Assembly (NCBI GenBank): GCA_049700835.1 | Contig: JBNAUL010000001.1 | Location: 308,043-372,042 of the forward strand | DNA length: 64,000 nt | Direction of reading: 5' to 3' | Source of the DNA: Candidatus Woesearchaeota archaeon | GTDB taxonomy: Archaea > Nanobdellota > Nanobdellia > Woesearchaeales > WAPY01 | Notes under the pieces: model-generated | The model's database searches: none | Told to the model about the DNA's origin: nothing | Seen by the model: only the letters and a program-made list of their open reading frames with translations | In this document: positions 1-64,000 of the stretch, piece after piece | Layout: each line of letters opens with the position of its first letter | How positions within the stretch are numbered: position 1 is the stretch's first letter | Translations under genes and position numbers: made by a program

Positions 1-178
1 GTAATTTTGGTATGGTTGAGGTTTATTTGGATGGTTTGAGGTCTAGGGTTGATAGTGTTTGGAGGGGTTTGGGTAGGGTTGCTCCTGTTTTTGAGCGTCG
101 TTTGGTTTCTCGTGATGAAGTTTTGCGTAGTGTTGAGGAGGCTAGGAGGGAGAGGCAGAAAGCCATAAAAGAAGAAAA
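1..178 (+). repeat. Exact copy of 4456-4633 (T/G-wobble block; probably extends upstream of window)
   Basis: Direct base-by-base comparison, offset 4455. Confidence 0.95.
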
Positions 179-500
179 ATCTTCTGAAAAAGAAAAACAA
201 AAAGATAAAGAAAAGAAAAAGGAAAAGATAGTAAAACCTCTTGTTTTTGACAACGGCGCAATGGTTGGTTCAATAGAAGAATTATTAGACGCTTTACCTC
301 CGATGAGTGTTTCTGTGTTCAGTAAACATGTAAATCAGTCAAAGAACGACATTAAGGATTGGATTGAAAAGGAGTTTAAGGATGAGCAGTTAATAAAAGC
401 AGTTAGTGTTTTAACTAAAAAGGAGATGATAGACAACATAAAAAAATATTTAGAAGAAAAGAACAAAGATAAGAAAGAGGAAAAAGAAGAAAAGAAATAG
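1..500 (+). CDS. C-terminal part (5'-truncated by window) of a paralogous membrane-anchored HerA/VirB4-like ATPase, ending in a DUF5752-like domain
   Basis: nt 1-178 are identical to 4456-4633 of the downstream ATPase. The tail has a divergent DUF5752-like motif (VFDNG..VGSIEELL...FSKHVNQSKNDIKDWI). Confidence 0.8.
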   Translation, partial: NFGMVEVYLDGLRSRVDSVWRGLGRVAPVFERRLVSRDEVLRSVEEARRERQKAIKEEKSSEKEKQKDKEKKKEKIVKPLVFDNGAMVGSIEELLDALPPMSVSVFSKHVNQSKNDIKDWIEKEFKDEQLIKAVSVLTKKEMIDNIKKYLEEKNKDKKEEKEEKK

Positions 501-689
501 ATGTGCACATAAAAGGAACTCAGTGAAATCTAAATTTACTAATTTAAATTATTAAATTAACAAATCTAAATTTTATGTTTTTGTTCTCTTCAATCTTTTT
601 TTGGTTGTTACATTCATTTAAAATATTTAAAATCAAATTTTTAGAAACAGAACAATTGTGAATTTTAGCAATTGTGTAAGTAATACTTT

Positions 690-807
690 TACATACTTAG
701 TATGTATTAGTAAGTAAAGTAATTTTAAGCGTTACAATTATTATAACTTTTAAAAAAGAGATATAAAACAGAAACATTTATATATCAATATACATATTTA
801 GTATGTT
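690..807 (+). promoter_or_regulatory. Putative archaeal promoter with operator palindromes
   Basis: Perfect 8-1-8 palindrome TACATACT-T-AGTATGTA (690-706) and a near copy TACATATTTAGTATGTT (791-807) flank a BRE/TATA-like GAAACATTTATATA (771-784), upstream of two RHH genes. Confidence 0.5.
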
Positions 808-909
808 TTAGTATGATATTTCATTATGGGGTGATGCTCTATAAGAAAACAAGCGCGCGAGCAGGAAAAAAATGCTGCATATGAAAATAAGAATTCTAAA
901 AAAGATTCT

Positions 910-1164
910 TTGTACAGAATTAAAAAAAACCAAAGCATTGATTTCAATTTTGCAGATTTATTCAACGATGTAAATACAAAAAAAATCAATAATAAAAAGC
1001 GCAGTAAAAGAATAACAATTACAATAGATAAAAATCTGCTTAATTTTTTGGATCACCTTATTTCTAAGAGAATTTTTGCCAATAGGAGTCATGCTTTTGA
1101 ATTTTTAATAAGAAAGAGAACAGAATTTGAGAATGAAAGAGAGAATTACTATTACCTTAAATGA
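910..1164 (+). CDS. Ribbon-helix-helix (CopG/Arc/MetJ-like) DNA-binding protein; start uncertain
   Basis: KRITITIDKNLLNFLDHL...FANRSHAFEFLIR is a typical RHH pattern. Confidence 0.75.
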   Translation: MYRIKKNQSIDFNFADLFNDVNTKKINNKKRSKRITITIDKNLLNFLDHLISKRIFANRSHAFEFLIRKRTEFENERENYYYLK

Positions 1165-1297
1165 GGAACTGCTGGACTGGATAGATAACAAAATTAAGAA
1201 GAGAATTTTTGCCAATAGGAGTCATGCTTTTGAATTTTTAATAGCAAGATTGATGGAAAACAACAAGCTTCAGAGCGAAGATGAAAACAAGAGATAA
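1133..1297 (+). CDS. Second RHH protein, 54 aa (not in ORF track)
   Basis: Manual translation MKERITITLNEELLDWIDNKIKKRIFANRSHAFEFLIARLMENNKLQSEDENKR. It overlaps both neighbours and shares 45 identical nt with the first RHH (1066-1110 = 1199-1243). Confidence 0.8.
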   Translation: MKERITITLNEELLDWIDNKIKKRIFANRSHAFEFLIARLMENNKLQSEDENKR

Positions 1298-4200
1298 AAC
1301 CAAAGATTTAGGAAAAGGGAAAAACTTGAAAAATCTTAAAAAGCATTTTGACGAAGGCGGATTTAGGGCAACATTTTATGCCTTGCTGGCAGCAATACTT
1401 GCAATCCTTGCAATAATTGTTCTCATACATATTAAGAATTACATTGGATATATGGCACTTCAAACAAGAGCAGGTTCAATCTCTGAATTGAAGATTGACC
1501 TACGATTGCCAGCATCGATATGGAGCGGATTTTACGGTTTAGGGCTAATGGTTCCTGGATATACAGAACAACAACTTGATGTTGCAATTGGCAATACAAT
1601 TAAGAACAAGCACTTGGTTTTTGACTGCTTGAAATACGATGAAGAAAATCCTCCTGAAATTTATGCTTCAACCTCTCCTGTCATTCTCTGGGAAACACTA
1701 AGCCCAGCAACAACAGACATGGTTGACAATTACTTGGAAGTAAGCCCTGATTACATAATGTCAGGCACAAATACCTTCACAACGACTATGACAATAAGAT
1801 TAGGAGATAGAAACATAACAAACATTCCAGCAACACATACTAAAAAATTTGGAGCTCCTGACAGCATGCTCTTTGACATTGGAGTTTTGAGAGACGCAAA
1901 CAACAACTTAGTTTTTGTAACTCATGTTACAGACTATGTCAGGGGCTTTAACAACGAACTTGTAAACTATCAAATGCTACTTCCTGTAAAATCAGATACG
2001 ACACCTGTTTATTATTTCTTTAGAGACCCTTATGAGGAGTGTCCTGCAGGCCCAGCACCAGCAGTAAATACTACTTTGTATGGTTATGTTTTTGACAACG
2101 AAACATTGGAGGCATTAGCGAATGTTACAATAAGGATACAAGGAATAGAAGCCCTGACAGACGAGAATGGATTTTACAACATAACAGCATTGGACGGAAC
2201 TTATAACTTGTTTGGTTCAAAAGAAGGTTATCATAACTATATAACAACAATAAATTTGACACCTGACAACTCAAGCACTCCTGAGAGAGAAGACATAAAA
2301 GAATTCAACTTTACAATGCGAAAAATACATGGTCTTGAGTTTGGTAACGGGACGCTTAAAGGTATGGTAACAGATTCAGGTTCTAAACAGCCGTTAATCA
2401 ATGTTTCAATAATCATAGCAGGAATTTTAGTCTATACTAATACTTCAGGAGAATACGAAATAAACCTTACAGAAGGCAACCACACATTAATCGCTTTAAA
2501 ACAAGGATACAAAGATTTTTACAATTTTAGCGTTCCTGTAATAAGAAACAATGTTACAAATTACAATTTCTCAATGACCCTGTTGCCGCCACCGCAAGAA
2601 GCGCAAATCCAAAAGACAGGAACAACAGAATTCACTTCCAATGCCCCTCAAGTCCCTCCGCAGATACAGGAACCTATTGAGATAATAGACCACATAGTTT
2701 CAATGAGAATGATAGATGAGCAACTTAGAAAGGACTCTTTCATTGACAGATTGATGACTATAAAAAGTTACAAGAGAACAACAGCGCAAATAACATTGTC
2801 TGTTTTAGGAGATGTCGCTGATATGGTTCTGCTTGATAAATCAAAATTGATAATAGAACCACAAGGAAGCGAGAACTTAAGCATAAGATTGTTGGCAAAC
2901 AAAGAGCCAGGAATCTATGAAGGGGTTTTGGTCATGCAAGGTGATTTTGAGGATAGAATACCTATAAGAATTATTGTCTATGAAAAAGAGAGGTTGCCAA
3001 TTGAATCAATGCTTATAAAAGTAACTCCACTCAAAGATGTCATAAGCCCTGGAACTGATTTAAAGTTCAGGGTTTCATTAACTAATTTGTTGAAAGAACA
3101 GTACTACAATGTGACTTTGAAATACTATTTGATAAATGAAAAGACAAACGAATCAATATTCTTAGGAGATGATTATGAGATACTGCAGACCTCCTTATCA
3201 TTAATAAAGTCCTATAAAACAAATAGTACAATAGAAGAAGGTTTTTACAGAATTGAAGTTAAGACAGAATACTTAAACTTTGAATCCTATGCAAGTACAA
3301 TCATAAGAATAGCAAAACCATTCTACATGTATGCCCTGTTCGGCATTCTCCCTCTATGGCAATTGTTCCTGATAATTTTGGTGGGTTCTATATTGAGTTT
3401 TGCTTATGTTCGTTATCGTGTTTTTAGGAGGTCTAGGCTTAGGTATGGTGTTTCTGTTGATGTTAGGAGTTTGCGTCGTGTTTCTGATAAGTTGGGTTTT
3501 GTTGGTAAGGTTGCTGAGGTTGGTGTTCCTTTTTATTTTGATTTGAATTTGTTGTCTACTCATTGTATTGTTGCTGGTGCTACTGGTGGTGGTAAGAGTG
3601 TTGCTGCTCAGGTTTTTGTTGAGGAGTGTTTGAAGCGTGGTGTTGGTGTTTTGGTTTTTGATCCTACGGCTCAGTGGTCTGGTTTTTTGAGGGCTTGTTC
3701 TGATGTTAGGATGTTGGGTTTGTATTCTGGTTTTGGTTTGCGTAGGGGTGATGCTCGTGGTTTTCCTGGTAATGTTCGTTTGGTTAGGGATGCTAGGGAG
3801 GTTGTTGATGTTAGGCGTTTTTTGAAGGCTGGTGAGATTAATGTTTTTGTTTTGAGTAGGTTGGAGCCTGAGGATATTGATTTTTTTGTTGCTAATACTG
3901 TTCGTGAGGTTTTTAGGGCTGGTTTTGATGAGTTTGGTGGTTTGCGTTTTTTGTTGGTTTATGATGAGGTTCATCGTTTGTTGCCTAGGTTTGGTGGTTC
4001 TGGTGAGGGTTTTGTTCAGATTGAGCGTGCTTGTCGTGAGTTTCGTAAGTGGGGTGTTGGTGTTGTTTTGATTAGTCAGGTTTTGTCTGATTTTGTTGGT
4101 GAGATTAAGGCTAATATTAATACTGAGGTTCAGGTTAGGACTCGTGATGAGGGTGATTTGCAGCGTGTTCGTGAGAAGTATGGTGAGGAGTTTTTGAGGG

Positions 4201-5081
4201 GTTTGGTTAGGGCTAGTGTTGGTACTGGTTTGTTTGAGAATCCTGTTTATAATGGTGGTAGGCCTTTTTTTGTTAGTTTTAGGCCTTTGTTGCATAGTGT
4301 TTCTAGGTTGTCTGATGGGGAGTTGGATGCTTATGATCGTTTTAATGGTTTGGTTGATCAGTTGGGTTTTGAGTTGGATTCTTTGGAGGGTTTGGGTGTT
4401 GATGTTTTTGATTTGCGTTTGGAGTTGAGGTTGGCTTTGGATAAGTTGAAGGTTGGTAATTTTGGTATGGTTGAGGTTTATTTGGATGGTTTGAGGTCTA
4501 GGGTTGATAGTGTTTGGAGGGGTTTGGGTAGGGTTGCTCCTGTTTTTGAGCGTCGTTTGGTTTCTCGTGATGAAGTTTTGCGTAGTGTTGAGGAGGCTAG
4601 GAGGGAGAGGCAGAAAGCCATAAAAGAAGAAAAGAAGGCAAAGGGAGAAGAGGAAGCATCAGAAGAAGAATTTAAAGAAGAAACAACCGAAGAAACAGAA
4701 GAAAATAACAACAAAAAGGAAAATAAAGAAGAACAGAAAAATCAAGATGTCAATAAAGAAAATAAAAACCTTGAAAACCAGAATGAAAAAAATGAAATTA
4801 AACCTGATAAAATTGAACTTTTGAAAAAGGAAACAGAGCCGCAATTCTATTTTGTTTTGGAAAATGGAAAACAACTCAAGAGCATTTACGATTTAATTGA
4901 GGAATTAGAAATTATGAGTGATGATGTTTTTTATCATCATGTTAATGATTTTAAGAATGATTTTGAGAATTGGGTTAGGTTTGTTTTTTTGAACAATGAA
5001 TTGGCTGATAAGATTTCAAAAACCAAAACAAAAAGAGACATGTTAAAAGCGATGGGTGAGTATATTGGAAGAAGCAGTTGA
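1281..5081 (+). CDS. Membrane-anchored HerA/FtsK/VirB4-like (DUF87-type) ATPase with extracellular subunit-like and Ig/carboxypeptidase-regulatory-like domains and a C-terminal DUF5752-like domain
   Basis: N-terminal hydrophobic segment, two GxVxD..T..xxNVxI repeats, a TM near 3330-3410, Walker A GATGGGKS, VFDP, Walker B LLVYDEVH, REFRKWG, ISQ and HHVNDFKNDFENW. Confidence 0.85.
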   Translation: MKTRDKTKDLGKGKNLKNLKKHFDEGGFRATFYALLAAILAILAIIVLIHIKNYIGYMALQTRAGSISELKIDLRLPASIWSGFYGLGLMVPGYTEQQLDVAIGNTIKNKHLVFDCLKYDEENPPEIYASTSPVILWETLSPATTDMVDNYLEVSPDYIMSGTNTFTTTMTIRLGDRNITNIPATHTKKFGAPDSMLFDIGVLRDANNNLVFVTHVTDYVRGFNNELVNYQMLLPVKSDTTPVYYFFRDPYEECPAGPAPAVNTTLYGYVFDNETLEALANVTIRIQGIEALTDENGFYNITALDGTYNLFGSKEGYHNYITTINLTPDNSSTPEREDIKEFNFTMRKIHGLEFGNGTLKGMVTDSGSKQPLINVSIIIAGILVYTNTSGEYEINLTEGNHTLIALKQGYKDFYNFSVPVIRNNVTNYNFSMTLLPPPQEAQIQKTGTTEFTSNAPQVPPQIQEPIEIIDHIVSMRMIDEQLRKDSFIDRLMTIKSYKRTTAQITLSVLGDVADMVLLDKSKLIIEPQGSENLSIRLLANKEPGIYEGVLVMQGDFEDRIPIRIIVYEKERLPIESMLIKVTPLKDVISPGTDLKFRVSLTNLLKEQYYNVTLKYYLINEKTNESIFLGDDYEILQTSLSLIKSYKTNSTIEEGFYRIEVKTEYLNFESYASTIIRIAKPFYMYALFGILPLWQLFLIILVGSILSFAYVRYRVFRRSRLRYGVSVDVRSLRRVSDKLGFVGKVAEVGVPFYFDLNLLSTHCIVAGATGGGKSVAAQVFVEECLKRGVGVLVFDPTAQWSGFLRACSDVRMLGLYSGFGLRRGDARGFPGNVRLVRDAREVVDVRRFLKAGEINVFVLSRLEPEDIDFFVANTVREVFRAGFDEFGGLRFLLVYDEVHRLLPRFGGSGEGFVQIERACREFRKWGVGVVLISQVLSDFVGEIKANINTEVQVRTRDEGDLQRVREKYGEEFLRGLVRASVGTGLFENPVYNGGRPFFVSFRPLLHSVSRLSDGELDAYDRFNGLVDQLGFELDSLEGLGVDVFDLRLELRLALDKLKVGNFGMVEVYLDGLRSRVDSVWRGLGRVAPVFERRLVSRDEVLRSVEEARRERQKAIKEEKKAKGEEEASEEEFKEETTEETEENNNKKENKEEQKNQDVNKENKNLENQNEKNEIKPDKIELLKKETEPQFYFVLENGKQLKSIYDLIEELEIMSDDVFYHHVNDFKNDFENWVRFVFLNNELADKISKTKTKRDMLKAMGEYIGRSS
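3393..4633 (+). repeat. T/G-wobble block covering the whole ATPase domain; shared with upstream paralogue
   Basis: By manual reading all codons in 3393-4571 end in T or G. The last 178 nt are duplicated at 1-178. Confidence 0.85.
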
Positions 5082-5265
5082 TATTCCGGAATCAAAGTAT
5101 TTTGTTTTAAAAGACGGAAAAAGATTAGCTTCAATTCAAGAGTTAGTTGAAGCTTTAAGGGTTATAAGTGATGATGTTTTTTATCATCATGTTAATGATT
5201 TTAAGAATGATTTTGAGAATTGGGTTAGGTTTGTTTTTTTGAACAATGAATTGGCTGATAAGATT
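4917..5265 (+). repeat. 99-bp exact direct repeat (4917-5015 = 5167-5265) encoding the DUF5752-like core
   Basis: Direct comparison, offset 250; the first 25 codons all end in T/G. Confidence 0.95.
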
Positions 5266-5619
5266 GGCAAGTTTAAAACAAGAAATGATATCCTGCTGGA
5301 ACTGCAGAATTATGTTTTAAAAAATAAACAGAACAAGCAAGAAATAAATCAGATTAAAAAGAGCGATTTGCCAAAAGAAGATAAAAATCCAAAAATCCTA
5401 GAGTTGGAAACAAGATTAGAAAGCATTAGAAAGAGAATATCAGAACTTAGAAAGCAGGGTTTTGATACAAAAAATGCAGAACTTATGATTTTGATGGTTC
5501 CCCCAAGGATAAGGTTTGCAGAGATAACATGTAATGAAATTGATTTTTTCAAGGCAGAGCAGAGCATAAAGAATATTGAACTAGAACTGAAAGAAATTGA
5601 GAGTTCAAAACCAAACTAG
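5056..5619 (+). CDS. DUF5752-like domain protein with C-terminal helical region
   Basis: YFVLKDGKRLASIQELVEAL...FYHHVNDFKNDFENWVRFVF..ELADKI. Confidence 0.75.
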   Translation: MSILEEAVDIPESKYFVLKDGKRLASIQELVEALRVISDDVFYHHVNDFKNDFENWVRFVFLNNELADKIGKFKTRNDILLELQNYVLKNKQNKQEINQIKKSDLPKEDKNPKILELETRLESIRKRISELRKQGFDTKNAELMILMVPPRIRFAEITCNEIDFFKAEQSIKNIELELKEIESSKPN

Positions 5620-5681
5620 ATTCAGGAGGAAATTGCTGAAATAAAATCAAACTCAGAATTTGAAAATGAAAAAAAAGAGGT

Positions 5682-6617
5682 GTGAAAATGTTTAAGTTTT
5701 TTAAGAAAAAGAGTAAAGAAGAAGAAAATATCTCCGAACAAGAAAAACTTGATCAAGCAGAAGAACAGCAGATTAATGTTGAAACTCAAAAACAGGCATC
5801 ACTCAACATTGAAGCAGAAGTTTTAAGGCTTAAATCAACAGTAGAAGCTCTTGGAGAAGTTAGAAAAGCAACAGAAGAAAGATTGGGAAATCTAAGCCAG
5901 CAAGTTGGAGAATTGAGAGGAATGATTGTAGACAGGGACAAGCAGATATCGCAGATAGAAGTAAAAGCAACAAAAGCAGCTGATTTAGTCCAAGCAGTTC
6001 ATCCTGAAGAATTGATGTCAGAGGTTAAGCGCGAGGATGCAAAGATAGAAGCAGTAAAAGCGATGGTTGAGAGCAAAGAACTGGTTTTAAAGCAGGTCTT
6101 GGACGAAATGAAGCAGTTGAGAACAGAAGTGAACAAATTCAAGGGAATTGAAGAAATAATAAAGATGAGCAAGGAAGTTAGCCAGGAATTAATAAACATA
6201 AAGAAAGAAAGGGCAATCATTGAAAGGCACTCCAACAAGGTTGAAACTCTTTTCGTGGAAATGCAAAAGGAATTCAATGAATTTAAACAATTGCAAGACA
6301 AAATCACTGACCTTACAAAAACCACGTCGGACATGAACACTCTTGTGGACAAACTAAAAATCAGCGTTGAAGAAGCAGCAAAGCAGAAAGAACTGAGTAA
6401 GTTGAGCACGAATTTTGAAGAATTCAAGAAGCAAGTCACAAATATCGTTGATTTGTTCAACAAGAAATTTGTAGAACTGCAAAAGAACACAAGATTGGAA
6501 TTGCAACTGTTCCAAGAAGCATTTAACAAAAAAGCAGAAGAAAAACTTAAGGAAATAGAAGAAAAGATCGATGAGATAAAGAAAAAGGAAGCGGAAATAA
6601 AGGCAACCGTAAGGTGA
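5682..6617 (+). CDS. Cytoplasmic coiled-coil protein
   Basis: E/K/Q-rich heptad pattern throughout; GAGGTG RBS upstream. Confidence 0.75.
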   Translation: MKMFKFFKKKSKEEENISEQEKLDQAEEQQINVETQKQASLNIEAEVLRLKSTVEALGEVRKATEERLGNLSQQVGELRGMIVDRDKQISQIEVKATKAADLVQAVHPEELMSEVKREDAKIEAVKAMVESKELVLKQVLDEMKQLRTEVNKFKGIEEIIKMSKEVSQELINIKKERAIIERHSNKVETLFVEMQKEFNEFKQLQDKITDLTKTTSDMNTLVDKLKISVEEAAKQKELSKLSTNFEEFKKQVTNIVDLFNKKFVELQKNTRLELQLFQEAFNKKAEEKLKEIEEKIDEIKKKEAEIKATVR

Positions 6618-6671
6618 GTTCAAGCAAAAATTCAATCGATGAGCATATGAACAGATAAGCATACGAGCAAG

Positions 6672-9600
6672 ATGAAGTTTTTAAGAGAAAAAGACAAACG
6701 GATAGAGAAAAACAAGCAAGTTTTTTGGTTAAATCTGCTTTTAAAAGCACTCTTAGATACTAATTTAGATAAAAAAATAAATAAAAAACCAGAAATAAAA
6801 AAATTGATGTTGCTTTTTATTTTGATATTTTTATTAATAGCAACATTAAATTTGAGTTCAAGCTTTGCACTTAAAAACTTGAATTCAAAAATAAGAATTG
6901 ATAAAAAAGAGGTTTTTGCAGGAGAAAAGATTAACATAAATCTTAACAGATTTTTTGAGAACTCTAAAATATTAATAAACTGTACTATTGAAAACAAAAC
7001 TGAAACATATAAACTATTCAACATTAAGAACAGTTTAACATTCACTCCTAAAAAACAAGGAAATTGCACGATTTATTTAATGTACGGAGAGGAAGTATTA
7101 GATTTTGATTCTTTTGTTGTTAAAAATCATGAAGAGAGCATTAAAGACACTGCTGTTTTATCTCAAAACAATTCTTATGAATTGAATATTTTAGAAAATC
7201 AAGAAAACGGCAAAGCAGGCATAGTAGAAAATGCAGAAGAATTTGCAAAAGAATTGCTGAAGAATGAAACAAAACAGATTGAGATTAAAAAGAGGAACAT
7301 TATTGAAAATGAAACAAAAAACAGAATACTCCATATTAAAGACAGCAGAAACAGAGAGATAAAAAAAGTAGAGACAAAGATAGAAATTTCAGAGAACAAC
7401 GATAAAGTTAATTCTAAAAAATTAATAGCAGAATTTAAAAATGCGAATGTTAATAAAATAGAATTTGAGAACATTGAACTCAGTCAGGAATCAGAATTGA
7501 GAATTGAAGATATTCCTTTGGAAAGAGTTAAGTCAAAAATTAAATTTAACAATCCAATAAAAGCATACGCAATAGATCCAACGAGATTAAACTTTACAAG
7601 AGCAAAACTAACATCAACAGCAATTGGAAATCAACTTTTAAAGTGCAAGGAATGGGATTTTGAAAAAAAAGAATGCAACGGCACTTGGATTAAAATAATG
7701 GATTTAATGCCAAATGAGGAATACACAATAGAAATAACCAAAGAAGACCCTGCATTCGTTGAAACAGGAATATCTGCAATAAACACAAAAAAACCAATAT
7801 ACAAACCAGGAGAAAATGCAGAAATCTTCATAACCGTATTAGATATTGAAGGATATTTAGTTTCAAATGCCGAGGTCAATCTTACAATAAGAACCCCAAA
7901 CAATCAAAGCTTTTACTTCTCAACATTAAACAACACAATAGCAGAAGTGCAAAAAGGGATTTACAAAGCAGAATATAACAGTACATTAGAAGAAGGAAAA
8001 TACTTGCTTGAAACAAGAGCAGCAAATTCTTATTTAGAACTTAACTTTAATTCAAGCTTTTCAGTATTAAGTTATTATCCTTATGATATAGTAAGGGAAA
8101 CTCCTTTTAGCATAGACCCGATAAGGCAAAGCTTAACAACAAAAATAAGAGTTGTTTCTTTTAGAGATAATAAATTCAATCTTACAGAATTCATTCCAGC
8201 AGAGTTTATAATAATAAACACAACAGCAGATTATCAAACAACGAATGAAGAAATCAAAACTAAAGAACTAAAATGGGTTGATTTAGAAAATAATTCTATC
8301 ATAGAATACACAGCAGTGCTTCCACCAAAATATCCAGAACTTTACACAATAAAATCATTCGTGGAAGATTCTTATGGTTATTTTGAAGAAGCAAGACCAT
8401 GGTTTTTAGCAGCTGATCCTGCTACTGGAAGAGCGCTCATTGTTTATAAAGTAAACTCTAACAATCCTTACTATAATATTTGGAACGGAACAAGTTTGTC
8501 ATCAGCATCAACAGCAACTAGTGTTGGAGCTAGACCTGATTGGATAGAATTAGCTTCTAATCCTAATTCTGAAGAGATAATAATGGCAACGCTTGACAAT
8601 GCAAATGATATTAATGTTCAAGTATGGAATGGAACAGCGTGGATTTCTCAATTGGAACTCGAAACAAATTCTAATGTTAATTATAAAAGTTTTGATGTTG
8701 CTTATGAAAGTTTTAGTGGAAGAGCATTGGTTGTTTATACTGATGGAACAGCAATTCCTAAATACTATATTTGGAATGGAAGTTCTTGGCTTGGAGAGTA
8801 TAGCGCAAGCAACACCGGTTCAACAGTGAGATGGGTTGAATTAGCATCAGACCCAAATTCAAATTATATAATGTTAGTAACTGAAGATGGAGATGCAGCA
8901 GCTGACATCAACGTTCAAATTTGGAATGGGAGTTCTTGGGGAGCTACTGTTGAACTAACAACAAATGCTTTTCCAAACTATAAAAACTTTGGTGTCAGGT
9001 GGAGCACTAATGATTATGCAATAGTAGTTTATGGAACAGCAAGTTATGAACAAGTTAGATACGCTATTTATAACAAAACAACAAGTTCTTGGCCAATAAC
9101 AAACGGTTTAGCTCTATCGGTAGAAACAGGAGGAGGCACAGATTATCCTTATTGGATTCAACTAGAGGCAAGCAGAACAAATGATTACATGATTTTATTA
9201 GCATCTGACAATGAAGATGATATTCATGCAAGTTATTGGAATGGAACTTCACAAAGTTGGGTTGATTTAGGACAGATAACAGGGGCTCTTTCATATGCTG
9301 CTTACAGGCCATTTGACTCTGCATTTGAGACATCATCTGGAGAAGCAATTATTGTTTATTCTGACAATAATCAAGGAAACATAAGATATAGAACATGGAT
9401 TAATGGTATTTTAAGCGGAGCATCAAATGTTTACAATGTTGGTGAAGAACAATACTGGTTAAAATTAACCTCTAATCCTGAAACAGATGAAATTTTGCTT
9501 GCATCAATAGATTCTGGAAGCGATTTAACACTTCATGTTTGGAATGGAAATTCCTGGAGTTATTTAGGAGAGTTGTCAAACGGAGAAGTTACTTCAACAA

Positions 9601-10671
9601 GAGATGGGGTTGATGTTGCTTATGAGTTAAAAGCAACAATACCTCCAAGTTTTACAATTTGGAACATAAGCAATTCTACAGGAGTTATTCCTGACTACAG
9701 CAATCAAACAAGAGGGCAAATAATAAGAGCTTATGCTTTGTGGAACCAAGTTATAAATCAATCGTACGCAGAACACAATGGTTTAGGAACACTATTGAAT
9801 TTTACAATAGACCCTCCTTATACCAATTCTTGGACAAACTACACCTTAAACACTACTGATACAACAATAATAAACACTTTAGGATTGATAAACATCTCAA
9901 TATGGGCTAAGAACAGGTACGGAATTTGGGCAAGAACAACCCCAACACTGCACTTTTATCTTTGGGCTTTGTTAAATATAACAAACATAAGCATAACAGA
10001 CGATTACATCAGCATTGGAGAAACAACAACAATCACTTGCGAAGTAAAAGATGCATATTTAAATATTCCAATAGGCAATTATAATGTTTCTTTTTATCTG
10101 AACAATTCTTTAATAGGTAGTTCTATTACAAATACTCTTGGCTTAGCAAGCATAAACTATACAGGAACAGTTGATGGGGTTTATAATGTAACCTGCAACA
10201 TAAGCAATGATTTTTCAAGATGGTATAAAGTTTCGTCAAGAAATTGGGCTAATGTTACATTAATAGTAACCTCTCAAGATGCAACTCCTCCAGTAATAAA
10301 TTATGTTTATGATTATCCAGATCCTGTTGCATATGATGGTATTGTAACAATAGGAGCAAATGTTACTGACAATGTAAATATTAGTACTGTTGTTGTTGAA
10401 ATAAATAATGTTAATTATACAATGAACTATGTTGAAGGAGATATTTGGAGTTATTTTTATAATGTTAGTAGTCTAAGCATCGGAACTTACAATTACACTG
10501 TTTATGCAAATGACAGTGCTGGTTTAAAAGCAGATCCAGTTAAGGGAAACTTCACAATAACAAACCAATTGTTTGTTAAAGTTGATACTGATAAACAATC
10601 GTACGAGTTAGGGGAAAATGTTAGTGTTTTTGTTAATGTTTCTGTTTCTGGTGTTGGTCAGGATGTTGGTG
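6672..10671 (+). CDS. Giant secreted surface protein 1, N-terminal part (signal/TM, MG2-like, WNGxxW beta-propeller repeats, Ig-like); start probably later than 6672
   Basis: Hydrophobic LMLLFILIFLLIATL segment, TKKPIYKPGE motif, repeated (I/V)WNG(T/S)xW blades; the frame is open into the N gap. Confidence 0.8.
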
Positions 10672-10771
10672 NNNNNNNNNNNNNNNNNNNNNNNNNNNNN
10701 NNNNNNNNNNNNNNNNNNNNNNNNNNNNNNNNNNNNNNNNNNNNNNNNNNNNNNNNNNNNNNNNNNNNNNN
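10672..10771. other. Scaffold gap (100 N) inside giant gene 1, probably a collapsed repeat
   Basis: Open frames on both sides; the flanks carry the T/G-wobble signature. Confidence 0.9.
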
Positions 10772-13700
10772 CTGTTGATGAGAATTTTTATGCTGTTTAT
10801 TACGGCAATCCAAATGCGACAAACGCAACTTATCCAATATTTTACAGGGGAACGATTTTTTATGATGCTTACACAACAAATCTTAACAACTATTCAAATC
10901 CAACAGGAGATTGGAGCATTTACTTGCAGCAGGCAAGAGCTTATGCATGCGATCCGTCAGATTTAACAACACTTACAGACCTTATAGATTTAAGCAGTTG
11001 GTATTCTGCAACAATAACCTTCCAATACAGAGAAGAAGGGACTTTAGAAGCAGACGATTGCTTGTATTATGGAATTTATTCCAATGGAAGTTGGATTGTT
11101 GATGAGCAGAATGTTTTCTGCGATGATGTTGGAGCAACATTCTTAACATACAATATTAATTTAAATTATTCTGAGATGAGTCCTGATTTTAGATTAAGGT
11201 ATAGGTGCAGGAGTTTTAGCGGAGCAGGAGAATATCTCTACATTGACAATTTGAATATAACAGGTTATAGATTGCAACATCCTCTTGTTAGTTCAAGAGT
11301 TGGTAATGTTGAAAAGTTTGTTTATAGCATAAGCAACGATTCTATTGGCAGTAATGGACTTTGGAATTGGTTATTTAATACTATAAACCAAAGTTATGGA
11401 TTATACTCAGTTATAGCATTTTCTAATGAAACAGGCTATCTTCCTGCATACAATTTTACTCACTTCAATATTTATCAAATAGTTCCGCCAACAGTTTATC
11501 TTATAACTCCAGAAAATAATTCTTATTATAAAACTACAAACATAACATTTAATTGTTCTGCATCCGACAACACAAGATTAGTAAATGCAACTCTGTATGG
11601 AAATTGGGGTGGTTGGCATGCAAACGAAACAGCAAGTTTAGGAGGAACTTCAAATTATACAATATTCACAAAAACATTGCAGGAAGGAACTTATGTTTGG
11701 AATTGTCTTGTTTACAATGTTAATAATTACAGCAGTTTTGCATTTCAAAACAACACATTCACAATAGATTTGCAAGAACCAATTGTTAATTTAATAAGCC
11801 CTGAAGATAATTATTCCACAAACAATTCTGTTGTTGAATTTACTTACAATGTTACTGACAACGCTTTAATCAAAGAGTGTTATTTAATCATTGACGATGA
11901 TATTATTCAAACAGACACAACAATTACAACCAATGCTAACCAAACATTTATAGAATCTTTAACTAATGGATTGCACAATTGGACTGTAAATTGCAGCGAC
12001 ATGGCAGGAAACACTTACAAAGCGCTTCCAAGAAAAATAAATGTTTCAGCAACTCCAATACTTTGGGATAGGAGATGGTATGAAACCTCAACCTTTAACT
12101 GCAATAACGAAACTTGCTATATAAGTTTAGCAAATTCAAGAGATCCAACTGAAAACCAAGTATACTATTCAAGCGTAAATTCAAATCAGTTGGTAACAGC
12201 ACTAAGTGCAGTATCGCCTTATTTTGGAAGCAATGGATTATTAATAACTCAAAACACTCAAGTTTCGTTCAGCGGGGAATTCTTAACAAACCCCGCTAAC
12301 AAGGGATTAGTTTCATGGTATTTGTATTATACTACAAAAGATAGCGATTATTTAATATGCAATGCTACAAACATTGCTCTATCTCCAACAACAGTTGCTT
12401 CATGCAATTGGACAGGTAGCGATTTAAAGTTGAACAGCACCAACAGATTTAAACTCGTAATAACTTACAACAATACATTTTCATCAGCAGTTTCATTTAC
12501 TCATACATGGGATTATTTAGAACTCTCTTATTTTGAACTTTCAAACATGATAGTGCTTGGATTTTTAAAAGCAAACCTATTGTTGCCAGAAAACAATTTA
12601 ACAATAAACCAAAACCAAGTTTTTAACTTAACATGCAATGTAAGTTGCGATTTTGGAACTTGCAGGAATGTAAGGGTTTATGCTCAGTACAATGATTCAG
12701 AAACAAATTGGACTAATATTGGAAGCTCTGGAAATTTGGTATTAAATTCTGGAGAAACAAATCCACATACAATTGGAGATGTAAATCAAACAAGCATAAA
12801 CACAACATTTGCCATAAAAGGAAATCTTGTTTCAACCAATAATGTAAGATGCTTTGCAGTTTCCGATTACTCAAACACAACAACAGAGAAAAGAACAATT
12901 TATGTTGGAGATTCTACTCCTCCACAAATAACTATTTCAAACCCTGAAAACAATTCTTGGCATAATCAAGCGATACTTGAAATCAAGTATGTGCCTTTTG
13001 ATAACAACGGAATAGTTAATTGTTCTTTGATAGTTGATGGAAATCTAAATCAAACTAATAGCACAATTGCTAATAACGAACAAAATAATTTTACAATATC
13101 CTTATATGCTGAAGGAATGCACAATTTAAGCATAACATGCTTTGATGTCTCTAACAATCAAGGAAACTCAACAACAATATACTTTTATTATGATAAAACA
13201 AGCCCTACGGTTAATATTTTAAGCCCTGAAAACGAAGTGGAAATTAATAAAAACTTGATTACTTTTAATTTTACAGCAGTTGATACTTTAGCTTATAATC
13301 TAAGCTGTAATTTAACAATAGACAATGAAGTAAAGCAATACAACATAACTGCTCAAAACAATACTCTAACAAGCATTACAGAAATAATTTCTTTAGGAAA
13401 TCATTATTGGAATGTCACTTGTTATGATTTAGCAGGAAACTATAATACAAGCCAAACATGGATGTTCACTATTTTAGATACAGCACCTTATGTTGTTCTT
13501 ATAACTCCGGAAAATAACTCTTGGGATAATACAGGAAACATAACCTTTTACTTCAATGTTTCAGAAAACAATGCTTTAGAGAATTGCTCGCTAATACTAA
13601 ACAATGTAATAAACCAAACAAAGAATTCTACAGAATTAATAAATGGGGGACAGAATAATTTTACAATCACTAATCTTCAAAATGGCGTCTATAATTGGAG

Positions 13701-16700
13701 CGTTAATTGCACAGATGACAGTGGGTTAATAGGAAGTTCTGAATTAAGGGTTTTAATTGTTGACACGCTTAGACCAACAGTATTTTTAGTTACTCCTCAA
13801 AACAATTCTAACTACACAACAGAAAATATTAATTTTACATTCTACGTGGTTGATAATCTTGCAAACAAAACAAATTGCAACATAACATTAGATGATAAAA
13901 TTATAGAACAAAATTTGCAAGTTTACAACAACACAAATATAAGCATAGAAAATAATGCTGAAGACGGACTTCATTATTGGAACATAACTTGTACTGATTA
14001 TGCTTTAAACTATAACACCTCATTGACATATATTTTTAATGTTTCTTCAAGACCAAATGTCACATTAGTAAGCCCTGCTTCAAACACCTGGACTAATGGA
14101 AACATAACTTTTACATTCACAGTTTATGATAATGATGGAATAGAAAATTGTTCTTTGATAATAAATAGCGCGATAAATCAGACAAAAAATTCATCACAAA
14201 TAGTTAATGGCCAAGAAAATAATTTTACAGTTTATGATTTACCAGAAAGCGTTAATAATTTATGGACAATAATATGTTATGACACAGGAGCTTATAACAA
14301 TTACTATCAACCTTCAGGAAGATTGTTCCATGTTGATAGAACACCACCAAACATAACATTAATTTATCCAGGCAATGAACAAACAATCAATGAAACATTT
14401 GTAAATTTCAACTTTATAGCATCAGATAATTTTGCATTTATCATAAGATGCAATATTACAATAGACAATGATGTTATAGAATCAAATATTTCAGTTCAAT
14501 CAGGAACTTCAGTAAACATAACTGTTACAAATTTTGAAGACGGAATTCATTATTGGAATGTAAGTTGTTGGGACAATGTTAATAACATAAATTATAGCGA
14601 AACAAGATGGTTTAACATTTCTGTTCCGCCAGTTATAAATTTAATATCTCCTGGAAATAATAGTTGGCAAAATTCTGAAAACATTACTTTCACTTATTAT
14701 GTAGTTGACAATACAGGAGTAGCAGAGTGCTCATTAATAATAAATGGACAAGTAAATCAGACGAGCACTGAGATAGTTAATGAAGATTATAACAACTTCA
14801 CAATAAATTATATGAGCGAAGGTATTTACAATTGGAGCATTAATTGCACAGACACATTTGGCGTAACAGGAAGTTCAGAAAAGAGAATACTATATGTGGA
14901 TAAAACAGGACCTGCTATATACTTGAATTCTCCAAGGGAAGATGAAATAGTGAGCAGCAACTACGTAACCTTCAACTGGACTGCATATGATAATTTAGCA
15001 TTAGAAATAAATTGCAGTTTGTATGTTGATGGAAGTTTAAAAGAGGAAAACATAATATTAGAAAATGGAAGTTATGCAAACAGAACTTACATTTATCCTG
15101 ATGGAATTTATTCTTGGAATGTAAGCTGTTTTGATTTGGCAGAAAATTATAATTGGAGCGAGACAAGAAACTTTACAGTAGAAGCCCCCCCAAATGTAAC
15201 CCTCGATTTTCCAGAAAACAACACTTGGTTTAAAATTGAAAACATAACATTTTACTATACGCCCTATGATCCCATAGGAATAAGGTACTGCGAGATTTAC
15301 ATAGATGAAGTTTTAAAGGGAAATGACAGTGATATTGAAAAAAATGTTCAGAATAGTTTTTACATAACAGAGATAGAAGAAGGAATTCATAATTGGACAA
15401 TAAACTGCATCGACTCTGATTGGAACAATTATTCTCCAGAACCAAATATTTTCTATGTTGATAAAACACCTCCTGTAATTCAAATATTTTCTCCAACGCA
15501 AAATCAGGAATTCAATGAAAGCAAAGTATTGTTTAATTGGACTGCATACGATAATTTGGCTTTAAACATAACTTGCAATCTAACAATAAACAATCAGTTA
15601 GTGCAATCCAATATTGAAATTTACAACAACACACACTATAATTTAACAATAAACGATTTTAAAGACAATATTTATTCTTGGAATTTGAGTTGTTCTGATT
15701 TTGCTTCTAACGATAACACAACAGAAACAAGAATTTTCAACGTAAGCGTAAAGCCAGAAGTGTTCTTAATAAGTCCTGAAAATAATACTTGGTTAAAAAA
15801 TTCTGAAGTAATATTTTACTTTAATACAAGCGATAATGATGGAATAAAAAACTGCACTTTAATATTAAATGGTATAGAAAATGAAACAAACAATAACATA
15901 ACAGACAATGCGCAAAACAACATTACTTCAATACTTTTAGAAGGAATATACAATTGGAGCATAAGATGCTATGATAATGGAACATTCAACAATTTTGGGA
16001 TTAGCCAAGAGCAGAGATTATTGTATGTTGATTTAACAGAACCAGCGATTATACTATATGCTCCTGAAAACAACTCAACATTGTTGAATAACTCAGCAGT
16101 ATTCAATTTCACAACAACAGATTACTTATCAACAGAAATGATTTGCAATCTAACGCTTGACAACCAAACAAGAATAATCGATGCTGTTGTAACAAATAAC
16201 ACTCCTTATGTTGAGACAATCTATAACTTAAGTTATGGAATGCACTATTGGAATGTTACTTGTAAGGACTATGCTAACAGAACAAACACTTCATTAACAT
16301 ATGCATTCAGAGTTCCAAGGCCTGACTTAAAGATAAGTTCAGAGGACATTGTTTTTGTTTACGAAACTCAAAATCCAGAAGAGGGAAAGCAAGTTACAAT
16401 AAATGCAACAATTCACAATCTTGGAGCATCAAATGCTGAGAACTTTACAGTTCAATTCTTTGATGGAAACCCTGATTTTGAAGGAGAACAAATAGGCAAT
16501 AACATAACAATGAGTTTAGAAGCAAATTCTTATGATTATGCAATAATGAATTGGACAGCAAAGCTTGGAACTCATAACATCTTTGTAATATTAGACCCGC
16601 CGCTTGAAACAAATGGAAGCATTGAAGAAGAAGATGAAACCAACAACATTGCAAATAAAACAATATTGGTTGAGAGTTGGCACTACTTCTACGGCAATCT

Positions 16701-17229
16701 TTCAGGGAGTTTGTTGTTAAGAAACCTTAACAACTCTTATGTTTATGTTTGGAATGTAAGCGAAGCTAATGATAGCAACATCTTTGCAGCAGATTATGAC
16801 AGCAACATAAATTGGAGCGCTTTGAAGGCAATAAGCAGGGATTTAAATGATAACTTTGTAAGCAACGATTTCTCAGAAATAGATCATGCTTTGGGAATGC
16901 AGAATTATACTGATTCTGTAAATAGAACTTACACAATAAACAATCTACCAAAAGCAACAAGTTCATTTGCAGTTTTTAACAAGTTGATTGAAAATGTTCC
17001 TGTTGTAGAATCATTCAACAACTCAAACTTTATGACAGGAATACTGTGGGATTACAGCGATGGTAGCAATGAGTACAATGGAACGCAAGATTTAGTTTTT
17101 ATAACAAGAACGAACATTGGAAAACAAGGAAGCTTTGATGTTTGCGATTATGAATTTAGGGTTCCTTCAAATCTCAAAAGTTATAAGGGAACAACAGATA
17201 GCGTAGTTTTTTACATCGAGATTAAGTAA
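10772..17229 (+). CDS. Giant secreted surface protein 1, C-terminal part: tandem Cys-pair Ig-like repeats, CARDB-like domain, terminal subunit-like domain
   Basis: Repeats PxVxLxxPxNN...F...D....C.L...GxxxWNVxCxD, PDLKI...ATIHNLG...IEEEDETNN, and the ending VVFYIEIK. Likely one gene with 6672-10671. Confidence 0.85.
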
Positions 17230-17387
17230 GAAGAAAAAATTTGAGAAATAAAAATAAATTAGAAAAATAGATTAGAAAAAAGCAAATGATGCTGAAATTA
17301 TATAATCATAATGAAACATTAGTTCATTGGTCAATTATTAATTAATAAAAATTAATTAATAAAAGTTAATAACGAATTTGTTTTAAA

Positions 17388-20300
17388 ATGATGAAAGCAA
17401 AGTTGATGCACAAAAACAAGAATAAAAATCAGAAGAAAGCATTAGAATTTTTATCATCGGTCCTGTCATTAGTTTTATTTTCATTTTTAGTAATGTTCAG
17501 CATCTTAGCGCAAATAAGAACAGTGTTTTCTGAATTAGAGCAATTAAACAATAGAGTAATAATGTTGGATAAAAAATACTACCAACTAAATGAAACAGTA
17601 GAGATAAAACTTAAATATTTAATAAGAGACGCAGAACTATTCATAAAAACTCCAACCCACAACTATAAATTTTTAGGAAGTTTAGAAGAACGGATAAAAT
17701 TTGTTTTAGAGGAAGAAGGTACTTATGAAATTGTATTGATGAAAAATCAAAAGGTTATAGATAATGTTGCTTTTAGCGTGAATAAGACAAAAACATATTC
17801 TGAAATAATAACAAACAATGAAACAAAAGAAAAAGAGTTTGGCAAAACAGCACAACAAATTACAGATCTAAACTGTATAAAAATAGAAAAAGAAAATTTT
17901 TTCTTAGGAGAAGCAGTTAAAATTCAAATCAATAAAAACATAATGAATGATGAAGATTTAAAAGGAAAATTAGGATTAAAGATAATAACAAATGAAGGAA
18001 CTTACTCCATTTTAGGTGAGATTAGTGAAGAAGTAAATTTTATTCCTTCAATAGAAGGAGAAAGCTTGATAGTGCTTTATCATATCAACGGCACAGCAAT
18101 ATGCGAGAGAACATTTTTTGTAATTTCAAAATTAAAAAAGGCAGGAGAAAACTTATCAAAAACAATAGGCATTGCAGAACAGAATGAAACAATCAAAGAA
18201 AAAAATGAAAGTCAGTTGTTCATCTCTAAAAATGAATCATTAAAGTTAAGAGAAAAAGAGGATTTAATCAAGAGCAAATTAAGGGTTAGGATAAAAAACA
18301 AGAAAAACGAACTTTCAGATGCTGTTCTGAATTTTGAGTTCTTTAATGAAACAGAAAATACTGAAGCAAATCAAGATAAACCGCAAGAAAAATTTAGGAG
18401 AATTGTTTTAAACATAAATAACTCTGAATTTAAAAACATAATCATAGAAAATACAATTATGAAAGAAAACTCAAATTTAACATTTGAGGAACTTTCTATT
18501 GAAAACAAAAAAATTATAAAAGACAGGTTTGCTAGAAAAACATTCTTAATTAATTATGAAAAAGCAAACTTTTCAAACTTGATAATAAGAGCAGAAGCAA
18601 CAGGCAATGAACTTTGGGTTTGCGAGGATTGGGATTTAATTAATAATTCTTGCAATGAGGAACCAAAAAAAGTTCTTGATCTAAATTTAGGAGAAGAATT
18701 TGAATTAAACATATCAAAAGAACAAATAATAGAAGGAAGAAACATTCTTTATTTTGAAACAATAACAATACTTAATCCAATAACATTTTTAAGAGATAAT
18801 GAAGTTTGGGTTGTTGAATTCAATACAACAGGCATTGCAGATTTAAGAATTAGCTCAAATAACAGCAACTGGGCAGAAATAAACAATGATTTAGAAGAAA
18901 CTATTGATGAAATGAAATTCCTTGATTTAAAATGCGGCGATAAATCATTAAAAGATAAAATTAAAGTTGTTGATTATGAAGGAAACATTAAAGGATTATT
19001 AGAAATACGGGAAAATGAAAGTTTTAGAATACAAAAATTTATTGTGGAGAATTATAGTTGCAACGAAACATCTTACTTTAGTAATTTAATGCTTAAAGCA
19101 GGATATGCTGTTTTAAGATTTGACTTTGGAGAACAAACTGCATACGCTATAGATCCGTTAGTAAATATCTCAAATACTAATATAACATCTTTAGATATGG
19201 CTATTTTAGATGAGGAAACTTTTGTTGTTGCTTATTGTGATGATACTAATGATAGGGTTGCTTTTAGGGTTTATAATACTAATGGTAGTTTGGTTTCTGG
19301 TGAGGTTGTTGTTGATTCTAGTTTGGCTGTTAGTGCTTGTGATTATACTAGTGTTTCTGTTTCTGCTTTTAATAGTTCTCATTTTGTTGTTGGTTGGGTT
19401 GATAGTGGTAGTTCTTATGTTAGTTTTGAGGTTTTTGATGTTTTTGGTAATGTTTTTGGTAGTAGGGTTGATGTTGATACTACTGCTGGTACTTCTAGGA
19501 GTGTTTCTGTTTCTGCTTTTAATAGTTCTCATTTTGTTGTTGGTTGGTATGATCAGCCTGATGCTGATGCTACTTTTAGAGTTTATACTAGTTCTGGTAG
19601 TGCTGTTACTAATGCTATTGATGTTGATACTAATGCTGGTACTTGTAATGCTGTTAGTGTTTCTGCTTTGGATAATGTTAATTTTGTTTTTGGTTATTAT
19701 GATATGGCTTCTTCTGATGTTACTTTTAGGACTTATACTAGTTCTGGTGGTGCTGTTAGTGCTATTACTGATGTTGATACTGATGCTGGTGTTGGTTCTT
19801 TTAGTGTTTCTGTTTCTGGTGTTAATAGTTCTCATTTTGTTATTGGTTGGTTTGATCAAACTTCTGGTTATGTTAGGTTTAGGTTGTATTCTGTTTATGG
19901 AACTATTGTTGGCACTGAGGTTGTTCCTGATACTGCTGTTGGAACAACAGCATCAGGAGTAATGCAGGATGTTGCTGCTATTAACCAAACGAGTTTTGTT
20001 TATTCTTGGTTTGATAGTATAGCAGATGTTGGAACTTTTTTCAGCACTTATTCAACATTTGGGGTTACTACGCCAACAGCGATTGTTAGCAATATTTCTG
20101 TACTGAATAATTCATTAAAATATCATGCTGTTGCAGGTTATCAACCATCAACCAACATTGGTTTTTGCCAAGGAAACAAGTTTGTGATTGCATTTGTAAA
20201 CACAACAGGATTTTATTGGAAAACATATTTTACTAATGGAGCAGAATGGGATGGAATTTGTCCTGATTTAACTCCACCAAATGTTACTTTGATTTATCCC

Positions 20301-23300
20301 TCAAACAATACTTTGCTTGAACAAAAAAATGTTGATTTTAATTTCACAGTTTATGATAAAAAAACACTGATAATTCCAAATTGCAGTTTATGGGCTAATT
20401 TTACAGGAGTTTTTCAAGAGATTGCAACAGTTTACAACATAAGCATAAATACAATAACCAACATAACAATGAATGACTTAGAGGATGGTTATTATGTTTG
20501 GAATGTTAAATGCTATGATGGTTCAAACAATTCAGCATTTGCAATCAACAATAATACGCTTATTATAAATTTTTACCCTCCAAATATTTCTAATCCTGAA
20601 ATAAATACAACAACAATAAATCAATCAGAATTTATCAAATTTAACGCAACAATAACAGACGAGTTTGGCATAAGTTATGCTTTTATAACAATAAAGTATC
20701 CAAATGGAACTTACAAAAACATTTCATTGGTTAAAAACAATGATGAATACTACATAAATTTTAATGATACTATTCAGCTTGGAATTTACAACATAACCTT
20801 CATATGGGCTAATGATTCATTTGGAAAATCAAGCAACCAAAGTTTAAACCTTTATTTTCAAGTGGTTCCATCACCCCCTTCAGAGTTTGATTTAATATCT
20901 CCTTATAATAAAACAGAATCAAAGAATTTAGTTCCAACATTAACATGGCAACAGACACAAGAACAAACCTTTGCTAATTACACAATACAAATCTCAAAAG
21001 ATTCAAGTTTTACAACAATTGATTATGCTTACTATACTTTTGAAATAACAAACACTTCTTATACAGTTGATTATGCTCTCGATGCTAACTCAATGTATTA
21101 TTGGAGGGTTATTGCATACGATGTTTTCGGAAATTATAGGATTTCAACTAATTATTTTGTTTATATAACAGATACAATAAGTCCAACAATAACCTTGATT
21201 TATCCTGAAAACAACACAATCCTGAGCCAAAATCAAATAACATTCAAGTATGTTCCTAATGATGCAAATACTCTGAATACATGCGCTCTTTATGGTAATT
21301 TTTCAGGAAGTTTTTCAAAAATAGTTGAAAGCAACAACATAACAAAAGGAGTTGAGAATAATTTAACAACTACAATAGTTAATGAAGGCATATTCGCTTG
21401 GAATGTTTGGTGCAACGATACAGCAACAAACAACGGTTTTTCAACTCAGAATTATACTTTAATGCTTGATTTTTCACCTCCAAAAATAAACTTGATGTAT
21501 CCAAATAATAATTCAATTGAAAACGAGACAAACATTATAACCTTTATCGCAAATGCAACAGACACTTACAGCAACATAAGTTTTTGCGAGTTAATAATCG
21601 ATGGAGAAATAAAAGATACTAATTATGAAATAACAAGAGGAGTTTCATTCAATTTCACAGTTTTCTTGCAAAATGGAAACTATACTTGGAATGTAAATTG
21701 CACAGATACAAATGGTTTTGAGAACTCCTCAGAAATATTTAATCTTAGTATTTTTGTAATAGACGCACAACCGCCATTTATAACAATAAACAGCCCAAGA
21801 AACAACACATTCTTGTCGTATGATACAATTTTAATAAACTATACTCCTCAAGATTCAACAGGAATAGAAAATTGTTCTTTAATAATGAACAATGCTATAA
21901 ATCAAACAGATTATGAGATTGAAAATTTTGTTCCTAACTATTTTACAATAATTTTAGAAGAAGGGATTTACAATTTTAAAATAGGATGTTATGACAATAG
22001 TTCAGAATTCAACTATGCAGAAACAGAAGAATACACATTAATTGTTGATTTAACAAATCCAGCAGTGCTTCTTGAATTTCCAGAGAACAACTCTTATTCA
22101 AGATCAGAAGTAAGCTTCGCATACACTCCTATTGATTTAAACTTAGATAGTTGCATCTTGTATGGAAATTTTAGCGGCATTTGGGAAGAACAAGCTTATG
22201 ATAACAGTCCAATAAACAACAATTCAAACGAATTCTCAAGAACATTAAACGATAGCATTTTTGTTTGGAATGTTTGGTGCAACGATAGTTCTGGAAGGAA
22301 TAGTTTTGCATCAGAAAATTTCACTATAAAAGTGGATTCAACATCTCCATTTTATTACAACAACATATCATATCCTGAAACGCCAACAACTTACGAGCCA
22401 AATAAAGAATACTATTTCATTATAAATTGGAGTGATAACTTTGGAATAAAAGAATTAGTGATAGAGCAGAATTTTACAGGACAAATATTAAATATAACTT
22501 TAATAAATTTAAGCATTGAAAATGAAAGTCAATCTAACAGCACAATATCTTATAATTATTCCTTGCAAAATCTAAACGCTTCAATCTACTATTATAAATG
22601 GTATGTAACAGATTTCAACAACAATACAAACTCAACGCCAAAATACGATTATGTTGTGGAAAAATCAGATTCAGAAATAAAACTAAAACTAAACGGGGTA
22701 GAAAACAACATAACAATAGACGAAGACAACTATGTTAATATAAGTGCCGAGGTTATAAAACCAATAACAGGTTACTTGGAAATATATGTTAATAATGATT
22801 TAATTGCTTTTGGAAACTCTCCATTGTCTATAAATTACTTTTTTGAGGATCCAGGAATTTATAATATAACAGCAATTTACAACCAAACAAATAATTACAA
22901 ATTATCTTATGCAACATACTTTTTAACAACAAACGATATTACTCCCCCAAACATAAACCTAACACAACCTTCTCAAAGTGCTTTGATTGGATATGCAACA
23001 ATAAATTTCAACTATATTGTCTATGATAAGAGCAATTTAAGCAATTGCAGTTTAATAATTAACAGCACAATAAACAAAACAAACTACAATGTAAGTGTTG
23101 GAGAAGTAAACACATTCACGCAAATTTTTGAAGAGGGAAACTACTCTTGGAAAGTTGAATGTTACGATATTTTTGGAAATTACAACATTAGCGAAGAGAG
23201 AAACTTTACTTACATAAAATCAGATAAAATAATTGGTTATGCTCAAACATCAAAACCGCAATACCAAAAAGGAGAGCCAGCAATATTAATTGCTAACACA

Positions 23301-26048
23301 ACAGATATCTTTGGAAGTCCATTGATAACTAATGTAACAAAAGCAGATGTTATATTTGGAAACACAACAGTAGATTGGTGGAACACTTCTTGGATTTATA
23401 GAAAACAGATTTTTATAAATAATTCTTTTAGGGCTCCTATTTATAAAACAATTGATTTAAACATTTCTGGAATATCAACTTACATAAATAGTTGCGAAGA
23501 GTTAAGAATAGTGCAAACAAATGGTTTTAATCATACTTTAATTCCTTCACAAATAGTTAGTAATAGCAGCAAGACTTGGTGCGTTATAAGATTTAATGCT
23601 AACTTAACAAAGCTTGGCTTAAATGATAATTATTGGCTTCATTATGGAAATCCAAATGCAAGCTCAACAGGACAAACAGTTAGTTTAGCAGGACTAAAAA
23701 TTCAGAGAAATTGGTATTCGATGACAACAACTTCTGCAACAATAAACATTGAACCGGTAAATGTAAATAATGCGTTTGTTATGCTTACAGTAAATATTGC
23801 AAGTTCTCTGCCTTCAAGATCAGAAATAACAGCAAGAATTTCTGCAAGTAATCAATTATTGTTTGAAAGATATGCTGCTGTTACAACAGCAAACATTTCT
23901 TGGCAGGTTGTCGAGAGTTCTGAAATAAGCGTTCAGAGAGCAACAGTTTCTTTTGCAACAACTCAACTCAATGCAACAATAAACTTAAACAACGAGGTTA
24001 ATTTGAACGAATCGTTCATAATAGTTCTTGGAAGGGCTAATTCAGGAACAGCAGGAAACAATAATCAAGGATTCTTTAGAGCGATGTTTTTGAACTCAAC
24101 AACAGTTTATGTTGAAAGAGCAACTTCAGGAAGTGCTGCAATAGCAGAATTACAAATTATTCAGTGGAGTGGAGCAAGAGTTCAAAGCGGTAATTTTTCG
24201 TTTTCAACTTTAGAATACAATATAAGCGTCGGCTCTGTTAATTTGTCAAGAGCATTCTTAATCTTTGGAACTGCTGTTTCAGGAGTAAGCACAATAGATG
24301 GAAATTACATTAGAGGAAATATAACCAATCAAACAATATTGAGATTCTATAAAGAAACAACCTCTGGAACAGCATACATAAGTTGGTTTTTAGTTGAGAT
24401 GCCTGAAGAGTTTGATGTACAAAAAAACTCATCTCAGATAACAGCAGACGCAAACATAGCAATAAATCCTGTTGTGATGCAGAAAGCATTCCATGTACAA
24501 TCTTGGTCAGCAACAACAGCAACAACAACTTACACAAACGGCTTCATGAGATTTGAATTGAAAAGTCCAACAAACTTTTGGGCTGATGTTGTTGCAGGAA
24601 CAAATACAAAGAAAATTGTTTCTTTTATAGTAGAAGAAAAATCACTTAATGTAACATTAGGAGTGCAGCAAGAATTCAAAAAAGAATCTTCTGGAGAAAC
24701 AGATATTTACGGAATATTTACTTTTGATTGGAGCACTAAAAATCAGAGTTTAGGAACTTACAGTTTAGTTTTTATTGCTGAGAAAGAAAATTTTACCACA
24801 ACAAGGGCTTACAATACTTTTGAAATAATTCCTGACACTACAAAACCAACCGTGACTTTACTGCTGCCAGAAGATAACTATACAACAGGCGTTGGCTACA
24901 TAAACCTTTCATACATTCCATTTGATTATAACTTGGCCAACTGCACCCTGTACATAGGAAACGAATATTCCTTTAATCCTAATGTTACAAATTCAAGCCC
25001 ATTAAATAATGAAACAAATTATTTCAACAATGTTTTCTTTAGAGTTGGAATTTATTATTGGAATGTTAAGTGCGAGGATACAGAAGGAAACTTTGGATTT
25101 GCAACACAGAATTTCACACTGAACATTTCAGGTCCTGACTTAGTAATAACGCCTGAAAGAATATTCTTCAATGAGACAAACTCGTCTGAAGGTTCTAACA
25201 TAACTGTTTTTGCAAACATAACAAACTTAGGACTAAGCGATGCTGATAAACCATTCATTGTTCAGTTTTATTATGGTGATCCTGACTTAGGAGGAACACA
25301 ATTGAATTCAAACATTACAGTTCCAAATCTTTCAAGAAACAATTTTATAATTGTAAACACTACTTTTATTGTAAAACCAGGAAACAACAACATCTTTGCT
25401 GTTTTAGATCCAAACAACATAGTTAATGAATCAGATGAAACAAACAACAAAGCAAACAAGAGCATCTCAATACCAATATATCAGTATTATTATGGCAATA
25501 TAAGCGTGGAAATAATGTTAGGAGATTATTTAAATAAAACATTATTAAAAGTTGAAAGTTCAGAAACAAACTATGGTAACATAATAATATCAGATGTTGA
25601 TTCTTCCTTCTCATTCAATGATTTAATTCCATTAACAAGAAACATAAACAATCAAAAAACAAACAACGATTTTACGGATTTAGACATAATACTAAATACA
25701 AGCGATGCTAATGATTCCATAAAGAACACTTGGGGTTTAGGAACAGACGATCCTATAGCAATTGCAACATTCAATATTTCAGGGAGAATTATCGATAATG
25801 TTCCAATAATAAACTCAACAAATAACCCCAACTTCATAACAGGAATTCTTTGGGATAAAGCAGACGATTTATCCAACAATTACCAATTTGATTATAACAA
25901 CAAAGAAGATATAGTTTTCGTTACAAAAATAAATCCTAAAAAACAAGGCGCTTATGGAATTTATGATTATGAAATAAGAATTCCATCGCTGCTAAAAAAC
26001 TATAAATCAGGAACATCTTTGGTTAATTTTTATGTTGAGATTATCTGA
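17388..26048 (+). CDS. Giant secreted surface protein 2 (2,886 aa): signal/TM, beta-propeller, Ig-like repeats, FN3-like, DUF2341-like, lectin-like repeats, CARDB-like, terminal subunit-like domain
   Basis: Single long ORF with SVSAFNSSHFVVGW blades, YYWRVIAYD, WWNTSWIYRKQI...YGNPNAS, PDLVI...VNESDETNN, and the ending LVNFYVEII; very many NxS/T sequons. Confidence 0.9.
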   Translation: MMKAKLMHKNKNKNQKKALEFLSSVLSLVLFSFLVMFSILAQIRTVFSELEQLNNRVIMLDKKYYQLNETVEIKLKYLIRDAELFIKTPTHNYKFLGSLEERIKFVLEEEGTYEIVLMKNQKVIDNVAFSVNKTKTYSEIITNNETKEKEFGKTAQQITDLNCIKIEKENFFLGEAVKIQINKNIMNDEDLKGKLGLKIITNEGTYSILGEISEEVNFIPSIEGESLIVLYHINGTAICERTFFVISKLKKAGENLSKTIGIAEQNETIKEKNESQLFISKNESLKLREKEDLIKSKLRVRIKNKKNELSDAVLNFEFFNETENTEANQDKPQEKFRRIVLNINNSEFKNIIIENTIMKENSNLTFEELSIENKKIIKDRFARKTFLINYEKANFSNLIIRAEATGNELWVCEDWDLINNSCNEEPKKVLDLNLGEEFELNISKEQIIEGRNILYFETITILNPITFLRDNEVWVVEFNTTGIADLRISSNNSNWAEINNDLEETIDEMKFLDLKCGDKSLKDKIKVVDYEGNIKGLLEIRENESFRIQKFIVENYSCNETSYFSNLMLKAGYAVLRFDFGEQTAYAIDPLVNISNTNITSLDMAILDEETFVVAYCDDTNDRVAFRVYNTNGSLVSGEVVVDSSLAVSACDYTSVSVSAFNSSHFVVGWVDSGSSYVSFEVFDVFGNVFGSRVDVDTTAGTSRSVSVSAFNSSHFVVGWYDQPDADATFRVYTSSGSAVTNAIDVDTNAGTCNAVSVSALDNVNFVFGYYDMASSDVTFRTYTSSGGAVSAITDVDTDAGVGSFSVSVSGVNSSHFVIGWFDQTSGYVRFRLYSVYGTIVGTEVVPDTAVGTTASGVMQDVAAINQTSFVYSWFDSIADVGTFFSTYSTFGVTTPTAIVSNISVLNNSLKYHAVAGYQPSTNIGFCQGNKFVIAFVNTTGFYWKTYFTNGAEWDGICPDLTPPNVTLIYPSNNTLLEQKNVDFNFTVYDKKTLIIPNCSLWANFTGVFQEIATVYNISINTITNITMNDLEDGYYVWNVKCYDGSNNSAFAINNNTLIINFYPPNISNPEINTTTINQSEFIKFNATITDEFGISYAFITIKYPNGTYKNISLVKNNDEYYINFNDTIQLGIYNITFIWANDSFGKSSNQSLNLYFQVVPSPPSEFDLISPYNKTESKNLVPTLTWQQTQEQTFANYTIQISKDSSFTTIDYAYYTFEITNTSYTVDYALDANSMYYWRVIAYDVFGNYRISTNYFVYITDTISPTITLIYPENNTILSQNQITFKYVPNDANTLNTCALYGNFSGSFSKIVESNNITKGVENNLTTTIVNEGIFAWNVWCNDTATNNGFSTQNYTLMLDFSPPKINLMYPNNNSIENETNIITFIANATDTYSNISFCELIIDGEIKDTNYEITRGVSFNFTVFLQNGNYTWNVNCTDTNGFENSSEIFNLSIFVIDAQPPFITINSPRNNTFLSYDTILINYTPQDSTGIENCSLIMNNAINQTDYEIENFVPNYFTIILEEGIYNFKIGCYDNSSEFNYAETEEYTLIVDLTNPAVLLEFPENNSYSRSEVSFAYTPIDLNLDSCILYGNFSGIWEEQAYDNSPINNNSNEFSRTLNDSIFVWNVWCNDSSGRNSFASENFTIKVDSTSPFYYNNISYPETPTTYEPNKEYYFIINWSDNFGIKELVIEQNFTGQILNITLINLSIENESQSNSTISYNYSLQNLNASIYYYKWYVTDFNNNTNSTPKYDYVVEKSDSEIKLKLNGVENNITIDEDNYVNISAEVIKPITGYLEIYVNNDLIAFGNSPLSINYFFEDPGIYNITAIYNQTNNYKLSYATYFLTTNDITPPNINLTQPSQSALIGYATINFNYIVYDKSNLSNCSLIINSTINKTNYNVSVGEVNTFTQIFEEGNYSWKVECYDIFGNYNISEERNFTYIKSDKIIGYAQTSKPQYQKGEPAILIANTTDIFGSPLITNVTKADVIFGNTTVDWWNTSWIYRKQIFINNSFRAPIYKTIDLNISGISTYINSCEELRIVQTNGFNHTLIPSQIVSNSSKTWCVIRFNANLTKLGLNDNYWLHYGNPNASSTGQTVSLAGLKIQRNWYSMTTTSATINIEPVNVNNAFVMLTVNIASSLPSRSEITARISASNQLLFERYAAVTTANISWQVVESSEISVQRATVSFATTQLNATINLNNEVNLNESFIIVLGRANSGTAGNNNQGFFRAMFLNSTTVYVERATSGSAAIAELQIIQWSGARVQSGNFSFSTLEYNISVGSVNLSRAFLIFGTAVSGVSTIDGNYIRGNITNQTILRFYKETTSGTAYISWFLVEMPEEFDVQKNSSQITADANIAINPVVMQKAFHVQSWSATTATTTYTNGFMRFELKSPTNFWADVVAGTNTKKIVSFIVEEKSLNVTLGVQQEFKKESSGETDIYGIFTFDWSTKNQSLGTYSLVFIAEKENFTTTRAYNTFEIIPDTTKPTVTLLLPEDNYTTGVGYINLSYIPFDYNLANCTLYIGNEYSFNPNVTNSSPLNNETNYFNNVFFRVGIYYWNVKCEDTEGNFGFATQNFTLNISGPDLVITPERIFFNETNSSEGSNITVFANITNLGLSDADKPFIVQFYYGDPDLGGTQLNSNITVPNLSRNNFIIVNTTFIVKPGNNNIFAVLDPNNIVNESDETNNKANKSISIPIYQYYYGNISVEIMLGDYLNKTLLKVESSETNYGNIIISDVDSSFSFNDLIPLTRNINNQKTNNDFTDLDIILNTSDANDSIKNTWGLGTDDPIAIATFNISGRIIDNVPIINSTNNPNFITGILWDKADDLSNNYQFDYNNKEDIVFVTKINPKKQGAYGIYDYEIRIPSLLKNYKSGTSLVNFYVEII
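19218..19964 (+). repeat. 747-bp T/G-wobble beta-propeller module, copy 1
   Basis: Matches 33114-33860 with one mismatch seen (G19251/A33147). Contains an internal 48-bp exact repeat (19350-19397 = 19500-19547). Confidence 0.95.
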
Positions 26049-26433
26049 TCAAAAATGATGGCAATTGTTAATGGAAATTAATAAAAGAAATTAATAAAAA
26101 TAAATAATTGACAATGCCAATAGTTTTTCTTAAAAATTAATATTAGTAAAAATCATTTTTAGGAATTATTAATGATAATTTATTGCAATCAACTGCTAAT
26201 ATTCTAACAGCATTCAAATTATATTCAATTAAACCTTAAAAACTTAAATATCAACAAAAAATTTAAAGTTTAATAAAAATCAAATTATTATTGTAACAAC
26301 AAAGTCATTTTAAAAATCAAAAATAGTTTATTTTATAAATCACTCTAAAATTAATACAAAAAGTTTTAAACTTATTTTCTAAAATATGCCTATAATAATT
26401 TATAATAATAGTTTATAATTGTTAATAATATGA

Positions 26434-27375
26434 GTGGCTGAAATGTTCTTTTCAAGAAAGAAGAGGAAGGTTGAAACCCAAGAGGAAGAGAAGGAACTTC
26501 CAATGCTGGCAAAGGATTTGCTTGAGAAAACACGAACCATAGAAACAATACAGATGCCTATAGAACAGGAAAAGAAGGAAAAAAAAGAAAAGAGAAGGTT
26601 TTTCTTTTTTAAAGCAAAGGAAAACAACAAAGAAAAACAAAAAGAAGAAAAAACAAAAGACGCTTTAAAAGATAAGGAAAAGTTTGAAGTAAAACCGATT
26701 AAAGAAGAACAAAAAAAAGAGGAAAAAACAGAAACAAGAGAGTTTAAGACGCAGGAAATAAAGAAAGAACTTAAAGAAGAGATGGAACTTGATTTCGAAG
26801 ATTTAATATCTTCTAATAAAGGTTTTTTTGCAAAACTTTTAGAAAACATCTATGAAAAATCCTTCGAGGAATTAGCAAAAAAGGACTTGATTGAAGAAAT
26901 AAGGAATTATTTTGCATCAGAAAAGAACAAGAAAGAGATTGAATACGAGAAAAAAGCGGCTTATTTGAGATTGAAGAACTTGCTCTTGGAGCTTTCAAAA
27001 CTTGAGGAGAAATGGGAAAATCAAAATATAGTTTTAGAACAATACAAAGAACAGATAAAAACAACAGAAGAAAGAATAAGAGAACTCTCAGAAATAATAA
27101 AGAGGGAAGCGCAAAAGCTCAGTTTGGAAGCAGAAATACCTTCTGAAAAGGAATTCGTTCTAAACGATGGGAGAAGATTAAGAAGCTTGAAAGAGCTATT
27201 GGAAGCTTTGAAAACAATGAGCGATGATTTATACAAGCATCATGTTAATAGTTCAAGAAATGATTTTGCAAATTGGGTAAAAGATGTTTTTAAGAAAGAA
27301 TCATTAGCAGAGAAAATAAGAAATGCAAAAGCAAAGGAAGAAACGATAAAAATACTAAGTTCTGAATTGGAATAA
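26434..27375 (+). CDS. Charged coiled-coil protein with C-terminal DUF5752-like domain
   Basis: EFVLNDGRRLRSLKELLEAL..MSDDLYKHHVNSSRNDFANWVKDVF. Confidence 0.75.
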   Translation: MAEMFFSRKKRKVETQEEEKELPMLAKDLLEKTRTIETIQMPIEQEKKEKKEKRRFFFFKAKENNKEKQKEEKTKDALKDKEKFEVKPIKEEQKKEEKTETREFKTQEIKKELKEEMELDFEDLISSNKGFFAKLLENIYEKSFEELAKKDLIEEIRNYFASEKNKKEIEYEKKAAYLRLKNLLLELSKLEEKWENQNIVLEQYKEQIKTTEERIRELSEIIKREAQKLSLEAEIPSEKEFVLNDGRRLRSLKELLEALKTMSDDLYKHHVNSSRNDFANWVKDVFKKESLAEKIRNAKAKEETIKILSSELE

Positions 27376-28561
27376 ATTAAATTTGAATAAATCTGAATAA
27401 ACAATAATTGCAATGATTAATATAATGAAATTATTAATAGCACCTCCTAAAGTTAAAATTTAACTTAACCATTTTTAACTTGTTTTAACTTTTTTAATCT
27501 TTCTTATTTTATAATAAAATTATTATATAATTATATTATTGTGTTAATGACAAAAAATATTATTTTTTGCAGTGAATCTAAGTGTAATAAATGGCTATTT
27601 TATTTGATTTCCTAATAATTGCATTTCCAATCCTCAAGGCATTTCCCCATATTCCTAATTTTTAATTTCTTTTTTTAACTTCTTCCGACTTTTTTTATCC
27701 TGAACTTCCTACATTCCGTAACCTATTTTTTATAATTCTTTCTTGTTTTAAAAGGCGTAAATGATAAGAAATTGCGAGAATTATAGTTTAAGGGTTGGCA
27801 TATTTATTTTTTTGCCTTGTTTAATTAATAAACAGTTCTATAGAGAGAGACAAGATTAAAAAACAACAAAAAGGATTAGTAAAATAAAAAAGAATAAAAT
27901 AAAAAATAATGCAATAGGAAACATGCAATAAGAAGCACTTTTTACTACAACAATCATTAAAAACATGTTACAGATTATGCAAGAGAATATTGCTAAGAAA
28001 AATAGAAAATAAAAAGATAGTGAATAGAATTGAAAGAGATAAAACAAGGAGCACAAACAACATAGAGCATATGGAGCAAGAAATAAAACAAAAATAATTT
28101 TGCAATGCAAATAACCGCTTAAAAATTAATTCAATCAAAGAAAATAAAGGCAAGATTACCCTCCCATTATTTTTTTAAATATTATTTTTCTAAACAATAC
28201 TTTTAATTCAATGCTTTTAATTTTTAGTTTTCTGATTTGTTTTGTTTTCTTTTTTTAATTATACTTCTTTCTCTTAACTCTATGATTTTTGATTCTTAGA
28301 TTTTTTATTGTTTTATTTTATTAATTTTAAGCAGGGAAAGAAATACTCCTTTATGTTTTTTGAATTTTTCATCATTTTTTGTCAAATTTTTATAAAAAAT
28401 GAATGCAGAATTCTTTTTTTTACTTAACAGTTAATATTAAAAATAGAAATATTTATATATTAGTATTGTTTTTTGTATATTAAAATATAAAATATATTAT
28501 TTGTTGATTTTTTTATATTTAACAAAATTGCAAGTTTTGAGCCGCAAGCGAGGTGACAAGA

Positions 28562-29293
28562 ATGAAAAAATTGTTTTTGTTAAGTTTTGTATTCTTAATA
28601 GGTCTGTCTATTTTAGTAAGCGCAACTGATACGCCAAGATTCCCTGACCAATTAAATAAAACAGAGCGCGGAAGGCACAGCCCTATGGGCGTTAAAAGCT
28701 TGGAAGCACTTGCAGGAAACATTTCTTATCTGAGCATTTATACAGAGGCAGTAACACAAGCATGGCAGGGCTATATTGGAAATATTTCTGGTACAATAGT
28801 TTTAGATGATGCTAACAACAGAACTCTCTATGACTGGGCATTGCCAAATCCTTCTGGTGAGGTCTATGCAACAAGGAGCAATTCAATAAATTGGAGCACT
28901 GGAAACATAATCTGCGCTAATAATTCTGTAATAACTAATGAAGAACTTGCTCTAAACATAAACAATGCAGAGGATATGGATTCTATAAACAGAACATTCA
29001 ACATGACATTCTCAGGGGATATTTATGTTGCTACAAATCACATAACAGCAGCAAGCAACTGCAGACAGGCAAATCTCTATGTCTCAGATGCTTGGGAAAA
29101 CTCAGGAATATTCAAAGAAATTCTGCTCTATGACATTGCAAACAACAAAACGATCTACACAGCAATAATTCATAAGGGTTATGCTGTTGGTTATGACGGC
29201 AATACATACAATTTTCAGCTTATAGTGCCAGAAGACGGGCATTACGGAGACACCTCCACCACAACATACTACTTTTATGTTGAAATACAGTAA
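28562..29293 (+). CDS. Secreted ~245-aa subunit, family A (putative filament subunit)
   Basis: GAGGTGA RBS, TATA-like 28452-28459, signal peptide, AGNISYLSI...WQGYIGNISG...LYDW...GEVYATR...TTYYFYVEIQ. Confidence 0.8.
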   Translation: MKKLFLLSFVFLIGLSILVSATDTPRFPDQLNKTERGRHSPMGVKSLEALAGNISYLSIYTEAVTQAWQGYIGNISGTIVLDDANNRTLYDWALPNPSGEVYATRSNSINWSTGNIICANNSVITNEELALNINNAEDMDSINRTFNMTFSGDIYVATNHITAASNCRQANLYVSDAWENSGIFKEILLYDIANNKTIYTAIIHKGYAVGYDGNTYNFQLIVPEDGHYGDTSTTTYYFYVEIQ

Positions 29294-29388
29294 AAACCAT
29301 TTTTATTTTTTATTTTTTATAAATTCATACAATGCATACAATGCATGATAACATGCAAAAATTTTGCAAGCAAGTAAGGTGATAAAAA

Positions 29389-29586
29389 ATGCCTAAAGAG
29401 AAGGAATTTGTTAAGGTTGTTTGGCAGGAAACTCCTAATTCTGTTAGGGTTATTCAGGGATACTATTTTGACGAAGGAGATTTCATAAGAGTAAAAGGCG
29501 ACTATAAAGAAGTGCTAATTAGAAAGAGCAGGATAATAAGCATTGAGCAGAAACAACCAACAAAGGGTGAGAAAAATGGAAAATAA
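29389..29586 (+). CDS. Small beta-rich protein, possibly Sm/Hfq-like fold
   Basis: AGGTGA RBS; VKVVW...VIQG...DFIRV...EVLIRKSRIISIE resembles Sm1/Sm2 strands; duplicated at 31279. Confidence 0.6.
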   Translation: MPKEKEFVKVVWQETPNSVRVIQGYYFDEGDFIRVKGDYKEVLIRKSRIISIEQKQPTKGEKNGK

Positions 29587-30301
29587 GTTCATTATTAGGA
29601 TTCTTGCCATAATGACTTTATTTTTAATTTATGCTTATTCAGCAAGCGCTCTGCCTGGAGGACCAACCTTGGTTTCTAACACAACAAATACAGGCCCTAA
29701 TTTAACAGCAGGACTTCAAAGGAACGATCCAAAAGGAACAATCACTACAATGGTCCTAAACTTCACTCAGCAAAACCTTCGCTGGAAAGCATATGTTGGA
29801 AACATCTCTGGAAAGTATGCTTTGCAGGACTCAAGCAACTACATGATTTATGAATGGAATTTTAGTTCTGATTCAGGAGAAATATATGCAACAAGAGCAT
29901 CCTCAACTCCTACATGGACAAGCGTTGCTTGTGCTCAACAATCTGATATAGACAGTGAGGATTCTGCTCTAAACCATGCATCCTCGAACTCTGATACAAT
30001 CAACAAAACATTCCCATATCAAATACACAAGGCGTTTGCTGTCGGCGCTGTTCCAATAAACCAAAACGCTTGCAGGTCAACAGCAACCTTCATAAATAAT
30101 GCTCCACAATCAATGGATCCAGGCACTACAAAATTCCAAGAAGTATTGCTTAAAGCAGGAAGTGCGTTCCTATACACAACACTATTCTCATATAATACTA
30201 ATGGTTACAACAACCAGCCATATGATTTTCAGGTTTTAGTAGCAGAAGATGACACAGCAGGAAGTCCCACAACATACTATTTTTATGTAGAACTCATATA
30301 A
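29576..30301 (+). CDS. Secreted subunit, family A
   Basis: Signal peptide; KGTITTMVL...WKAYVGNISG...IYEW...GEIYATR...TTYYFYVELI. Confidence 0.8.
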   Translation: MENKFIIRILAIMTLFLIYAYSASALPGGPTLVSNTTNTGPNLTAGLQRNDPKGTITTMVLNFTQQNLRWKAYVGNISGKYALQDSSNYMIYEWNFSSDSGEIYATRASSTPTWTSVACAQQSDIDSEDSALNHASSNSDTINKTFPYQIHKAFAVGAVPINQNACRSTATFINNAPQSMDPGTTKFQEVLLKAGSAFLYTTLFSYNTNGYNNQPYDFQVLVAEDDTAGSPTTYYFYVELI

Positions 30302-30311
30302 GGTGATTTTC

Positions 30312-31226
30312 ATGTTTAACTTGCAAACAAAACAAGCAATGAAGAGAAAGATAATTTTAATTTTTATGTTGGTTGCATTTTTGCTCTTCATTAGCCCAAG
30401 GATTTTTGCAGTTAATTCTACTACAGTAAGCTCAAGAGTCAATGTTACAAATGTCGCTCCAAGCATTGTTTCTATAACTGTTAATAGGGTTGGTTATGCT
30501 CCTGGAACAAACATTGATTTAATACCAGGAACAATAACTCCTGTTGAATGCAATGGAACAATAAACGATACTAATGGTTATGCTGACATCCTAAATGCTT
30601 CTGCTGTTTTTTATGATAATAGTGTTGCAACCCCAACAAGCTCAGACAATAATGAAACACATTACACCAATAGCAGTTGTACTTTAAGTGCTGGCTCAGG
30701 ACTAAGCAAGAATTTCCACTGCTATTTTGGGGTTTTATACTATGCCAACAATGCAAGTTGGACTTGCAATGTAACTGCTTATGATGCCGATGGAGCTTAC
30801 AATTCCTCAACAAACTCAACAAACATCAATATTTTGGTTGCTTTGAATGTTTCAAACACAACAATAGATTATGGCAATATGGCACCTCTTGAGACATCTT
30901 CAAGTTCTGTGATAGAAAACATAACGAATCATGGAAATGTTAAACTTGATTTAACTCTTAATGGAACTGACATGACATGCCCAAATCCTTACCCAGCAAT
31001 TCCTGTTGGCAACCAACATTATAATGTAACAGGAACAGATCAAGCTTATGGACTAATGACAGCGCTAACCTCATCCCCTGTAACAGTCACTGCTTTTGAC
31101 CTCCTAAAGAGAAACGACACTGATGCCTTAAGAGCAATAAGGATGACCTATTGGAGGATAAGCATCCCTGCAGGGCTGAAAGGCGTTTGCCAAGGAAACA
31201 TAACATTTGCTGTTTTGGTTGGTTAA
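30312..31226 (+). CDS. Secreted two-domain Ig/pilin-like protein, family B
   Basis: AGGTGA RBS, signal peptide, ending YWRISIPAGLKGVCQGNITFAVLVG; paralogous to the C-terminal half of 32913-34919. Confidence 0.75.
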   Translation: MFNLQTKQAMKRKIILIFMLVAFLLFISPRIFAVNSTTVSSRVNVTNVAPSIVSITVNRVGYAPGTNIDLIPGTITPVECNGTINDTNGYADILNASAVFYDNSVATPTSSDNNETHYTNSSCTLSAGSGLSKNFHCYFGVLYYANNASWTCNVTAYDADGAYNSSTNSTNINILVALNVSNTTIDYGNMAPLETSSSSVIENITNHGNVKLDLTLNGTDMTCPNPYPAIPVGNQHYNVTGTDQAYGLMTALTSSPVTVTAFDLLKRNDTDALRAIRMTYWRISIPAGLKGVCQGNITFAVLVG

Positions 31227-31278
31227 AAATTATTGATTTCATTTTAAACCAAAGTAAAACCTAAAAGAGAAGATAAAA

Positions 31279-31455
31279 ATGTTCAAGGAAAAGGAATTTG
31301 TTAAGGTTGTTTGGCAGGAAACTCCTAATTCTGTTAGAGTTATTCAGGGATACTATTCTAACGAAGGAGATTTCATAAGAGTAAAAGGCGACTATAAAGA
31401 AGTGCTGATAAAAAAGGACACAATAATAAGCATTGAAAAGAAGCAGAAGAAATAA
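31279..31455 (+). CDS. Second copy of small Sm-like protein, 58 aa (not in ORF track)
   Basis: Manual translation MFKEKEFVKVVWQETPNSVRVIQGYYSNEGDFIRVKGDYKEVLIKKDTIISIEKKQKK; 31291-31406 matches 29401-29516 with 3 mismatches. Confidence 0.75.
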   Translation: MFKEKEFVKVVWQETPNSVRVIQGYYSNEGDFIRVKGDYKEVLIKKDTIISIEKKQKK

Positions 31456-31669
31456 GATTATTTTTCCAAGAACTTGTTCACTAAAAATTTTTAAATTCAC
31501 AATTAATTTTTGTTTTTTAGAAAACTTTTATTCTTCTGTATCAAGAAATTTTTTAGTTTTTTATTTTAACCAAATCTTTAAATTATTTTTTATTTTTTAT
31601 TATTTTTTATTTTTTGCGCACTTTTATATTCCAATTTTAATTTTTTTAATTATTTAAATTTGCTTTTTT

Positions 31670-32785
31670 TTACTTTTCCTCAAACTCAGCAACAACTTCC
31701 GTGTGTTTTGTTTGAGGGAAAAAATCAAAAAAGGCAACAGATTTTAGATCATAAGAATTAAATTTTTTAATATCCTTTGAGAGTTCTATTGGATTGCAGG
31801 AAATGTAAATTATTTTCTTTGGTTTTAATTCTTTAATAGCATTCAACGCTTTAGGATGAATCCCAGACCTTGGAGGATCAATTATAACATAAACATTGTT
31901 TTTCTCAACACTCAACCTCTTAATTTTTGAAGCATCAAGATTAAAAACGCTTATGTTTTTAGCATTATTTATTTTTATGTTTTCAATTGCAGACTCAACA
32001 CAACTCTTATTATTTTCCACTAAAAAAACATGCTTGAAAAAATCAGAGTTTATTATTCCAAAAGTCCCAACTCCAGAGTATAAATCTAATAAAAAAAGTT
32101 CTTTTGTTTTTATTCTTGTTTCATTCATTATTAAGTTATTAACATACAAATGCATTTTTTTAGCCATAGAATAATTGTTCTGGAAAAAACCCTGCACTGA
32201 AAAATGAAAAATCTTATTTAAAAGATTAATGCTTAATTTAGCATTTCCTTTTGCAACAAAAAAATCATCAGAAATACTAACATCAGTGTTTTCAGGAACA
32301 AAAGTAACAACAATGTTTTGAGCGCTTGAAATTTTTGAATACTCTCTTATTCTTTCAACAGCAGCCCTTATTCTTGCAGAATTAGAGTTAAGTACAAAAC
32401 TTATTGATGATTCATTAGCAACTCTTACAACAGCATACCTAAAAGTTCCTGAATTATTTTCAACATCAAAATAATCAAGATCCTTAAAAAAATCCGTAAT
32501 TTCTTTTAACAATTCATTAATTCTGTTTTCAGCAATATAGCAATACTCAACATCTATAATCTTTTTCCAATCCCTTTTCTTTCTTAAACCCAAACCGTTT
32601 TTATGAAAGATAAAATCCATCCTGTTGCGGTAATTAAATGGTTTATCATAAAAAACTTTTATTGAATCCTTATCAACACTAAGCAGTTTTGAAAGCAATT
32701 CTGTTTTTTTATCTATTTGAACTTTATATTCAAGATTTTGTAAACTGCAACCCCCGCAATTCTTAAAATAAGGGCAAACAATCAT
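31670..32785 (-). CDS. RlmD/TrmA-family RNA (uracil-5)-methyltransferase
   Basis: CPYFKNCGGC Fe-S motif, YRNRM, FFQ, DLYSGVG, DPPR, YISCNP, FFPQTKHTE. Confidence 0.9.
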   Translation of the reverse strand: MIVCPYFKNCGGCSLQNLEYKVQIDKKTELLSKLLSVDKDSIKVFYDKPFNYRNRMDFIFHKNGLGLRKKRDWKKIIDVEYCYIAENRINELLKEITDFFKDLDYFDVENNSGTFRYAVVRVANESSISFVLNSNSARIRAAVERIREYSKISSAQNIVVTFVPENTDVSISDDFFVAKGNAKLSINLLNKIFHFSVQGFFQNNYSMAKKMHLYVNNLIMNETRIKTKELFLLDLYSGVGTFGIINSDFFKHVFLVENNKSCVESAIENIKINNAKNISVFNLDASKIKRLSVEKNNVYVIIDPPRSGIHPKALNAIKELKPKKIIYISCNPIELSKDIKKFNSYDLKSVAFFDFFPQTKHTEVVAEFEEK

Positions 32786-32912
32786 AAAAAACAAGAAAAC
32801 AAAAAACAATAAAAAACTTTTGAAATTTCATAAAACATTCGCAAAACAAAATTTAAATTAAAATATTATAAAAACTTTTTTAAACAAAACAAGAATAATA
32901 AAATATGAAATT

Positions 32913-34919
32913 ATGAGCAAACAAAAAACAAACAAAAACAAGCAGGAAAATAAATCAACAAAAAATGCTCTTAAAAAAATAATTTTTGTAAGTTACTTTA
33001 TTGAAACTTTAATCATAATCTTCTTTTTCAATCCATTATTAGTTTCAGGAGTAACAACAACCTTCTCTAATAATCAAATTACATCTCTATCTTTAGCAGC
33101 CTTAACAAGAAACACTTTTGTTGTTGCTTATTGTGATGATACTAATAATAGGGTTGCTTTTAGGGTTTATAATACTAATGGTAGTTTGGTTTCTGGTGAG
33201 GTTGTTGTTGATTCTAGTTTGGCTGTTAGTGCTTGTGATTATACTAGTGTTTCTGTTTCTGCTTTTAATAGTTCTCATTTTGTTGTTGGTTGGGTTGATA
33301 GTGGTAGTTCTTATGTTAGTTTTGAGGTTTTTGATGTTTTTGGTAATGTTTTTGGTAGTAGGGTTGATGTTGATACTACTGCTGGTACTTCTAGGAGTGT
33401 TTCTGTTTCTGCTTTTAATAGTTCTCATTTTGTTGTTGGTTGGTATGATCAGCCTGATGCTGATGCTACTTTTAGAGTTTATACTAGTTCTGGTAGTGCT
33501 GTTACTAATGCTATTGATGTTGATACTAATGCTGGTACTTGTAATGCTGTTAGTGTTTCTGCTTTGGATAATGTTAATTTTGTTTTTGGTTATTATGATA
33601 TGGCTTCTTCTGATGTTACTTTTAGGACTTATACTAGTTCTGGTGGTGCTGTTAGTGCTATTACTGATGTTGATACTGATGCTGGTGTTGGTTCTTTTAG
33701 TGTTTCTGTTTCTGGTGTTAATAGTTCTCATTTTGTTATTGGTTGGTTTGATCAAACTTCTGGTTATGTTAGGTTTAGGTTGTATTCTGTTTATGGAACT
33801 ATTGTTGGCACTGAGGTTGTTCCTGATACTGCTGTTGGAACAACAGCATCAGGAGTAATGGTATCAACAGGAGCGAGTTCAAACCAAAAAATAATCTTTT
33901 CATGGCATGACACAACAACAGATGTTGGAGTTGCTTTAAGAACTTACAACCTTGATTTAACTCAATATTCAAGCGAAATTCCAGTGCAAAGCAATTCATT
34001 AAGATACAACGCTTTAACAGGTTATCATCCTGCAACAGGAATTAGAATTTGTGATGGAAATTTTGTAATAGCAGTTGTAAATTCAACAACCCAAGCATTC
34101 TTCAGAACTTATTATGCGAATGGAACAGAATGGAATGGAACATGCTCTAATTCAGCGCCAAACATAACAAAAATTTATATAGATGACGAGATAACAAACC
34201 CTAGTGGGGAGATTGATTTAACAGCAGGAAGTTCAAAAATAGTTTATTGCAATGGAACAATAAGCGATTTAGAAGGTTATGATGATATAAAGAATGTTTC
34301 AGCAGTTCTGTATGCTTCTGGAAGCGGAGTTTTGCCAACTGATTCTGAGAACAACAACACGCTTTACAAAAATAACACTTGCTCTCTATCATCAGGGTTT
34401 GAAACAACAAAGAAGAACTTTAGTTGCGCTTTTAATGTTTTGTACTATGCTAATAATGGAACTTGGACATGCAATGCAACAACATATGATAATAGCAATG
34501 CTTATTCAAGTTCAACAAACACTACAAAAATAAATATTTTGGTTGCTTTGAATGTTTCAAATGCAATAATAGATTATGGAATCTTGGGTCCAGGAGAAAC
34601 AAGCCCTTCATCTTCCCAACTAACAATAACAAACCTTGGTAACATAAAAATTGATTTAGTGCTTAACGGCACAAACATGAGTTGCAATCCTATTGGTTCA
34701 ATCTTTGTTGAGAACCAACACTACAATATTACAGGAACAGACCAAAGCTATGATTTAATGAGAGCTTTAACATTAACTCCTTTCACAGCAACAGACTTTG
34801 ATTTAGATAAGAGAGTAACAGCAGAATCAACAAGAACAACATATTGGCGCATAAGAATACCTGCAGGAGTAAAAGGATTTTGCCAAGGAAACATAACTTT
34901 AGCCGTGCAAGCAGGATAA
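32913..34919 (+). CDS. Secreted adhesin-like protein: beta-propeller module plus family B Ig/pilin-like domains
   Basis: Signal/TM, propeller shared with giant protein 2, ending YWRIRIPAGVKGFCQGNITLAVQAG. Confidence 0.85.
   Translation: MSKQKTNKNKQENKSTKNALKKIIFVSYFIETLIIIFFFNPLLVSGVTTTFSNNQITSLSLAALTRNTFVVAYCDDTNNRVAFRVYNTNGSLVSGEVVVDSSLAVSACDYTSVSVSAFNSSHFVVGWVDSGSSYVSFEVFDVFGNVFGSRVDVDTTAGTSRSVSVSAFNSSHFVVGWYDQPDADATFRVYTSSGSAVTNAIDVDTNAGTCNAVSVSALDNVNFVFGYYDMASSDVTFRTYTSSGGAVSAITDVDTDAGVGSFSVSVSGVNSSHFVIGWFDQTSGYVRFRLYSVYGTIVGTEVVPDTAVGTTASGVMVSTGASSNQKIIFSWHDTTTDVGVALRTYNLDLTQYSSEIPVQSNSLRYNALTGYHPATGIRICDGNFVIAVVNSTTQAFFRTYYANGTEWNGTCSNSAPNITKIYIDDEITNPSGEIDLTAGSSKIVYCNGTISDLEGYDDIKNVSAVLYASGSGVLPTDSENNNTLYKNNTCSLSSGFETTKKNFSCAFNVLYYANNGTWTCNATTYDNSNAYSSSTNTTKINILVALNVSNAIIDYGILGPGETSPSSSQLTITNLGNIKIDLVLNGTNMSCNPIGSIFVENQHYNITGTDQSYDLMRALTLTPFTATDFDLDKRVTAESTRTTYWRIRIPAGVKGFCQGNITLAVQAG
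33114..33860 (+). repeat. 747-bp T/G-wobble beta-propeller module, copy 2
   Basis: Offset 13896 from 19218-19964. Confidence 0.95.
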
Positions 34920-35132
34920 TATCAAAATGAAAACTCAAAAATAAAAATTAAAACAAAAATCAAAAACAAGATCAAAAAGAAAGGTTTATAATTAAAAAAA
35001 ATTAATTGCTTTAAACAAGCATCAAAAATTAAGAATATAGAAATATAAAAAATATAAAAATAAATATCATTGAGAGTTGCTGACAAGCAAATAAAAAGAA
35101 AATAAAAACAGGACGAAAGCAAGGAAGCAAAA

Positions 35133-36341
35133 ATGGAATCAAGAATAAGTATTTTCAAACAAATTCGGTTCATTAAACTTTTTATTATAGTTTTTTTGCT
35201 GATCTCTTTAAATTCTGAAATCATAACAGCGAACATTGGAGTAAGTCCAGGAGTTCTTGTTTTTGAAAAAATGCTAAGAAACGGATTTCAGCAGAAAACA
35301 TTAACTATAACTTCTTTGTCAGATGTCTCAACAGTAGTTGTTGAGAAGTACGGCTATATAAAAGATTGGATAAATATAACGAACACAACCTTCAACATAA
35401 CCTCTCAGAACCCGTATTATTTAAAAATCATCATAATAACTCCTCCTGATGCAGCAACAGGAAACTATACTGGTTATTTATTAATTAAGAAAATACCAAC
35501 TCCTGCTGGAAAGAACACAACAGCATCAGCAATAATTATGAGCATTCAGATACCAATAACAGTAGAAGTTATTGGAGAGGAAATAAAGAGTTGTTTTGCA
35601 AATTCGTTTTCAATAAAGAATTCTGAAATTGGAAGGAACACTAAACTGAACCTTCGCTTAACAAACACAGGCAATGTCAGATTATCTCCAAGAATGAACT
35701 ATGCTATTTGGGATAAAGAACAAACAAGAATATTGATTAATAACACTCTTTTTGCTGATGAAATTCTTCCAAGTTTAGAAGCAAATCTTGAAGTTGAAAT
35801 TCAGACAAGCAATTTAAGTTTAGGACAATACTGGATTGACATTACGCTTCCTGATTGCGGAGTTTCAAAATTATTGACATTTGATGTTTTAGAAAAAGGA
35901 GCGCTAAGCACCAGTGGGAGATTGCTTAGAATAGAAAATCCTGTTTGGGCAAATGTTGGACAAACAATAAGCATAAAGGCAGTGTTTGAGAACAATGGAG
36001 AACAAGATGCTAATGCAAGGTTTAAGGGAAAAATAGAGTTAGAAGGTTCGGTAATAGATCTGCTTGAATCAGAAGAACTCTTGGTAAAACAAGGAGAAAC
36101 AACATACTTTGAGATGTTCTTCAAACCAAAACAAGAAGGAAGGTATATTATAAGCGGAGTTGTTTATTATGCTAATAAAAAAACAGAGGAAACTTTCAGC
36201 GTTTTGAATGTCAAGCCAAAGCAAAGATTTAATTGGATGCTAATAATTTACATAATTCTGATTTTGATAATATTGCTGCTCTTGGCAATAATCAAAAAGA
36301 AGAAAAAAAGGAAATTTAGATATATTTACAGATTCAGATAG
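35133..36341 (+). CDS. Membrane-anchored multi-Ig protein resembling WxL-interacting (DUF916/DUF3324-like) proteins in architecture
   Basis: Signal peptide, IGVSP start, SIQIPITVEV strand, TNTGNV and ENNGE motifs, C-terminal TM followed by KKKKKRK. Confidence 0.65.
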   Translation: MESRISIFKQIRFIKLFIIVFLLISLNSEIITANIGVSPGVLVFEKMLRNGFQQKTLTITSLSDVSTVVVEKYGYIKDWINITNTTFNITSQNPYYLKIIIITPPDAATGNYTGYLLIKKIPTPAGKNTTASAIIMSIQIPITVEVIGEEIKSCFANSFSIKNSEIGRNTKLNLRLTNTGNVRLSPRMNYAIWDKEQTRILINNTLFADEILPSLEANLEVEIQTSNLSLGQYWIDITLPDCGVSKLLTFDVLEKGALSTSGRLLRIENPVWANVGQTISIKAVFENNGEQDANARFKGKIELEGSVIDLLESEELLVKQGETTYFEMFFKPKQEGRYIISGVVYYANKKTEETFSVLNVKPKQRFNWMLIIYIILILIILLLLAIIKKKKKRKFRYIYRFR

Positions 36342-36451
36342 AATTTAAAACAATCCAAGAATTTAAGATTTTAAAACATGGCTAAAAAAGATTTAAACAA
36401 AAAAAGAGTTAAACTAACAAAAAAACAATAAAAGAACAATCTTAGACAAGC

Positions 36452-38143
36452 ATGCAAAAAACACAATTTGAATTGGCAATAATTGTGCTGTCTTTGTTTG
36501 CAGCAGGAATCTTAAGCTTGTTCTTAATGAAGCCAAGCTTAGTTGGGTTTATAATCTCATCAACGAACATAATTGATGTTCCGCCTAACAAAACAATGCT
36601 CTATTACCCTGAAAACGATTCTTTAGTTTTTGATAATCCTCTATTATTAAAATGGCATAAAACAGAGGAACTCAATAACGATCCAGTGGTTTATGACTTG
36701 TTGTTAAGCAATGATTCTGATTTTAATAATTTATTGATAAACGAGACAAGCATTGAAGGAACAAATGAGAGCAATGGAACAATAATCTCTTATGAAGTAT
36801 CAGTTCCTTTAGAAAAGAAACATTATTATTGGAAGGCAAGGGCCTTTGACGGGAATTTTTATGGAGAATACTCTGATATTTGGCGCTTTAAGTATTGTTA
36901 TGGAAACAATCCTCCTGTTATAGAACCAATAGGAAGCCAAAGCGTCACATACGGAGAATACTTTTACTATAAAGTCATTTTTTCAGATCCTGACAACGAC
37001 CAATTAAACATAACTGATAACACAGAACTTTTTGATATAACGCAAAACGGAGTGATAAGTTTTATAGCAACTTCAAAGCCAGGAAGCTATGTTGTAACAA
37101 TAATAGTTGATGACGGGTGTAACATAACTCACGACATTTTTACTCTTACAATTCTTCCAAGAGAAGAAGAACAGCCGCCAAGCGGAGGTGGAGGTGGTGG
37201 AGGAGGTGGTGGAGGAGGTGCTGGAGGAGGAACAACAGGACCTTCTGTTCAGGTGTACTATCCTCCTGCCAAAAAGGAAGAAAAAAAGGAAAACATAAGC
37301 GAAGAAGCAAAGGAACTGCTCACAGAAGAAGAAAAGAGATTGTTCAACAAAATAACAATAATCTACCTTGGAGATTTAGATTTAACTCCAAAAATAGATT
37401 TTGAAATGTACGAGGGACCTGTTTGGTTCTTTACATACTACAAAAAGAACTATTTCATGACATATACAAAAATGACAAACACCAGTTTTTACATAGCATT
37501 CTTTGACGGCCCAGGAGTTCTTTTTAGAAAACCTTCAAGCGCAAGTTTGAACATTGATGAAGATTCCTTAGAAGACATACTCATAACTTACTGCAACTCA
37601 AGTTTTGAAAATTCATCTATGAGTATAGAAGCAATAAAAAAGAAAGAGGTTGAAAAACCAAAGTTCATCATAACAGCAGCAACATTCAGAGTTGGGTTTT
37701 TAATAATACTAATAATATTAGGAATTTTATTATTGCTCCTTCTGTTAAAATTCCTTTTGAGGAGAAAGGGATTGAAATTCAAGAAGATTGTAACAAGAAT
37801 AGAGGAAGATGTTTATGAAGTTAAGATTATTTTAGAGAATTATCTTAAAACAAACATGGAGGAAATAACTCTTCAGGATGCTTATCCTGCTGATGCTGAA
37901 ACCTCAGAAATAAAGGTTTATTCAGAAGCAAAGAAGGAGATACAAGAAGAGTTGTTTGAAGACAAAAACCTGAAAATTGTTAAATGGCGCATAAATGATT
38001 TGAAAGTAGGAGAAAAACTGATGTTCTATTATGCTCTGAAAACAAAGAAAAAACTGCTTGCTCTTAAGGGCATAAGGGCTGAGCTAAGCTATAAGATAAA
38101 ACTCCTAGATTCTTACCTAAACTTCATTAAAAAGAGTTCTTAG
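36452..38143 (+). CDS. Membrane protein: FN3/Ig-like domains, poly-Gly linker, TM, post-TM beta domain
   Basis: YYWKARAFDG, NNPPVI...DPDND, SGGGGGGGGGGGAGGG, hydrophobic FLIILIILGILLLLLLL. Confidence 0.75.
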   Translation: MQKTQFELAIIVLSLFAAGILSLFLMKPSLVGFIISSTNIIDVPPNKTMLYYPENDSLVFDNPLLLKWHKTEELNNDPVVYDLLLSNDSDFNNLLINETSIEGTNESNGTIISYEVSVPLEKKHYYWKARAFDGNFYGEYSDIWRFKYCYGNNPPVIEPIGSQSVTYGEYFYYKVIFSDPDNDQLNITDNTELFDITQNGVISFIATSKPGSYVVTIIVDDGCNITHDIFTLTILPREEEQPPSGGGGGGGGGGGGAGGGTTGPSVQVYYPPAKKEEKKENISEEAKELLTEEEKRLFNKITIIYLGDLDLTPKIDFEMYEGPVWFFTYYKKNYFMTYTKMTNTSFYIAFFDGPGVLFRKPSSASLNIDEDSLEDILITYCNSSFENSSMSIEAIKKKEVEKPKFIITAATFRVGFLIILIILGILLLLLLLKFLLRRKGLKFKKIVTRIEEDVYEVKIILENYLKTNMEEITLQDAYPADAETSEIKVYSEAKKEIQEELFEDKNLKIVKWRINDLKVGEKLMFYYALKTKKKLLALKGIRAELSYKIKLLDSYLNFIKKSS

Positions 38144-38496
38144 AGCTTAGTGCTTTGCCATTGCTTTCCTGTTTTTCATTCAGCAACAGTCTAGCAAATT
38201 TTATAAAAAATTCTTTTGCACCTCTTAAAATTATGAATTTTTATAATAAAAATATTTTAATATAAAAATATTTATTATATTAAAATTAACTAATTAATAA
38301 AAATCAATTAAAAATTTAAATATAAAATTAATTATAATATTTTAGTAATATTATTTTAAAAAATAGAAAAGTATTTAAATAACTAAAATAATAAAAATTC
38401 ATTATTGTCTAAGCATAAAACAAAAGAAATTTGCAAACCTGTTTGTTTTGTTTTTTCAGGGATCAACAGCTCTCATTAACAACGCAGAGGAACTTT

Positions 38497-38676
38497 ATGA
38501 AGAGGGTAAACATCCCATTAAAAGATGAAATTCATCAAAAGGCAAAAATAATTTCTGTTCTAAAAAATATTACTCTTAACGAATATTTGCAAAAGGCAAT
38601 AGAAGAAGCCATAGCAAAGGATGAAGGCATTCTCTTAAAAATAGATAAACTCAAGGATAAGAAGAATGAAAAATGA
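38497..38676 (+). CDS. Ribbon-helix-helix DNA-binding protein
   Basis: GAGG RBS then MKRVNIPLKDEIHQKAKIISVLKNITLNEYLQKAIEE. Confidence 0.75.
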   Translation: MKRVNIPLKDEIHQKAKIISVLKNITLNEYLQKAIEEAIAKDEGILLKIDKLKDKKNEK

Positions 38677-41600
38677 GTACAAAACATTCCTGGGAAAAAG
38701 AGGCACGCGCTTTAAAAGGAGTTATGAAAAATGGTTATTTCCAAATGCAAAAAATTACAAAAATTACTCACAAATCACGCTCACACAAGCAGGCAAACAA
38801 GCAAGCAAGCGAGCACCTTTTATTCAAGGTCCTTCAGGACACAGCACAAGCAGGCTTTGGGATGAAACGATCTTGTTCTGAATCTTTTTCAGACACCCCC
38901 AATCCAAAAGTTCATCCCGAGAAAACAAGCAAACAGCTTAACAGCCCTGCTGTGCTGTTTTTTGTTTTTTTGATTTCAGTATTCTTGGTGCAAGAAAGCA
39001 CAACAGTTTCTGCAGCCAACATAAACATAATAAGCCCAATAAGCCAGCAGATGCTAAACTATGGCTTAAACTATGTTAACTTCATAATAAACTCAAACGA
39101 AACATTCAACGGTTATGTTTTATACAATCTCACGAGCAATTTGATTCCAAACGAGATGAATTTCACCTTTGAGGAAAGCGATTTTGAGAATTTAAGCAGC
39201 CAATTGCAAATAATAAATCATACTTTCTTGATAAATGCCACTTCAGCAGGGTATTATAGGATTGAAGCAATCCTATACAAAAACGGCATATTCGAAAATA
39301 GGGATTACACAGAAGGGACAGTTTTCTTTGACAACAAACCACCTGTAATCCTGAATAAAAGTCCTAGCGGAAAGCTAAACAATTTCAATGTAATCCTCAA
39401 ATTAACAACAGATGAAAATTCCAATTGCAGTTTTAGTGATGATAATGAAACATGGATTTTAATGTTAGGCAATGAAAAGGAACACAGTTACAACTTAACC
39501 TCTAAATTAGAATCCGAAGGAGATGGTGATTATTTTTATTACCTCTTATGCCAGGATAATTTTGGAAACAAGGCATCTTCAACAATCAATTTTTCAATAG
39601 ACACAACTCCTCCGGAAATAATAAACTCTGAACCTTTGAACCTTGCACTTGTAAACAACAACGATGTTCTGATAAAAATAACAACTGATGAGAACTCTGT
39701 TTGCAGATATAGCTCTGAAAACACAAATTTTCAATCAATGAACCAAATGAGTGATTTAAAAACAACGCACACCATAAACCTAAATTTAGAGGATAAGGAA
39801 TATACTTACTATTTCTTATGCAAGGACTTAGTTGAAAATCTTATACAAGAACCATTTGTTTTAAAATTCACCGTAGATACTCCCCCAAAAGCAGAAGTAA
39901 TCTTTAAGGACAGAATAAGTTATGGAACATTTGATGTTACAGTCAGAACAAGTGAGGAAGTAAGAAACATAACATTTGCCTATGTTCTGAGTTCAGCACC
40001 TTCCAACACCATAATAGTTCCTCTTACAGGTTCTGGAAGGGAATACAAGGGTTTTGTTTTGATAGAAGAGGATGCAGGAGAACAAATTGGTTCATTCTAT
40101 GTTTGGATGGAAGATTACAAGGGAAACAAAGGAACAGAGATAACATCAGGTAATATATTCATAGTTGATACAATCGCTCCCAAAAAGATAAGCGTGTTCA
40201 AAGCAACTCCTGCAGCAAACTCTGCAAGGTTGTCATGGTATTCCGAAGACAAGGACATTTCCTATTACAACATCTACCGTTCAGAAAATCCAGGGCTCAC
40301 AGAATTGGACTATTACACAAAAACAACAAACGATTATTTCATCGACTCCATCGCAAACCCACATTATTATGCTGTAAGAGCTGTTGACAAGGCAGGCAAC
40401 ATAGGTGCTTTTTCAGAGGAATTGTATGTTGAACCTTTAAAGCAGGCAAATAAAATTGCAGTGAGCCAGCAGAGTTTAAACAGGATAGCGGATAAATTGA
40501 GAGAACTTCAGGACATTCGCGAAAAGATAACTGGTTATGAAGATATACTAAACTCAAAATTAGAAAATGAAAGGCGTCTCATGAATATTTTTGGAACAAC
40601 GCAGAAGATTGAATCTGCAAAATCTCAAATAGAACAGCTCATAGAGCAGACAAACTCTTTAAAGGAATCATCATTGTCAGATGATGATGTTCTTTCTGAA
40701 CTCCAAAAAACAAGCCTGAAAGCAAAATCGTTGCTTAGTACAGCTCCTAAAGATTTTCAGATTATTGAAGAAAAGAGCATTGAACAAGTAAGGAATTATG
40801 AGGATGTTGTTTATGCTTATAAAAAGATTTTTGGGGATGAAAATAAGGCAAGGATTGACGAAGCAATCTCAAAGACAAAAAACCTAAACATAGAGACAAA
40901 GATTGTTTCTGCTAAAATAACCTACGAGAACAACTATGAGGAAAAAACGCTTATAGAAGAAGTGATTTCAAGCGATGAAAAAATTGGAAAATCTTTCATA
41001 ATAGAGATAATTCCAAAAGAGATAGCAGAATCTACATCTGAAATATCATTCCTGCAGAACAACTATCAAATAATAGAGAATGATCCTGTAATAAAGTTTG
41101 ATTTCTCTGACTTTAACAATGCAAAAATATCTTATGTTCTGAACAAGAGAATATATTTTGACAAAGCAGAAAAGATAAGGACAATAGTGCTTTTCCCAGA
41201 AACAACTGAAACAGAGAAAGCCTCAAAGCTTACAGGACTAATGACATTCAACATCTCAACCCTGAGAAACTACAGCATTGACATAGGAATTGTTATTGGA
41301 ATTATAATCATAATATTTCTTTTGATATACTATTTGAACATGGATTCAAGCCAAACAACTATTTCAAAATACGACAGAACCCTGCCAAGAACCTTATTAG
41401 GAGAGAAAGAACAGATAAGCAGGGAACATAGGAACATGCATTCAACAATTTCAGCGCAGTATGCTCAGCATGCGCAGCATGTTCAACATGCAAAAACTGC
41501 TTACAATACAGGCACTACAGCAGGCATTACAGAAATAACTAAGCAAAGTAAAGTTCAAACGCATCAAGAAATTGAAGAACAAGGCAGATTGAGATTTGAC

Positions 41601-41966
41601 AGTTTTGAAGAGATAAAAAATTCCATAACAACGGCAAACAAGGAAATTGACAACTTAAGTTTTGACTCTTCAAACAGGATTTACGCGCAGCTTAATTCCC
41701 TTGCATTCAATAACCTTGAGCAGGATAAAATAAAAGTTATAAAGAGGGAGATGAACAACCTTCAAAACAAACTAACACTTTACTTAAAATTAGAGGAAGC
41801 GAAGCAGAGAGCAAAGAGCAATGAAAGAATACATTTAAAACAGGTATTAACCACTATTGAAGTTCTTTACAAATTGATAAAAAATTTTGAAAAGAATTCA
41901 AACACTCCATTGATGCAAACTGCAAAGCAAATCTACAACGCCTATCGTAGTGACAGGTTGGAATGA
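38673..41966 (+). CDS. Large membrane-anchored surface protein (Ig-like/FN3 repeats, coiled coil, TM, cytoplasmic helical tail); start uncertain
   Basis: D(N/T)xPP...TTDENSxC repeats, YYAVRAVDKAGN, TM IGIVIGIIIIIFLLIYY. Confidence 0.75.
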   Translation: MSTKHSWEKEARALKGVMKNGYFQMQKITKITHKSRSHKQANKQASEHLLFKVLQDTAQAGFGMKRSCSESFSDTPNPKVHPEKTSKQLNSPAVLFFVFLISVFLVQESTTVSAANINIISPISQQMLNYGLNYVNFIINSNETFNGYVLYNLTSNLIPNEMNFTFEESDFENLSSQLQIINHTFLINATSAGYYRIEAILYKNGIFENRDYTEGTVFFDNKPPVILNKSPSGKLNNFNVILKLTTDENSNCSFSDDNETWILMLGNEKEHSYNLTSKLESEGDGDYFYYLLCQDNFGNKASSTINFSIDTTPPEIINSEPLNLALVNNNDVLIKITTDENSVCRYSSENTNFQSMNQMSDLKTTHTINLNLEDKEYTYYFLCKDLVENLIQEPFVLKFTVDTPPKAEVIFKDRISYGTFDVTVRTSEEVRNITFAYVLSSAPSNTIIVPLTGSGREYKGFVLIEEDAGEQIGSFYVWMEDYKGNKGTEITSGNIFIVDTIAPKKISVFKATPAANSARLSWYSEDKDISYYNIYRSENPGLTELDYYTKTTNDYFIDSIANPHYYAVRAVDKAGNIGAFSEELYVEPLKQANKIAVSQQSLNRIADKLRELQDIREKITGYEDILNSKLENERRLMNIFGTTQKIESAKSQIEQLIEQTNSLKESSLSDDDVLSELQKTSLKAKSLLSTAPKDFQIIEEKSIEQVRNYEDVVYAYKKIFGDENKARIDEAISKTKNLNIETKIVSAKITYENNYEEKTLIEEVISSDEKIGKSFIIEIIPKEIAESTSEISFLQNNYQIIENDPVIKFDFSDFNNAKISYVLNKRIYFDKAEKIRTIVLFPETTETEKASKLTGLMTFNISTLRNYSIDIGIVIGIIIIIFLLIYYLNMDSSQTTISKYDRTLPRTLLGEKEQISREHRNMHSTISAQYAQHAQHVQHAKTAYNTGTTAGITEITKQSKVQTHQEIEEQGRLRFDSFEEIKNSITTANKEIDNLSFDSSNRIYAQLNSLAFNNLEQDKIKVIKREMNNLQNKLTLYLKLEEAKQRAKSNERIHLKQVLTTIEVLYKLIKNFEKNSNTPLMQTAKQIYNAYRSDRLE

Positions 41967-41988
41967 GATTTTGACTTTATAAAACAAA

Positions 41989-44562
41989 CTAATCTTCTAA
42001 AATTTTCAATATCAAATTAAATGTTTCAGGATATTCCTCTGGATCCAAAAGCCTGCTGTGCAAATCTGTTTTGAAGACATCTGTGCAGTTTCCTTTGATT
42101 GCATATTCCTGCCCGTAGCCGAGCTTTGCGTCTTCAAGATAAACAACCCCGTCGCTGTCCTTATTGTCCAAAAAACATCCTGAACCAAAGATGTTGTAAA
42201 TCTTTATCTTCGGTTTATAAGAATTCAATCTTTTCATAAATATGCTGTCCCTTGACATGTCCTCGCATTCTTTTTCAGAGCCGATGAGTTTGCAGAAATA
42301 GAGAGTTCTGCTACTAATTCCCTTATGAGGAGTCGCTATTGTTACAAGTTTATCAACGCTATCATCTCCAAAGAGCATTAAGTATTCCCTGCTCACCAAT
42401 CCACCCATTGAATGCGCTATTATAACAACTTTGTCAGCCCCTGTTTCGCCCTTTGCCTCATCAATAATCTCCTTTAACCTTATTGCATAGTTTTCTATGC
42501 TTTCCTGCTTCATAACAGAAACTATCCTTGTGCCAACATCATAATAACTTATAAAATAGTAACTTACCCTTATGGTTGGAGTAAGTTTAAAGCCGTCAAA
42601 ATTTTCTTCTTGGCTGTAAGATTTAAAATCAAAATTAAAAGGAACATAGCCATATTTTATAAGAGCCATTTGAATTCTTGAAAAGGAATTCATTGAGGAT
42701 TCAGGAGAATTTCCCTCATAAGCAAGATGCCCGTGCACGAAGATTATTGGGTATTTTTTGTTGCAGGAATTATAATAACAGCACTCGCAGCTGTTGTTGA
42801 AACAGCACCTTGGAGGGTTTTCCTTCAAGTCAATGTACGCCTTTTTGGTGTAGTTCTCAAACGAAATGTTTTTTTCCTCTAAAATAAAATTGATTGTAGG
42901 CAGTTCTTTGATTTCTACGTTTTCAATCATAGAGCAGAAATCAAGATTTTCATAAAATCCTTTTGAGAAATTAATCTTTGAAATCATTTTTAGTTCTTCA
43001 AAGCTTACATTTTCCATCTCACCGCTGAAATTAAATTCTGCTTGATTTTCACTGAGATTTTCCATTTCATCAAATTCAAAGGAAATATTTAGTTCTAAAA
43101 ATTTTTTCTTTGCCTTCTTGTACGCTTCAATCTCTGATTTGTTTTTTAGAATTTCAGCGTTTCTCAAAAACATAGAAGAGTTCTTCAAATAAGAATAATT
43201 TGATGACAGTATATCCTCAGATTTTTTATTTCGGTTTTCAAGCATAGAATTTAATAGGAATGTTTCATTGCACAATGCATAAACGCTTTCAGAATCATTA
43301 AGTTTAAAACTTGAGTTAAAACTTATGTTTGTTTCAGAGAATTCTGAAAGAGTAAAGTTAGCAAGGATTAAATCCAAGTAGAGTTTTTTGTTCAGAGCAT
43401 AGGATTTTTCATGATATTCTTTAAGAATGTTTGAAATGTTGTTTTCAATCCTTGAAACATTTTCAGCAAAATCATCCAAACTGAGATAAAAACCATTCTT
43501 GAAATAAAAGATATGGTCAATCGTTTTTGAAAACAGTTCACCACATTCAGCAGATTTGTTCTTATCAGTCATTTGAAAGAACTTGAAAGCATTGTTTATT
43601 GTTTTCTGCTCTTCTTGCAAAGTTTTAAGTTTCTTAGAAACGCTGTTCAGCGTGTTCAATGTTTTCATGTTAAATTCTGAGATATTAGAAGAATAATCCT
43701 TAAGAAAATTAACGATTGTTTCTGCTTTGGAAAATTTGTCGTAAGCACCAATGTAGTCCTCAGAGGCCCATAGATGATTGAGTTCTGAAATCTTTTCCAA
43801 TAACTGTTCATAATTCTGCTCTAATACAAAAACTGATTCTGAAATCTTCTTATATTCAAAACTCTCGTTCGGAACAATGGACAAAAGTTCTTTTGAAACA
43901 AAAATATTCTTTTGGCATTCAAAATCAGCAGAATAAAGACCTGATTTAAAATTTTCAATATCTTCAAAGATGCGATTTTTGCTTAAATTTTCCTTAGGAG
44001 AGAGTTCATAGTTTATGACTATTGTAGATGTTTTATAGCGAAAGCTCCTCTCGCTACTGCAAAAAGTGCTATTATCATTGTAGCACTTCATTTCAAGCAG
44101 ATAAATCTTTTTTCCAATCCCTGATTCATTTATTTTTAGAAAATAGTTCTTTGATTTTCTGCCAGACGTTTTAAAATAGATATAGCCCTCGTCAATCATT
44201 TCATTCTTACTCAAATCTATAAAACTATAATAGCAGGAACTCCTGCAAAGCAAACTCTGGGTTAAACTGACATTAAAGCTGATTTTTACAGAATCTTTGT
44301 TTTTTGAACTCATAAAAAGCGTTTGAGGTTCAAGATTTACTATCAATGTTTCTTTGATCAGGGAGTTTATTTTAAAGAATGCTGCAAAAAGCAATGCAGC
44401 AGCAATTATGATTAAAAAAATTAAAACTAATCTCCTGTTTTTTTTGTTAAAAATTTTATTTAATCCTTGGAATAAACTCTTTCTTAAAAACTTAGATCTC
44501 TTGTTCTCGAATTCTTTTTCTTCTTTGCTCTTTAACCTTCTTTTTTCTTTCTTTTTCTTCAT
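41989..44562 (-). CDS. Membrane-anchored stalked alpha/beta hydrolase (lipase/PGAP1-like)
   Basis: Basic N-terminus plus TM, long helical stalk, PIIFVHG, nucleophile elbow AHSMGG, ATPHKG, SDGVV, terminal H. Confidence 0.8.
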   Translation of the reverse strand: MKKKKEKRRLKSKEEKEFENKRSKFLRKSLFQGLNKIFNKKNRRLVLIFLIIIAAALLFAAFFKINSLIKETLIVNLEPQTLFMSSKNKDSVKISFNVSLTQSLLCRSSCYYSFIDLSKNEMIDEGYIYFKTSGRKSKNYFLKINESGIGKKIYLLEMKCYNDNSTFCSSERSFRYKTSTIVINYELSPKENLSKNRIFEDIENFKSGLYSADFECQKNIFVSKELLSIVPNESFEYKKISESVFVLEQNYEQLLEKISELNHLWASEDYIGAYDKFSKAETIVNFLKDYSSNISEFNMKTLNTLNSVSKKLKTLQEEQKTINNAFKFFQMTDKNKSAECGELFSKTIDHIFYFKNGFYLSLDDFAENVSRIENNISNILKEYHEKSYALNKKLYLDLILANFTLSEFSETNISFNSSFKLNDSESVYALCNETFLLNSMLENRNKKSEDILSSNYSYLKNSSMFLRNAEILKNKSEIEAYKKAKKKFLELNISFEFDEMENLSENQAEFNFSGEMENVSFEELKMISKINFSKGFYENLDFCSMIENVEIKELPTINFILEEKNISFENYTKKAYIDLKENPPRCCFNNSCECCYYNSCNKKYPIIFVHGHLAYEGNSPESSMNSFSRIQMALIKYGYVPFNFDFKSYSQEENFDGFKLTPTIRVSYYFISYYDVGTRIVSVMKQESIENYAIRLKEIIDEAKGETGADKVVIIAHSMGGLVSREYLMLFGDDSVDKLVTIATPHKGISSRTLYFCKLIGSEKECEDMSRDSIFMKRLNSYKPKIKIYNIFGSGCFLDNKDSDGVVYLEDAKLGYGQEYAIKGNCTDVFKTDLHSRLLDPEEYPETFNLILKILED

Positions 44563-44670
44563 AACAAAAACTAATAAACTTCCTTTATTTAAATCTTTTT
44601 TATGAACAATTTTAATATTGCAGAAGAAAAAATATTTAAACCTGAATGTATATAAAACAAATGTTGCAAA

Positions 44671-44916
44671 ATGAAAAGCAAAACGCAAGATAAAAGAAAA
44701 AAGGAGTGCTGTTTTAGGAGTTACATGAAATTCTATGATAACATGCTGAGAAAAGCAACGCCAACAGACATATTTTTTGTGAAAATATCCTCGCTATTTT
44801 TTGGGATTCTTTTGGTTTATTGGATTCCAAAACTATTAAATGTGAATGTTTGGATTTGGATAGGTTTGTTTATTCTAAGTACAGCAATGGCATTGAGACT
44901 TGTTTGGAAGAAATAA
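44671..44916 (+). CDS. Small two-TM membrane protein
   Basis: Two hydrophobic segments; TATA-like TTTAAA upstream. Confidence 0.55.
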   Translation: MKSKTQDKRKKECCFRSYMKFYDNMLRKATPTDIFFVKISSLFFGILLVYWIPKLLNVNVWIWIGLFILSTAMALRLVWKK

Positions 44917-45688
44917 AAACTTTATTTTTTTATTTTTTCTTTTATGATTTCCAATAATCTGCTTATAAAAACCCACTCTAAGATGTATATGTTGAACTTT
45001 CCATTCTTATTATAATTTTTTTGGGTATAAATCAATTATATCCAATCATATTAACAAAATCCCTATTTTAATTATACACTCTTTTCTTAAACCAGTACTT
45101 AGGATAATCTCCCCACAGTTCTACATAAACATCAAATTCTGAAAGGTAAAATCTGGTTTTATAACCTTATTTGCTAGTTTAAGAGTTTTTCATAAATAAA
45201 TTTTATTTTTTTCTTGCGAAATAATCGCTTACAAATTTCTCTGAACTGCTAAGTTCTCTAATTCTTTTTTAAATAAAAAAAGATTTTTGGTTGCTTTGTA
45301 TTCCCGATAAATCATTTTCAATTGATCAGTCAAGTGGATTAGTACTGCAAGAAATAATAAAAGGCCTAAAATGTCTTATCTTTATTGCAGTTTTATCTTC
45401 TACAAAAAAAAGAATATAATTAAACCAAGAAAGAAAAGAATTGCATAAACAAAATTTTATATTTTATGTGCAGTTATATTTTTTAAGTTCATTATTTCTT
45501 TTAAATTATTTTTTATTTCTAAGTTTTTCTGTTACCTATCATATCTTTTTATTTTAATTTTAAAACTTGTTTAATTATTTAATTTTTGCTTTCTGCTTTG
45601 ATTTAATTTTTCACTTGCAAAAGCTCTAACTCAAATAAGATTATCATCTTTGAATGATTTTTGTTTTTATTTTTTGAATGTTTTTAAA

Positions 45689-46861
45689 TCATCTTCCCAT
45701 AACTCGCTCAATAGTTTTGTTCTTGCTGAACTCGACTTCTGGCTGGTCAAACGGGTTTTGGTTTCTCAGGATTGCAGAATAGTATGCAAACAACTGCCAG
45801 AAAGCAATCAACTCTCCAACCCCCTCTTCGTCAAGTTTATTTAGTTCTAAAACAACGAATGGAATTTTTTTGTTTTCTGCATGTTTTAAAACACCTTCAA
45901 GTTCAAGATTAACAGAGTCTTTCATGTTGAAATTGTTTAAAACAGCTATTTTTTTATTTTTTAGTTTTAAGTTTGATATTTTTTTAGAAACTTTAATTTT
46001 TAGGGATTTATGGTTATTTATTTTTATGAAGAAACCAACCATGTTTTTTCTTCCTCCAAAGAACCTTTGGTTTGATTCATGCTGAGATTCAGGACCAGTG
46101 CAATAAAATATTGTTTGTCCTAAACCATTCTTTCCTGTTGTCTCATGAATTAGTTGGGTTATCAAGAATGAAAAGCCATATAATCTTTGAGAATATGAGC
46201 TCAAGAAGATTTCATCATAACCCCTGTTTTCAAGATAAAAAAATTTCTTCGCAAGTTCAAGAATGCTTTTGTTGTTTTTGTATATCTTTGAAGCTCCGTT
46301 AAAGATTTTTTCTATTTTAATCCCGCAGAGAAGTGCAGGAAAAAGAGCGCACTCTGTTAATCCAGAAAATCTTCCGCTAATATTTGGATGTTCTAAAATA
46401 TCAAATCCCATTTTAAGAGCAATTTCTTTCAATAATCCTCCAGAGGTAATGCAAACAATGTTTTTATACCCAAAATTGATGAAAAAAAGAAGATTTTCGA
46501 TAACTCCCAAAGTATCTCCTGACTTGCTTATTGCAACGATTAATGTTTTATTCCTATTGCACTTATTTTTAACATCAAACAAGAATTCTGTTTCAACAGT
46601 ATCTACCAAATAAACATTCTTTTTTGAATTCAAAGCATACAACATTGCTTTAAAGTTGTTTATAGATCCACCAAAACCTAAGATTACAATGTTTTCAAGT
46701 TTTTCATATTTTTCTGCTTTTTTCCTCATTAGTTTAAAGTTCGGCTTGTAATTCAAGAAAGAAGGCTCAAACCTTTTTATTCTATGCTCAATATCATTAA
46801 TTCTATAATCAAATTTTTCTTTATCTTCTTTAACCAAAAGTTTGTCATTGATTTTTAGCAT
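45689..46861 (-). CDS. pgi: Glucose-6-phosphate isomerase (SIS-domain type)
   Basis: GFGGS, ISKSGDT, GRFS, QLIHETTGK, NPFDQPEVE. Confidence 0.85.
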   Translation of the reverse strand: MLKINDKLLVKEDKEKFDYRINDIEHRIKRFEPSFLNYKPNFKLMRKKAEKYEKLENIVILGFGGSINNFKAMLYALNSKKNVYLVDTVETEFLFDVKNKCNRNKTLIVAISKSGDTLGVIENLLFFINFGYKNIVCITSGGLLKEIALKMGFDILEHPNISGRFSGLTECALFPALLCGIKIEKIFNGASKIYKNNKSILELAKKFFYLENRGYDEIFLSSYSQRLYGFSFLITQLIHETTGKNGLGQTIFYCTGPESQHESNQRFFGGRKNMVGFFIKINNHKSLKIKVSKKISNLKLKNKKIAVLNNFNMKDSVNLELEGVLKHAENKKIPFVVLELNKLDEEGVGELIAFWQLFAYYSAILRNQNPFDQPEVEFSKNKTIERVMGR

Positions 46862-47280
46862 GGAAATCAAAGCATTAAAATTTAGTTCAGTATTTAAATT
46901 TTTTTAAAGCAGCACACTAAAACAAAACCCTTTAAATCAAAAAAATTTTACAACCTAAAACTCTGGTTAATTTTATTTTGATTTTTAGAATTTCTTAACA
47001 AATTATCAGCACTAAATTTTACTCAACCTAAAATTACATATTACATGATTTTGTATTTCTTTTCAAAAAAACAGTTAAATTTACAAGTAGGCGAACATCG
47101 TTTTTTATAACAACAACCTATTAGTAGCGAGTTAAGTATTGAGTTAAGTATTTTTTTCAACTTAAAGATAAAAATGGAATTAATCTTTCATAATAATAAA
47201 CAAATTTATAAAGTATTTTTCATAATAATTTAAAAATAACAACATTAAATTTACACATCTCTTTTATTTTTGTAATTCAA

Positions 47281-48187
47281 ATGTCTTCAGATTCAGAAGA
47301 TTTATATTAAGAATTATTTAAACTATACGATACGAGCAGTTTATACGATCTTGGTAAGTATAACATAAATATAGTATATCTTCAATTGCTATTTCAATAA
47401 TTACGCTTATATTTTTCATATTATTTTATTCAAAAGCAAAAACACGCTTTTGAGTTTCTAACAAAGAGTGATATAAAAAATACAGAAAAAAATAATTTCG
47501 TATCTTGATCTTTTTGCAATTCTTATCATTTCTTTCTTTTTGCTCTTTTTATTGAAGGATATACTTTCTCTTTTTAATTATAACTCAATCTCAATTGTGG
47601 TGTTTTATTTGAAGGAGTCTATTTCAATATTGAGCAAACTATTTTCGTTATTATTTCTATTATTACTTATAAATATTCTTTTAGAGATTATTCCGATAAT
47701 TAATGAGAAAATTCTAAACACACTCGGTTACGAAAAGATTTTAGTTTCTTTTCTTTCTATTTTTAATACTCATAGGAGCTGCAATAGTAATCCTCAATAC
47801 GATTTCAGAATTCTACGATTTTAAAGAAGTGCTTGACTATGTTTCCTTATTACTCATCTTATCCATAGCTATGATAGTAATTCCTATCATATTTGAGTTT
47901 TTTGAAATCTTTTTCAAATTCTTTTATTTATCCATTAATGTCTTCCATTAATGTCTTCTTTTTTTCAAAAAGATAAAATACAAGTAGTTTATTCAATTTT
48001 AACTTTAGTTATACTAATCTACTTAATATCCTATGTAATTAGTTTTATTCCTGCAGGTTCTAACTTATCATCTATACTAGGGTTAATAATCTTACCCGTA
48101 AGTATTTTGAGAGAGTGATTGTACATTTCTGTTTTAATAGCTGGTTTATATGCCATTTTTGTTTATATTAGAAAATCAGGTTCTTAA
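47281..48187 (+). pseudogene. Possible degraded membrane-protein gene
   Basis: Hydrophobic coding-like fragments (e.g. 47540-47824) interrupted by stops/frameshifts and a small tandem duplication near 47931-47958; family not recognised. Confidence 0.3.
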
Positions 48188-48241
48188 TTAAAGTGATTTT
48201 TAACCATAATACTTTTAAATCTTGTTTTTTTATTTATAATT

Positions 48242-50158
48242 ATGGAATACTCTGTACTAGTTGACTATTATGAAAAGCTCGAATCAACAACTAAACGTTT
48301 GGAAAAAACATATCTTCTCTACAAATTTTTGAAATCAGTTCCAAAGGAAGAACTTGATATAGCAACCCTTCTAATACAGGGAAAAATCTTTCCTATATGG
48401 GTGAGTTCTGAATTGGGTTTTGCTTCAAAATTAATAATAAAAGCAATTTCCCTATCCACAGGTTATGAGCAGGAAATTGTTGAGGAAGAGTGGAGAGAGT
48501 TTGGGGACTTGGGGCTTGTTGCAGAAGCATTGATAAAAGAGAAAAAGCAGAAAACTTTGTTTCAAGAGCAACTGACATTGAAAAAAGTTTTTGAGAACCT
48601 ACAAAAAATAGCTTTTTTAGAAGGAGAAAAGAGCGTTGATTTGAAAGTGAGGGTCTTATCAGAGCTTTTGACAAGCGCTAAACCAAGAGAAGCAAAGTAT
48701 TTAATTAGAACAACTTTGGGACAATTGAGAGTTGGGATTGGAGAGGGCACTCTGAGAGATGCTATTGCTTGGGCTTTGTTTCCAAAAGTAGTTGGTATTT
48801 TCTTTAAGTGTGAGAATTGTAAGAATTGGATTCCAAAATCAGAGAAATGCCCTGAATGTGGGTTTAAGAATGATTTTAAGTTTAATCATGAGATAGAAAA
48901 GTTTAATGAAAATAATTTTTTAGAAGTTGATAGTTATGAGGAATTAAAAAATGTAGAAATAAAAGATTATGATTTTATAATTTGTAGGAAAGAAAAAAAT
49001 GCAAGAAAAATCTACAATTACTTAATCTCAAGGGTTGAAAATGCTTATAACATGCTTGCAGATTTCAGTTTGGTTGCAAAAGAGGCATCTAATGGATTGC
49101 AATCTCTAAGAAAAATAAGTTTGCAGCCAGGAAGGCCTGTTAAGGTAATGCTTGCAATTAAAACACCAACAATCAAAGAAGGTTTTGAAAGAGTCGGCAG
49201 ACCAGCTCAGCTTGAGTACAAGTATGATGGTTTCAGAATACACATTCACAAGGACAAGAATTTAATAAAAATATTTACAAGGAGATTAGAGGACGTCACA
49301 AAACAATTTCCAGATATCGTTGAGGGCTTGGAGGATGTTGAAGGGGAAAGTTATATTCTTGATGGCGAAGCAGTAGGAATTAACAAAGCAACAGGCAAGT
49401 ATCTTCCTTTTCAGGCAATATCCCAAAGGATAAAGAGAAAATATGATATTGAACAGATGCGTAAGGAATTTCCAGTTGAAGTGGAGTTGTTTGACATACT
49501 CTACTATAATGGAGAGTCGCTGCTAAAAAAACCATTAAGTGAGAGAAGGGTTCTCCTTGAAAAGATTGTTCATCCTAAAAAACTTTTTATAAAAACTTCT
49601 AAAAAACTGATAACAGGCTCTGAACAAGAAGCACAAGAATTCTTTAAACAAGCTTTATTAGAAGGAAATGAAGGAATAATGATGAAAAAACTTGATGCAC
49701 CTTACAGAGCAGGAGCAAGGGTTGGTTTCATGGTTAAGTACAAGCAAGTTATGGAAAATCTTGATTTAGTAATAGTGGCTGCAGAGTGGGGAGAAGGAAA
49801 GCGTTCAAAATGGTTGTCGAGTTACTATGTTGCATGCAGAGATGAAAACAACAATCTCTTAGAGATTGGAAAGGTAGCAACTGGTTTAAAAGAAAAAGAA
49901 GAGCAAGGTCTTAGTTTTGAAGAACTAACAAAAATTCTTAAGCCAATGGTAATTGAGCAGAAGGGAAGGTTTGTCAGAGTAAATCCAGAAATCGTTGTTG
50001 AGGTTGCTTACGAGGAAATACAAAAATCTCCAGAGTATAATTCTGGTTTTGCACTGAGATTTCCAAGGATAATAAGGTTAAGGCCTGATAAGCCATTAGA
50101 CGAGATTTCTGATTTAAAGAGAATAAAGGAATTGTTTGAGGAGCAAAGGTATAGATAA
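48242..50158 (+). CDS. lig: ATP-dependent DNA ligase with a Zn-ribbon insertion in the DNA-binding domain
   Basis: EYKYDG, LDGEAV, FDILY, EGIMMK, YRAGAR, DLVIV, ALRFPRIIRLRPDK; insertion CENC...CPEC. Confidence 0.95.
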   Translation: MEYSVLVDYYEKLESTTKRLEKTYLLYKFLKSVPKEELDIATLLIQGKIFPIWVSSELGFASKLIIKAISLSTGYEQEIVEEEWREFGDLGLVAEALIKEKKQKTLFQEQLTLKKVFENLQKIAFLEGEKSVDLKVRVLSELLTSAKPREAKYLIRTTLGQLRVGIGEGTLRDAIAWALFPKVVGIFFKCENCKNWIPKSEKCPECGFKNDFKFNHEIEKFNENNFLEVDSYEELKNVEIKDYDFIICRKEKNARKIYNYLISRVENAYNMLADFSLVAKEASNGLQSLRKISLQPGRPVKVMLAIKTPTIKEGFERVGRPAQLEYKYDGFRIHIHKDKNLIKIFTRRLEDVTKQFPDIVEGLEDVEGESYILDGEAVGINKATGKYLPFQAISQRIKRKYDIEQMRKEFPVEVELFDILYYNGESLLKKPLSERRVLLEKIVHPKKLFIKTSKKLITGSEQEAQEFFKQALLEGNEGIMMKKLDAPYRAGARVGFMVKYKQVMENLDLVIVAAEWGEGKRSKWLSSYYVACRDENNNLLEIGKVATGLKEKEEQGLSFEELTKILKPMVIEQKGRFVRVNPEIVVEVAYEEIQKSPEYNSGFALRFPRIIRLRPDKPLDEISDLKRIKELFEEQRYR

Positions 50159-50219
50159 AAATTTTTAATTAAAGGTTTCATTCAAAAAATTTAAATATAT
50201 TTTATCTTAATTAAATTTT

Positions 50220-50558
50220 ATGACTATAAAGTTAAAAATTAAAGATATTAAGGACGAATTGGATTTATACCTAACTTCAAATAAATTAAAACCAGCTTCA
50301 ATCATAAGATTAGATGTTTATCTTGAATTCGAAGAAAAATATAATATCATTGATTCCAAAGACGCAAAAAACATAGAAGATAAGAACCTTTCGGAATTAG
50401 AATTAAAGATTGATGAATTCTTCAAGAAGCACAATGTTTTTTATTACAATCATAGTAATTACGAAGCAGAAAGATTCAAAGAGACAAAATATGAAGGAGC
50501 GCATTATTGCATGATGTTTTACATCGCTAAGAATTTAAATTCATTGGAAGGTTATTGA
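50220..50558 (+). CDS. Hypothetical protein
   Basis: 112-aa ORF with upstream TTTAAATA. Confidence 0.5.
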   Translation: MTIKLKIKDIKDELDLYLTSNKLKPASIIRLDVYLEFEEKYNIIDSKDAKNIEDKNLSELELKIDEFFKKHNVFYYNHSNYEAERFKETKYEGAHYCMMFYIAKNLNSLEGY

Positions 50559-50959
50559 GAGCCAAAACTGATAAAGCATTAGGATTAGCACTTGGATATC
50601 TTATTAGCGCTGCAAAGAATTTTTCAAAAAACATTGGTGGGGAAATAATAAACTGGAATTATTTTTTAGTATCGCTTGCAAAAGCAAAAAATGCCGGAAA
50701 AGAAATACCTAAATGGTTAGCATACATAAGTTTTGTGCCTGATGAATTGGATATCGTAAATAACAAAGTTTCAGAGGAAGCGAGAATGCTTGGAAAAAAA
50801 TATAGGAAATTTGTCAAATCTAATAATCCTGAACTTGCAAAGAGAGTTGAAGAGGAATTCTTTAATATGATGCTGCCTGATTCTTGGGAAAAGGATTCAG
50901 AAGGAAATTATAAACTCTGCTATAAAATAGAATTTGGCTCTGATGAAAAAACAGAGTGA
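50555..50959 (+). CDS. Hypothetical protein
   Basis: 134-aa ORF overlapping the previous stop (TTGA coupling). Confidence 0.5.
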   Translation: MRAKTDKALGLALGYLISAAKNFSKNIGGEIINWNYFLVSLAKAKNAGKEIPKWLAYISFVPDELDIVNNKVSEEARMLGKKYRKFVKSNNPELAKRVEEEFFNMMLPDSWEKDSEGNYKLCYKIEFGSDEKTE

Positions 50960-50993
50960 AGTCGAATTGCTAAAAATAATAATCAAACAAAAA

Positions 50994-51932
50994 TTATTCT
51001 TTGCTACACATCCTTTTTAGCCATGTCCATCTCTTGTCAACTTCTTCTTGGGCTCTCTTCAAGACCCACTCATTTTCTGGCTTGAACAGGTGCTTAAACC
51101 TTTTTTGCAACTTCATAAACTCAACAACAGGTTTTTTATTATCACTAGGATCATAATTTAAAATCCACTCATCATTCTTTACCTCATACAAAGGCCAAAA
51201 ACAAGTCTCAACTGCAAGTTTTGCAAGTTCTATTGTTTGGGAACTATCATAACCCCAACCTAATATGCAAGGGCTTAAAACATTAATGAAACTAGGTCCT
51301 TCTGTTTCTATTGCTGTTTTAACTTTTATCAAAAAATCATTTAAATTGTGAATTGATGCTTGCGCAACATAAGGTATGTGGTGAGCAGCAACTATTGCTG
51401 TCAAGTCCTTTCTAAACTCTAATTTTCCAGGCCTTGCAATTCCAGCAGGGTCTGTTGTTGTAGAAGCACCAATAGGAGTTGCAGAACTCCTTTGGATTCC
51501 TGTATTCATATATCCCTCATTATCATAGCATACATACAAAAAATTATGGCCTCTTTCCAAAGCGCCGCTTAAACTTTGAAGCCCAATATCATAAGTTCCG
51601 CCATCTCCTCCAATTGCAATAAACTTTATGTTTTTGTTAATCTTACCTTTCTTTTTTAATGCTCTGTAAGCAGTTTCAACTCCTGAAATTGTAGCAGCAA
51701 CATTTTCAAAAGCATTATGAATCCAAGGAACCTTCCAAGCAGTATAAGGATAGATTGTTGTAGAGACCTCTAAACAACCAGTTGCTGTTCCAACCACAAC
51801 ATCGTAATCAGAGGATGCTAGCAAAACAAGTTTTGAAATTATCGGCGCAGCGCAACCAGGGCAAAGTCTGTGTCCAGGAGCAATTTTTATTTCTTTTCTT
51901 CCAAATGATTTTAAATCAACCATTTTAATCAC
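50994..51932 (-). CDS. porB: Pyruvate:ferredoxin oxidoreductase beta subunit
   Basis: GHRLCPGC, ATGCLEV, TPP motif GGDGGTYDIG...YDNEGYMNTGIQRS. Confidence 0.92.
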   Translation of the reverse strand: MIKMVDLKSFGRKEIKIAPGHRLCPGCAAPIISKLVLLASSDYDVVVGTATGCLEVSTTIYPYTAWKVPWIHNAFENVAATISGVETAYRALKKKGKINKNIKFIAIGGDGGTYDIGLQSLSGALERGHNFLYVCYDNEGYMNTGIQRSSATPIGASTTTDPAGIARPGKLEFRKDLTAIVAAHHIPYVAQASIHNLNDFLIKVKTAIETEGPSFINVLSPCILGWGYDSSQTIELAKLAVETCFWPLYEVKNDEWILNYDPSDNKKPVVEFMKLQKRFKHLFKPENEWVLKRAQEEVDKRWTWLKRMCSKE

Positions 51933-53121
51933 GAACTCCTAAGTATTGAACTTTTTCTATTTTCTTTCCCTTACTTAATTTTATTGTATCGTCAAAAACC
52001 TTTTCAACCATCTCAACACTCAATTCTCTTCCTCCTAAACCATAGATGTAGTTCAAAATTTTTGGTCTTTTATTCTGTTCATAAAAAGCACTCCTCACAT
52101 CATTAAATAAAACTCCACCATAACTTCCGAAAGCAATTGCTCTGTCAAGAACAGCAACAACCCTTGCATTCTTTAATTTTTTAACAACCTCTTCATTCAT
52201 GAAAGGTCTGAAAACTCTAACGCTCAAAACTCCTGTTTTAAAACCCTTGTTTCTAAAATGATCACAGACCTCCATTGCTGTTCCAACGCTTGAATTCATT
52301 GTTAATATTATAAAATCAGCATCATTGATCTTATAACCCTCAAAATAATCATAATTTCTACCACTGATTTTTGAAAACTCGCTGAAAATCTTTTTTATAA
52401 CTAACTTTGATTTTTCCATTGCTTCTGCTTGTTGTCTTTTGTGCTCAAAATAATAATCAAACAAATCAAGAGGGCCGATTGTTATTGGTTTTTCAGTGTC
52501 AAGCAAATTGTATTTTGGCTTGTACTCTCCAATGAATTTCTTTACTTTTTTATCATCAAGAGTGTAAAGGTTCTCTACAGAATGGCTTGTAATAAAACCA
52601 TCTTGCAGCACCATCACTGGAAGCATAACATCCTTATGCTCCGCAATCCTAACAGCCATCATGTTGTTGTCATAAACATCTTGGGCATTAACGCTTGCAA
52701 GCATTATCCATCCAGAATCCCTTATCAGCATTGCATCAGAATGATCTCCGTGAATGTTTATCGGGCCTGAGAGAGCCCTGTTTACAAGATTCATTACAAT
52801 TGGAAGTCTAAGCGAGGATGCAATGTAAACAATCTCTGTCATCAGAGCAAGTCCATTAGCAGATGTTGCTGTCATTGTTCTTGCTCCTGAAGCAGCAGAA
52901 CCAATGCAAGCGCTCATTGCAGAATGCTCTGACTCAACTCTTATCATTTCCGTGTCTACTAAACCATCATTTACAAATTCTGAGAACTTCATTGCTATCG
53001 GAGTTTGAGGAGTTATTGGATAAACAGCAACAACATCTGGATTTATTTGCTTCATTGCCTCAGCAGCAGCATGAGCTCCTGTAAGCACTTTTTTAATCCC
53101 AAAATAATTTGCTTTTTTCAT
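51925..53121 (-). CDS. porA: Pyruvate:ferredoxin oxidoreductase alpha subunit
   Basis: YPITPQT, VESEHSA, NRALSGP, YGLGGR. Confidence 0.92.
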   Translation of the reverse strand: MKKANYFGIKKVLTGAHAAAEAMKQINPDVVAVYPITPQTPIAMKFSEFVNDGLVDTEMIRVESEHSAMSACIGSAASGARTMTATSANGLALMTEIVYIASSLRLPIVMNLVNRALSGPINIHGDHSDAMLIRDSGWIMLASVNAQDVYDNNMMAVRIAEHKDVMLPVMVLQDGFITSHSVENLYTLDDKKVKKFIGEYKPKYNLLDTEKPITIGPLDLFDYYFEHKRQQAEAMEKSKLVIKKIFSEFSKISGRNYDYFEGYKINDADFIILTMNSSVGTAMEVCDHFRNKGFKTGVLSVRVFRPFMNEEVVKKLKNARVVAVLDRAIAFGSYGGVLFNDVRSAFYEQNKRPKILNYIYGLGGRELSVEMVEKVFDDTIKLSKGKKIEKVQYLGVRD

Positions 53122-53466
53122 TTTGCACTTAAACTTTTTTTAAATCTCTTTTAAAATCATTTTATTTTTTTGTTATTTCATTTTTAGTTTGATTAAATGA
53201 GTTGCTGCTCTGTTAAATTCCTATTAAATTTTTTTTTGTTATTTCTTAAACTCCTTTAAATTAATTTTAAAATTATAAGCATAAATCTTTAATTAGCTCT
53301 CGCTTAGCTGAAATTTTTAATATTTATCCAACTTCTTAACCTTTCAAGCTTATAAAAAATTTTTTGTTATTTCTTTTTTTGCTTTTGGTCTTTATTATTT
53401 TTTATAAAATTTCTCATCGAACTTTTTATTCTTTTCACTCTCTAAAAACTTTTTCTGATTATTATT

Positions 53467-53838
53467 TTATTTCTTATCTTTATCTTCTTTGTTATTACCT
53501 CTTTCTTTTTTAAAATCGCTCTCAAGCTTCATCTCAATTGCTTTTACAGGGCAAACATTAGCGCAAATTCCGCATCCTTTGCAATGCTCTAAATCAAAAC
53601 CTTTTACTCTATAAACAAACTTTTCATCCTTTTCAAGTATTATTGTTGATTCAGGGCAGTAAAGATAGCAGAGCATGCAGCCAATGCATTTTTCAGGATT
53701 AACAACAGGCCTGAATGTTCTCCAGCTTCCTGTTTCATAGTTTATGGAGTTCCCTGCTTCCTCTATAACTCCTCCAATCGGAATTTCCTTCCATGATTTT
53801 AATTTTGATTTTTCCTTTCTTGAACTTAGATTTTTCAT
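53467..53838 (-). CDS. porD: Pyruvate:ferredoxin oxidoreductase delta subunit (2x[4Fe-4S])
   Basis: TGSWRTFRP, CIGCMLCYLYCP, CKGCGICANVCP. Confidence 0.92.
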   Translation of the reverse strand: MKNLSSRKEKSKLKSWKEIPIGGVIEEAGNSINYETGSWRTFRPVVNPEKCIGCMLCYLYCPESTIILEKDEKFVYRVKGFDLEHCKGCGICANVCPVKAIEMKLESDFKKERGNNKEDKDKK

Positions 53839-53869
53839 TTTGATTTCTTGATTTTATTATTTTTATCAA

Positions 53870-54469
53870 TTAATTTTTAACTTCTTTTGTTTCATTGTAA
53901 GCAATTTCAAAAGCATCCTGATTCTTTTTAATCGCTTCTTCGCTTAATCTTGTTTTAAACTCATCCACTATAACTTCCTTTATCAAATCAATCTTAAATG
54001 CAGGAATTACTTTTGCAATTGCTCCAAGCATTGGAGTGTTTGGAATGTTCTTACCGATTGTTTTAAGGGCAATTCCTGAAGCGTCAACAAAAAAAATTCT
54101 TCCTTTAAAATTATTCAGTTCCTGCTTAAAGTTTTCATCCTTAGAATTAACAATTATAATCCCTTGGTTGCTTAAACCTTCGGTAACATCAATCGATTCT
54201 ATTAGAGTTGGGTCTAACAAAACAACAACATCAGGATTAGTGATTGGAGTGTGAACCCTTATTTCTTTATTGCTTATCCTTACAAAACTCTTTACAGGAG
54301 CTCCTGTTCTCTCTGCACCATACTCTGGAAACGCCTGAATGAAAAAACCAGATTCAAAAGCGACTGTTGCAAGAATCTCACCAGCACTTTTAGCTCCTAA
54401 ACCACCTCTTCCAATAAACTTTATCTCTAAAACTCCTTTCTTTCCAAAAATGTCAGAATTTGAAACCAT
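53870..54469 (-). CDS. porG: Pyruvate:ferredoxin oxidoreductase gamma subunit
   Basis: GRGGLG, FPEYGAERTGAP, PNTPMLGA; GAGGT RBS before ATG 54469. Confidence 0.9.
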   Translation of the reverse strand: MVSNSDIFGKKGVLEIKFIGRGGLGAKSAGEILATVAFESGFFIQAFPEYGAERTGAPVKSFVRISNKEIRVHTPITNPDVVVLLDPTLIESIDVTEGLSNQGIIIVNSKDENFKQELNNFKGRIFFVDASGIALKTIGKNIPNTPMLGAIAKVIPAFKIDLIKEVIVDEFKTRLSEEAIKKNQDAFEIAYNETKEVKN

Positions 54470-54744
54470 AAACTCTAAAACCTCTTTTTTGATTTTTTTT
54501 ATTAATAATGCAAAGTAGTATTTAAATTTTGCGTGTTGGGTTCTGTTAACATAATAGTATTTTACGAAGTTTTTAATATGGAAATTTGGATTGAGGAGGT
54601 GCAACCGAGCGAAACCGTTAAATCGCTGTTCATTTCTCCGAACGCAGTGAGGATTGAGTTTTAGTGCAACGTTGGGCGAAGCCCAAAAACTCAAAGTCGC
54701 GAGGGCGCCGACAAATTAATAAAGTTACAAACTTTATTGATATT

Positions 54745-55152
54745 ATGATAGATATTATTGTAAAGAAATCAAAAATTCATAGGTTAGGGGTATTCGCATC
54801 ACGTAATTTCAAAAAAGGAGAGATTGTCATAAAATGGGATACTTCTCATAAATTGACAAAAAGGGAGGTTGATAAATTACCTGAAGAAGAAAAGAGATAT
54901 ATTGTTTATCTTGATGGAAAATATATTTTAATGCAACCTCCCGCAAAATATGTTAATCATTCTTGTGATGCAAATACTTATTCGGACAATTTTTGCGACG
55001 TTGCTAAAAGAGATATTAGAAAAGGAGAAGAGATTACAGCAAACTATTCTGAAACAATGGCTCCTGATGAATATATGGAATGTAAATGTGGGAGCAAAAA
55101 TTGTAGAAAAATTATCAAAGCATATTCTAAGGCGCCCGAGCGATTGAAATGA
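54745..55152 (+). CDS. SET-domain protein (putative lysine methyltransferase) with post-SET Cys motif
   Basis: SKIHRLGVFA, YVNHSCDAN, GEEITANY, CKCGSKNCR. Confidence 0.9.
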   Translation: MIDIIVKKSKIHRLGVFASRNFKKGEIVIKWDTSHKLTKREVDKLPEEEKRYIVYLDGKYILMQPPAKYVNHSCDANTYSDNFCDVAKRDIRKGEEITANYSETMAPDEYMECKCGSKNCRKIIKAYSKAPERLK

Positions 55153-55344
55153 ACATATGCGCTTATACGCAGTTTTGCGTTAGCAAAATTGGGGTAGAGC
55201 CGAGCGGCAGAGCAGAGGCGGAACCGTATAAGCGCTGTTAAGTTCCTGCGAATACATGGAGCGACCGAGAGCCGAAGGCTCGGAGGAGTCACGAGCCAGC
55301 GCAAAAACGCAAAAATTATAAAACAATATGATTTAAGTTAAATT

Positions 55345-55440
55345 ATGGCATTAAGAATATGCTTAGTCGGAGCAGGGGACATTAAATTTCACTATTTTGA
55401 TTTGTTAAAAATTCCTAAAGACAGATTTTATCAACAATAA
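55345..55440 (+). pseudogene. Truncated 5' gene fragment abutting right TIR
   Basis: MALRICLVGAGDIKFHYFDLLKIPKDRFYQQ*; starts with a Rossmann-like GAG strand and stops exactly at the TIR. Confidence 0.45.
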
Positions 55441-55477
55441 GTTAACAGAACCGCGTGTTGTTATTTTCTATTGTTTT

Positions 55478-55834
55478 TTATTCACTATTATTTTTGCAAT
55501 TGCAACCTCTAAATTTATTTCTCAATCTTTTTCTTCTAAGACCTGTTATCCTAAAATTTCCGCCTTGAATTCTAATTGCTTTTCCATTTGTTAAAGCATC
55601 TGCTATCTTTTTTCTTGCTGACAATAAAATTCTGTTAAATGTTGGTTGGGAAATCTTCATTCTTTCAGCGCAGTCCTTTTGCTCTAAACCCTCAAAATCC
55701 TTCAATCTTATTGCTTCAAACTCTTCAACATTCAAGTTGATTTCTTCCAAAACACTTAAACTTATTCCTGCTGGTTTAAAGTAGGTTATTTCTGGATTAA
55801 ATGAAACACACCTACACTTTTCAGGCCTAACCAT
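55478..55834 (-). CDS. DUF134 (UPF0251) HTH DNA-binding protein
   Basis: MVRPEKCR...FKPAG...EFEAIRLKDFEGLEQ...MKISQPTF..ARKKIA. Confidence 0.88.
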   Translation of the reverse strand: MVRPEKCRCVSFNPEITYFKPAGISLSVLEEINLNVEEFEAIRLKDFEGLEQKDCAERMKISQPTFNRILLSARKKIADALTNGKAIRIQGGNFRITGLRRKRLRNKFRGCNCKNNSE

Positions 55835-56103
55835 AATCATAAAATTTTCATTGAATGTTTATAAATGTTTCTAAAATTCTTTTGATTGTTAAATTAAAAC
55901 AAAATTTAAATAAAAAATACTGCAGAATTTTACAAGTTTTAGCTTAAATAAAAGATTCTTGCAATTGCGTATGTTAAGTACATTAATATATAATCATAAA
56001 CTTAATAAAATGATAAATAATATCATAAAAATAAGTTAATAAAAAATAAATAAAAAATATTTTAAAAATATAAAAATAAAAAATTTCAGAGGAGAATTAT
56101 TAA

Positions 56104-56563
56104 ATGAAAACTCTAATAGCATATTATTCTAGATCTGGGCATACAAGAAAAGCAGCTGAAATCATGTCAAAAATCCTTGATGCAGAAATAGATGAAATAA
56201 TTGATAAAAAACTAAGATTAGGGATTTTTGGTTTTCTTTCTGCAGGGTATGACGTAACTTTTGGGAAAAAAACAGATATAAAATTTAAAAAAGACCCAAA
56301 GAAATACGATGTTGTAATAATAGGAACTCCTGTATGGAATGGCAGACTAACACCTGTGGTTAGGACATATTTGATTATGGAACCAAAAGAAAATAAGAGA
56401 GAGCGTCTTTTTTGTTACATGTGAACTAAAGCCTGGTAAATGTTTAGAGCAGATGAATGAACTTTTTAATAAAAAAGCAATTGCAGAAAAAGTATTTCTT
56501 AGAAACAAAATTGAAGAAGAGGCAAAAGCGTTTGCAGAAGAACTAAAGAAAAAGATAAAATAA
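56104..56563 (+). pseudogene. Flavodoxin-like gene with a frameshift near 56380
   Basis: YYSRSGHT, IIGTPVW in frame 1; continuation KKIRESVFFVTC...KAFAEELKKKIK* in the +1 frame to 56563. Confidence 0.7.
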
Positions 56564-56631
56564 GTAGTAATCAAGGATTAAACCCAAGTAAGCTGAACTG
56601 TGATGCCTTAAAATGAAAATTAAGCACAAGC

Positions 56632-57352
56632 ATTAAAATGTTTGGCTGTTTGGCAGTTCGTAAAATTTGTTTTTATATTAGATTTANNNNNNNNNNNNNN
56701 NNNNNNNNNNNNNNNNNNNNNNNNNNNNNNNNNNNNNNNNNNNNNNNNNNNNNNNNNNNNNNNNNNNNNNNNNNNNNNNNNNNNNNTAAACATTTATATT
56801 CTTAAGAATATATGTTTCTGCACTTTGAGCATTTTGCAAAAATTAAAATGTTTGGCTGTTTGGCAGTTCGTAAAATTTGTTTTTATATTAGATTTAAGAT
56901 GCAATGCACGTATAAGCTAAATAAAGTTACGCAATATAAAATTGCAAAAAATAAAAAAAGAAAAAAAATAAAAACTTATTTGTTTTATTTTTTGATGTCT
57001 TCAAGCGCTCTTTCTAAGAATTTCTTGTATTCGTCTATTCTTTTAATTTCTGCTTCTAAAAAACCCTTCTTTAAATCCTTATCTTGAACGAATTCATCGC
57101 TGAACATATATGCTCCTCTTCTAAATCCGTATCCAAATCCACAACCTCTTCCATAACGTCCGTATCCATACCCACATCCTAACCCCAAGGGGCCTGTTCC
57201 ATCTCCGAAAGGCATTTTTTTCACCTCCACAAGTTTTTTAAATTTTATTTTGAATTTATATTCATAATATTATAAATAAATATTCATAACTTATATTTAA
57301 ACATTTATATTCTTAAGAATATATGTTTCTGCACTTTGAGCATTTTGCAAAA
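56632..57352. repeat. Probable tandem duplication of a 511-bp unit (56842-57352) collapsed into gap 56687-56786
   Basis: 56632-56686 = 56842-56896 and 56787-56841 = 57298-57352, both exactly 55 bp. Confidence 0.6.
56985..57215 (-). CDS. DUF5320-family small Gly-rich protein
   Basis: GGAGGTGA RBS, MPFGDGTGPLG...GRGCGFGYGFRR, C-terminal coiled coil. Confidence 0.8.
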   Translation of the reverse strand: MPFGDGTGPLGLGCGYGYGRYGRGCGFGYGFRRGAYMFSDEFVQDKDLKKGFLEAEIKRIDEYKKFLERALEDIKK

Positions 57353-57411
57353 TCAATTAAAAAACAGGCAAAAGGCAAAGTTTAAAAACACGGCATCTAT
57401 TTTCTTTTTTA

Positions 57412-58467
57412 ATGGCAATAACAAAGGAAGAATTGGTAAAGATAAGGAACTATCTTGATGAAGCAACTAGGCCGATATACTTTTTTGATGATGATCCAGA
57501 TGGGCTAAGCAGTTTTCTCCTGTTTTATAGATACAAAAAGAGTGGAAAGGGAATAGTGATAAAATCAAGCCCTGTTTTAGAGCAGGAATACGCATCAAAG
57601 GTGAATGAATACTATGCTGATACTGTCTTTGTTCTTGATAAGCCAATAACTTCTCAGGAATTCATTGATGCATGCCTTCCAAGCAAAATAGTAATAATAG
57701 ACCATCACGAGCCCATAAATCTGAATAACGCGTTATATTTCAATCCAAGAATTGAAAACAATAAGGATAACAGGCCAGTAAGTTACTGGTGCTACATGAC
57801 AATTAAACAGGACTTGTGGATTGCAATGACAGGAATGATTGGAGATTGGTTCTTACCAAAAAAGCTTAGAGAAAGATTTTCAAGGGAGCACCCTGAACTC
57901 TTGCCTGCAGATATAAAAAAGCCAGAAGATGCTCTCTACAAGACGAAATTAGGAGTACTAAGCAAAATTTTCAGCTTTATTCTAAAAGGAAAAACAACAG
58001 AGGTAATGAAAGCAGTTAAAATACTGACAAGAATAGAAGACCCAAATGAAATCCTAAACCAAGAAACCCCGAGAGGAAAATTCATCTATAAAAAATACCT
58101 TAAGGTTAATGCGGAATATAACTACCTTTTGAAACAAATACTAAAAAAGGATAAGAATGAGGAAATAATTGTTTTCACATATCCTGGAAAGAAGATGAGT
58201 TTTACAGGAGAATTAAGTAACGAAATTCTGTACAGATTTCCAAACAAAATAAATATTATTGGGAGGGTTAAGTCAGGAGAAGTAAAATGCAGCATCAGGG
58301 CTTCAAAACATAATCTTCCTGAAATAATAAAAAAATCATTTGTAGGAGTAAGAGGATATGGTGGCGGGCACTTGCACGCATGCGGGGCTTCTATAAAAGA
58401 AGAGGACTTTCCTCTATTTGTTAAAAAATTTAAAGAGAATATTCTTGTTTCTAAAAAGCAGGTTTAA
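57412..58467 (+). CDS. DHH-family phosphoesterase (NrnA/RecJ-like)
   Basis: DDDPDG, VLD, IDHH, GMIGD, SIR, GGGHLHACG. Confidence 0.88.
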   Translation: MAITKEELVKIRNYLDEATRPIYFFDDDPDGLSSFLLFYRYKKSGKGIVIKSSPVLEQEYASKVNEYYADTVFVLDKPITSQEFIDACLPSKIVIIDHHEPINLNNALYFNPRIENNKDNRPVSYWCYMTIKQDLWIAMTGMIGDWFLPKKLRERFSREHPELLPADIKKPEDALYKTKLGVLSKIFSFILKGKTTEVMKAVKILTRIEDPNEILNQETPRGKFIYKKYLKVNAEYNYLLKQILKKDKNEEIIVFTYPGKKMSFTGELSNEILYRFPNKINIIGRVKSGEVKCSIRASKHNLPEIIKKSFVGVRGYGGGHLHACGASIKEEDFPLFVKKFKENILVSKKQV

Positions 58468-58505
58468 TTTGGCAAATTGAAATTCATTATAAATTTTATT
58501 AACAT

Positions 58506-58618
58506 TTTCCTATTTAATAAGAAACATGCAATAATATATACTAGAACTTATACTAGAACTTCTCTTATTTAATAGGAAATTATATAAAAAATCTTATATA
58601 ATAGGAAAAATTTAAATA
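58506..58618 (+). promoter_or_regulatory. Three imperfect palindromic operator-like sites and a TATA box
   Basis: TTTCCTATTTAATAAGAAA (58506-58524), TCTCTTATTTAATAGGAAA (58561-58579), TCTTATATAATAGGAAA (58592-58608), TTTAAATA (58611-58618). Confidence 0.45.
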
Positions 58619-58709
58619 CTAATTATTATTTAGTAAGAATATTATGCTGTCTGCATTAAACTGATTTTGCGAGCAATTTGCGAGCAAGCGAACGAGCAGG
58701 TGATAAAAA

Positions 58710-59261
58710 ATCAGAGAAAAAAGGAATTTTGAAGAGGAAAAAAGTAATTTCCTGCAGGTTTTAAAACTCACAGTTCAAATCCTGAAAAAGAATTACAATC
58801 TAACTGATTCTGAAATAATTGGATTGATAGAACAAAAACATGCTGATAGAGAAGATTTGCTGAATGAAAAAATTGAAATTCCCATAGAAGCATTTTCAAA
58901 GAAGTTAGGAATTTTGGAGAGCGTTGTAAAATACCTAAAAGAAAATGTAAACTTAAAAAACAAAGAGATTTCAAAACTAATTTCAAGGTCGCAAAAAACA
59001 ATTTGGAGTTCTTACAATTCTGCTTTGAAAAAACAGTCCTCAAAATTAATGGCTACCAAGGATTCAAAGATTAGAATTCCAATAATCGTTTTTTCTTCAA
59101 ATGAATTAGGAGCTTTGGAATCATTAGTTCTTTACTTAAATAAGAATGGATTCTCTGTAAATGAAATTTCCTCAATGCTTGAGCGCAATTACAAGACAAT
59201 ATACTCAACCCTAAACAATGCTATCAAAAAAACAGGAACAAAAGATGAGAATTCAAAATAA
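58710..59261 (+). CDS. Tandem HTH DNA-binding protein; possible ATC start
   Basis: Two IP..(A/V)FS..LG.LES.V.YL....EIS....R..KTI repeats; the frame is open from 58707 with AGGTGA RBS 6 nt before ATC 58710. Confidence 0.7.
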   Translation: MREKRNFEEEKSNFLQVLKLTVQILKKNYNLTDSEIIGLIEQKHADREDLLNEKIEIPIEAFSKKLGILESVVKYLKENVNLKNKEISKLISRSQKTIWSSYNSALKKQSSKLMATKDSKIRIPIIVFSSNELGALESLVLYLNKNGFSVNEISSMLERNYKTIYSTLNNAIKKTGTKDENSK

Positions 59262-60012
59262 AAATTCAATCAGGAACCTGAACAGAATACTTGAAATTGT
59301 GATATTCATTGCTATCTTATTATTCCTGCAACTGATTGCAATAGAGACAAGAGCAGCATACTCTGTTCCAGCAGGCCCAAATCTCCTTTACAATTACACA
59401 GAAATCCCAACTCCTCAATCAGCGTTGATTGTAAACACCTCTGGAGGAACAATAACAACAATGAATTTGTTTGGAATAACTCAAAATCCTCACTGGAAAG
59501 CATATGTCGGTAATGTCTCAGGAAAATTGGCTCTGCAGGACGCAAGCACTTACACAATATATGACTGGGCAATATCAAGAGTGAGCGGAGAGGTCTATGC
59601 AACAAGGAATTCGGTAACTCCTTCTTGGACAAACATAAGGTGCGCGAATTCCTCTGAACTGTCTTCAGAAGAGACATTCTTCAACATGAGTTCTGCGGAT
59701 GACGACAGCATATCAAAGACATTTAACTCAACAACGCACAAATCGTTCTTTGTAGGAACAAAACCAATATCAAGCAGCACATGCTTTGCAACATACACTT
59801 ACATACAGAACCAGTCCCAAAGTCCAAGCGAAGAGGCAAAATTCCAAGAAATAATACTTAGTGATGGAGCAAATTTAATCTTTGCAACCTTGCTTGAAAA
59901 CAAGAGTGTTGGTTTTAACAATCAAACATACGACTTTCAGATGCTCTTACCAGAATCAAAGCTACTATCAGCGCCAAACACAGCATACTACTTTTATTTA
60001 GAACTGACTTAA
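59245..60012 (+). CDS. Secreted subunit, family A
   Basis: Signal peptide; GGTITTMNL...WKAYVGNVSG...IYDW...GEVYATR...AYYFYLELT. Confidence 0.8.
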   Translation: MRIQNKNSIRNLNRILEIVIFIAILLFLQLIAIETRAAYSVPAGPNLLYNYTEIPTPQSALIVNTSGGTITTMNLFGITQNPHWKAYVGNVSGKLALQDASTYTIYDWAISRVSGEVYATRNSVTPSWTNIRCANSSELSSEETFFNMSSADDDSISKTFNSTTHKSFFVGTKPISSSTCFATYTYIQNQSQSPSEEAKFQEIILSDGANLIFATLLENKSVGFNNQTYDFQMLLPESKLLSAPNTAYYFYLELT

Positions 60013-60104
60013 GGAATTGGATTAAAAGGTTTTGAATAAAAAGATAATTCAAAAAATTTAATTCAAAAAATGAAAAATTGAAATTGAAAAAGGAGGTTGA
60101 GAAC

Positions 60105-61298
60105 ATGAAAATACTTGTTTTAAATGCAGGTAGCAGTTCTTTGAAGTATCAGTTGATTGACACATCCCAAAGGAAGGCGTTAATAAACGGCATAGTGGAT
60201 GCAATTTCTCTGAAAAATTCATACGTGACTGCAAATTTCAATGGAAGAGAAATAACAAAAAAGATAAGAGTGAAAAATCATGAGGAAGCAATAAAAATCT
60301 GCTTGAACACAATAATTGAAAGCAGGGTTGTAAAGGATATATCTGAGATAGAAGCAGTGGCGCATAGGGTAGTACATGGTGGTCTGAAATACAACAAACC
60401 AACATTGATAAACAACAAAGTAATAAGAACTCTTGAAATGGTTTCTGATTTGGCTCCTCTGCACAATCCTCCAAACATTTTATGCATAAAAATTTCAAAG
60501 AAAATTTTAAGAGTAAAACACATAGCAATCTTTGACACTGCATTTCATAGCACAATTCCAGAGAAGGCATTTTTTTACGCGCTTCCAATGGATTTCTACA
60601 AAAGATATGGAATACGAAGATTTGGTTTTCACGGAACAAGCCATTCTTATGTTAGCAAGGAAGCAATAAGAATTTTAAATGAGACGGGTTTGAAATCTGA
60701 AAAAATAATAACATGCCATGTTGGTAATGGAGTTTCAATAACAGCAGTGCTGAATGGAAAATCAGTGGACACTACAATGGGGTTCACGCCATTAGAAGGT
60801 GTTCCAATGGGAACAAGGAGTGGCTCAATAGACCCTGGAATAATCTTCTATCTCATGAAAAAGGGATATTCTTACAAGGAACTGGAGAGAATTTTAAACA
60901 AGGAATCAGGACTCTATGGAATTTCAGGAATAAGCTCTGACATGAGGGTTATCAGGGAAGCGATGTTAAAGAACAATAAAAAAGGAGAATTGGCTAAATT
61001 GGCATTTGAAATACAAGCATACAGTATCGGAAAGGCAATAGCTGGCTATGGTGCTGTTCTGAACGGCATTGATGCGATTGTTTTCACAGGAGGGATTGGA
61101 GAAAATGCTTATTATTTCAGAGAGAAGGTTTGCGGAATGCTAAATTTCATAGGAGTGGAGATTGACGATCAAAAAAACAAGAATAACGAATTGTTTGTTT
61201 CAAAAGATAATTCCTTGCCTGTGTTGGTTATAAAAACAAATGAGGAACTGGAAATGGCTTTGGAAGCAGAAGAAGTTCTTAGGAACATTGTTATTTAA
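60105..61298 (+). CDS. ackA: Acetate kinase
   Basis: LVLNAGSSSLK, HRVVHGG, APLHNP, FDTAFH, GFHGTSH, MGTRSG, FTGGIGEN, TNEE. Confidence 0.95.
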   Translation: MKILVLNAGSSSLKYQLIDTSQRKALINGIVDAISLKNSYVTANFNGREITKKIRVKNHEEAIKICLNTIIESRVVKDISEIEAVAHRVVHGGLKYNKPTLINNKVIRTLEMVSDLAPLHNPPNILCIKISKKILRVKHIAIFDTAFHSTIPEKAFFYALPMDFYKRYGIRRFGFHGTSHSYVSKEAIRILNETGLKSEKIITCHVGNGVSITAVLNGKSVDTTMGFTPLEGVPMGTRSGSIDPGIIFYLMKKGYSYKELERILNKESGLYGISGISSDMRVIREAMLKNNKKGELAKLAFEIQAYSIGKAIAGYGAVLNGIDAIVFTGGIGENAYYFREKVCGMLNFIGVEIDDQKNKNNELFVSKDNSLPVLVIKTNEELEMALEAEEVLRNIVI

Positions 61299-61365
61299 TG
61301 ACTTTATATTGAGTTTTATACTTTTATTTGTAATTTTATTTATACTTTTATTTTATATTAATCTT

Positions 61366-61593
61366 TTACTTTTGCTCTGTTATCCTTATTATTTTATGCC
61401 TTGATTTTATTCCTCTGATTATTTTTACAGAGGATTTGCTCACATTGAAGTGTCTTGAAATGAGTTCTATTAGCTTCTTATTGGCCTTTCCTAAAATCGG
61501 CTTCTCGTTCAGATGAACAGTGAATGCATTCTTTTTCTCCTGCTTTACAGAATCCTCTTTTGCATTGGTTATAACTTTTACATTTACCTCCAT
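61366..61593 (-). CDS. DUF167 / YggU (UPF0235) protein
   Basis: VKVITNAK...P..GKANKKLI......V.II.G.KSRHK. Confidence 0.85.
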   Translation of the reverse strand: MEVNVKVITNAKEDSVKQEKKNAFTVHLNEKPILGKANKKLIELISRHFNVSKSSVKIIRGIKSRHKIIRITEQK

Positions 61594-61894
61594 AAATCTT
61601 TATGTGAATAAAGAATTTAAAATATTTTTGCTTTGAAAACGCATTCTTATTCTTAAGTTTAGTTAAATTGATTTTTAATTAAATTTAGTAACTCATTTAA
61701 TTTATTTAACAAAATAAACGAAAGATTTAAATATAAGAGTATTTTAGTATATTTAAAACATAATAAAGTATACTAATTTAATAATTAAATTATAAACAAT
61801 ATTGATATATTTTTGTTATTAAAAAAGAGATTAAAACATAGCAAAACAGAGCAAAGAAAAACAAAACATAAGAGCAAAAGGGCAGAGGGAAAAA

Positions 61895-62242
61895 ATGAAT
61901 TTGGAAACCCTGTTCAGCGGTTCAAAGTGGGATATCATAAAAAAACTTTCAGAGAGGAGATATTCCCCTTTTGAACTTTCGAGAGAGCTTAACACAACGG
62001 TAGCAAACATTAGTCAACAGCTAAAAATCCTTGAGATGTTAGGAATAATAAAGAGGGAAAAGGCAGAAAATCACAACGAAAAGGGCAAACCAAAGACAAG
62101 ATTTGCTCTGGCAGACGATTTTGCATACATAATACTACTTTCAAGAGACGCTGCTGACAAGAAACTCTTGAAACTCAATCCAAAACAAGCAGATTACTTC
62201 AAAAATCTCATGCTCTTGGAAAAAAGCAACATTGAATCATGA
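61895..62242 (+). CDS. ArsR-like winged-helix regulator
   Basis: KWDIIKKLS..SPFELSRELNTTVANISQQLKILE..GII...KGKP. Confidence 0.8.
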   Translation: MNLETLFSGSKWDIIKKLSERRYSPFELSRELNTTVANISQQLKILEMLGIIKREKAENHNEKGKPKTRFALADDFAYIILLSRDAADKKLLKLNPKQADYFKNLMLLEKSNIES

Positions 62243-62363
62243 GAGATAGGTAATACAAAAACTTTTACCCATCATTATAATCATTATAAAATTCGCGCTC
62301 TTGCTTTTCAACAAGCAAAGCAAAACAAGCAAATAAAAAACAAGCAAGCGAGGTGAAAATAGA

Positions 62364-63080
62364 ATGAAAAAAAATTTAGTGCTTTTGTTTTTTTTGGCAC
62401 TTTTCTTGACTACAGCAACAGCACATGCAGAAGTTATAAATCCAGACAACATATCAGAAACAGCGCTTGGAAAGCACGGTACATCGCCTGCCAGGAGTTT
62501 GAATGCAGTAGCAGGAAATGTAACGCAGCTTACAATAACAACACAGACAGTCACGCAGTCATGGCAAGGTTATGTCGGAAACATTTCAGGAACAATAGTT
62601 TTGGACGACTCTAACAACAAAACGCTGTACGATTGGAGTTTGGCAGACCCACAGGGAGAAATCTATGCAGTTAGGACTTCAACAACGCCTGACTGGACAA
62701 GTGTTGTTTGTGCAAATTCAACGCATATAAACACAGAACAGATAGCATTGAACATGGGAGACGGAGCTGATAGGATAAACAACACTTTCACAGAAGATTT
62801 CAGCGGAAGCTTTTTGGTTGGAGGCGTTGTAATAAACTCAACTTCTGGCTGCAAACAAGTAGCAACTTATGTGAACGATGCAGCAGACCCTAGCAAAAAC
62901 TTCAAAGAGGTTTTATTGTACGATCCAACAAACGCATTGATAATATATACTGCACTGATAAAGAAGGGCTACTCTGTAGGTTACAATGGAAACACCTACA
63001 ACTTCCAAATGATAGTTGGAGAAGACGGGCATGGAAACACAGTAGCTTCAACATACTACTTTTATGTTGAAATAGAATAA
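62364..63080 (+). CDS. Secreted subunit, family A (closest to 28562-29293)
   Basis: GAGGTGA RBS, signal peptide, AGNVTQLTI...WQGYVGNISGTIVLDD...LYDW...GEIYA...STYYFYVEIE. Confidence 0.82.
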   Translation: MKKNLVLLFFLALFLTTATAHAEVINPDNISETALGKHGTSPARSLNAVAGNVTQLTITTQTVTQSWQGYVGNISGTIVLDDSNNKTLYDWSLADPQGEIYAVRTSTTPDWTSVVCANSTHINTEQIALNMGDGADRINNTFTEDFSGSFLVGGVVINSTSGCKQVATYVNDAADPSKNFKEVLLYDPTNALIIYTALIKKGYSVGYNGNTYNFQMIVGEDGHGNTVASTYYFYVEIE

Positions 63081-63167
63081 AGTTAAGAGTGCTGAAAAAA
63101 ATTTTGGATTTTAATTTTTATTTTATCTTTTTATGCTTTTTAGTTGAACAAAAATAAAGGCAGGAAA

Positions 63168-64000
63168 ATGGATTTAAATCTTTTGCTTAGTGCACTCACA
63201 AACTTAATTGTAGTTCTAATCATAGCAAAAATAATAGATAATTCCTTTAAAATAAAAAACTACAAAATCGCAGAGTTCTTCTCGGTTTTAGGGCTTTTTT
63301 ACTTATCTTCTTTTATAATAAGCATTTTATACGCTTTTAAATCAGTGCAGGCGAATTTTGTTGAGGTTATGGTATTTGGAACATCGTTCATTACAATAAT
63401 AACTCCACTCATAATATTTGGAGTGTATGCAATAACAAGGAAGAAGATTCACCTTTCTTTAATGATTGTGTATGCATTAATAATCTTTTTAACATTAAAA
63501 GAAGTTGATTCGCTTATAATCCTAATACATTTGATTTCTTATTCAGTATTGATATTGCTCCTTATAAACCTTTTAAGAAATTCCTTTTTTATGAAAACAG
63601 CATTCTATGGAATATTCTATTCTTTTTCTTCTATTATACTTATATTTTTAATGATGGCAAGAAACATATCAGGATATTGGTTTCTGCCAAACATATTCCT
63701 CATGCTTTCATATTATTACTTGATTCCAATATCTTACGAGGACTTTTCAAAAGCAGAGAAAAAGGAGAAAAAAATAAGTTTTTCTCTTTTAATACTTAAA
63801 TACTCTGCATTCATAACAGCACTCCTTTTCTTTTCTTTTTTAAGCACAATTGCTGTCCATGAAATAGGACATGCAGTAGTTGCAAAATTTTATAAATGTC
63901 AAGCAGAATCAGTCATTTACAGCAGGGGATTAACTCCATATACAGAGATTACTTGCCTTAACAACGAGAAACCAGCGCTGTTGATTTTAGGCGGGCTCTT
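63168..64000 (+). CDS. Polytopic membrane protein with HExxH motif (M50/site-2 protease-like), runs off window (not in ORF track)
   Basis: Frame open from ATG 63168 to the window end; multiple TMs; STIAVHEIGHAVVA at about 63843-63884. Confidence 0.7.
   Translation, partial: MDLNLLLSALTNLIVVLIIAKIIDNSFKIKNYKIAEFFSVLGLFYLSSFIISILYAFKSVQANFVEVMVFGTSFITIITPLIIFGVYAITRKKIHLSLMIVYALIIFLTLKEVDSLIILIHLISYSVLILLLINLLRNSFFMKTAFYGIFYSFSSIILIFLMMARNISGYWFLPNIFLMLSYYYLIPISYEDFSKAEKKEKKISFSLLILKYSAFITALLFFSFLSTIAVHEIGHAVVAKFYKCQAESVIYSRGLTPYTEITCLNNEKPALLILGGL

Follow-up and report, generated by a model that had tools for sequence, protein, structure and literature searches.

Within a 64,000-nucleotide stretch of a Candidatus Woesearchaeota genome (the window), from a tiny symbiotic archaeon, coding segments that are identical between paralogous genes use codons ending in T or G almost exclusively (957 of 966 codons, including one run of 393), whereas outside these blocks T or G occupies the third position in 7,910 of 16,902 codons (0.468; 46.8%). 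The pattern is confirmed as real and far above chance (~1e-130 for a 393-codon run at the background frequency), and it is confined to the tracts, as the original prediction had claimed. Within them, T is found wherever it is synonymous, and G elsewhere. This rule is not explained by any mutational, repair or selective process known, and the literature searched contained no account of such a pattern. The explanation that we favour, with moderate confidence, is recurrent conversion between paralogous modules combined with a drive that is strand-asymmetric, favours T>G>>A,C in the sense strand and is opposed by protein selection.

T/G-ending codons in segments shared by paralogues

The background was defined by the 34 of 52 open reading frames (ORFs) taken as genes, with 18 shadow, antisense or end-fragment ORFs excluded. 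Per gene, the T/G fraction at position 3 ranged from 0.385 to 0.616 and the longest T/G-ending run outside the blocks was 15 codons. Same-strand genes adjoining the tracts have fractions of 0.39-0.51, and the composition switches abruptly at the tract edges (Table 1).

Table 1. Positions in the window of the tracts, their host gene and the control segment
Feature	Position	Strand	Description
Host gene P0001, 1266 aa	1281..5081	+	Pfam and translation
ATPase conversion tract, T/G rule	3393..4613	+	407 codons, 1 A/C-ending (GAA 4572)
ATPase tract, 3' tail	4614..4633	+	AAA GCC ATA AAA GAA GAA AA; equals 159-178; normal codons
ATPase tract end of the upstream tandem paralogue	1..178	+	Exact copy of 4456-4633
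Short DUF5752 tract, copy a	4917..5015	+	T/G at 4917-4991 (25 codons, 0 exceptions), then 24-nt identical normal tail
Short DUF5752 tract, copy b, next gene (5056-5619)	5167..5265	+	T/G at 5167-5241, then 24-nt tail
T/G block cut by a 100-N gap (10672-10771)	10617..10800	+	18 T/G codons before the gap, 9 after
Propeller-like module, copy 1, in a 2886-aa surface protein	19218..19964	+	Equals copy 2 bar one base
Propeller-like module, copy 2, in a 668-aa protein (32913-34919)	33114..33860	+	Equals copy 1 bar one base
Weak partial T/G segment, small ORF 29389-29586	29407..29457	+	Partner 31297-31347 in ORF 31279
Diverged DUF5752 paralogue (control)	27187..27344	+	63% identical to 4884-5041; 27/53 codons T/G-ending

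The longest tract lies in P0001, which consists of two CarboxypepD_reg domains, a transmembrane helix, a HerA/DUF87 ATPase domain, a K/E-rich linker and a DUF5752-like tail. The tract begins just past the helix and spans the entire cytoplasmic HerA-like domain, with 78% G+T, a GC skew of +0.63 and an AT skew of -0.51. About 390 consecutive codons (3393-4571) had been said to lack A or C at position 3, and the count is 393 (third positions 3395-4571). The reported exact copy of its end at 1-178 is likewise present. It belongs to an 800-aa, P0002-type paralogue (ORF 3-500 matches the C-terminus of P0002), with T/G codons at 3-158 (52 codons, 1 exception) before the 20-nt normally coded tail, and the two copies diverge past 4633 and 178, respectively. 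Between flanks that are unrelated, P0001 and P0002 agree in 414 residues; the tract protein is 100% identical, DNA identity within this genome being seen over 178 nt and the remainder deduced from the protein identity.

The propeller-like modules differ at position 19251 only (GAT/AAT), and the first 213 codons contain a single A/C-ending one (AGA), as noted before; the rule holds at 19218-19940 (241 codons, 4 exceptions), followed by a 24-nt identical, normally coded tail. In the 99-nt repeat (4917-5015, identical to 5167-5265), the first 25 codons all follow the rule, again as first read. A further block, absent from the original prediction, lies within a giant surface-protein gene (6672-17229); it is interrupted by a gap and probably corresponds to a module whose repeats were left unresolved in the assembly. 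The draft is scaffolded, with two 100-N gaps in the window, of which one cuts this T/G block. For the pair at 29401/31291, previously described as Sm-like and converted in its 5' half, the conversion stands weakly (codons 7-23, 17 in all, end in T/G except for one in copy A and two in copy B; chance ~5e-5 per site), with ~60 nt of near-identical, normally coded sequence past codon 23; the Sm label has no support from Pfam, which identified no Sm domain in the pair.

In all three tract families, the rule and the identity begin at the same codon on the 5' side, and an identical but non-skewed tail of 20, 24 and 24 nt closes the 3' side, toward which the A/C-ending exceptions concentrate. The tract edges have no common motif, and no G3+ quadruplex motif occurs anywhere in the 64-kb window. 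Since every tract lies in plus-strand genes of a single co-directional cluster, sense strand and replication strand are inseparable here.

The rule operates at the nucleotide level, not at the tRNA level. To call the segments stripped of A/C-ending codons is correct for position 3 and understates the effect, since codon positions 1-2 are shifted too (63.8% G+T in tracts versus 46.0% outside), as is the amino acid composition. Compared with 111 normal homologues, there are 17 changes of K to R (1 of R to K), 12 of I to V (none of V to I) and 4 of Y to F. The Leu codons are TTG (46) and CTT (1), the Arg codons CGT (23) and AGG (25), and the Ser codons AGT (9) and TCT (14).

The DUF5752 copy near 27220, described earlier as keeping A/C-ending codons, is indeed normal (Table 1), and so is the DUF5752 tail of the upstream paralogue (about 250-400 of the window). 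The proposed association of the skew with repeats thus needs narrowing: diverged ("old") repeats lack it, which fits a dependence on homogenisation that is still under way, and not on duplication itself. Two short non-coding repeats by the second gap (56787-56841 and 57298-57352, 100% identical; 56627-56686 and 56837-56896, 97%) have no G/T skew either, and these count against the conversion-bias reading.

Comparison with relatives

At the DNA level, the window was compared with one relative, an independent public Woesearchaeota assembly (L001), whose ATPase tract is T/G-ending at 402 of 402 interior codons. The two tracts are 96.6% identical, with a synonymous divergence (pS) of 0.047 versus a saturated 0.58-0.70 in the flanking genes, and the T/G rule has been kept through this divergence, over a long evolutionary time. 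The tracts differ by 30 codons, in frame, comprising 17 amino acid and 13 synonymous differences. Six of the latter are at the tract ends and the other seven are all box switches (AGG/CGT 5, AGT/TCT 1, TTG/CTT 1). For the CGT/AGG switches no CGG intermediate was seen, and a simple stepwise model fits them only at particular rate ratios; both codons occur equally on ancestral-K and ancestral-R columns. Among the L001-lineage changes that regain A or C, four of five restore the residue of the normal homologues (K, I, I, E), which may be signs of a cost of the pressure.

The two short DUF5752 tracts of L001 match each other at 24 of 25 codons and differ from the pair of the window. The short tract of L001 has no identical 3' tail and retains A/C-ending codons at 5 of 25 (L001/window: CAC/CAT, GAA/GAG, ATA/GTT, AGA/AGG, GTA/GTT). 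This suggests a progression from partial conversion in L001 to full conversion here. The tandem paralogues P0007 and P0008 of a relative with only 72% identity have 356 identical residues in common, against ~25% identity ahead of the tract. Directly past the tract end both proteins are K-rich, while the homologous positions of the window lie within its longer tract and are K-free; the composition tracks the local tract edge.

Of 260 domains, only the 10 of the clade P0001-P0010 are shifted, a single clade within the host family with identities as low as 68% (for P0006-P0010, the shift is a protein-level one), and the domain-limited shift recurs in proteins from NCBI, ENA and JGI sources. P0003 and L001 have the architecture N2-tract-C1. 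These sequences show concerted evolution in three lineages, and the host genes are predicted to encode surface or host-interaction proteins. Given that paralogues are identical within a genome, orthologues differ and diverged paralogues are normal, the blocks are best read as gene-conversion tracts. As first argued, the pattern has a biological origin and has passed through selection, and the independent assembly shows it too; reading frames are intact over 407 and 241 codons.

Explanations for the T/G rule

In the explanation that we favour, recurrent gene conversion would hold coding modules identical among the paralogous genes of one genome, namely the HerA-like ATPase domain, the 241-codon propeller-like module, the 25-codon DUF5752 piece and one or more further modules behind the assembly gap. 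Only within these tracts, a directional pressure would swap A and C of the sense strand for T where allowed and place G where T would alter the protein, with essential residues preserved by purifying selection. The pressure may arise as a side effect of the conversion step, through error-prone copy synthesis, damage to the strand left single-stranded during conversion or biased correction of heteroduplex mismatches. Like GC-biased gene conversion, it would then act as a drive in transmission, but with T>G>>A,C as its preference and on one strand. Homogenisation with a directional one-strand bias was also the core of the original prediction. Against the favoured explanation, besides the unskewed non-coding repeats, the CGT/AGG switches and the co-directional setting of all tracts, the purity (no A or C at 402 L001 sites) demands a very strong bias, and neither the 64 kb nor L001 yielded a candidate enzyme, the 64 kb containing no reverse transcriptase (RT) and no deaminase; the absence of an RT gene from the window had been noted before and extends to L001.

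The drive could instead be RNA-templated, which we consider unlikely: an mRNA or dedicated transcript would be copied by an RT encoded elsewhere in the genome, with template A and C miscopied, or the template RNA deaminated, and the cDNA would overwrite all copies. As G and U would be copied faithfully, repeated cycles would leave T/G at free sites. This would fit the sense-strand bias of every tract and the sharp 5' edge, the non-skewed 3' tail (3 of 3 families) could prime or anchor the synthesis, and DGR retroelements have been reported in DPANN archaea. However, the identical tail is absent from the short tract of L001, the 3'-end exceptions suggest that the drive fades there rather than starts, no RT domain occurs in the 42 ORFs scanned in the window and L001, and no Rfam family matched. 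Also, the copies are identical, and no template repeat is paired with a variable repeat that departs from it at particular bases. The DGR-like RT acting in trans that had been put forward is not supported on these grounds, the copies not being adenine-variable and the tracts reaching 1.2 kb and covering the whole ATPase domain. The second mechanism put forward, deamination-prone single-stranded conversion, fails in its simple form (A to G, C to T), which predicts G at formerly A-ending four-fold sites; T is found there, and the ATPase tract has just 2 four-fold codons that end in G, the propeller tract none. It is similarly improbable, in our view, that selection favours a G/T-rich sense strand as a DNA or RNA feature, be it a recombination handle for swapping N- and C-terminal parts of surface-protein genes or an R-loop-prone or structure-poor transcript, with copy identity as a consequence. 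RecA-family recombinases prefer GT-rich single strands, the rule is kept despite saturated divergence, the ATPase tract is strongly skewed (+0.63 and -0.51), the hosts are surface or host-interaction proteins, and N2-tract-C1 in P0003 and L001 is the expected product of recombining the two tandem tracts of the window, although this chimera may reflect assembly collapse. Yet 402 of 402 synonymous sites would require sizeable per-site selection, near-invariant residues are altered (e.g., at columns where 92-95 of 111 homologues have K or 110 of 111 have I), some of which L001 appears to revert, and neither a G3+ quadruplex in the window nor a common edge motif was found.

An in-frame import from an extremely G/T-skewed replicon (e.g., single-stranded or rolling-circle), which would make the composition a legacy and not an ongoing process, is very unlikely. 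The abrupt change at the edges and the 96.6% identity across two genomes with saturated flanks would suit it, but such identity is expected where the rule fixes synonymous sites, and a blastn search of 50,697 phage records and 72,556 plasmid records with the ATPase tract matched nothing. Moreover, the edges vary between species with composition following them, conversion of the short tract is partial in L001 and complete here, and the shifted domains form one host-family clade down to 68% identity. An artefact, whether an assembly or polishing error, computational back-translation or synthetic DNA, might be suspected from the use of almost one codon per box and from a scaffolded draft with one of two 100-N gaps inside a block. 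It is barely credible considering that the tract occurs in an independent public assembly with 30 in-frame codon differences, that the same domain-limited shift is found in NCBI, ENA and JGI proteins, and that Ser and Arg each use two boxes, the choice being largely common between species, unlike in a back-translation table. Tuning of these domains to G34 and C34 tRNAs deserves just as little credence: the signal is cleanest at the third position, but T-preferring wobble predicts CTT over TTG, which is already contradicted by the Leu codons (TTG 46, CTT 1), positions 1-2 and the amino acid composition are shifted too, and the window housekeeping genes (DNA ligase, pyruvate:ferredoxin oxidoreductase and acetate kinase) have T/G fractions of 0.48-0.57.

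Comparison with known systems

A process close to conversion with a strand-asymmetric drive is GC-biased gene conversion, which acts in multigene families and recombination hotspots and favours G:C pairs symmetrically on both strands. Its composition change is also bound to conversion tracts with sharp local boundaries, all sites are hit regardless of fitness effect, and the amino acid content is shifted by a drive that selection opposes. Here, by contrast, T is preferred, C falls to 7.8%, the bias is on one strand and synonymous sites are >99% saturated. Fungal repeat-induced point mutation (RIP) shares a mutational signature specific to duplicated DNA; it changes C to T on both strands, makes repeats AT-rich and destroys reading frames, whereas the tracts retain open frames over 407 and 241 codons, lose A as well as C, keep G and are identical between copies.

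DGRs, which occur in DPANN archaea, are similar in the polar, sense-strand-specific and base-specific rewriting of a coding segment, but here there is no RT nearby and no adenine-differing template/variable pair, the tracts reach 1.2 kb instead of ~0.1 kb, and the outcome is homogeneity rather than diversity. Immunoglobulin switch regions targeted by AID and surface-protein variation systems likewise combine repeats with a G-rich non-template strand, inter-copy recombination and surface or interaction genes. Those systems involve non-coding switch repeats or variable cassettes, while conserved domains are encoded here and no deaminase or G-quadruplex motifs were found. Finally, leading-strand genes (e.g., in Borrelia) and animal mitochondrial genomes have a G/T-rich sense strand, G/T-ending codons and proteins rich in Val, Gly, Phe and Cys-type residues, as here. 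Their skew is moderate and replichore- or genome-wide, whereas that of the tracts is near-absolute and ends within the gene, the same-strand neighbours being normal.

T/G-ending codon tracts within a surface-protein gene cluster

The window is low in GC (about 31%) and belongs to a scaffolded draft with two 100-N gaps. The best matches of its proteins are to Candidatus Woesearchaeota (DPANN archaea). Its first 42 kb form a co-directional cluster of surface-type genes, which includes a tandem pair of HerA/DUF87 ATPase genes whose N-termini are extracellular (CarboxypepD_reg or other) and also encodes DUF5752 tails and giant Ig-like/CARDB proteins. The remainder carries housekeeping genes (DNA ligase, pyruvate:ferredoxin oxidoreductase, acetate kinase) and thus the window represents chromosome, with no obvious mobile element; no tRNAs and no Rfam families were detected in the 64 kb. 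The HerA/DUF87 proteins form a large DPANN family, as yet uncharacterised, of surface proteins that are anchored in the membrane and carry their ATPase in the cytoplasm. The domain is C-terminal in very different proteins of this family (up to 6253 aa), usually after a TM helix and before a DUF5752 tail, as in the window gene at 1281-5081.

Within this cluster, coding blocks identical between paralogues (tracts) follow a T/G rule, i.e., codons end in T if this is synonymous and otherwise in G. The pattern is real in the window DNA. All tracts lie in plus-strand genes of this one cluster (see table), and no minus-strand tract was found in the window or in L001, an independent Woesearchaeota contig with the same ATPase tract. 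Inside the tracts, 957 of 966 codons end in T or G, versus a frequency of 0.468 outside (16,902 codons from the 34 ORFs accepted as genes, 18 of 52 ORFs having been excluded as shadow or fragment), where the longest run is 15. The original prediction had read about 390 consecutive ATPase codons without A or C at position 3; the count gave an uninterrupted run of 393 (third positions 3395-4571, annotated ORF frame), which at background frequency has a probability of about 1e-130. Further readings of it were borne out as well: the copy of the ATPase end at 1-178 comprises 178 identical nucleotides, the propeller module is nearly free of A/C-ending codons, the first 25 codons of the 99-bp repeat at 4917/5167 all end in T or G, and the reading frames are open over the full length of the ATPase and propeller tracts. 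The ATPase gene itself (P0001, 1266 aa) has 0.430 T/G at position 3 outside the tract, and the other plus-strand genes 0.385-0.546. When longer proteins were searched for the module at the gap block, 12 matches came up, the best 46% identical and none close.

Tracts, repeats and overlapping ORFs in the window and, for the last row, in contig L001
Feature	Position	Strand	Detail
ATPase tract	3393-4613	+	407 codons, one exception allowed
Propeller-like module	19218-19940; copy 33114-33836	+	241 codons, 4 exceptions
Short DUF5752 tracts	4917-4991; 5167-5241	+	25 codons, 0 exceptions
End of another ATPase tract	3-158	+	
Further T/G block	spans gap 10672-10771	+	
Direct repeats at second gap	56627-56686 / 56837-56896		97%
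Direct repeats at second gap	56787-56841 = 57298-57352		100%
Antisense ORFs	3354-4295; 19206-19859; 33102-33755	-	
+1 ORFs	19210-19962; 33118-33858	+	
L001 antisense ORF inside tract	7648-8883	-	

Recurrence in independent assemblies

A scan of genome contigs returned, from 116 pattern matches, one locus, L001 (JAWBOW010000026.1; 13,383 bp, from a Woesearchaeota MAG). In the ATPase tract of this contig, 402 codons in a row end in T/G, and the tract differs from that of the window at 30 codons, 17 of which are amino-acid changes. At the protein level, the same domain-limited shift, with normal N-termini, is seen in five more distant proteins (P0006-P0010, 68-72% identical; NCBI, ENA and JGI sources), whose shifted domain contains 3-6% K, 10-12% R, 2-3% I and 11-13% V. 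Among 260 domains of the family, P0001-P0010 alone are shifted, with an index of 2.9-5.3 versus at most 1.6 (median 0.96).

Tract boundaries and concerted evolution

P0001 and its upstream tandem paralogue P0002 (800 aa) are 100% identical over 414 aa, versus 95.8% to L001, 414 being residues and the identity at the DNA level covering 178 nucleotides in the window; the identical stretch sits between unrelated N-termini and different C-termini. The tandem pair P0007/P0008, encoded on one 14.9-kb contig, is 100% identical over 356 aa, 72% identical to the window and only about 25% identical upstream of this stretch. Likewise, the two short DUF5752 tracts in adjacent genes of L001 share 24 of 25 codons and differ from the window pair, whose members are identical to each other. 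Since paralogues are closer than orthologues in three lineages, the modules undergo concerted evolution. Identity begins and ends within a codon or two, with flanks that are non-homologous or about 25% identical, and the copies are identical or, in the propeller module, 1 base apart (G/A at 19251). Diverged paralogues have normal codons, as in the upstream paralogue's own tail and in the DUF5752 copy at 27187-27344 (27 of 53 codons T/G-ending), a control that the original prediction had chosen correctly. Moreover, P0007 and P0008 are K-rich right after their shorter tract, the homologous window positions being in-tract and K-free. Composition tracks the local tract edge, and the T/G blocks are best described as gene-conversion tracts. 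At the end of the window ATPase tract, Arg switches to Lys exactly at the boundary (RRERQ, then KAIKEEKK), and a Lys/Glu/Asn-rich low-complexity linker (4614-4800) follows directly 3'.

In all three tract families, the T/G rule and the identity begin at the same 5' edge. A/C-ending exceptions are concentrated in the 3' direction, at codon 394 of the 407 in the ATPase tract and at codons 121, 214, 228 and 232 of the 241 in the propeller tract, and beyond the 3' edge of the rule identity goes on for 20, 24 and 24 nt in normal codons; the L001 short tract has no such identical, normally coded tail. These 3' tails may be recently converted flanks. No shared motif was apparent by eye in nine boundary contexts, and a G-quadruplex explanation was dropped, with no G3+ motifs on either strand.

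The order in the window (1-5081) is N2-tract-C2 followed by N1-tract-C1, where N and C are the termini flanking the two tandem ATPase tracts. In L001 (6820-9381) the arrangement is N2-tract-C1, which is also that of P0003, an 842-aa protein on a 65-kb contig, 100% identical to the window sequence. This arrangement is exactly what unequal recombination between the tracts would yield, or what an assembly collapse across them would.

The window has further repeats. A 63-nt motif occurs in seven copies, with a spacing of about 564 nt, in two giant surface-protein genes (13000-15894, 21852-23087); the copies are 60-75% identical, use normal codons and represent internal domain repeats that have diverged and do not follow the T/G rule. 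In the 668-aa propeller protein, the C-terminal half (34242-34906) is paralogous to a 307-aa ORF (30303-31226), with patches of 74-90% identity that keep an offset of about 3700 nt throughout and are in normal codons, so that the T/G module adjoins an ordinary diverged duplication. Three further paralogous ORFs (29543-30301, 59218-60012, 62364-63080) have no Pfam match and share an 87-nt core (29771-29857, 59482-59568, 62550-62636) at 62-78% identity. Short non-coding direct repeats without G/T skew lie on both sides of the second 100-N gap (56687-56786); they probably stem from overlap in scaffolding or from a small duplication between genes.

A nucleotide rule that reaches the protein

The tracts use nearly one codon per two-base box (GCT, TGT, GAT, GAG, TTT, GGT, CAT, ATT, AAG, TTG, AAT, CCT, CAG, ACT, GTT, TAT), with two boxes each for Arg (CGT, AGG) and Ser (AGT, TCT). 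Four-fold boxes end in T, G-ending codons numbering two in the ATPase tract and none in the propeller tract, and two-fold purine boxes end in G. Leu in the ATPase tract is TTG 46 times versus CTT once; thus T is favoured over C at position 1 more strongly than over G at position 3, which makes this a nucleotide rule (T>G>>A,C) and neither a wobble nor a tRNA rule. Positions 1-2 have 63.8% G+T in the tracts versus 46.0% outside, and the ATPase tract as a whole has 43.7% T, 34.5% G, 14.1% A and 7.8% C (GC skew +0.63).

Non-synonymous sites are shifted too, away from the majority residue of 111 normal homologues, from which the ATPase tract differs at 106 of 327 well-defined columns. The changes are one-directional (K->R 17, reverse 1; I->V 12, reverse 0; Y->F 4) and include M->L/V/F, N->D/G, A->G/V and P->S/A. 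CGT and AGG are equally placed on columns where homologues have K and where they have R, therefore the two Arg boxes have equilibrated. In the propeller module V reaches 18.7% and I 1.7%, versus 8-14% and 3-9% in its homologues, which are intrinsically K-poor and rich in S, T, V and D; a protein-level shift is here suggestive only.

Maintenance of the rule and possible opposing selection

Four flanking gene segments compared between the window and L001 have pS of 0.58-0.70 (dS 1.1-2.0, saturated), so that neutral sites elsewhere were fully randomised over this divergence time, and the ATPase tract has pS 0.047 and dN 0.031. Six of the 13 synonymous codon differences lie at tract ends and the other seven are box switches (AGG/CGT 5, AGT/TCT 1, TTG/CTT 1), with no simple third-position change among them. 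Third positions have therefore been held tighter than the protein in both lineages, and the substitution pattern argues that the T/G rule is maintained and not inherited. In the short tract, the codons of L001 and the window differ as CAC/CAT, GAA/GAG, ATA/GTT, AGA/AGG and GTA/GTT, and the L001 tract looks like a younger stage. The 17 amino-acid differences were polarised by P0006, P0007, P0009 and P0010, and 14 were resolvable: in the window lineage A/C was lost in three, gained in one and unchanged in three, and in the L001 lineage gained in five, lost in one and unchanged in one. Four of the five L001 gains restore the majority residue of normal homologues (K, I, I, E); at these small numbers, such apparent reversions would look like selection opposing a drive.

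Possible mechanisms and known systems

Our assessment is that the T/G tracts are biased gene conversion/concerted evolution in a new form. With slightly more belief than doubt, we lean towards an explanation in which paralogous modules repeatedly convert one another and the conversion step itself carries a strand-asymmetric bias, so that it would work as a drive in the manner of GC-biased gene conversion. A hierarchy of sense-strand changes (A->G, C->T, and G->T or A->T) would reproduce the rule: T is where the changes end, and selection on the protein bars it from two-fold purine sites. Such a hierarchy resembles single-stranded DNA damage with A insertion opposite lesions. Archaeal NucS/EndoMS works on mismatches containing G and T, and RecA-family proteins favour GT-rich strands; both could be leads to the mechanism. 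If conversion drives the rule, this would be the first known strand-asymmetric biased gene conversion, with a bias strong enough to fix essentially all synonymous sites and to measurably degrade a conserved ATPase domain. DPANN archaea are without much of the standard repair toolkit, and the tracts would offer a natural system for recombination-intermediate processing in this group, in which transmission drive could be measured against protein-level selection.

It is rather unlikely, in our judgement, that Woesearchaeota of this clade possess a dedicated, targeted machinery by which chosen modules are repeatedly rewritten on a single strand and spread to every paralogue; candidates for it would be a reverse transcriptase, a deaminase/translesion pair and a G/T-specific mismatch nuclease. 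Such a machinery would be categorically new, a programmed homogenising counterpart of diversity-generating retroelements (DGRs), and the T/G signature would then mark exchangeable cassettes for reshuffling giant surface proteins. The rivals to the preferred strand-biased conversion are a process templated by RNA, a G/T-rich strand selected as a recombination handle, modules of foreign origin, an artefact, and translational selection. An assembly artefact is contradicted by the JAWBOW010000026.1 tract with its 30 codon differences, and back-translation or synthetic origin is ruled out by the two boxes each for Ser and Arg and by an independent assembly with amino-acid differences. Selection through tRNAs or wobble is ruled out by the Leu choice, and for a mobile-element donor, blastn of the ATPase tract gave no match in phages or plasmids. 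The original prediction, a mutagenic homogenisation, is partly supported, and homogenisation with a one-strand bias is also the explanation preferred here. Its two candidate routes fared worse: deamination alone (A->G, C->T) is insufficient, as four-fold sites end in T instead of G, and a DGR-like route finds neither adenine-divergent copies nor, in a Pfam search of 42 ORFs from the window and L001, an RT domain, the absence of an RT gene from the window having been anticipated.

Among known systems, GC-biased gene conversion is similar in that the tract is shifted at non-synonymous sites as well, against the protein optimum; however, its G:C bias is symmetric on both strands, unlike the T-rich, C-poor and strongly skewed ATPase tract. 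Concerted evolution by gene conversion matches in both paralogue-over-orthologue likeness and sharp boundaries. DGRs have a reverse transcriptase near the target and a template/variable pair differing only at template adenines, whereas the window copies are identical or differ by the single G/A. Repeat-induced point mutation (RIP) makes C->T changes on both strands of duplicated DNA and leaves AT-rich, inactivated copies, whereas the tracts have open frames, and their loss of A and gain of G affect a single strand. Replication or transcription strand skew hits all genes of a strand or a whole transcription unit, but here the same gene is normal outside the tract. Other precedents are the Borrelia and mitochondrial skews, and AID and switch regions. 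In the parts of the literature covered by a full-text search, no description was found of T/G-only codon tracts, or of conversion with a strand asymmetry, in archaea.

Consequences for assembly and annotation

The tracts break or collapse metagenomic assemblies, as in the gap inside one tract and the chimeric 842-aa gene model of another assembly; they look like horizontal transfer in codon-usage screens and render dS meaningless. Since long runs of NNK codons (ending in G or T) are easily scanned for in normal genomes, their true distribution can be quickly obtained. They also yield long spurious antisense ORFs, which, like the +1 ORFs, gene callers could list as genes (see table). Overlapping antisense genes as the cause were dropped, because NNK codons open the antisense and +1 frames trivially; the in-register antisense frame of the tracts contains no stops.

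Follow-up and report, generated by a model that had tools for sequence, protein, structure and literature searches.

Duplicated gene segments of a Woesearchaeota genome have lost nearly all silent A and C on one strand: an archaeal form of GRINS

Duplicated gene segments that are kept identical in a Candidatus Woesearchaeota genome have lost nearly all silent A and C on one strand. Two long repeats satisfy the published definition of GRINS, and the pattern is an archaeal form of one known from bacteria. New here are the polarity of the skew at repeat edges, its sign relative to the leading strand and an enrichment in genomes encoding NucS. Different lineages show one and the same paralog pair in three states (homogenised and saturated, converted in part, or diverged with normal codons), which provides a natural experiment.

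Results

The window, the 64,000-nucleotide stretch of DNA analysed here, lies within contig C1 of the genome studied (G000; 98.66% complete; contigs C1, C2 and C3). A duplicated HerA/DUF87-like ATPase domain lies at 3394-4633 (plus strand), inside the ORF 1281-5081. A sequence-only reading of this DNA had put the stretch without A or C at third positions at about 390 codons. We counted 393 consecutive T/G-ending codons (3393-4571), for which the amino-acid-specific codon usage of G000 gives a log10 P of -123. The run is followed by one GAA, 13 further T/G codons and an unconverted 3' edge that is still identical between the copies. The copy of the domain's end reported at 1-178 (plus strand) matches 4456-4633 exactly and is the 3' tail of a full upstream copy (G000:C1:306981-308220; 1,240 bp, exact match), which begins about 1.06 kb before the window.

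A 747-bp module occurs at 19218-19964 (ORF 17388-26048) and at 33114-33860 (ORF 32913-34919), both on the plus strand and differing by one base. It has an internal periodicity of 150 bp and a single A/C-ending codon among its first 213, as read before; A/C-ending codons occupy positions 121, 214, 228, 232 and 242-248, and copy 1 closes with seven A-ending codons. In the 99-bp DUF5752-like pair (4917-5015 and 5167-5265, plus strand) the first 25 codons end in T or G, with two exceptions after them. A third DUF5752-like copy at 27220-27318 (plus strand) serves as internal control: it is diverged (63% identity), unskewed and keeps A/C-ending codons at 14 of 33 positions. The small-ORF repeat (29385-29555 in ORF 29389-29586; 31275-31445 in ORF 31279-31455; plus strand) is T/G-ending in its 5' part and A/C-rich in its 3' part. 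Every block within the window is T/G on the coding strand. While these compositional readings were borne out, the labels 'propeller' and 'Sm-like' were left unconfirmed: Pfam gave no match on ORF 32913-34919 and, on ORF 17388-26048, only CARDB outside the module, and NCBIfam gave none on ORF 32913-34919 or either small ORF.

In G000, 748 called genes have at least 150 aa. Their five longest T/G runs have 411 (near the end of C3), 393, 393, 120 and 120 codons, and each of them sits in sequence that is duplicated or a collapsed repeat, whereas the longest run outside any detected repeat has 48 codons. Four-fold sites in the tract are T 175, G 2, C 0 and A 0, two-fold purine sites are G 47 : A 1, and Leu codons favour TTG by 46:1. 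The Arg ratio AGG:CGT is 25:23, 28:21 and 21:22 in three genomes, CGN making up 5.6% of Arg genome-wide. The third-position difference is 0.039 in the tract versus 0.445, the tract now diverging more slowly than the flanks. In all six pairs inspected, T/G block and identity share their 5' edge within a few codons, and the unique flanks of skewed repeats have normal codons. At the 3' edge, identity runs past the skew, and there are also exact repeats with hardly any skew.

The block is not an assembly artefact, because the same block is present in a genome of the same genus (G001) and is matched by contigs from three separate sequencing runs; runs were compared as contigs, those with small word shares being left out. 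An RNA run (X10) covers 3 of 30 bins. If short-read assembly has collapsed repeats, the true identity of the copies could be slightly below the exact 100%.

GRINS were named by Nivina (2021), where their origin is stated to be unknown (PMC8256042). They are coding regions duplicated at high identity whose GC and TA skews are correlated and strongest at third positions, with Gly, Val and Cys enriched and Thr, Gln, His and Pro lost, and with abrupt edges, both signs and gene conversion (PMC8256042). Against the length limit of >500 bp, the HerA repeat measures 1,240-1,246 bp and the module 747-751 bp; against >80% DNA identity, they reach 100% and 99.9%. Their skews are 0.64/0.52 and 0.43/0.49, compared with 0.13/0.16 in the unique 5' flank. 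Relative to 14 unskewed orthologues, the skewed sequences are enriched in V (2.18), C (1.94) and G (1.61) and depleted in T (0.39), H (0.42), Q (0.45) and P (0.71); Trp, which GRINS also gain, is the exception, being not enriched (0.80). HerA copies are identical within G000 and within the genome G089, with 72% protein identity between the two genomes and diverged flanks. The process had been taken for undescribed, but these long repeats fit the published definition. Two other long repeats on C2 fall short of it on TA (0.07 and 0.05), and the 99-bp and 171-bp pairs are below the size cut-off, yet skewed. The main text of PMC8256042 does not contain the word 'archaea', and the portions of the literature reached by our search held no report of the pattern from archaea, Woesearchaeota included.

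Only 3 of 79 HerA loci were skewed with a homogenised copy. In G000, G001 and G089 the copies are near-identical and saturated. Locus L192, with a 245-bp exact stretch and 21-23% A/C, looks like an intermediate that was homogenised before it was skewed, and codon usage is ordinary in seven paralog pairs of 65-77% nucleotide identity. Skew follows homogenisation across lineages. These comparisons support the earlier view of a biological skew that goes with homogenised duplicates and is subject to a selective filter. Strict repeat-specificity did not survive, as single-copy genes of other Woesearchaeales genomes carry blocks of either sign. The HerA domains of G000 and G089 group together (support 0.997-1.0), so their blocks may share one origin; the branches of the skewed HerA domains are long, at 0.69 against a median of 0.45.

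In 23 of 29 repeat rows, which are not independent since several come from one family, the skew peaked at the 5' homology edge of each strand, and this test requires no assumption about the origin. With the leading strand inferred from cdc6, G/T fell on that strand in 26 of 29 rows, a partly post hoc count (the G089 rule is post hoc and the strand assignment of five C2 rows was fitted). For G101, retrieved once the strand rule already existed and with 331 kb outside the comparison, 8 of 8 rows fit, all its repeats being co-oriented with the fork, and single-copy genes switch sign at cdc6. No such single-copy switch was seen in G036, G051, G001, G000 or G089. Single-copy skew in G000 and G089 disobeys the repeat strand rule, single-copy genes on C1 of G000 show a weak skew of opposite sign, and four-fold GC/TA skew did not clearly locate the replichores of G000. 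A genome-wide replication strand bias does not fit G000, whose single-copy genes do not share the repeats' skew by replichore; those of G101 do. The skew does not follow the coding strand, as had been thought from the window: head-on repeats are A/C-only on the coding strand in G089 (131/131, 92/100 and 143/150) and at G000:C1:454665.

G000 encodes NucS outside the window (G000:C2:421482-422255), and the protein passes NCBIfam NF003270 (229.4 bits versus a cut-off of 216). Nearly all of the 301 Woesearchaeales genomes tallied for NucS, MutS and reverse transcriptases fall into one of three classes (NucS-only, MutS-only, neither), and at least 100 pattern matches, a count that also includes low-complexity repeats, were found in 21 of 115, 1 of 99 and 3 of 86 of them, respectively. 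The NucS enrichment (p = 1.5e-4 and 2.7e-5 on family means) is a correlation among related genomes, computed without a tree. Within mixed families the trend was up in eight, down in two and tied in one (p = 0.08). Loss of MutS was rejected as the cause because MutS-only genomes and those with neither showed no difference (p = 0.51). Among NucS-only genomes, 37 of 115 are without any 50-codon run, and 12 NucS-negative genomes have at least 50 pattern matches.

Discussion

We give an even chance to the reading that archaeal GRINS arise from ectopic conversion filtered by NucS, which would reject G/T, G/G and T/T mismatches. Its starting point is observed: duplicates are held identical within each genome and diverge between genomes. 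A nascent strand would jump to the other copy, copy until homology ends and return, leaving a heteroduplex with a sharp end at the homology edge. NucS/EndoMS would then excise alleles of the nascent strand wherever they pair as G/T, G/G or T/T and tolerate the others, driving that strand toward A/C and the template toward G/T. This specificity, presumed for G000, was established in other organisms, where EndoMS cuts these three mismatches and hardly C/C, A/C or A/A (PMC4838380, PMC6159521). If lagging-strand events predominate, the leading strand should come to carry T, with G in its place where T cannot occur, as is seen. In Mycobacterium smegmatis, a donor oligonucleotide on the lagging-strand template is rejected more than 500-fold for G/T, G/G and T/T (PMC11551767), from which the sign observed here would follow. 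The effect is greatest at the origin-proximal edge, and the opposite sign seen at the far edge would come from rarer leading-strand events. A special mutagen would be unnecessary, ordinary mutations being sorted. Selection holds the frames open while composition shifts (K, I, M and T down; R, V, F and G up).

The TTG ratio of Leu and the AGG/CGT ratios of Arg agree with the prediction of the NucS filter. A toy model with invented rates yields the saturation, the preference for T over G and the gradient; the observed T:G of 175:2 is more extreme than its output. In favour of the filter, nucS deletion impairs gene conversion in Haloferax (PMC11276520). Against the NucS filter count an M. tuberculosis preprint suggesting lower NucS repair during recombination (PMC13061034), the occurrence of GRINS also in phyla that use MutS and the lack of a UDG-family match in G000, G001 and G089 (of four genomes searched, the fourth being G101). 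Single-copy blocks in other genomes would require another source of heteroduplex. Our search found no literature linking NucS to GRINS, nor, in the portions of the sources it reached, a proposal of keto-biased conversion.

The strongest competitor, which we consider possible though distinctly less probable, is deamination. A displaced strand, single-stranded within the homology, would suffer C-to-U and A-to-I deamination as well as depurination with A insertion, and conversion would spread the changes. Single-strand exposure predicts the same edge, polarity and strand, and explains single-copy blocks more easily. The genomes without a UDG match are the three most saturated, the two runs that best hold the block are hot-spring metagenomes, and the long skewed HerA branches fit as well. 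However, fast A-to-G change should leave much G at four-fold sites, where only 2 of 177 are G; the tract diverges slowly; and sister-chromosome repair should expose single-copy genes equally, which are unskewed in G000. G101 is skewed though it has UDG, and the NucS association is not predicted. Reverse gyrase was discarded as a heat marker, being present in only 4 of 301 genomes, three of them without a pattern match. The PF00383 deaminase family, with one match in each of four genomes, is uninformative because it was matched in 12 of 14 controls.

It is improbable that skew came first, with a local error- or tautomer-prone polymerase making the patch and low complexity then promoting conversion. 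This order was proposed in the GRINS paper (PMC8256042), single-copy skewed blocks exist (for example G000:C1:26.9-27.6 kb), and G101 has a Y-family polymerase. Yet the Y-family profile PF00817 had no match in G000, G001 or G089, skew edges coincide with homology in unrelated genes, and the identity beyond the 3' skew edge and the barely skewed exact repeats count against it.

The sequence-only reading had offered RNA-templated conversion of the coding strand, carried out in trans by a DGR-like reverse transcriptase, which now seems very unlikely. The window's blocks conform to it, and 70 of the 301 genomes encode reverse transcriptases; but RVT_1 (PF00078) had no match in G000, G001, G089 or G101, and high pattern counts occur in 3 of 70 positive versus 22 of 231 negative genomes. 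The A/C-only head-on repeats contradict it unless a divergent enzyme used antisense templates. A template/variable repeat pair was likewise rejected: the copies are identical or differ by one G/A, and both are depleted, leaving no asymmetry.

Least credible of all is that the pattern comes from foreign DNA, from translational selection or from assembly error: short-read assembly can force exact identity, and G001 collapses copies at contig ends, but the skew touches five unrelated modules of the window, block edges fall within genes, the sign reverses with orientation and the block recurs in G001 and the three runs.

More tentatively than for the archaeal case, NucS-filtered, strand-polar, keto-biased conversion may be general in organisms with NucS and not MutS/MutL, and explain both the Woesearchaeota blocks and the GRINS of Streptomyces polyketide synthases. 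If so, it would account for two opposite skews inside one repeat and would recode proteins in the direction of Arg, Val, Gly and Phe whatever the effect on fitness. The cause of GRINS would thereby gain a candidate enzyme together with predictions of sign and gradient, testable in mutants of Streptomyces coelicolor, Corynebacterium glutamicum, M. smegmatis and Haloferax. In DPANN archaea, tracts of this kind distort trees, selection tests that rely on codons, and binning.

Several known systems resemble parts of this pattern. Diversity-generating retroelements, which need a reverse transcriptase and an A-rich template repeat, also lose adenines in a repeated coding segment, and reverse transcriptases are common in the order; here the copies are identical to each other, C disappears as well, and the enzyme was not found in G000, G001, G089 or G101. 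Fungal RIP likewise targets repeats, but changes C to T on both strands and separates the copies. Borrelia-type replication strand bias gives T/G-ending codons on the leading strand too; it is genome-wide and weaker. GC-biased gene conversion in concertedly evolving paralogs similarly sorts existing heteroduplex variants, overriding codon usage and shifting amino acids. It favours G/C on both strands, whereas the bias here is toward T and G on one strand, and the four-fold counts led us to reject it. NucS/EndoMS is present in G000, and its homologues cleave only keto:keto mismatches; it is known as an anti-mutator and anti-recombination system, unlike the biased-conversion role proposed here. 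The closest match is GRINS, which share the identical duplicated coding DNA, correlated skews, amino-acid shift, abrupt edges and both signs. The present repeats differ in their archaeal host, in affecting non-PKS genes, in saturation to 0/393 A/C and in skew at repeat lengths of 99-170 bp, and they add edge polarity, a cdc6-centred sign and the association with NucS.

Codon usage in the duplicated HerA-like domain

Within ORF 1281-5081 of the window, a DUF87/HerA-like domain carries a tract of T/G-only codons. The sequence-only reading had put this run at about 390 codons; we counted 393 consecutive T/G-ending codons (log10 P -123, given the amino acids and background codon usage), and the remaining skewed blocks of the window agreed with its description on re-check. 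T was found at 175 and G at 2 four-fold sites, G at 47 and A at 1 two-fold purine sites, and T at 85 and C at 0 two-fold pyrimidine sites. That is, T is used where possible, otherwise G. The sole break, at 4574, is GAA in both copies of the source genome but GAG in sequencing run X1 and in the same-genus genome G001, and may reflect a recent change to A, close to the 3' edge, that has since reached both copies.

The domain is duplicated in full over 1,240 bp, the second copy ending at window position 178. The source genome comprises 1.07 Mb in 4 contigs (98.66% complete), and its domain is 96% identical to the counterpart in one Candidatus Woesearchaeota MAG. The block was matched by contigs from runs X1, X2 and X3; one of the first two may derive from the sample that yielded the genome itself. 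G001 carries it as well, with a third-position difference of 3.9% inside versus 44.5% elsewhere (235 genes, from part of G001). The skewed blocks of the window are real. Nearby, beside two HerA-like ATPase fusions, 6672-26048 is a putative surface or transport locus. Its proteins are very large, look secreted and contain Ig-like, MG2 and CARDB domains, and the sequence has an N gap near 10.7 kb.

Skew and homogenisation of copies

Skew goes with the homogenisation of duplicates. Among 79 HerA loci, two (L142 and L143) had A/C near zero, L192, whose tandem copies match exactly over 245 bp, had 21-23%, and the remaining 76 ranged from 24% to 68% with longest runs of at most 20; two copies were present within the locus in only 4 of the 79. 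In G089, another genome of the order, the two HerA copies show 100% identity across 1,156 bp, and the counterpart of the 747-bp repeat 19218-19964/33114-33860 is likewise converted. Paralogs at 65-77% nucleotide identity in five further genomes showed 49-60% A/C. Because the tracts of the source genome and G089 cluster in the HerA tree even after recoding, with L192 apart, they may share a single origin.

Several exact repeats, in contig C2 and at C1:460-472 kb of the source genome, have partial or near-background skew. An exact 45-bp match between two small neighbouring ORFs (1066-1110/1199-1243) has 5/15 codons ending in A/C. Also T/G-rich are two repeats whose two copies have collapsed at the ends of contigs (C3:114017-116013 and C2:1-659), the former holding the longest run in the genome (411 codons); overlaps between contig ends point to C3, C4 and reversed C2 as the contig order. 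In G013, a partial HerA orthologue at the end of a contig (L136:2-403) has the opposite sign, being A/C-rich in 106/134 codons.

Across the order, a run of 50 period-3 G/T positions was found in 158 of 301 genomes. Among the matches listed, in 30 loci, were not only repeats but also low-complexity tails and single-copy genes of either sign, so the pattern count is a noisy proxy. The near-zero A/C of homogenised HerA copies agrees with the earlier link of skew to duplicates, but strict repeat-specificity is not supported, as single-copy genes of both signs match elsewhere in the order. Kilobase-long G/T versus A/C skew extends over several single-copy genes, on both strands, in L054, L055, L058, L061 and L074 of other Woesearchaeota. 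A minus-strand membrane protein gene of the source genome (C1:26035-27672), without a detected duplicate, is T/G-rich in its 5' half (48-codon run) and is possibly a relic or lost copy.

Edges, strand and replication

In six repeat pairs inspected, flanked by normal codons, the 5' edges of identity and T/G block lie within a few codons of each other; at the 3' edge identity outlasts skew, often closing with A-ending codons. The 5' edge was richer in G/T than the 3' edge in 23 of 29 repeat rows from three genomes (repeats of at least 90 bp in called genes, at least 24 informative codons, several rows of one family), a comparison giving the same result on either strand.

The sign of the skew goes with the physical strand. 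On the plus strand of G089, A/C predominates in the repeats of 293-531 kb and G/T in those of 672-782 kb, whatever the gene direction; cdc6, at 588.6 kb, falls between the two sets. Three head-on families there are A/C-only on the coding strand, and we abandoned the earlier proposal that A and C are removed from the coding strand. In the source genome, cdc6 adjoins a long AT-rich intergenic stretch at C1:112 kb. On the right of cdc6, repeats favour G/T on the plus strand, among them one in a minus-strand gene with A/C-ending codons at 49/57 (z +4.4). Taken as a whole, the head-on family at 460-472 kb is neutral, but it is bipolar. G101, examined after the sign rule was formulated (800 of 1,132 kb covered), changes sign at its cdc6 (439.7 kb) in repeats and single-copy genes.

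The archaeal replication origin usually lies at cdc6. If it does so here, the leading strand carries G/T in 26/29 repeat rows, a rule that is post hoc in G089, fitted for the C2 strands and drawn in G101 from repeats that are all co-oriented. Single-copy genes of the source genome, G089, G036 and G051 do not follow the cdc6-centred rule. Unlike in G101, one strand is G/T-rich across the whole of G036:C1 and G051:C8, on both sides of cdc6; replication mode may differ in these genomes.

NucS and a possible mechanism

The non-canonical mismatch-repair nuclease NucS and MutS were nearly mutually exclusive in the 301 genomes: 115 NucS-only, 99 MutS-only, 86 neither and 1 both, through a weak partial MutS match (NucS in 116 with E-values under 1e-15, a further 17 weaker matches being scored negative; MutS in 100). 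Pattern counts of at least 100 occurred in 21/115, 1/99 and 3/86 NucS-only, MutS-only and neither genomes (21/115, 1/96 and 3/82 without the unpublished G276, G186, G211, G136, G209, G247 and G116), tallies that treat kin as independent, which they are not; within mixed families p = 0.08.

As described in the literature, NucS cleaves G/T, G/G and T/T mismatches (PMC4838380, PMC6159521), and M. smegmatis rejects lagging-strand-template donor oligos for these pairs only (PMC11551767). NucS limits homeologous recombination in M. smegmatis and is active in Streptomyces coelicolor (PMC5290159). Conversion in Haloferax is reported to need nucS (PMC11276520); a M. tuberculosis preprint presents the opposite view, that NucS repair is reduced in recombination (PMC13061034).

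We favour NucS-filtered gene conversion. Under NucS specificity, template switching between copies would enrich the nascent strand in A/C and its template in G/T, with the greatest effect at the homology edge, where copying stops. If lagging-strand events dominate, this would account for the sign, edge and gradient that we observed, and for a reversal of sign between the two ends. Such a filter predicts TTG as absorbing Leu codon and AGG roughly equal to CGT; both are present in three HerA tracts, whereas the C3 repeat deviates (24:4). A toy model with invented rates indicated that this logic is sufficient, which is no proof of its truth.

The main rival, single-strand deamination within the exchange bubble, accounts for the geometry as well as NucS filtering does, and we consider it rather unlikely. 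In favour of deamination, no UDG family (PF03167) match was found in the source genome, G001 or G089, despite high completeness. The DGR-like reverse transcriptase proposed earlier was dropped, since RT presence shows no link to the skew pattern across the 301 genomes.

Comparison with GRINS

The process had been called undescribed. Yet by the published definition (PMC8256042) the two long repeats of the window are GRINS, duplicated, highly identical coding regions with GC and TA skews. That paper and a 2023 follow-up (PMC10394414) leave the mechanism open. Our literature search, mainly of open-access papers, found no paper joining GRINS to NucS and no archaeal GRINS report; supplements of PMC8256042 could list archaeal cases. 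Edge polarity, cdc6-centred sign and NucS association are new regularities beyond known GRINS, and they render the mechanism testable. While GRINS are known, from the account in PMC8256042, in bacteria, most commonly actinobacteria, and in some eukaryotic PKSs, the blocks described here are saturated archaeal GRINS.

Follow-up and report, generated by a model that had tools for sequence, protein, structure and literature searches.

A beta-rich domain shared by secreted proteins, giant surface proteins and a SPEARE-type ATPase in a Woesearchaeota-type archaeon: a probable cell-surface attachment structure

We asked whether the small secreted proteins, two giant surface proteins and a membrane-anchored ATPase that are encoded together in a 64,000-nucleotide stretch of archaeal DNA (here called the window) are parts of one structure. 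A preliminary description of this DNA had proposed a filament or attachment system of a symbiotic DPANN cell, in which stand-alone secreted proteins polymerise into a shaft, the giants serve as tip adhesins and the ATPase forms a membrane base. The attribution to a DPANN cell was correct, the source being a Woesearchaeota-type archaeon with a 1.07-Mb genome (98.7% complete). Our analysis suggests that the small secreted proteins, the giants and the ATPase probably do build a cell-surface attachment structure of an undescribed kind, because a domain that they share is predicted to chain head-to-tail.

A domain common to seven regions of the window

A domain of ∼190 residues is common to four secreted proteins, the C-termini of both giants and the first ectodomain of the long ATPase. 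Two of its motifs are referred to below as the arm motif (AGN-V/I-T/S-x-L-x-I) and the hairpin motif (GN-I/V-S/T-G ... YDW). The proteins and domain copies concerned are:

1281..5081, + strand: long SPEARE-type ATPase, 1266 aa; DUF87 match of 46.2 bits (cut-off 23.2; E 7.6e-12)
1455..2021, + strand: shared domain copy in the ATPase ectodomain; arm motif ∼12 aa after the first transmembrane helix (TM1), hairpin motif divergent
3351..4460, + strand: cytoplasmic ATPase domain, 54-60% identical to most listed orthologues across the order
6672..17229, + strand: giant 1, Ig-repeat surface protein in two ORFs (Big_7, E 1.3e-29; Big_13; CARDB, E 1e-9)
16660..17223, + strand: shared domain without the arm, at the very end of giant 1 (E 1.9e-11, profile 65-242)
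17388..26048, + strand: giant 2, 2886 aa, with signal peptide, repeat region, Ig repeats, CARDB (E 3.6e-10) and terminal shared domain
25476..26042, + strand: shared domain without the arm, at the very end of giant 2 (E 8.9e-6, profile 70-242)
28553..29293, + strand: free subunit of the A-type clade, 246 aa (profile E 1.1e-88)
29543..30301, + strand: free subunit of the B-type clade, 252 aa (profile E 6.6e-76)
59218..60012, + strand: free subunit C, B-type clade, 264 aa (profile E 1.8e-77)
62364..63080, + strand: free subunit D, A-type clade, 238 aa (profile E 2.9e-92); the protein that was modelled

A profile of 50 family members was searched against all 287 stop-to-stop ORFs of the window. 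Beyond the four free subunits it matched the C-terminus of giant 1 (over positions 65-242 of 243), the N-terminus of the ATPase (E 7.5e-9, positions 49-239) and the C-terminus of giant 2; it found no eighth copy in the window, the next-best ORF reaching E 0.12. A narrower profile, made from the four window proteins alone, recovered giant 1 (E 1.1e-6) and the ATPase (E 8.9e-5) and missed giant 2. The homology of all seven regions is thereby confirmed where the preliminary description had placed them, and every motif that it listed is visible in the alignment of the free subunits. A search of the whole genome found the domain nowhere outside this window; it gave six matches, a listing from which the giant 1 copy is absent.

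The free subunits align over their full length at 30-51% identity, with 42 invariant columns. All four are present as had been described, but the starts first given for three of them (28562, 29576 and 59245) are internal ATG codons of their ORFs. Each N-terminus, read by eye, passes from a K/R-rich stretch through a hydrophobic one to a small-x-small motif, and we take these to be putative Sec-type signal peptides. A class III signal peptide, as found on type IV filament subunits, was considered and rejected: by eye the signals are Sec-type and the mature N-terminus is polar. The subunits end in the last strand of the domain (YYFYVE-I/L-x), with no sorting signal or hydrophobic tail. Neither sortase nor usher families, nor PapD, appeared in Pfam scans of 36 window proteins, so that the preliminary description was right on these absences as well as on that of class III signals.

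Giant 1 comprises ORFs 6672-10778 and 10618-17229, parted by a run of 100 Ns (10672-10771) across which the join is unreadable; it is probably one gene, encoding about 3,500 residues. Its CARDB domain directly precedes the terminal shared domain.

At E <= 1e-3 the domain family comprises 1,434 clusters, and all sources that carry a name are DPANN archaea of Woesearchaeota type. Of 401 genomes sampled across the phylum, 109 yielded the domain. Pfam and NCBIfam gave no match above cut-off (the sole weak one, NisI-like on 28553-29293 at E 0.024, lies far below its cut-off), and the PDB gave no sequence match beyond one at E 1.2. Searched with the domain model, Foldseek returned a best E of 0.068, the neighbours in the ESM Atlas were all from the domain's own family, and in a wide VIA-align fold search of 48,161 chains the highest Z was 2.8, so that none reached the mark of 5. 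That last search itself works, since p307, a protein encoded nearby, matched 1,291 chains at Z >= 5 in it. Known pilins and filament subunits were not matched in the fold search: no pilin is among the fold matches of the domain, at a best Z at which an absent match does not exclude the fold, and the TasA, bundling pilin, thread and cannula subunit families gave no Pfam or PDB-sequence match and are absent from the fold listings. The ∼190-residue domain is thus undescribed, and it is beta-rich.

The ATPase and the genes around the subunits

The long ATPase runs from a K/R-rich N-terminus through TM1, the shared domain, two CarboxypepD_reg and further beta domains (CarbopepD_reg_2, E 3.7e-17) and a second transmembrane helix (TM2) to a HerA/DUF87 ATPase, an acidic linker and a DUF5752-like tail. 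This topology was read from the sequence, which has two hydrophobic helices and a sequon-rich middle part. Walker A (GxxxxGK[ST]; GGGKS read) and Walker B (a hydrophobic run ending in DE) are intact, the protein falls in the HerA/FtsK-type P-loop class (Pfam DUF87, PF01935) above the curated cut-off, and its best solved relative is HerA (4d2i, E 1.2e-7). A second, short ATPase, whose gene starts upstream of the window (L072 10141), also ends in a DUF5752-like tail and is without the shared domain. The two genes have in common a ∼1.25 kb block that is 100% identical in each 100-nt interval compared, and long and short genes are paired elsewhere too, with eight genomes given as examples.

Giant membrane-anchored ATPase proteins named SPEARE have been described from Nanohaloarchaeota (Hamm et al. 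2019, PMC6642349; re-annotated in Reva et al. 2023, PMC10266531); the available portions of the later paper place a second ATPase gene beside the SPEARE genes and put forward a 'straw' idea for the proteins. As far as those portions go, the window's ATPase is like SPEARE in its large extracytoplasmic part, its membrane anchor, its conserved cytoplasmic P-loop ATPase of HerA/VirB4/TraG type, the second ATPase gene next door and the spread of the family across DPANN. Its cytoplasmic domain has 224 relatives of 2,217-5,000 aa at E <= 1e-3, and 120 giants listed, from several DPANN phyla and including Nanohaloarchaea and Nanosalina labels, are 42-59% identical to it. Judged by sequence, then, the long ATPase is not of a new type; it belongs, as a short relative, to the published SPEARE-type giant-ATPase family of DPANN, a kinship drawn through the listed DPANN giants.

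Unlike SPEARE, as far as that protein is described in the same portions, the window's ATPase has only 1,266 residues and the giant adhesin parts are separate proteins: the adhesion repeats sit in the giants, apart from the ATPase chain, and the new domain, common to the ATPase, the giants and the small secreted proteins, seems to stand in for the covalent link. A SPEARE-like chain of giant size, with laminin-G and similar domains in one polypeptide, was considered and rejected for the window, where only CarboxypepD_reg-like domains were recognised in the ATPase. Where the domain is present, the ATPase is mostly short: the median length of the largest ATPase ORF per genome is 1,296 aa, and 6 of 56 such genomes reach 2,000 aa. 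Where the domain is absent, fused ATPases of at least 2,000 aa prevail (13 of 19 genomes; median 2,756 aa). These lengths are cut by contig ends and come from related genomes that are not independent.

Across the 401 genomes, domain and ATPase occur together in 56, the domain alone in 53, the ATPase alone in 19 and neither in 273, which gives an odds ratio of 15 from genomes whose relatedness makes them non-independent; the ATPase query was cut off at E <= 1e-40. With this query the ATPase was not found in 53 of the 109 domain-bearing genomes, and a chain of domain copies therefore would not need this anchor. The ATPase is thus not obligatory.

Around these genes lie the following:

1..500, + strand: 3' end of the second, short SPEARE-type ATPase, 800 aa (DUF87, E 4e-12)
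5056..5619, + strand: cytoplasmic protein, 187 aa, with DUF5752-like module (E 1.5e-4, below cut-off); no signal peptide by eye
5682..6617, + strand: coiled-coil protein, 311 aa, without signal peptide; SMC-like coiled-coil matches only
26434..27375, + strand: cytoplasmic protein, 313 aa, with DUF5752-like C-terminus (E 3.2e-4, below cut-off)
30303..31226, + strand: p307, 307 aa, N-terminal hydrophobic helix and two Ig/FN3-like beta-sandwich domains (model pLDDT 91.4)
32913..34919, + strand: p668, repeat region and a p307-homologous C-terminal half
35133..36341, + strand: p402, secreted beta-domain protein with C-terminal TM anchor; weak Wzt_C and CARDB matches
36452..38143, + strand: p563, bitopic membrane protein with Ig-like ectodomain and Gly-rich linker; homologues in 6 of 71 related loci
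38673..41966, + strand: p1097, Ig-like ectodomain, TM helix and cytoplasmic coiled coil (Big_13); homologues in 10 of 71 loci
58824..59261, + strand: small HTH protein directly upstream of subunit C; weak HTH matches
61895..62242, + strand: ArsR-type winged-helix protein directly upstream of subunit D (HTH_5, E 1.2e-7)
63144..63998, + strand: polytopic membrane protein with HExxH motif, truncated where the window stops; 13 of 71 loci have homologues

Synteny was surveyed in these 71 related loci. The most constant neighbour of the subunit genes is p307 (36 loci), which the preliminary description had missed and whose fold matches are generic Ig-like. Homologues of the 187-aa DUF5752-like protein occur in 26 loci, those of p402 in 12 and those of the coiled-coil protein in 11; the last lies directly 3' of the ATPase gene in L038, L048, L053 and L070. 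The order ATPase, coiled-coil protein, domain protein recurs in L038, L048 and L070, and in L053 the domain gene follows about 2.4 kb further on; one other locus (L002) repeats most of the window's gene order. The gene for the 313-aa DUF5752-like protein lies directly 5' of subunit genes in relatives, and that for the HExxH protein, which has no Pfam or NCBIfam match, often 3' of one. The gene cluster is thus conserved among relatives. Among RNA runs, none was found to contain the locus. From their position, the small HTH protein and the ArsR-type protein could each be a regulator. An exact 747-bp block is common to p668 and giant 2. Beyond the 5' edge of the window, the short ATPase is preceded by a 1035-aa paralogue of p1097, and pilin-like genes also lie close to that edge. 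Pfam found neither a T2SSE-family ATPase nor a platform protein among the window proteins scanned; type IV filament ATPases are encoded elsewhere in the genome, by three T2SSE genes (above cut-off) on another contig.

Predicted self-association and complementary ends

Monomer and three-copy models were made of one protein, subunit D. Residues 66-238 of the monomer are confident; the conserved arm, which spans residues 32-64, has a pLDDT below 50 and is left without a defined position. The three-copy model reached an ipSAE of 0.62 (runs 0.62, 0.60 and 0.64) against 0.00 for the best of three controls, with contacts that agree to at least 98% between runs and a partner pLDDT of at least 82. In calibration, which differed from the prediction in using neither three copies nor a custom alignment, the ipSAE mark was reached by 20 of 30 true one-chain pairs and by 1 of 23 single chains. 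A single interface type is predicted, in which residues 63-94 and 218-237 of one copy lie against the arm (35-64) and groove of the next; of the two modelled interfaces, that between copies 1 and 2 shows few contacts of high confidence. The interface takes in 99 of 216 residues and 26 of the 42 positions that are at least 90% identical, an enrichment that is modest (hypergeometric p 0.016). Copies of the domain are thus predicted to bind head-to-tail, through a contact that is equally compatible with a fibre, a sheet and a short adaptor. Of the polymerising shaft subunits first proposed, the binding is borne out by the model, but the shaft is one of several forms that the contact would equally allow.

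The arm was then compared among 23 long domain-bearing ORFs from the window and the 71 loci. All six ATPases start at profile positions 45-50, with the arm present, and 15 ORFs whose domain is C-terminal or nearly so start at positions 61-70, with the arm absent; the remaining two start at 29 and 51. In the alignment the six ATPases all keep the arm motif and are without GN-x-S/T-G, and five of five giants show the reverse, so that the giant and ATPase copies look like complementary end-pieces. These truncated copies suit the layout of tip adhesin, shaft and membrane base in the preliminary description, but the polarity of the chain is one that we infer from the presence or absence of motifs alone. 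In some relatives arm and domain come after other domains (profile start 25-34), and the arm therefore need not be a free N-terminus.

A proposed apparatus, its alternatives and its relatives

The reading that we favour, with about an even chance of being correct, is a surface apparatus of SPEARE type that is modular and held together non-covalently. It would probably be a fibre, with the giant adhesins distal and the motor at the base. Two subunit subtypes would be exported by Sec and then joined head-to-tail outside the cell, the hairpin of one subunit sitting in the groove of the next, whose N-terminal arm would wrap back over the first. The giants' copy, with a hairpin and without an arm, would fit only one end of such a chain, and the giants would cap it distally; the copy in the long ATPase, with an arm and a degenerate hairpin, would fit only the other, and the ATPase would hold the membrane end. 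The whole would run from adhesin through spacer chain to a membrane-anchored HerA/FtsK-type motor. Attachment to a host cell or surface is its most likely service. The homology, domain architectures, synteny and phyletic patterns are observed and the interface is predicted by a model, whereas the chain's polarity, the fibre shape, this role and any work of the motor are what we infer. How a hexameric HerA-type ring would be matched in geometry to a single-file chain is not obvious.

It is unlikely that the domain instead forms an S-layer-like surface coat or a short pedestal, into which it would plug the giants and the ATPase ectodomain with no fibre. Up to eight subunit genes lie within 20 kb (at two loci) and up to 20 first-look candidate domain proteins occur per genome, as would fit an abundant structural protein. 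In every long protein seen, the domain lies close to the C-terminus or forms it, as anchoring modules often do; it occurs without the ATPase in the 53 genomes noted above; a lattice with six-fold symmetry would accommodate an ATPase ring of the same symmetry; and the predicted contact does not tell sheet from fibre. However, arm-less and hairpin-less variants imply that the chain is open-ended and polar, its two ends being unlike, which a lattice would not need; only one interface type is predicted; and 109 of 401 genomes is a patchy distribution for what would be a basic layer of the envelope, though S-layer proteins diverge quickly.

Less probable again is a conduit, in which the domain polymer would be a tube or guide continuous with a HerA/VirB4-like channel and protein or DNA would be pumped between symbiont and host, as in the 'straw' idea of Reva et al. 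2023 for SPEARE proteins. Such a reading would draw on the membership of the ATPase in the FtsK/HerA/VirB4 translocase class with both Walker motifs intact, on the much stronger conservation of the motor (54-60% identity) than of the ectodomain (about 40%), on the pairing of long and short ATPase genes and on the cytoplasmic coiled-coil and DUF5752-like proteins that travel with the ATPase. Against these stand Pfam scans of 36 window proteins in which no channel component, relaxase, coupling substrate or VirB2-like pilin was found, subunits that appear to be Sec substrates with no need of the motor, only two TM helices per ATPase chain, the lack of any prediction of a lumen, and an ATPase not found in about half of the domain-bearing genomes.

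That nothing is assembled, and that the domain is a ligand-binding (lectin-like) module for the same host or environmental glycan in unrelated surface proteins, is very improbable: it is beta-rich, extracellular and found in adhesin-like proteins, with legume lectins among the weak top Foldseek rows (E 0.1-0.5 at TM about 0.1, and so not meaningful), but the self-association model passes where the controls do not, the most conserved motifs fall in the predicted protein-protein interface, the ATPase copy is too near the membrane to be a good site for a receptor-binding tip, and the stand-alone ∼240-aa proteins, which occur in conserved A/B pairs, have no other functional part.

The favoured apparatus invites comparison with chaperone-usher pili (FimH/FimA, Pap), in which the tip adhesin carries a terminal subunit-like domain without an N-terminal extension, the extension of each shaft subunit completes its neighbour, a dedicated terminal subunit caps the opposite end, and Sec-exported subunits polymerise without external energy. 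The arm-less end-domain of the giants would correspond to the adhesin without extension, Sec export would be common to both, and the subunit arm, unplaced in the monomer and in the interface of the three-copy model, may be compared with the extension. Unlike these pili, the window has no usher- or PapD-like family among the scanned proteins, its cell has no outer membrane, the domain fold is not recognisably Ig-like, and the base would be an ATPase.

Archaeal donor-strand filaments that form without chaperones include threads (PMC9715654), bundling pili of AbpA (PMC9245690) and cannulae (PMC12518558). In the available portions of these accounts they are, like the proposed fibre, archaeal and not of type IV, with Sec-type subunits and strand donation from a terminal segment. 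The window differs from them in that no sequence or fold similarity was detected. To our knowledge, none of the three has been reported with giant adhesins or an ATPase that share the subunit domain.

The Pam pilus of CPR bacteria (PMC13278184, preprint) is described, in the available part of the text, with two major pilins, a tip subunit and a terminator or anchor, and its operon encodes two-domain beta proteins with a membrane helix. Both systems belong to ultra-small episymbionts, and p307 likewise has a helix and two beta-sandwich domains, a likeness of architecture only. The Pam pilins differ in being Ig-like and in using classical donor-strand exchange, and that part of the text mentions no ATPase (PMC13278184).

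A fuller claim, of a new archaeal fibre class with a subunit fold that has neither solved nor predicted neighbours, hairpin-plus-arm exchange free of chaperone and energy, exchangeable giant caps and a base coupled to a HerA/FtsK motor, is tentative: possible, though on the doubtful side. If it is true, the coupling of the fibre base to the motor means that the cell could exert a pull on the link to its host, remodel that link or send macromolecules along it, and the giant SPEARE proteins of other DPANN would be a fused form of the same machine.

The shared domain and its family

Seven regions of this stretch had been proposed in the preliminary description to carry copies of one domain (~190 aa by our analysis):

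1281–5081: long ATPase (1266 aa), domain at the N-terminus
6672–17229: giant 1, Ig-repeat protein, domain at the C-terminus
17388–26048: giant 2, Ig-repeat protein, domain at the C-terminus
28553–29293: subunit A (A-type clade)
29543–30301: subunit B (B-type clade)
59218–60012: subunit C (B-type clade)
62364–63080: subunit D (A-type clade)

The four subunits align end to end at 30–51% identity, with 42 invariant columns. A profile built from a 50-sequence alignment (A2) and searched against all 287 ORFs of the window matched the four subunits and then the giant 1 C-terminus (E 1.9e-11), the ATPase N-terminus (7.5e-9) and the giant 2 C-terminus (8.9e-6), each match spanning nearly the entire domain core. 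No further copy was found among these ORFs (the next best scoring E 0.12), and homology of all seven regions is upheld; giant 2, missed by a four-sequence profile, was recovered only with A2. A genome-wide search found no copies of the domain outside the window.

With subunit D as query, 276 proteins were matched at E ≤ 1e-3; every one is annotated ‘hypothetical’ and lacks a Pfam domain. Searches of the four subunits against Pfam and NCBIfam returned nothing meaningful. A search of 1.84 billion representatives yielded 1,434 clusters at E ≤ 1e-3 (1,036 at E ≤ 1e-10). Among the 150 proteins listed, the longer ones carry the domain at or near their extreme C-terminus. Two clades divide the free subunits, an A-type with 108 members and a B-type with 80 (support 0.998 for the latter), each represented twice in the window. 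Neither the domain nor this cluster turned up as described in our literature searches; supplements to the SPEARE papers (see below) may list Woesearchaeota homologs of the ATPase. We conclude that the domain family and its gene cluster are real, conserved and undescribed.

An AlphaFold2 model of subunit D, calculated with A2, contains a confident beta-rich core (residues 66–238; block means 73–97), preceded by a segment (residues 32–64) with pLDDT below 50. Foldseek gave no match to this domain in the PDB at E ≤ 0.001 and nothing among the BFVD viral models, and a wide VIA-align search across 48,161 chains produced no match reaching Z ≥ 5 (best Z 2.8). Among PDB sequences the profile found a single match (E 1.2), and the ESM Atlas returned clusters of the family itself, followed by a drop to TM 0.28. 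The method itself does not account for the blank VIA-align result: p307, another window protein (30303–31226), gave 1,291 chains at Z ≥ 5 in the same search. Since Foldseek, VIA-align, the PDB profile search and the ESM Atlas show no neighbor outside the family, the modeled domain can be assigned to no named fold; it is apparently new, the absence of a match being no proof that it is.

Predicted chaining and the end-pieces

Modeling of three copies of mature subunit D (residues 23–238, with A2) produced an ipSAE of 0.62 (0.62, 0.60 and 0.64 in individual runs) versus a best score of 0.00 among the controls (n = 3), with contact agreement of at least 98% across runs and partner pLDDT of at least 82. 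In calibration of the tool this mark was reached by 20 of 30 true one-chain pairs and 1 of 23 single chains, counts that apply only roughly here because two copies and other alignments were used to obtain them. The confident interface in the model is head-to-tail: one copy contributes residues 63–94 (including a hairpin, 77–92, the GN-x-S/T-G / YDW segment) and 218–237, while the next contributes its N-terminal arm (35–64) and a groove (67–71, 135–141, 166–173 and 207–217). The best-conserved blocks of the domain include the arm block (48–64; 2.92 bits) and the hairpin (3.06 bits), and the interface, 99 residues out of 216, holds 26 of the 42 positions that are at least 90% identical (p 0.016). 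Conservation at the modeled interface supports binding there, short of demonstrating it.

The window and 71 related loci together contain 23 ORFs of at least 450 aa that carry the domain. Six are ATPases with an N-terminal domain, in which the profile match starts at position 45–50 and the conserved arm block is retained; another 15 have the domain at or near the C-terminus, with matches starting at 61–70, and lack the arm (the remaining two start at 29 and 51). In the alignment, every ATPase (6/6) keeps the arm motif and has lost the hairpin signature, and every giant (5/5) keeps the hairpin and has no arm. Set against the predicted interface, this pattern would allow a giant only to begin a chain and an ATPase only to end it.

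The filament interpretation advanced in the preliminary description is plausible and has gained a specific polarity that can be tested. Homology, architectures, synteny and phyletic patterns are observed; the head-to-tail contact is predicted, and a filament built on it would be a further step. Among the main rivals, we regard a coat or docking module, in place of a fiber, as somewhat unlikely.

A Nup98-type S59 autopeptidase match is found in 10 of 18 long fusion relatives ending in arm plus domain (E 3e-7 to 5e-4), exceeding the cut-off in P0134 only. The long relatives with S59 include P0134, P0142 and P0153, all encoded in other genomes, and an HFS motif lies ~100 aa before the arm in the three relatives inspected. 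Liberation of the arm by autopeptidase cleavage was considered and finds no support here, since the cut would fall ~100 aa upstream of it. The sequences suggest self-cleaving, cargo-bearing subunits. An S59 search of the source genome gave no match, as did searches of control genomes, and was hence uninformative.

The ATPase, its SPEARE relatives and their distribution

The long ATPase exceeds the cut-off for DUF87; its named relatives, all of them weak, are HerA, CedD and TraB, and its best solved relative is HerA. SPEARE giants, as described by Hamm et al. (2019, PMC6642349), are membrane-anchored, with a long extracytoplasmic region and a conserved cytoplasmic one; similar sequences were reported there from Woesearchaeota. 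Their cytoplasmic part was subsequently re-read as a VirB4/TraG-like ATPase, a second ATPase gene was reported to adjoin SPEARE genes, and a secretion ‘straw’ was proposed (Reva et al. 2023, PMC10266531). With the ATPase domain from the window as query, we retrieved 224 proteins of 2,217–5,000 aa; among the 120 matches listed, identity is 42–59% and several DPANN phyla are represented, including records labeled Nanohaloarchaea and Nanosalina. Judged by sequence, the long ATPase is a small SPEARE-type protein, and it is through this protein that the window system is related to the SPEARE proteins. A second, short ATPase (800 aa, without the shared domain) is encoded immediately upstream of the window, preceded by a protein resembling p1097 of the window, and pairs of long and short ATPases recur in other genomes.

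On the model of FtsK, HerA, VirB4 and VirD4, the motor might translocate DNA or protein, or else remodel the assembly. That the apparatus is a true conduit is an improbable reading in our estimation.

The domain and the ATPase tend to co-occur in 401 genomes sampled from the phylum (odds ratio 15, related genomes not being independent). The domain was found in 109 genomes (74 of 281 genera) and the ATPase in 75; 56 have both, 53 the domain only (a group including the unpublished genome G242), 19 the ATPase only and 273 neither. The two are therefore linked, and neither needs the other. The 109 domain-bearing genomes belong to the window's own order, with five from other orders of the same class. 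Where the domain is present, the largest ATPase ORF has a median length of 1,296 aa (at least 2,000 aa in 6/56), and 40 of 56 genomes have an ORF of 1,100–1,550 aa; where it is absent, the median rises to 2,756 aa and the maximum to 12,056 aa, with 13 of 19 genomes at or above 2,000 aa. Contig ends shorten some of these ORFs. We read the short and large ATPases as split and fused forms of one apparatus. The ATPase domain also occurs in open frames of 8,055–12,056 aa in five genomes (G310, G039, G356, G363 and G076), which, if real genes, would be among the largest archaeal proteins.

The cytoplasmic domain of the long ATPase (3301–4500; GC 0.41) is extremely skewed on the coding strand, with a GC skew of +0.60 and an AT skew of −0.52, versus 0.01 and +0.16 in the ectodomain, and the skew is absent from five orthologs. 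Relative to these, lysine (2.7% vs 8–10.5%) and isoleucine (2.7% vs 6–8%) are depleted and arginine, valine and glycine raised, as though the coding strand were under A-to-G and C-to-T pressure. The skewed block corresponds to a ~1.25 kb block that is 100% identical between the long and short ATPase genes in every 100-nt window compared (counterpart at ~10990–12221 of L072, the source-genome stretch upstream of the window). An antisense ORF (3354–4295) is a by-product of this composition.

The conserved neighborhood and a putative attachment apparatus

The cluster spans ~45 kb of a 1.07-Mb genome (four contigs, 98.7% complete; window at G000:C1:308043–372042, GC ~0.31) and recurs across an order-level group. 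From 1 to ~42 kb the large genes, nearly all on the plus strand, code for surface or membrane proteins, and the 44–58 kb interval is housekeeping (PGI-like, DNA ligase, pyruvate:ferredoxin oxidoreductase subunit, SET-domain and DHH-family genes). An acetate kinase gene (60078–61298) separates subunits C and D. Named relatives of the window proteins come from Woesearchaeota, Pacearchaeota and Nanoarchaeota metagenome-assembled genomes. Sequencing runs containing the locus are DNA runs from hot-spring metagenomes, with no RNA run listed. A one-genome-per-species scan yielded 433 relatives, from which 71 loci were kept, and the window proteins were compared with the 3,723 ORFs of these loci by phmmer.

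Window features and the related loci (of 71) in which each was matched by phmmer
30303–31226, p307: 36
32913–34919, p668 (shares the C-terminal half of p307): 36
DUF5752-like proteins: 26
63144 onward, HExxH membrane protein: 13
35133–36341, p402: 12
5682–6617, coiled-coil p311: 11
38673–41966, p1097: 10
36452–38143, p563: 6
ATPase cytoplasmic domain: 5
41989–44688, minus strand, alpha/beta hydrolase: 0

Three gene orders recur: a DUF5752 gene followed by two or more subunits and p307; the ATPase followed by the coiled-coil protein and either a subunit or a 700–900-aa protein ending in an arm-less domain; and a p668-like gene with p402 and, further along, a subunit and then p307. One locus (L002) reproduces most of the window's gene order, and of 39 genes lying immediately 5′ of p307, 28 are B-type. 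The confident p307 model (pLDDT 91.4) consists of an N-terminal helix and two beta-sandwich domains, with fold matches that include CfaE/CfaB, FimH and RbmA at TM 0.2–0.39. These matches, generic Ig/FN3 folds numbering in the thousands, permit no specific identification as a PapD-like chaperone or an RbmA-like anchor; p307 could be an anchor, terminator or chaperone. DUF5752 matches of window proteins all fall under the Pfam cut-off, and a literature search found no paper using the term.

Several further observations concern the locus itself. An exact 747-bp repeat with sharp borders (19218–19964 in giant 2 and 33114–33860 in p668) suggests recent gene conversion or cassette exchange between the repeat regions of two surface proteins; an assembly artifact is also possible. 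A 171-nt stretch (29385–29555) that takes in the 5′ flank and initial codons of subunit B recurs at 89% identity just 3′ of p307 (31275–31445). It may reflect duplication of a promoter or leader, or be what is left of a further subunit gene. Runs of exactly 100 N occur twice (10672–10771 and 56687–56786); the first interrupts giant 1 and shifts its apparent reading frame, leaving the continuity of the gene uncertain. The hydrolase at the cluster edge is an 899-aa membrane-anchored protein with a C-terminal lipase/esterase-like domain matching DUF915 (E 9.8e-12), PGAP1 and LCAT. Many cluster-bearing public records (L005, L007, L010, L013 and others) are titled ‘uncultured Methanosarcinales archaeon’, a label that looks inconsistent with their gene content.

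Upstream of the window (G000:C1:296072–300231; L072 73–4232, minus strand) are genes for five small proteins (139–309 aa), in each of which a short charged stretch at the N-terminus leads into a long hydrophobic helix. On visual inspection these look pilin-like, with possible class III signals; Pfam gave nothing meaningful for them (two matches at E ~0.007, far under cut-offs). Contig 2 of the genome carries three T2SSE-family ATPase genes.

In the mechanism that we consider most likely, the subunits would be exported via Sec and chains would grow without a chaperone through the predicted head-to-tail contact. The giants would sit distally and the ATPase ectodomain next to the membrane, where the motor would act on something at the chain's base; the apparatus would serve in attachment. 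The idea that the domain is a shared ligand-binding module without assembly strikes us as very improbable. With no usher, PapD-like chaperone, T2SSE-family ATPase or sortase among the 36 window proteins scanned, the proposed filament does not match chaperone-usher, type IV or sortase pili in its gene content; in its logic of tip, shaft and terminator it is most like the chaperone-usher pilus. Pfam, PDB-sequence and fold searches listed no TasA-like, thread or cannula subunit, to which a distant relationship may still exist. Like the CPR Pam pilus (preprint PMC13278184), it is found in an ultra-small episymbiont.

With no fewer than 1,434 clusters and what appears to be a new fold, the domain adds a protein family of its own. 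Under the split-and-fused reading, the puzzling SPEARE giants would gain a function: theirs would be the fused version of an apparatus that other genomes encode in separate pieces. Much of archaeal diversity is accounted for by DPANN archaea, which apparently live attached to other cells. To our knowledge, no attachment structure of Woesearchaeota is known at the molecular level, and for such a structure this cluster supplies concrete parts and a testable polarity.

Follow-up and report, generated by a model that had tools for sequence, protein, structure and literature searches.

Positions 19857..19964 of the archaeal DNA analysed here are best read, with a probability of roughly 0.55, as a soft edge at the 3' end of a GRINS element. 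Such an element is a near-identical segment shared by paralogous genes which undergoes recurrent gene conversion while its sense strand is driven towards G and T at sites free of selective constraint. To this reading we attach a model in which copying errors would be filtered by the mismatch repair enzyme NucS. The stretch analysed (the window) comprises 64,000 nt of the forward strand of a Candidatus Woesearchaeota archaeon (GCA_049700835.1, JBNAUL010000001.1:308,043-372,042; GTDB lineage Archaea; Nanobdellota; Nanobdellia; Woesearchaeales; WAPY01). The source genome is denoted G000, its contigs C1, C2 and C3, and the sister species G001.

As described in 2021, GRINS are recoding repeats that occur widely and accelerate the evolution of antibiotic-synthesis genes (PMC8256042, main text). 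They have been linked there to gene conversion between paralogous modules, and single-copy skewed regions also occur. Their origin, spread and persistence were left unexplained, the proposals in the main text being keto/enol tautomer errors and a skew that increases the frequency of gene conversion (PMC8256042).

The propeller repeat and its 3' tail

The element concerned is a propeller-like repeat with two plus-strand copies in the window, copy 1 at 19218..19964 within a 2886-aa surface-protein ORF (17388-26048) and copy 2 at 33114..33860 within a 668-aa ORF (32913-34919). The copies are 747 bp long and 99.87% identical, with one mismatch (at 19251); the host genes are paralogous surface-protein genes, and the flanks on both sides of the repeat are diverged paralogous sequence. 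The fully recoded core (19218..19897, plus strand) has a sharp 5' edge and uses one codon per amino acid. All 117 of the 117 four-fold codons in the tract end in T, and the wobble composition is T 0.88, G 0.08, A 0.04 and C 0.00.

The soft 3' end (19857..19964, plus strand) covers the last 36 codons, shows no difference between the copies, and contains 10 of the repeat's 11 A/C-ending codons. The first-pass annotation had counted one such codon in the first 213 and ten in the last 36 of this 249-codon repeat, and the count is confirmed; for 249 codons, the hypergeometric probability that 10 or more of the 11 fall within the final 36 is 1.2e-8. Its view of the tail as merely unconverted has to be given up, as the tail is letter for letter the same in G001 and hence old, and is also one arm of a hairpin. 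The last eight codons and two isolated A-ending codons are among those unchanged in the sister species. The hairpin (19925..19958, no strand assigned) has 16-nt arms, 14 of 16 positions paired and a 2-nt loop, and its centre is the point at which T/G-ending codons give way to A-ending ones, with the tail forming the complementary arm that pairs with the last recoded codons. Copy 2 carries the same hairpin at 33821-33854. Among the 14 tract regions examined no other such hairpin was found except one upstream of a 5' edge (C2 430813). Hairpins were therefore rejected as a general edge feature, being present at the front of the propeller family only.

The assembly of G000 (completeness 98.66%) consists of four contigs with gaps, and some tracts lie at contig ends, which could raise the suspicion that an assembly or sequencing artefact produced the recoded tracts. 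The chance of this is negligible. In a comparison of assembled contigs, which lose rare variants, the propeller repeat was recovered with identical sequence in contigs of two sequencing runs from separate studies (X1 and X2), and depth within the repeat was about twice the flank depth. In X1, loose contig ends fall exactly on 19218 and 19964 and continue into the flanks of copy 2, giving branch points at both repeat ends. The same tracts are also present in G001, and the recoding follows the reading frame. The runs listed as containing the stretch include no RNA run.

Other repeats

A HerA/FtsK-like ATPase repeat of 1246 bp (Pfam assignment DUF87/HerA) is also a GRINS element. Its copy 2 lies at 3388..4633 on the plus strand, in the ORF 1281-5081, and copy 1 at C1 306975-308220, the last 178 bp of which fall in the window (1..178, plus strand) and are 100% identical to 4456-4633. 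Over their full length the copies are 99.84% identical (2 differences in 1246). Wobble G+T in this tract reaches 0.98, with T at 175 of 177 four-fold codons, G at 122 of 123 NNR two-fold codons and T at 95 of 95 NNY codons, and CGT makes up 24 of the 52 Arg codons as against 1.7% genome-wide. The repeat had been said to end in unconverted codons at 4614..4631 (plus strand), and six A/C-ending codons are indeed found there, the same in both copies. In six other genomes, pairs of ATPase paralogs share only 67-81% identity, and their wobble bases are normal.

A short recoded repeat (DUF5752-like) is present on the plus strand at 4912..5015 and 5162..5265, the latter within the ORF 5056-5619, and its copies are 99% identical. 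Initially listed as 99 bp, it is in fact 104 bp long, and both A/C-ending codons are in its last third, as claimed. A further repeat, dom204, is 261 bp long. The Sm-like pair (29385-29555 and 31275-31445, 89% identical), previously taken as another repeat with an unconverted tail, shows no recoding at all, with wobble G+T of 0.55 and 0.50. The repeat at C2 345316-345505 is likewise unrecoded (wobble G+T 0.58) and is 100% identical between its copies.

Polarity of recoding

Recoding is polar: its 5' edge is sharp and fixed in place, and its 3' front is graded and can move. Polarity was measured as the relative position of A/C-ending codons (Mann-Whitney) in 10 coding repeat families; 9 of the 19 repeat pairs were left out, being non-coding, low-complexity, tandem or of unclear frame. 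The mean position exceeded 0.5 in 8 of the 10 families. All four strongly recoded families of G000 show the one-sided pattern, with mean positions of 0.74, 0.86, 0.81 and 0.91 (P 8e-4, 8e-5, 0.15 and 1e-6), and it is weak in one opposite-strand family, the weakly recoded minus-strand family at C2 429833-430813 (mean position 0.57, P 0.0017). In this single minus-strand family the polarity flips with its gene. Gene orientation is the same as the skew-inferred direction of replication for every tract in G000, and the two are hence confounded.

Several features reported in the first-pass annotation hold on closer analysis: at the 5' edges recoding starts at the first codon of identity, it affects the sense strand alone, the 5' edge being sharp and the 3' end soft, and both copies are equally recoded with loss of C as well as A. 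No common sequence motif was seen by eye at the 3' ends of different families. Independent replication of the polarity was sought in two relatives, G036 and G039, neither of which has repeat pairs to define tails.

Comparison with the sister species

The drive is still active in both sister species. G001 retains the same tracts and 5' edges as G000, and in three families the 5' edge lies at the same codon. At identical residues, 10 of 176 codons differ synonymously in the tract (6%), compared with 107 of 256 and 159 of 381 in the flanks (42%), and each species' own repeat pair stays identical, so that concerted evolution is seen in both. The 3' fronts differ. In the ATPase family the A-ending run begins five codons earlier in G001, the tract extending five codons further in G000, and A/G changes distinguish the two species here; in the dom204 tail, 11 of 29 codons end in A or C in G000 as against 4 of 29 in G001. 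Because G001 shares the tracts, the 5' edges and near-frozen wobble bases while the 3' fronts differ, the tails are old soft edges. Simple recent extension of conversion tracts, which had been named beforehand as the case that would refute a polar process, is ruled out by the conservation of the propeller tail in G001.

Nature and distribution of the drive

The drive acts at the DNA level and affects all three codon positions. The genome-wide wobble baseline is A.37, T.32, G.17 and C.15, and the keto fraction of the ATPase tract at codon positions 1, 2 and 3 is.70,.64 and.98, compared with.45-.55,.39-.49 and.32-.63 in 20 homologous copies. There are 81 replacements relative to the outgroup consensus, the commonest being I>V (15), K>R (12), K>V (4), Y>F (4), M>L (3), P>A (3) and E>G (3), a list that requires transversions. 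The amino acid content of the ATPase tract is shifted relative to the genome, upwards for Gly (11.0 vs 5.0) and Val (14.0 vs 5.8) and downwards for Thr (1.7 vs 4.6), Pro (2.2 vs 3.0), His (0.7 vs 1.2) and Gln (2.0 vs 2.4).

The drive is also linked to homogenised segments, as repeats of at least 90% identity make up 1.04% of the genome and contain 56.9% of tract bases (55-fold enrichment). Keto-rich tracts without repeats occur in G000 at C3 113680-115707 (676 codons) and C2 27-527, each lying at the end of a contig; Cys reaches 7.6% in the C3 tract vs 1.3% genome-wide. Among the relatives, G039 has multi-gene keto islands of 3-7 kb in single-copy housekeeping genes, without repeats, and G036 has a regional keto skew over 120 kb and no local tracts.

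Many of the pattern matches in G036 and G039 are antisense frames of A-rich genes. Mirror-image segments, in which wobble positions carry A or C, are single-copy and at most 85% pure; they include C1 413138-413722, and the longest is C2 318165-320030 (622 codons). We do not class them with the G+T tracts and take them as no more than a hint.

Relation to known GRINS and to biased gene conversion

GRINS are defined as duplicated sequences of >500 bp that share >80% identity with a second region in the same cluster or genome and have correlated GC and TA skews with mean absolute values >0.15 (150-nt windows, step 30). The ATPase and propeller repeats are 1246 and 747 bp long, 99.84% and 99.87% identical, and have mean GC and TA skews of +0.64 and +0.52 (ATPase) and +0.43 and +0.49 (propeller) against genome means of 0.20 and 0.18; dom204 (261 bp) and the DUF5752-like repeat (104 bp) lie below the length cut-off. 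Both skews are strongly positive in every tract, while their genome-wide correlation is negative (r = -0.48). The skew peaks at codon position 3, with Gly, Val and Cys increased and Pro, Thr, His and Gln decreased.

The resemblance to the GRINS presented in the main text of PMC8256042 thus covers duplicate length and identity, intense GC and TA skews that run in the same direction and peak at the third codon position, enrichment of Gly, Val, Cys and Trp, the link to gene conversion between paralogs, and the occurrence of single-copy skewed regions. The elements differ from those in being hosted by a DPANN archaeon, in lying within genes for surface proteins and HerA-like ATPases instead of polyketide synthases, and in belonging to an AT-rich genome where T dominates over G, purity is ~98% and each amino acid has one codon. 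The polar architecture, the conserved edges and an explanation by a repair enzyme are absent from that main text, in which the words archaea, NucS, mismatch, orientation, polar, direction and hairpin each have 0 occurrences (PMC8256042). A literature search returned nothing on such recoding in archaea, and the parts of the literature retrieved place GRINS in polyketide/NRPS contexts only.

GC-biased gene conversion is known in multigene families, e.g. mammalian histone paralogs, and it likewise gives extreme silent-site composition in concertedly evolving paralogs with a slight protein shift. It is, however, strand-symmetric (G:C over A:T), whereas the bias seen here is strand-specific (G,T over C,A), and a one-strand process is therefore needed. 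On our reading GRINS would occur in Archaea too, and in the surface proteins by which DPANN symbionts make contact with their hosts. The case is an unusually clean one, with ~98% wobble purity, a small genome, one recognisable mismatch repair enzyme, no reverse transcriptase found, and a sister species that separates fixed edges from moving ones. With tract synonymous change near zero and a DNA-level drive on amino acids, dN/dS, codon-usage-based detection of transfer and gene trees would all be misled in such regions.

Alternative explanations

Single-strand damage, by deamination of cytosine and adenine in an exposed sense strand, or tautomer mispairing alone would produce C>T and A>G changes, and it is exactly A and C that are lost on one strand, matching deamination. 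The runs containing the sequence are labelled hot-springs metagenomes, deamination is plausible at such temperatures, the ATPase 3' front differs between the species through A/G changes, and a hypothesis of this kind appears in the main text of the GRINS paper (PMC8256042). We nevertheless consider it unlikely. Transitions would turn A, the commonest four-fold wobble base, into G, yet T is found at 175/177 (ATPase) and 117/117 (propeller) of these sites; the replacements Y>F and M>L (A>T) and P>A and Q>E (C>G) require transversions; and confinement to homogenised segments is left unaccounted for. RecA/RadA-type recombinases pair preferentially with single strands rich in G and T, and the causation might run from skew to conversion if a G+T-rich sense strand were selected for recombinase pairing, for a transcript that is unable to fold because it contains little A and C, or for escape from a nuclease. 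That skew increases gene conversion frequency is proposed in the main text of PMC8256042, tract edges are stable, and wobble bases frozen in two species are also expected from purifying selection. Such selection would need to exceed a protein-level cost at dozens of residues, and it gives no reason beyond AT pressure for T over G at four-fold sites, nor any for the gradation of the 3' edge and its different position in the two species. No function is known for a G+T-rich strand. This explanation too seems improbable to us.

Cassettes imported by horizontal transfer from a donor with extreme G+T codon usage, and pasted into both paralogs, would explain the sharp 5' edges and the abundance of CGT among Arg codons of the ATPase tract (24/52 vs 1.7%), and a strongly keto-skewed relative (G036) does exist. 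Import is very unlikely all the same, since the tracts are older than the split of G000 and G001 and have not decayed (6% vs 42% synonymous differences), each species keeps its own pair identical, and the recoding edges are the identity edges in both copies. No donor lineage was found among 40 relatives, in which homologs apart from those of G001 have at most 54% protein identity. Diversity-generating retroelements (DGRs) are reported in DPANN archaea; their repeats measure ~0.1-0.2 kb and hairpin structures occur at the ends of their targets. The first-pass annotation had inferred from an analogy with DGRs that the 3' end acts as an anchor and that synthesis runs 5'-ward, which as DGR-like retro-homing would mean error-prone reverse transcription from a 3' priming site with the cDNA replacing the segment. 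A 3' anchor with synthesis extending 5'-ward does fit the polar shape, and the model below requires the same direction. As in DGRs, there is a repeat pair with a conserved 3' end and the change lies 5' of the tail. The propeller tail, conserved in G001, has a 14/16-bp front hairpin recalling those at DGR target ends, none being found in the other families. The analogy itself is unsupported. No match to the RVT_1 reverse transcriptase (PF00078) was found in the 98.66%-complete G000, controls being detected in 3 of 14 genomes; the copies are equally recoded, without template/variable asymmetry, and differ at 1/747 and 2/1246 positions which are not template adenines; C is lost besides A; and the tracts, at 0.75-1.25 kb, are several times longer than DGR repeats. 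Retro-homing is thus largely refuted, and we give it a minimal probability.

A proposed model of strand-biased synthesis and repair

For the GRINS reading we tentatively propose a mechanism, possible rather than probable, of sense-strand-templated, recombination-linked synthesis running 3' to 5' along the gene, with its errors filtered by EndoMS/NucS. Error-prone DNA synthesis, most likely in the setting of recombination between the copies, would repeatedly take the sense strand as its template, and the new antisense strand would extend to the 5' end of the homology from start points that vary in position on the 3' side. EndoMS/NucS would then remove G/T, G/G and T/T mispairs, T/C partly, and A/C, A/A, C/C and A/G hardly. 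The template-strand changes expected to survive are A>G, A>T, C>T, C>G and G>T, which would make T nearly absorbing and G second, with A and C lost; blindness of NucS to A/C, A/A and C/C mispairs thus predicts an order of T > G >> A, C, as is observed. The 3' tail would be an annealing or invasion zone with variable starts, identical between copies and least often crossed by new synthesis.

NucS was detected in G000 (C2 421881-422216, 124.7 bits) as the sole mismatch repair enzyme found, MutS_V not being found in this genome. The mispair specificity of EndoMS in vitro is given in passages of Ishino 2016 (PMC4838380), and removal of G/T but not A/C mispairs in vivo in those of Islam and Josephs 2024 (PMC11551744). 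In wild-type C. glutamicum, which has EndoMS, available passages give A>G 48 vs T>C 13 for the leading strand (Takemoto 2018, PMC6159521). The asymmetry needed here resembles the one in these passages, where mispairs formed from G and T are removed and those formed from A and C are left, and where wild-type A>G and C>T changes gather on the strand templating lagging-strand synthesis. Unlike the recoding described here, the effects in those passages are genome-wide and mild, come from bacteria and in vitro work, and are not tied to repeats, GRINS or codon recoding. We infer both the NucS filtering step and the identity of the copied strand. Counting against the model are the repeat-free keto tracts, the regional skew in G036, the unrecoded repeat at C2 345316-345505 and a front hairpin in a single family, and the one-directionality of synthesis has no explanation within it.

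A wider conjecture, which we hold with still greater reserve, is that GRINS generally are the footprint of one-strand-templated, recombination-linked synthesis under repair blind to mispairs composed of A and C, the blindness being complete in organisms with EndoMS/NucS and partial in those with MutS. If true, this would explain the abundance of GRINS in Streptomyces, which is NucS-type, the joint occurrence of GC and TA skews, the full shift to T at four-fold sites in this archaeon, and the presence in each element of a sharp edge where homology ends and a soft edge where synthesis begins. The direction of copying would then be readable from the polar shape. GRINS occur in phyla mostly using MutS/MutL (PMC8256042, main text), and NucS is therefore not their sole cause in general. 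The question of mechanism becomes a specific test, in which nucS-proficient and nucS-deficient cells are compared. Across 41 relatives, NucS and tract abundance may be linked, a suggestive result from a noisy count.

A G+T-recoded repeat of the GRINS type

The segment at 19857-19964 forms the final 36 codons of a 747-bp propeller repeat, in which 19218-19964 is identical to 33114-33860 apart from one mismatch at position 19251. Both copies lie in frame on the plus strand, the first within the gene for a surface protein of 2886 aa that carries CARDB/Big domains and the second within the gene for a 668-aa protein, and the two host genes are homologous yet diverged on either side of the repeat. 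One of the first 213 codons ends in A or C, against 10 of the final 36 (P = 1.2e-8), exactly the count given in the first-pass annotation. The repeat does not stem from assembly: it is present in contigs from two runs belonging to different studies, sequencing depth inside it is approximately doubled (~2x), and contig ends fork at precisely 19218 and 19964, where they lead into sequence flanking the other copy.

GRINS are known skewed, recoding gene-conversion repeats. By definition they exceed 500 bp, share >80% identity with a further region and have mean absolute GC and TA skews of more than 0.15; the two skews correlate and peak at third positions, with an enrichment in Gly, Val, Cys and Trp (PMC8256042). 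The propeller repeat (GC/TA skews +0.43/+0.49) and the ATPase repeat described below (+0.64/+0.52) both fall within this definition. Averaged over the genome the values are 0.20/0.18, and across it GC and TA skew are anticorrelated. We therefore consider the repeat at 19218-19964 to be a GRINS element, with a probability of roughly 90%. The GRINS authors regard the mechanism as unknown and offer deamination or the mispairing of tautomers as candidates, and none of the words archaea, NucS, mismatch, orientation, polar, direction and hairpin appears in their main text (PMC8256042). As far as our literature searches reached, this is the first archaeal GRINS.

Distribution of recoding in the genome

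The studied genome (G000; contigs C1-C4) comprises 1.07 Mb with 32% G+C, and its baseline wobble composition is A.37, T.32, G.17 and C.15 (from 745 ORFs with a length of 150 aa or more). A scan of 877 ORFs, in which gene-wide wobble G+T ranged from 0.41 to 0.57 (5th-95th percentiles), found 22 near-pure G/T-wobble segments. When one additional open-ended tract on contig 3 is included, 56.9% of tract bases fall within the 1.04% of the genome repeated at ≥90% identity, a 55-fold enrichment; 51.7% of these repeat bases are recoded. Four families are strongly recoded: the propeller-like module (19218-19964 and 33114-33860), a HerA/FtsK-like ATPase domain of 1246 bp (3388-4633, with copy 1 ending at 178), a 261-bp domain denoted dom204 (C1 204795 and 206850) and a 104-bp DUF5752-like piece (4912 and 5162). 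Repeats at C2 429833/431112 and C2 351387/351701 are partly recoded, and one at C2 345316/346414, with 100% identical copies, is not recoded. The Sm-like pair (29385-29555 and 31275-31445), which the first-pass annotation had described as unconverted over its last ~60 bp, encodes a small conserved peptide, is 89% identical and has a wobble G+T of 0.55 and 0.50, i.e. ordinary codon usage; recoding therefore does not affect every repeat.

In the ATPase genes (1281-5081 and a gene ending near 500) the HerA/FtsK-like domain follows a transmembrane helix and closes large proteins bearing CarboxypepD_reg-like domains. Many genomes across the order have two genes of this kind side by side (relatives G019, G028, G031, G035, G038, G040). 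Three of the four contigs terminate in G+T-recoded or mutually similar sequence (C2 1-539, C2 439057-439470, C3 113680-116013, C4 1-228); the C2 and C3 ends share 84% identity, exact overlaps of 42-55 nt exist with C4 and C3, and the assembly breaks are probably caused by unresolved recoded repeats. Only 29 tRNA genes were found by ARAGORN in this 98.7% complete genome and several anticodons are absent from the list, perhaps owing to split or intron-bearing tRNA genes.

A directional drive filtered by protein selection

Recoded tracts use nearly a single codon per amino acid (GCT, TGT, GAT, GAG, TTT, GGT, CAT, ATT, AAG, TTG, AAT, CCT, CAG, AGG/CGT, AGT/TCT, ACT, GTT, TAT). Four-fold sites end in T at 175/177 positions in the ATPase tract and 117/117 in the propeller core, and in the ATPase tract two-fold NNR sites end in G (122/123) and NNY sites in T (95/95). 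The rule is thus T wherever permitted, else G, and the four-fold sites contradict a plain A>G plus C>T process. The drive also acts beyond silent sites: the keto (G or T) fraction at codon positions 1/2/3 is.70/.64/.98 in the ATPase tract and.45-.55/.39-.49/.32-.63 in 20 homologous copies from other genomes. Relative to an outgroup consensus the tract carries 81 amino-acid replacements, most commonly I>V (15), K>R (12), K>V (4), Y>F (4), M>L (3), P>A (3), E>G (3) and Q>E (2), with A>T and C>G transversions among them. The recoding is a directional nucleotide drive under a protein-selection filter, and not translational codon choice.

Both the ATPase and propeller tracts are present in a sister species of the same genus (G001), with protein identities of 94% and 78% and a wobble G+T of 0.96 and 0.94 respectively. 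Homologs in distant relatives (35-55% protein identity) have a wobble G+T of 0.32-0.63, and paralog pairs there share only 67-81% DNA identity. Between the two species, codons for identical residues differ at 107/256 positions in the 5' flank, 159/381 in the 3' flank and 10/176 in the tract, despite comparable protein identity (78% in the tract, 54% and 76% in the flanks). The recoded state is thus older than the split and both lineages still enforce it; a passive relic of gene transfer is excluded. Over the 85-119 nt assembled before contig ends interrupt them, second copies in the sister species are 98.3-100% identical to the first, so each species homogenises its own pair.

Polarity of the tracts

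Residual A/C-ending codons concentrate in the last third of dom204 (11/14), ATPase (7/8), DUF5752-like (2/2) and propeller (10/11) repeats. The weakly recoded minus-strand family at C2 429833-430813 follows the same trend, with 27, 44 and 46 per third in the direction of its gene, and five further repeat families gave no significant positional trend. Polarity is very probably real. At the 5' edge recoding begins with the first codon of identity, which is the same codon in both ATPase copies and in the sister species, and likewise in the two species for propeller and dom204. The 3' front is soft and mobile between species: five ATPase codons end in G in the studied genome and in A in its sister, one with an Arg/Lys switch, and the last 29 codons of dom204 contain 11 A/C endings vs 4. 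The propeller tail is an exception, its final eight codons and two isolated A-ending codons being identical in both species. Such tails are therefore old, which refutes the alternative that they reflect recent extension of conversion tracts.

The propeller front also carries a near-perfect hairpin (arms 19925-19940 and 19943-19958, 14/16 paired, 2-nt loop; copy 2 at 33821-33854) whose centre lies where T/G-ending codons give way to A-ending ones, with the last recoded codons in its left arm and seven A-ending codons in its right. It is kept at 13/16 in the sister species (hand count), and no comparable hairpin was found at the 3' fronts of the other recoded families.

Possible mechanisms

The first-pass annotation proposed 3'-anchored mutagenic copying towards the 5' end of the gene, by analogy with diversity-generating retroelements and with RNA-templated copying as one option. 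We retain its geometry, as the shape of the tracts fits a 3'-side start and 5'-ward synthesis, but replace RNA and a reverse transcriptase with DNA. An RVT_1 profile search of the genome found no reverse transcriptase. NucS/EndoMS is encoded, and a MutS_V profile search found no MutS. Published work shows that G/T, G/G and T/T mispairs are bound and cleaved by EndoMS, T/C is cleaved to a moderate degree, and A/G, A/C, A/A and C/C are scarcely cleaved (PMC4838380); oligonucleotide-made G-T mispairs are removed in mycobacteria and A-C mispairs escape (PMC11551744); and the leading strand of wild-type C. glutamicum shows A>G 48 vs T>C 13, attributed to C/A mispairs arising on the other strand (PMC6159521).

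Recombination-associated DNA synthesis is mutagenic. If one strand repeatedly served as template for such error-prone synthesis, NucS would repair G>A, G>C, T>C, T>A and partly T>G, and surviving template-strand changes would be A>G, A>T, A>C, C>T, C>G and G>T. T would end nearly absorbing and G second, which would yield the codon table and amino-acid drift observed, and the link to recombination would tie recoding to homogenised repeats. If synthesis began at variable 3'-side points but always continued as far as homology extends, the 5' edge would be sharp and fixed and the 3' edge graded and movable, and the 3' tail would be kept identical through pairing but seldom resynthesised. We put forward this NucS filter only tentatively. 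The seven relatives with most 40-codon G/T-wobble pattern matches all encode NucS (21/41 overall), a weak link as some matches fall in low-complexity DNA or in antisense frames of A-rich genes, three of the seven belong to one family, and the NucS-negative G035, G029 and G025 have raw counts of about 100 matches. A model in which recoding arises solely in repeats faces unrepeated tracts at contig ends of G000, keto islands of 3-7 kb over single-copy housekeeping genes in G039 (a relative of another family), a regional skew of 120 kb in the relative G036, and the report of GRINS in MutS-type phyla (PMC8256042).

The G039 islands (loci L056-L075, e.g. C1 191617-194148, C2 72743-75869, C3 60825-68289) are ~65-72% G+T on the sense strand and span several single-copy genes each, including a probable alanyl-tRNA synthetase, a phosphoglycerate mutase-like gene and sugar epimerases; analysis of 399 kb of G039 detected no repeats. 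In G036 (L029-L042; C1 25-149 kb, C2 0-70 kb) G+T makes up 55-62% of the plus strand across ~120 kb, a regional strand skew and not local tracts.

Every recoded tract lies in a gene co-directional with the local gene majority and local GC skew, so the sense strand coincides with the skew-inferred template of lagging-strand synthesis; the cumulative-skew minimum agrees with an origin near C1 118 kb. The genes richest in A/C wobble, C2 318006-321206 (plus strand) and C1 413081-413914 (minus strand), show a mirror codon habit (72-98%), with C at 110/146 and 31/43 NNY sites and A at 159/163 and 56/58 NNR sites respectively. Both are single-copy, impure and on the opposite strand to nearby G+T tracts. 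The same drive may have acted on them weakly and in mirror image, and they hint, with little weight, at a DNA-strand rule.
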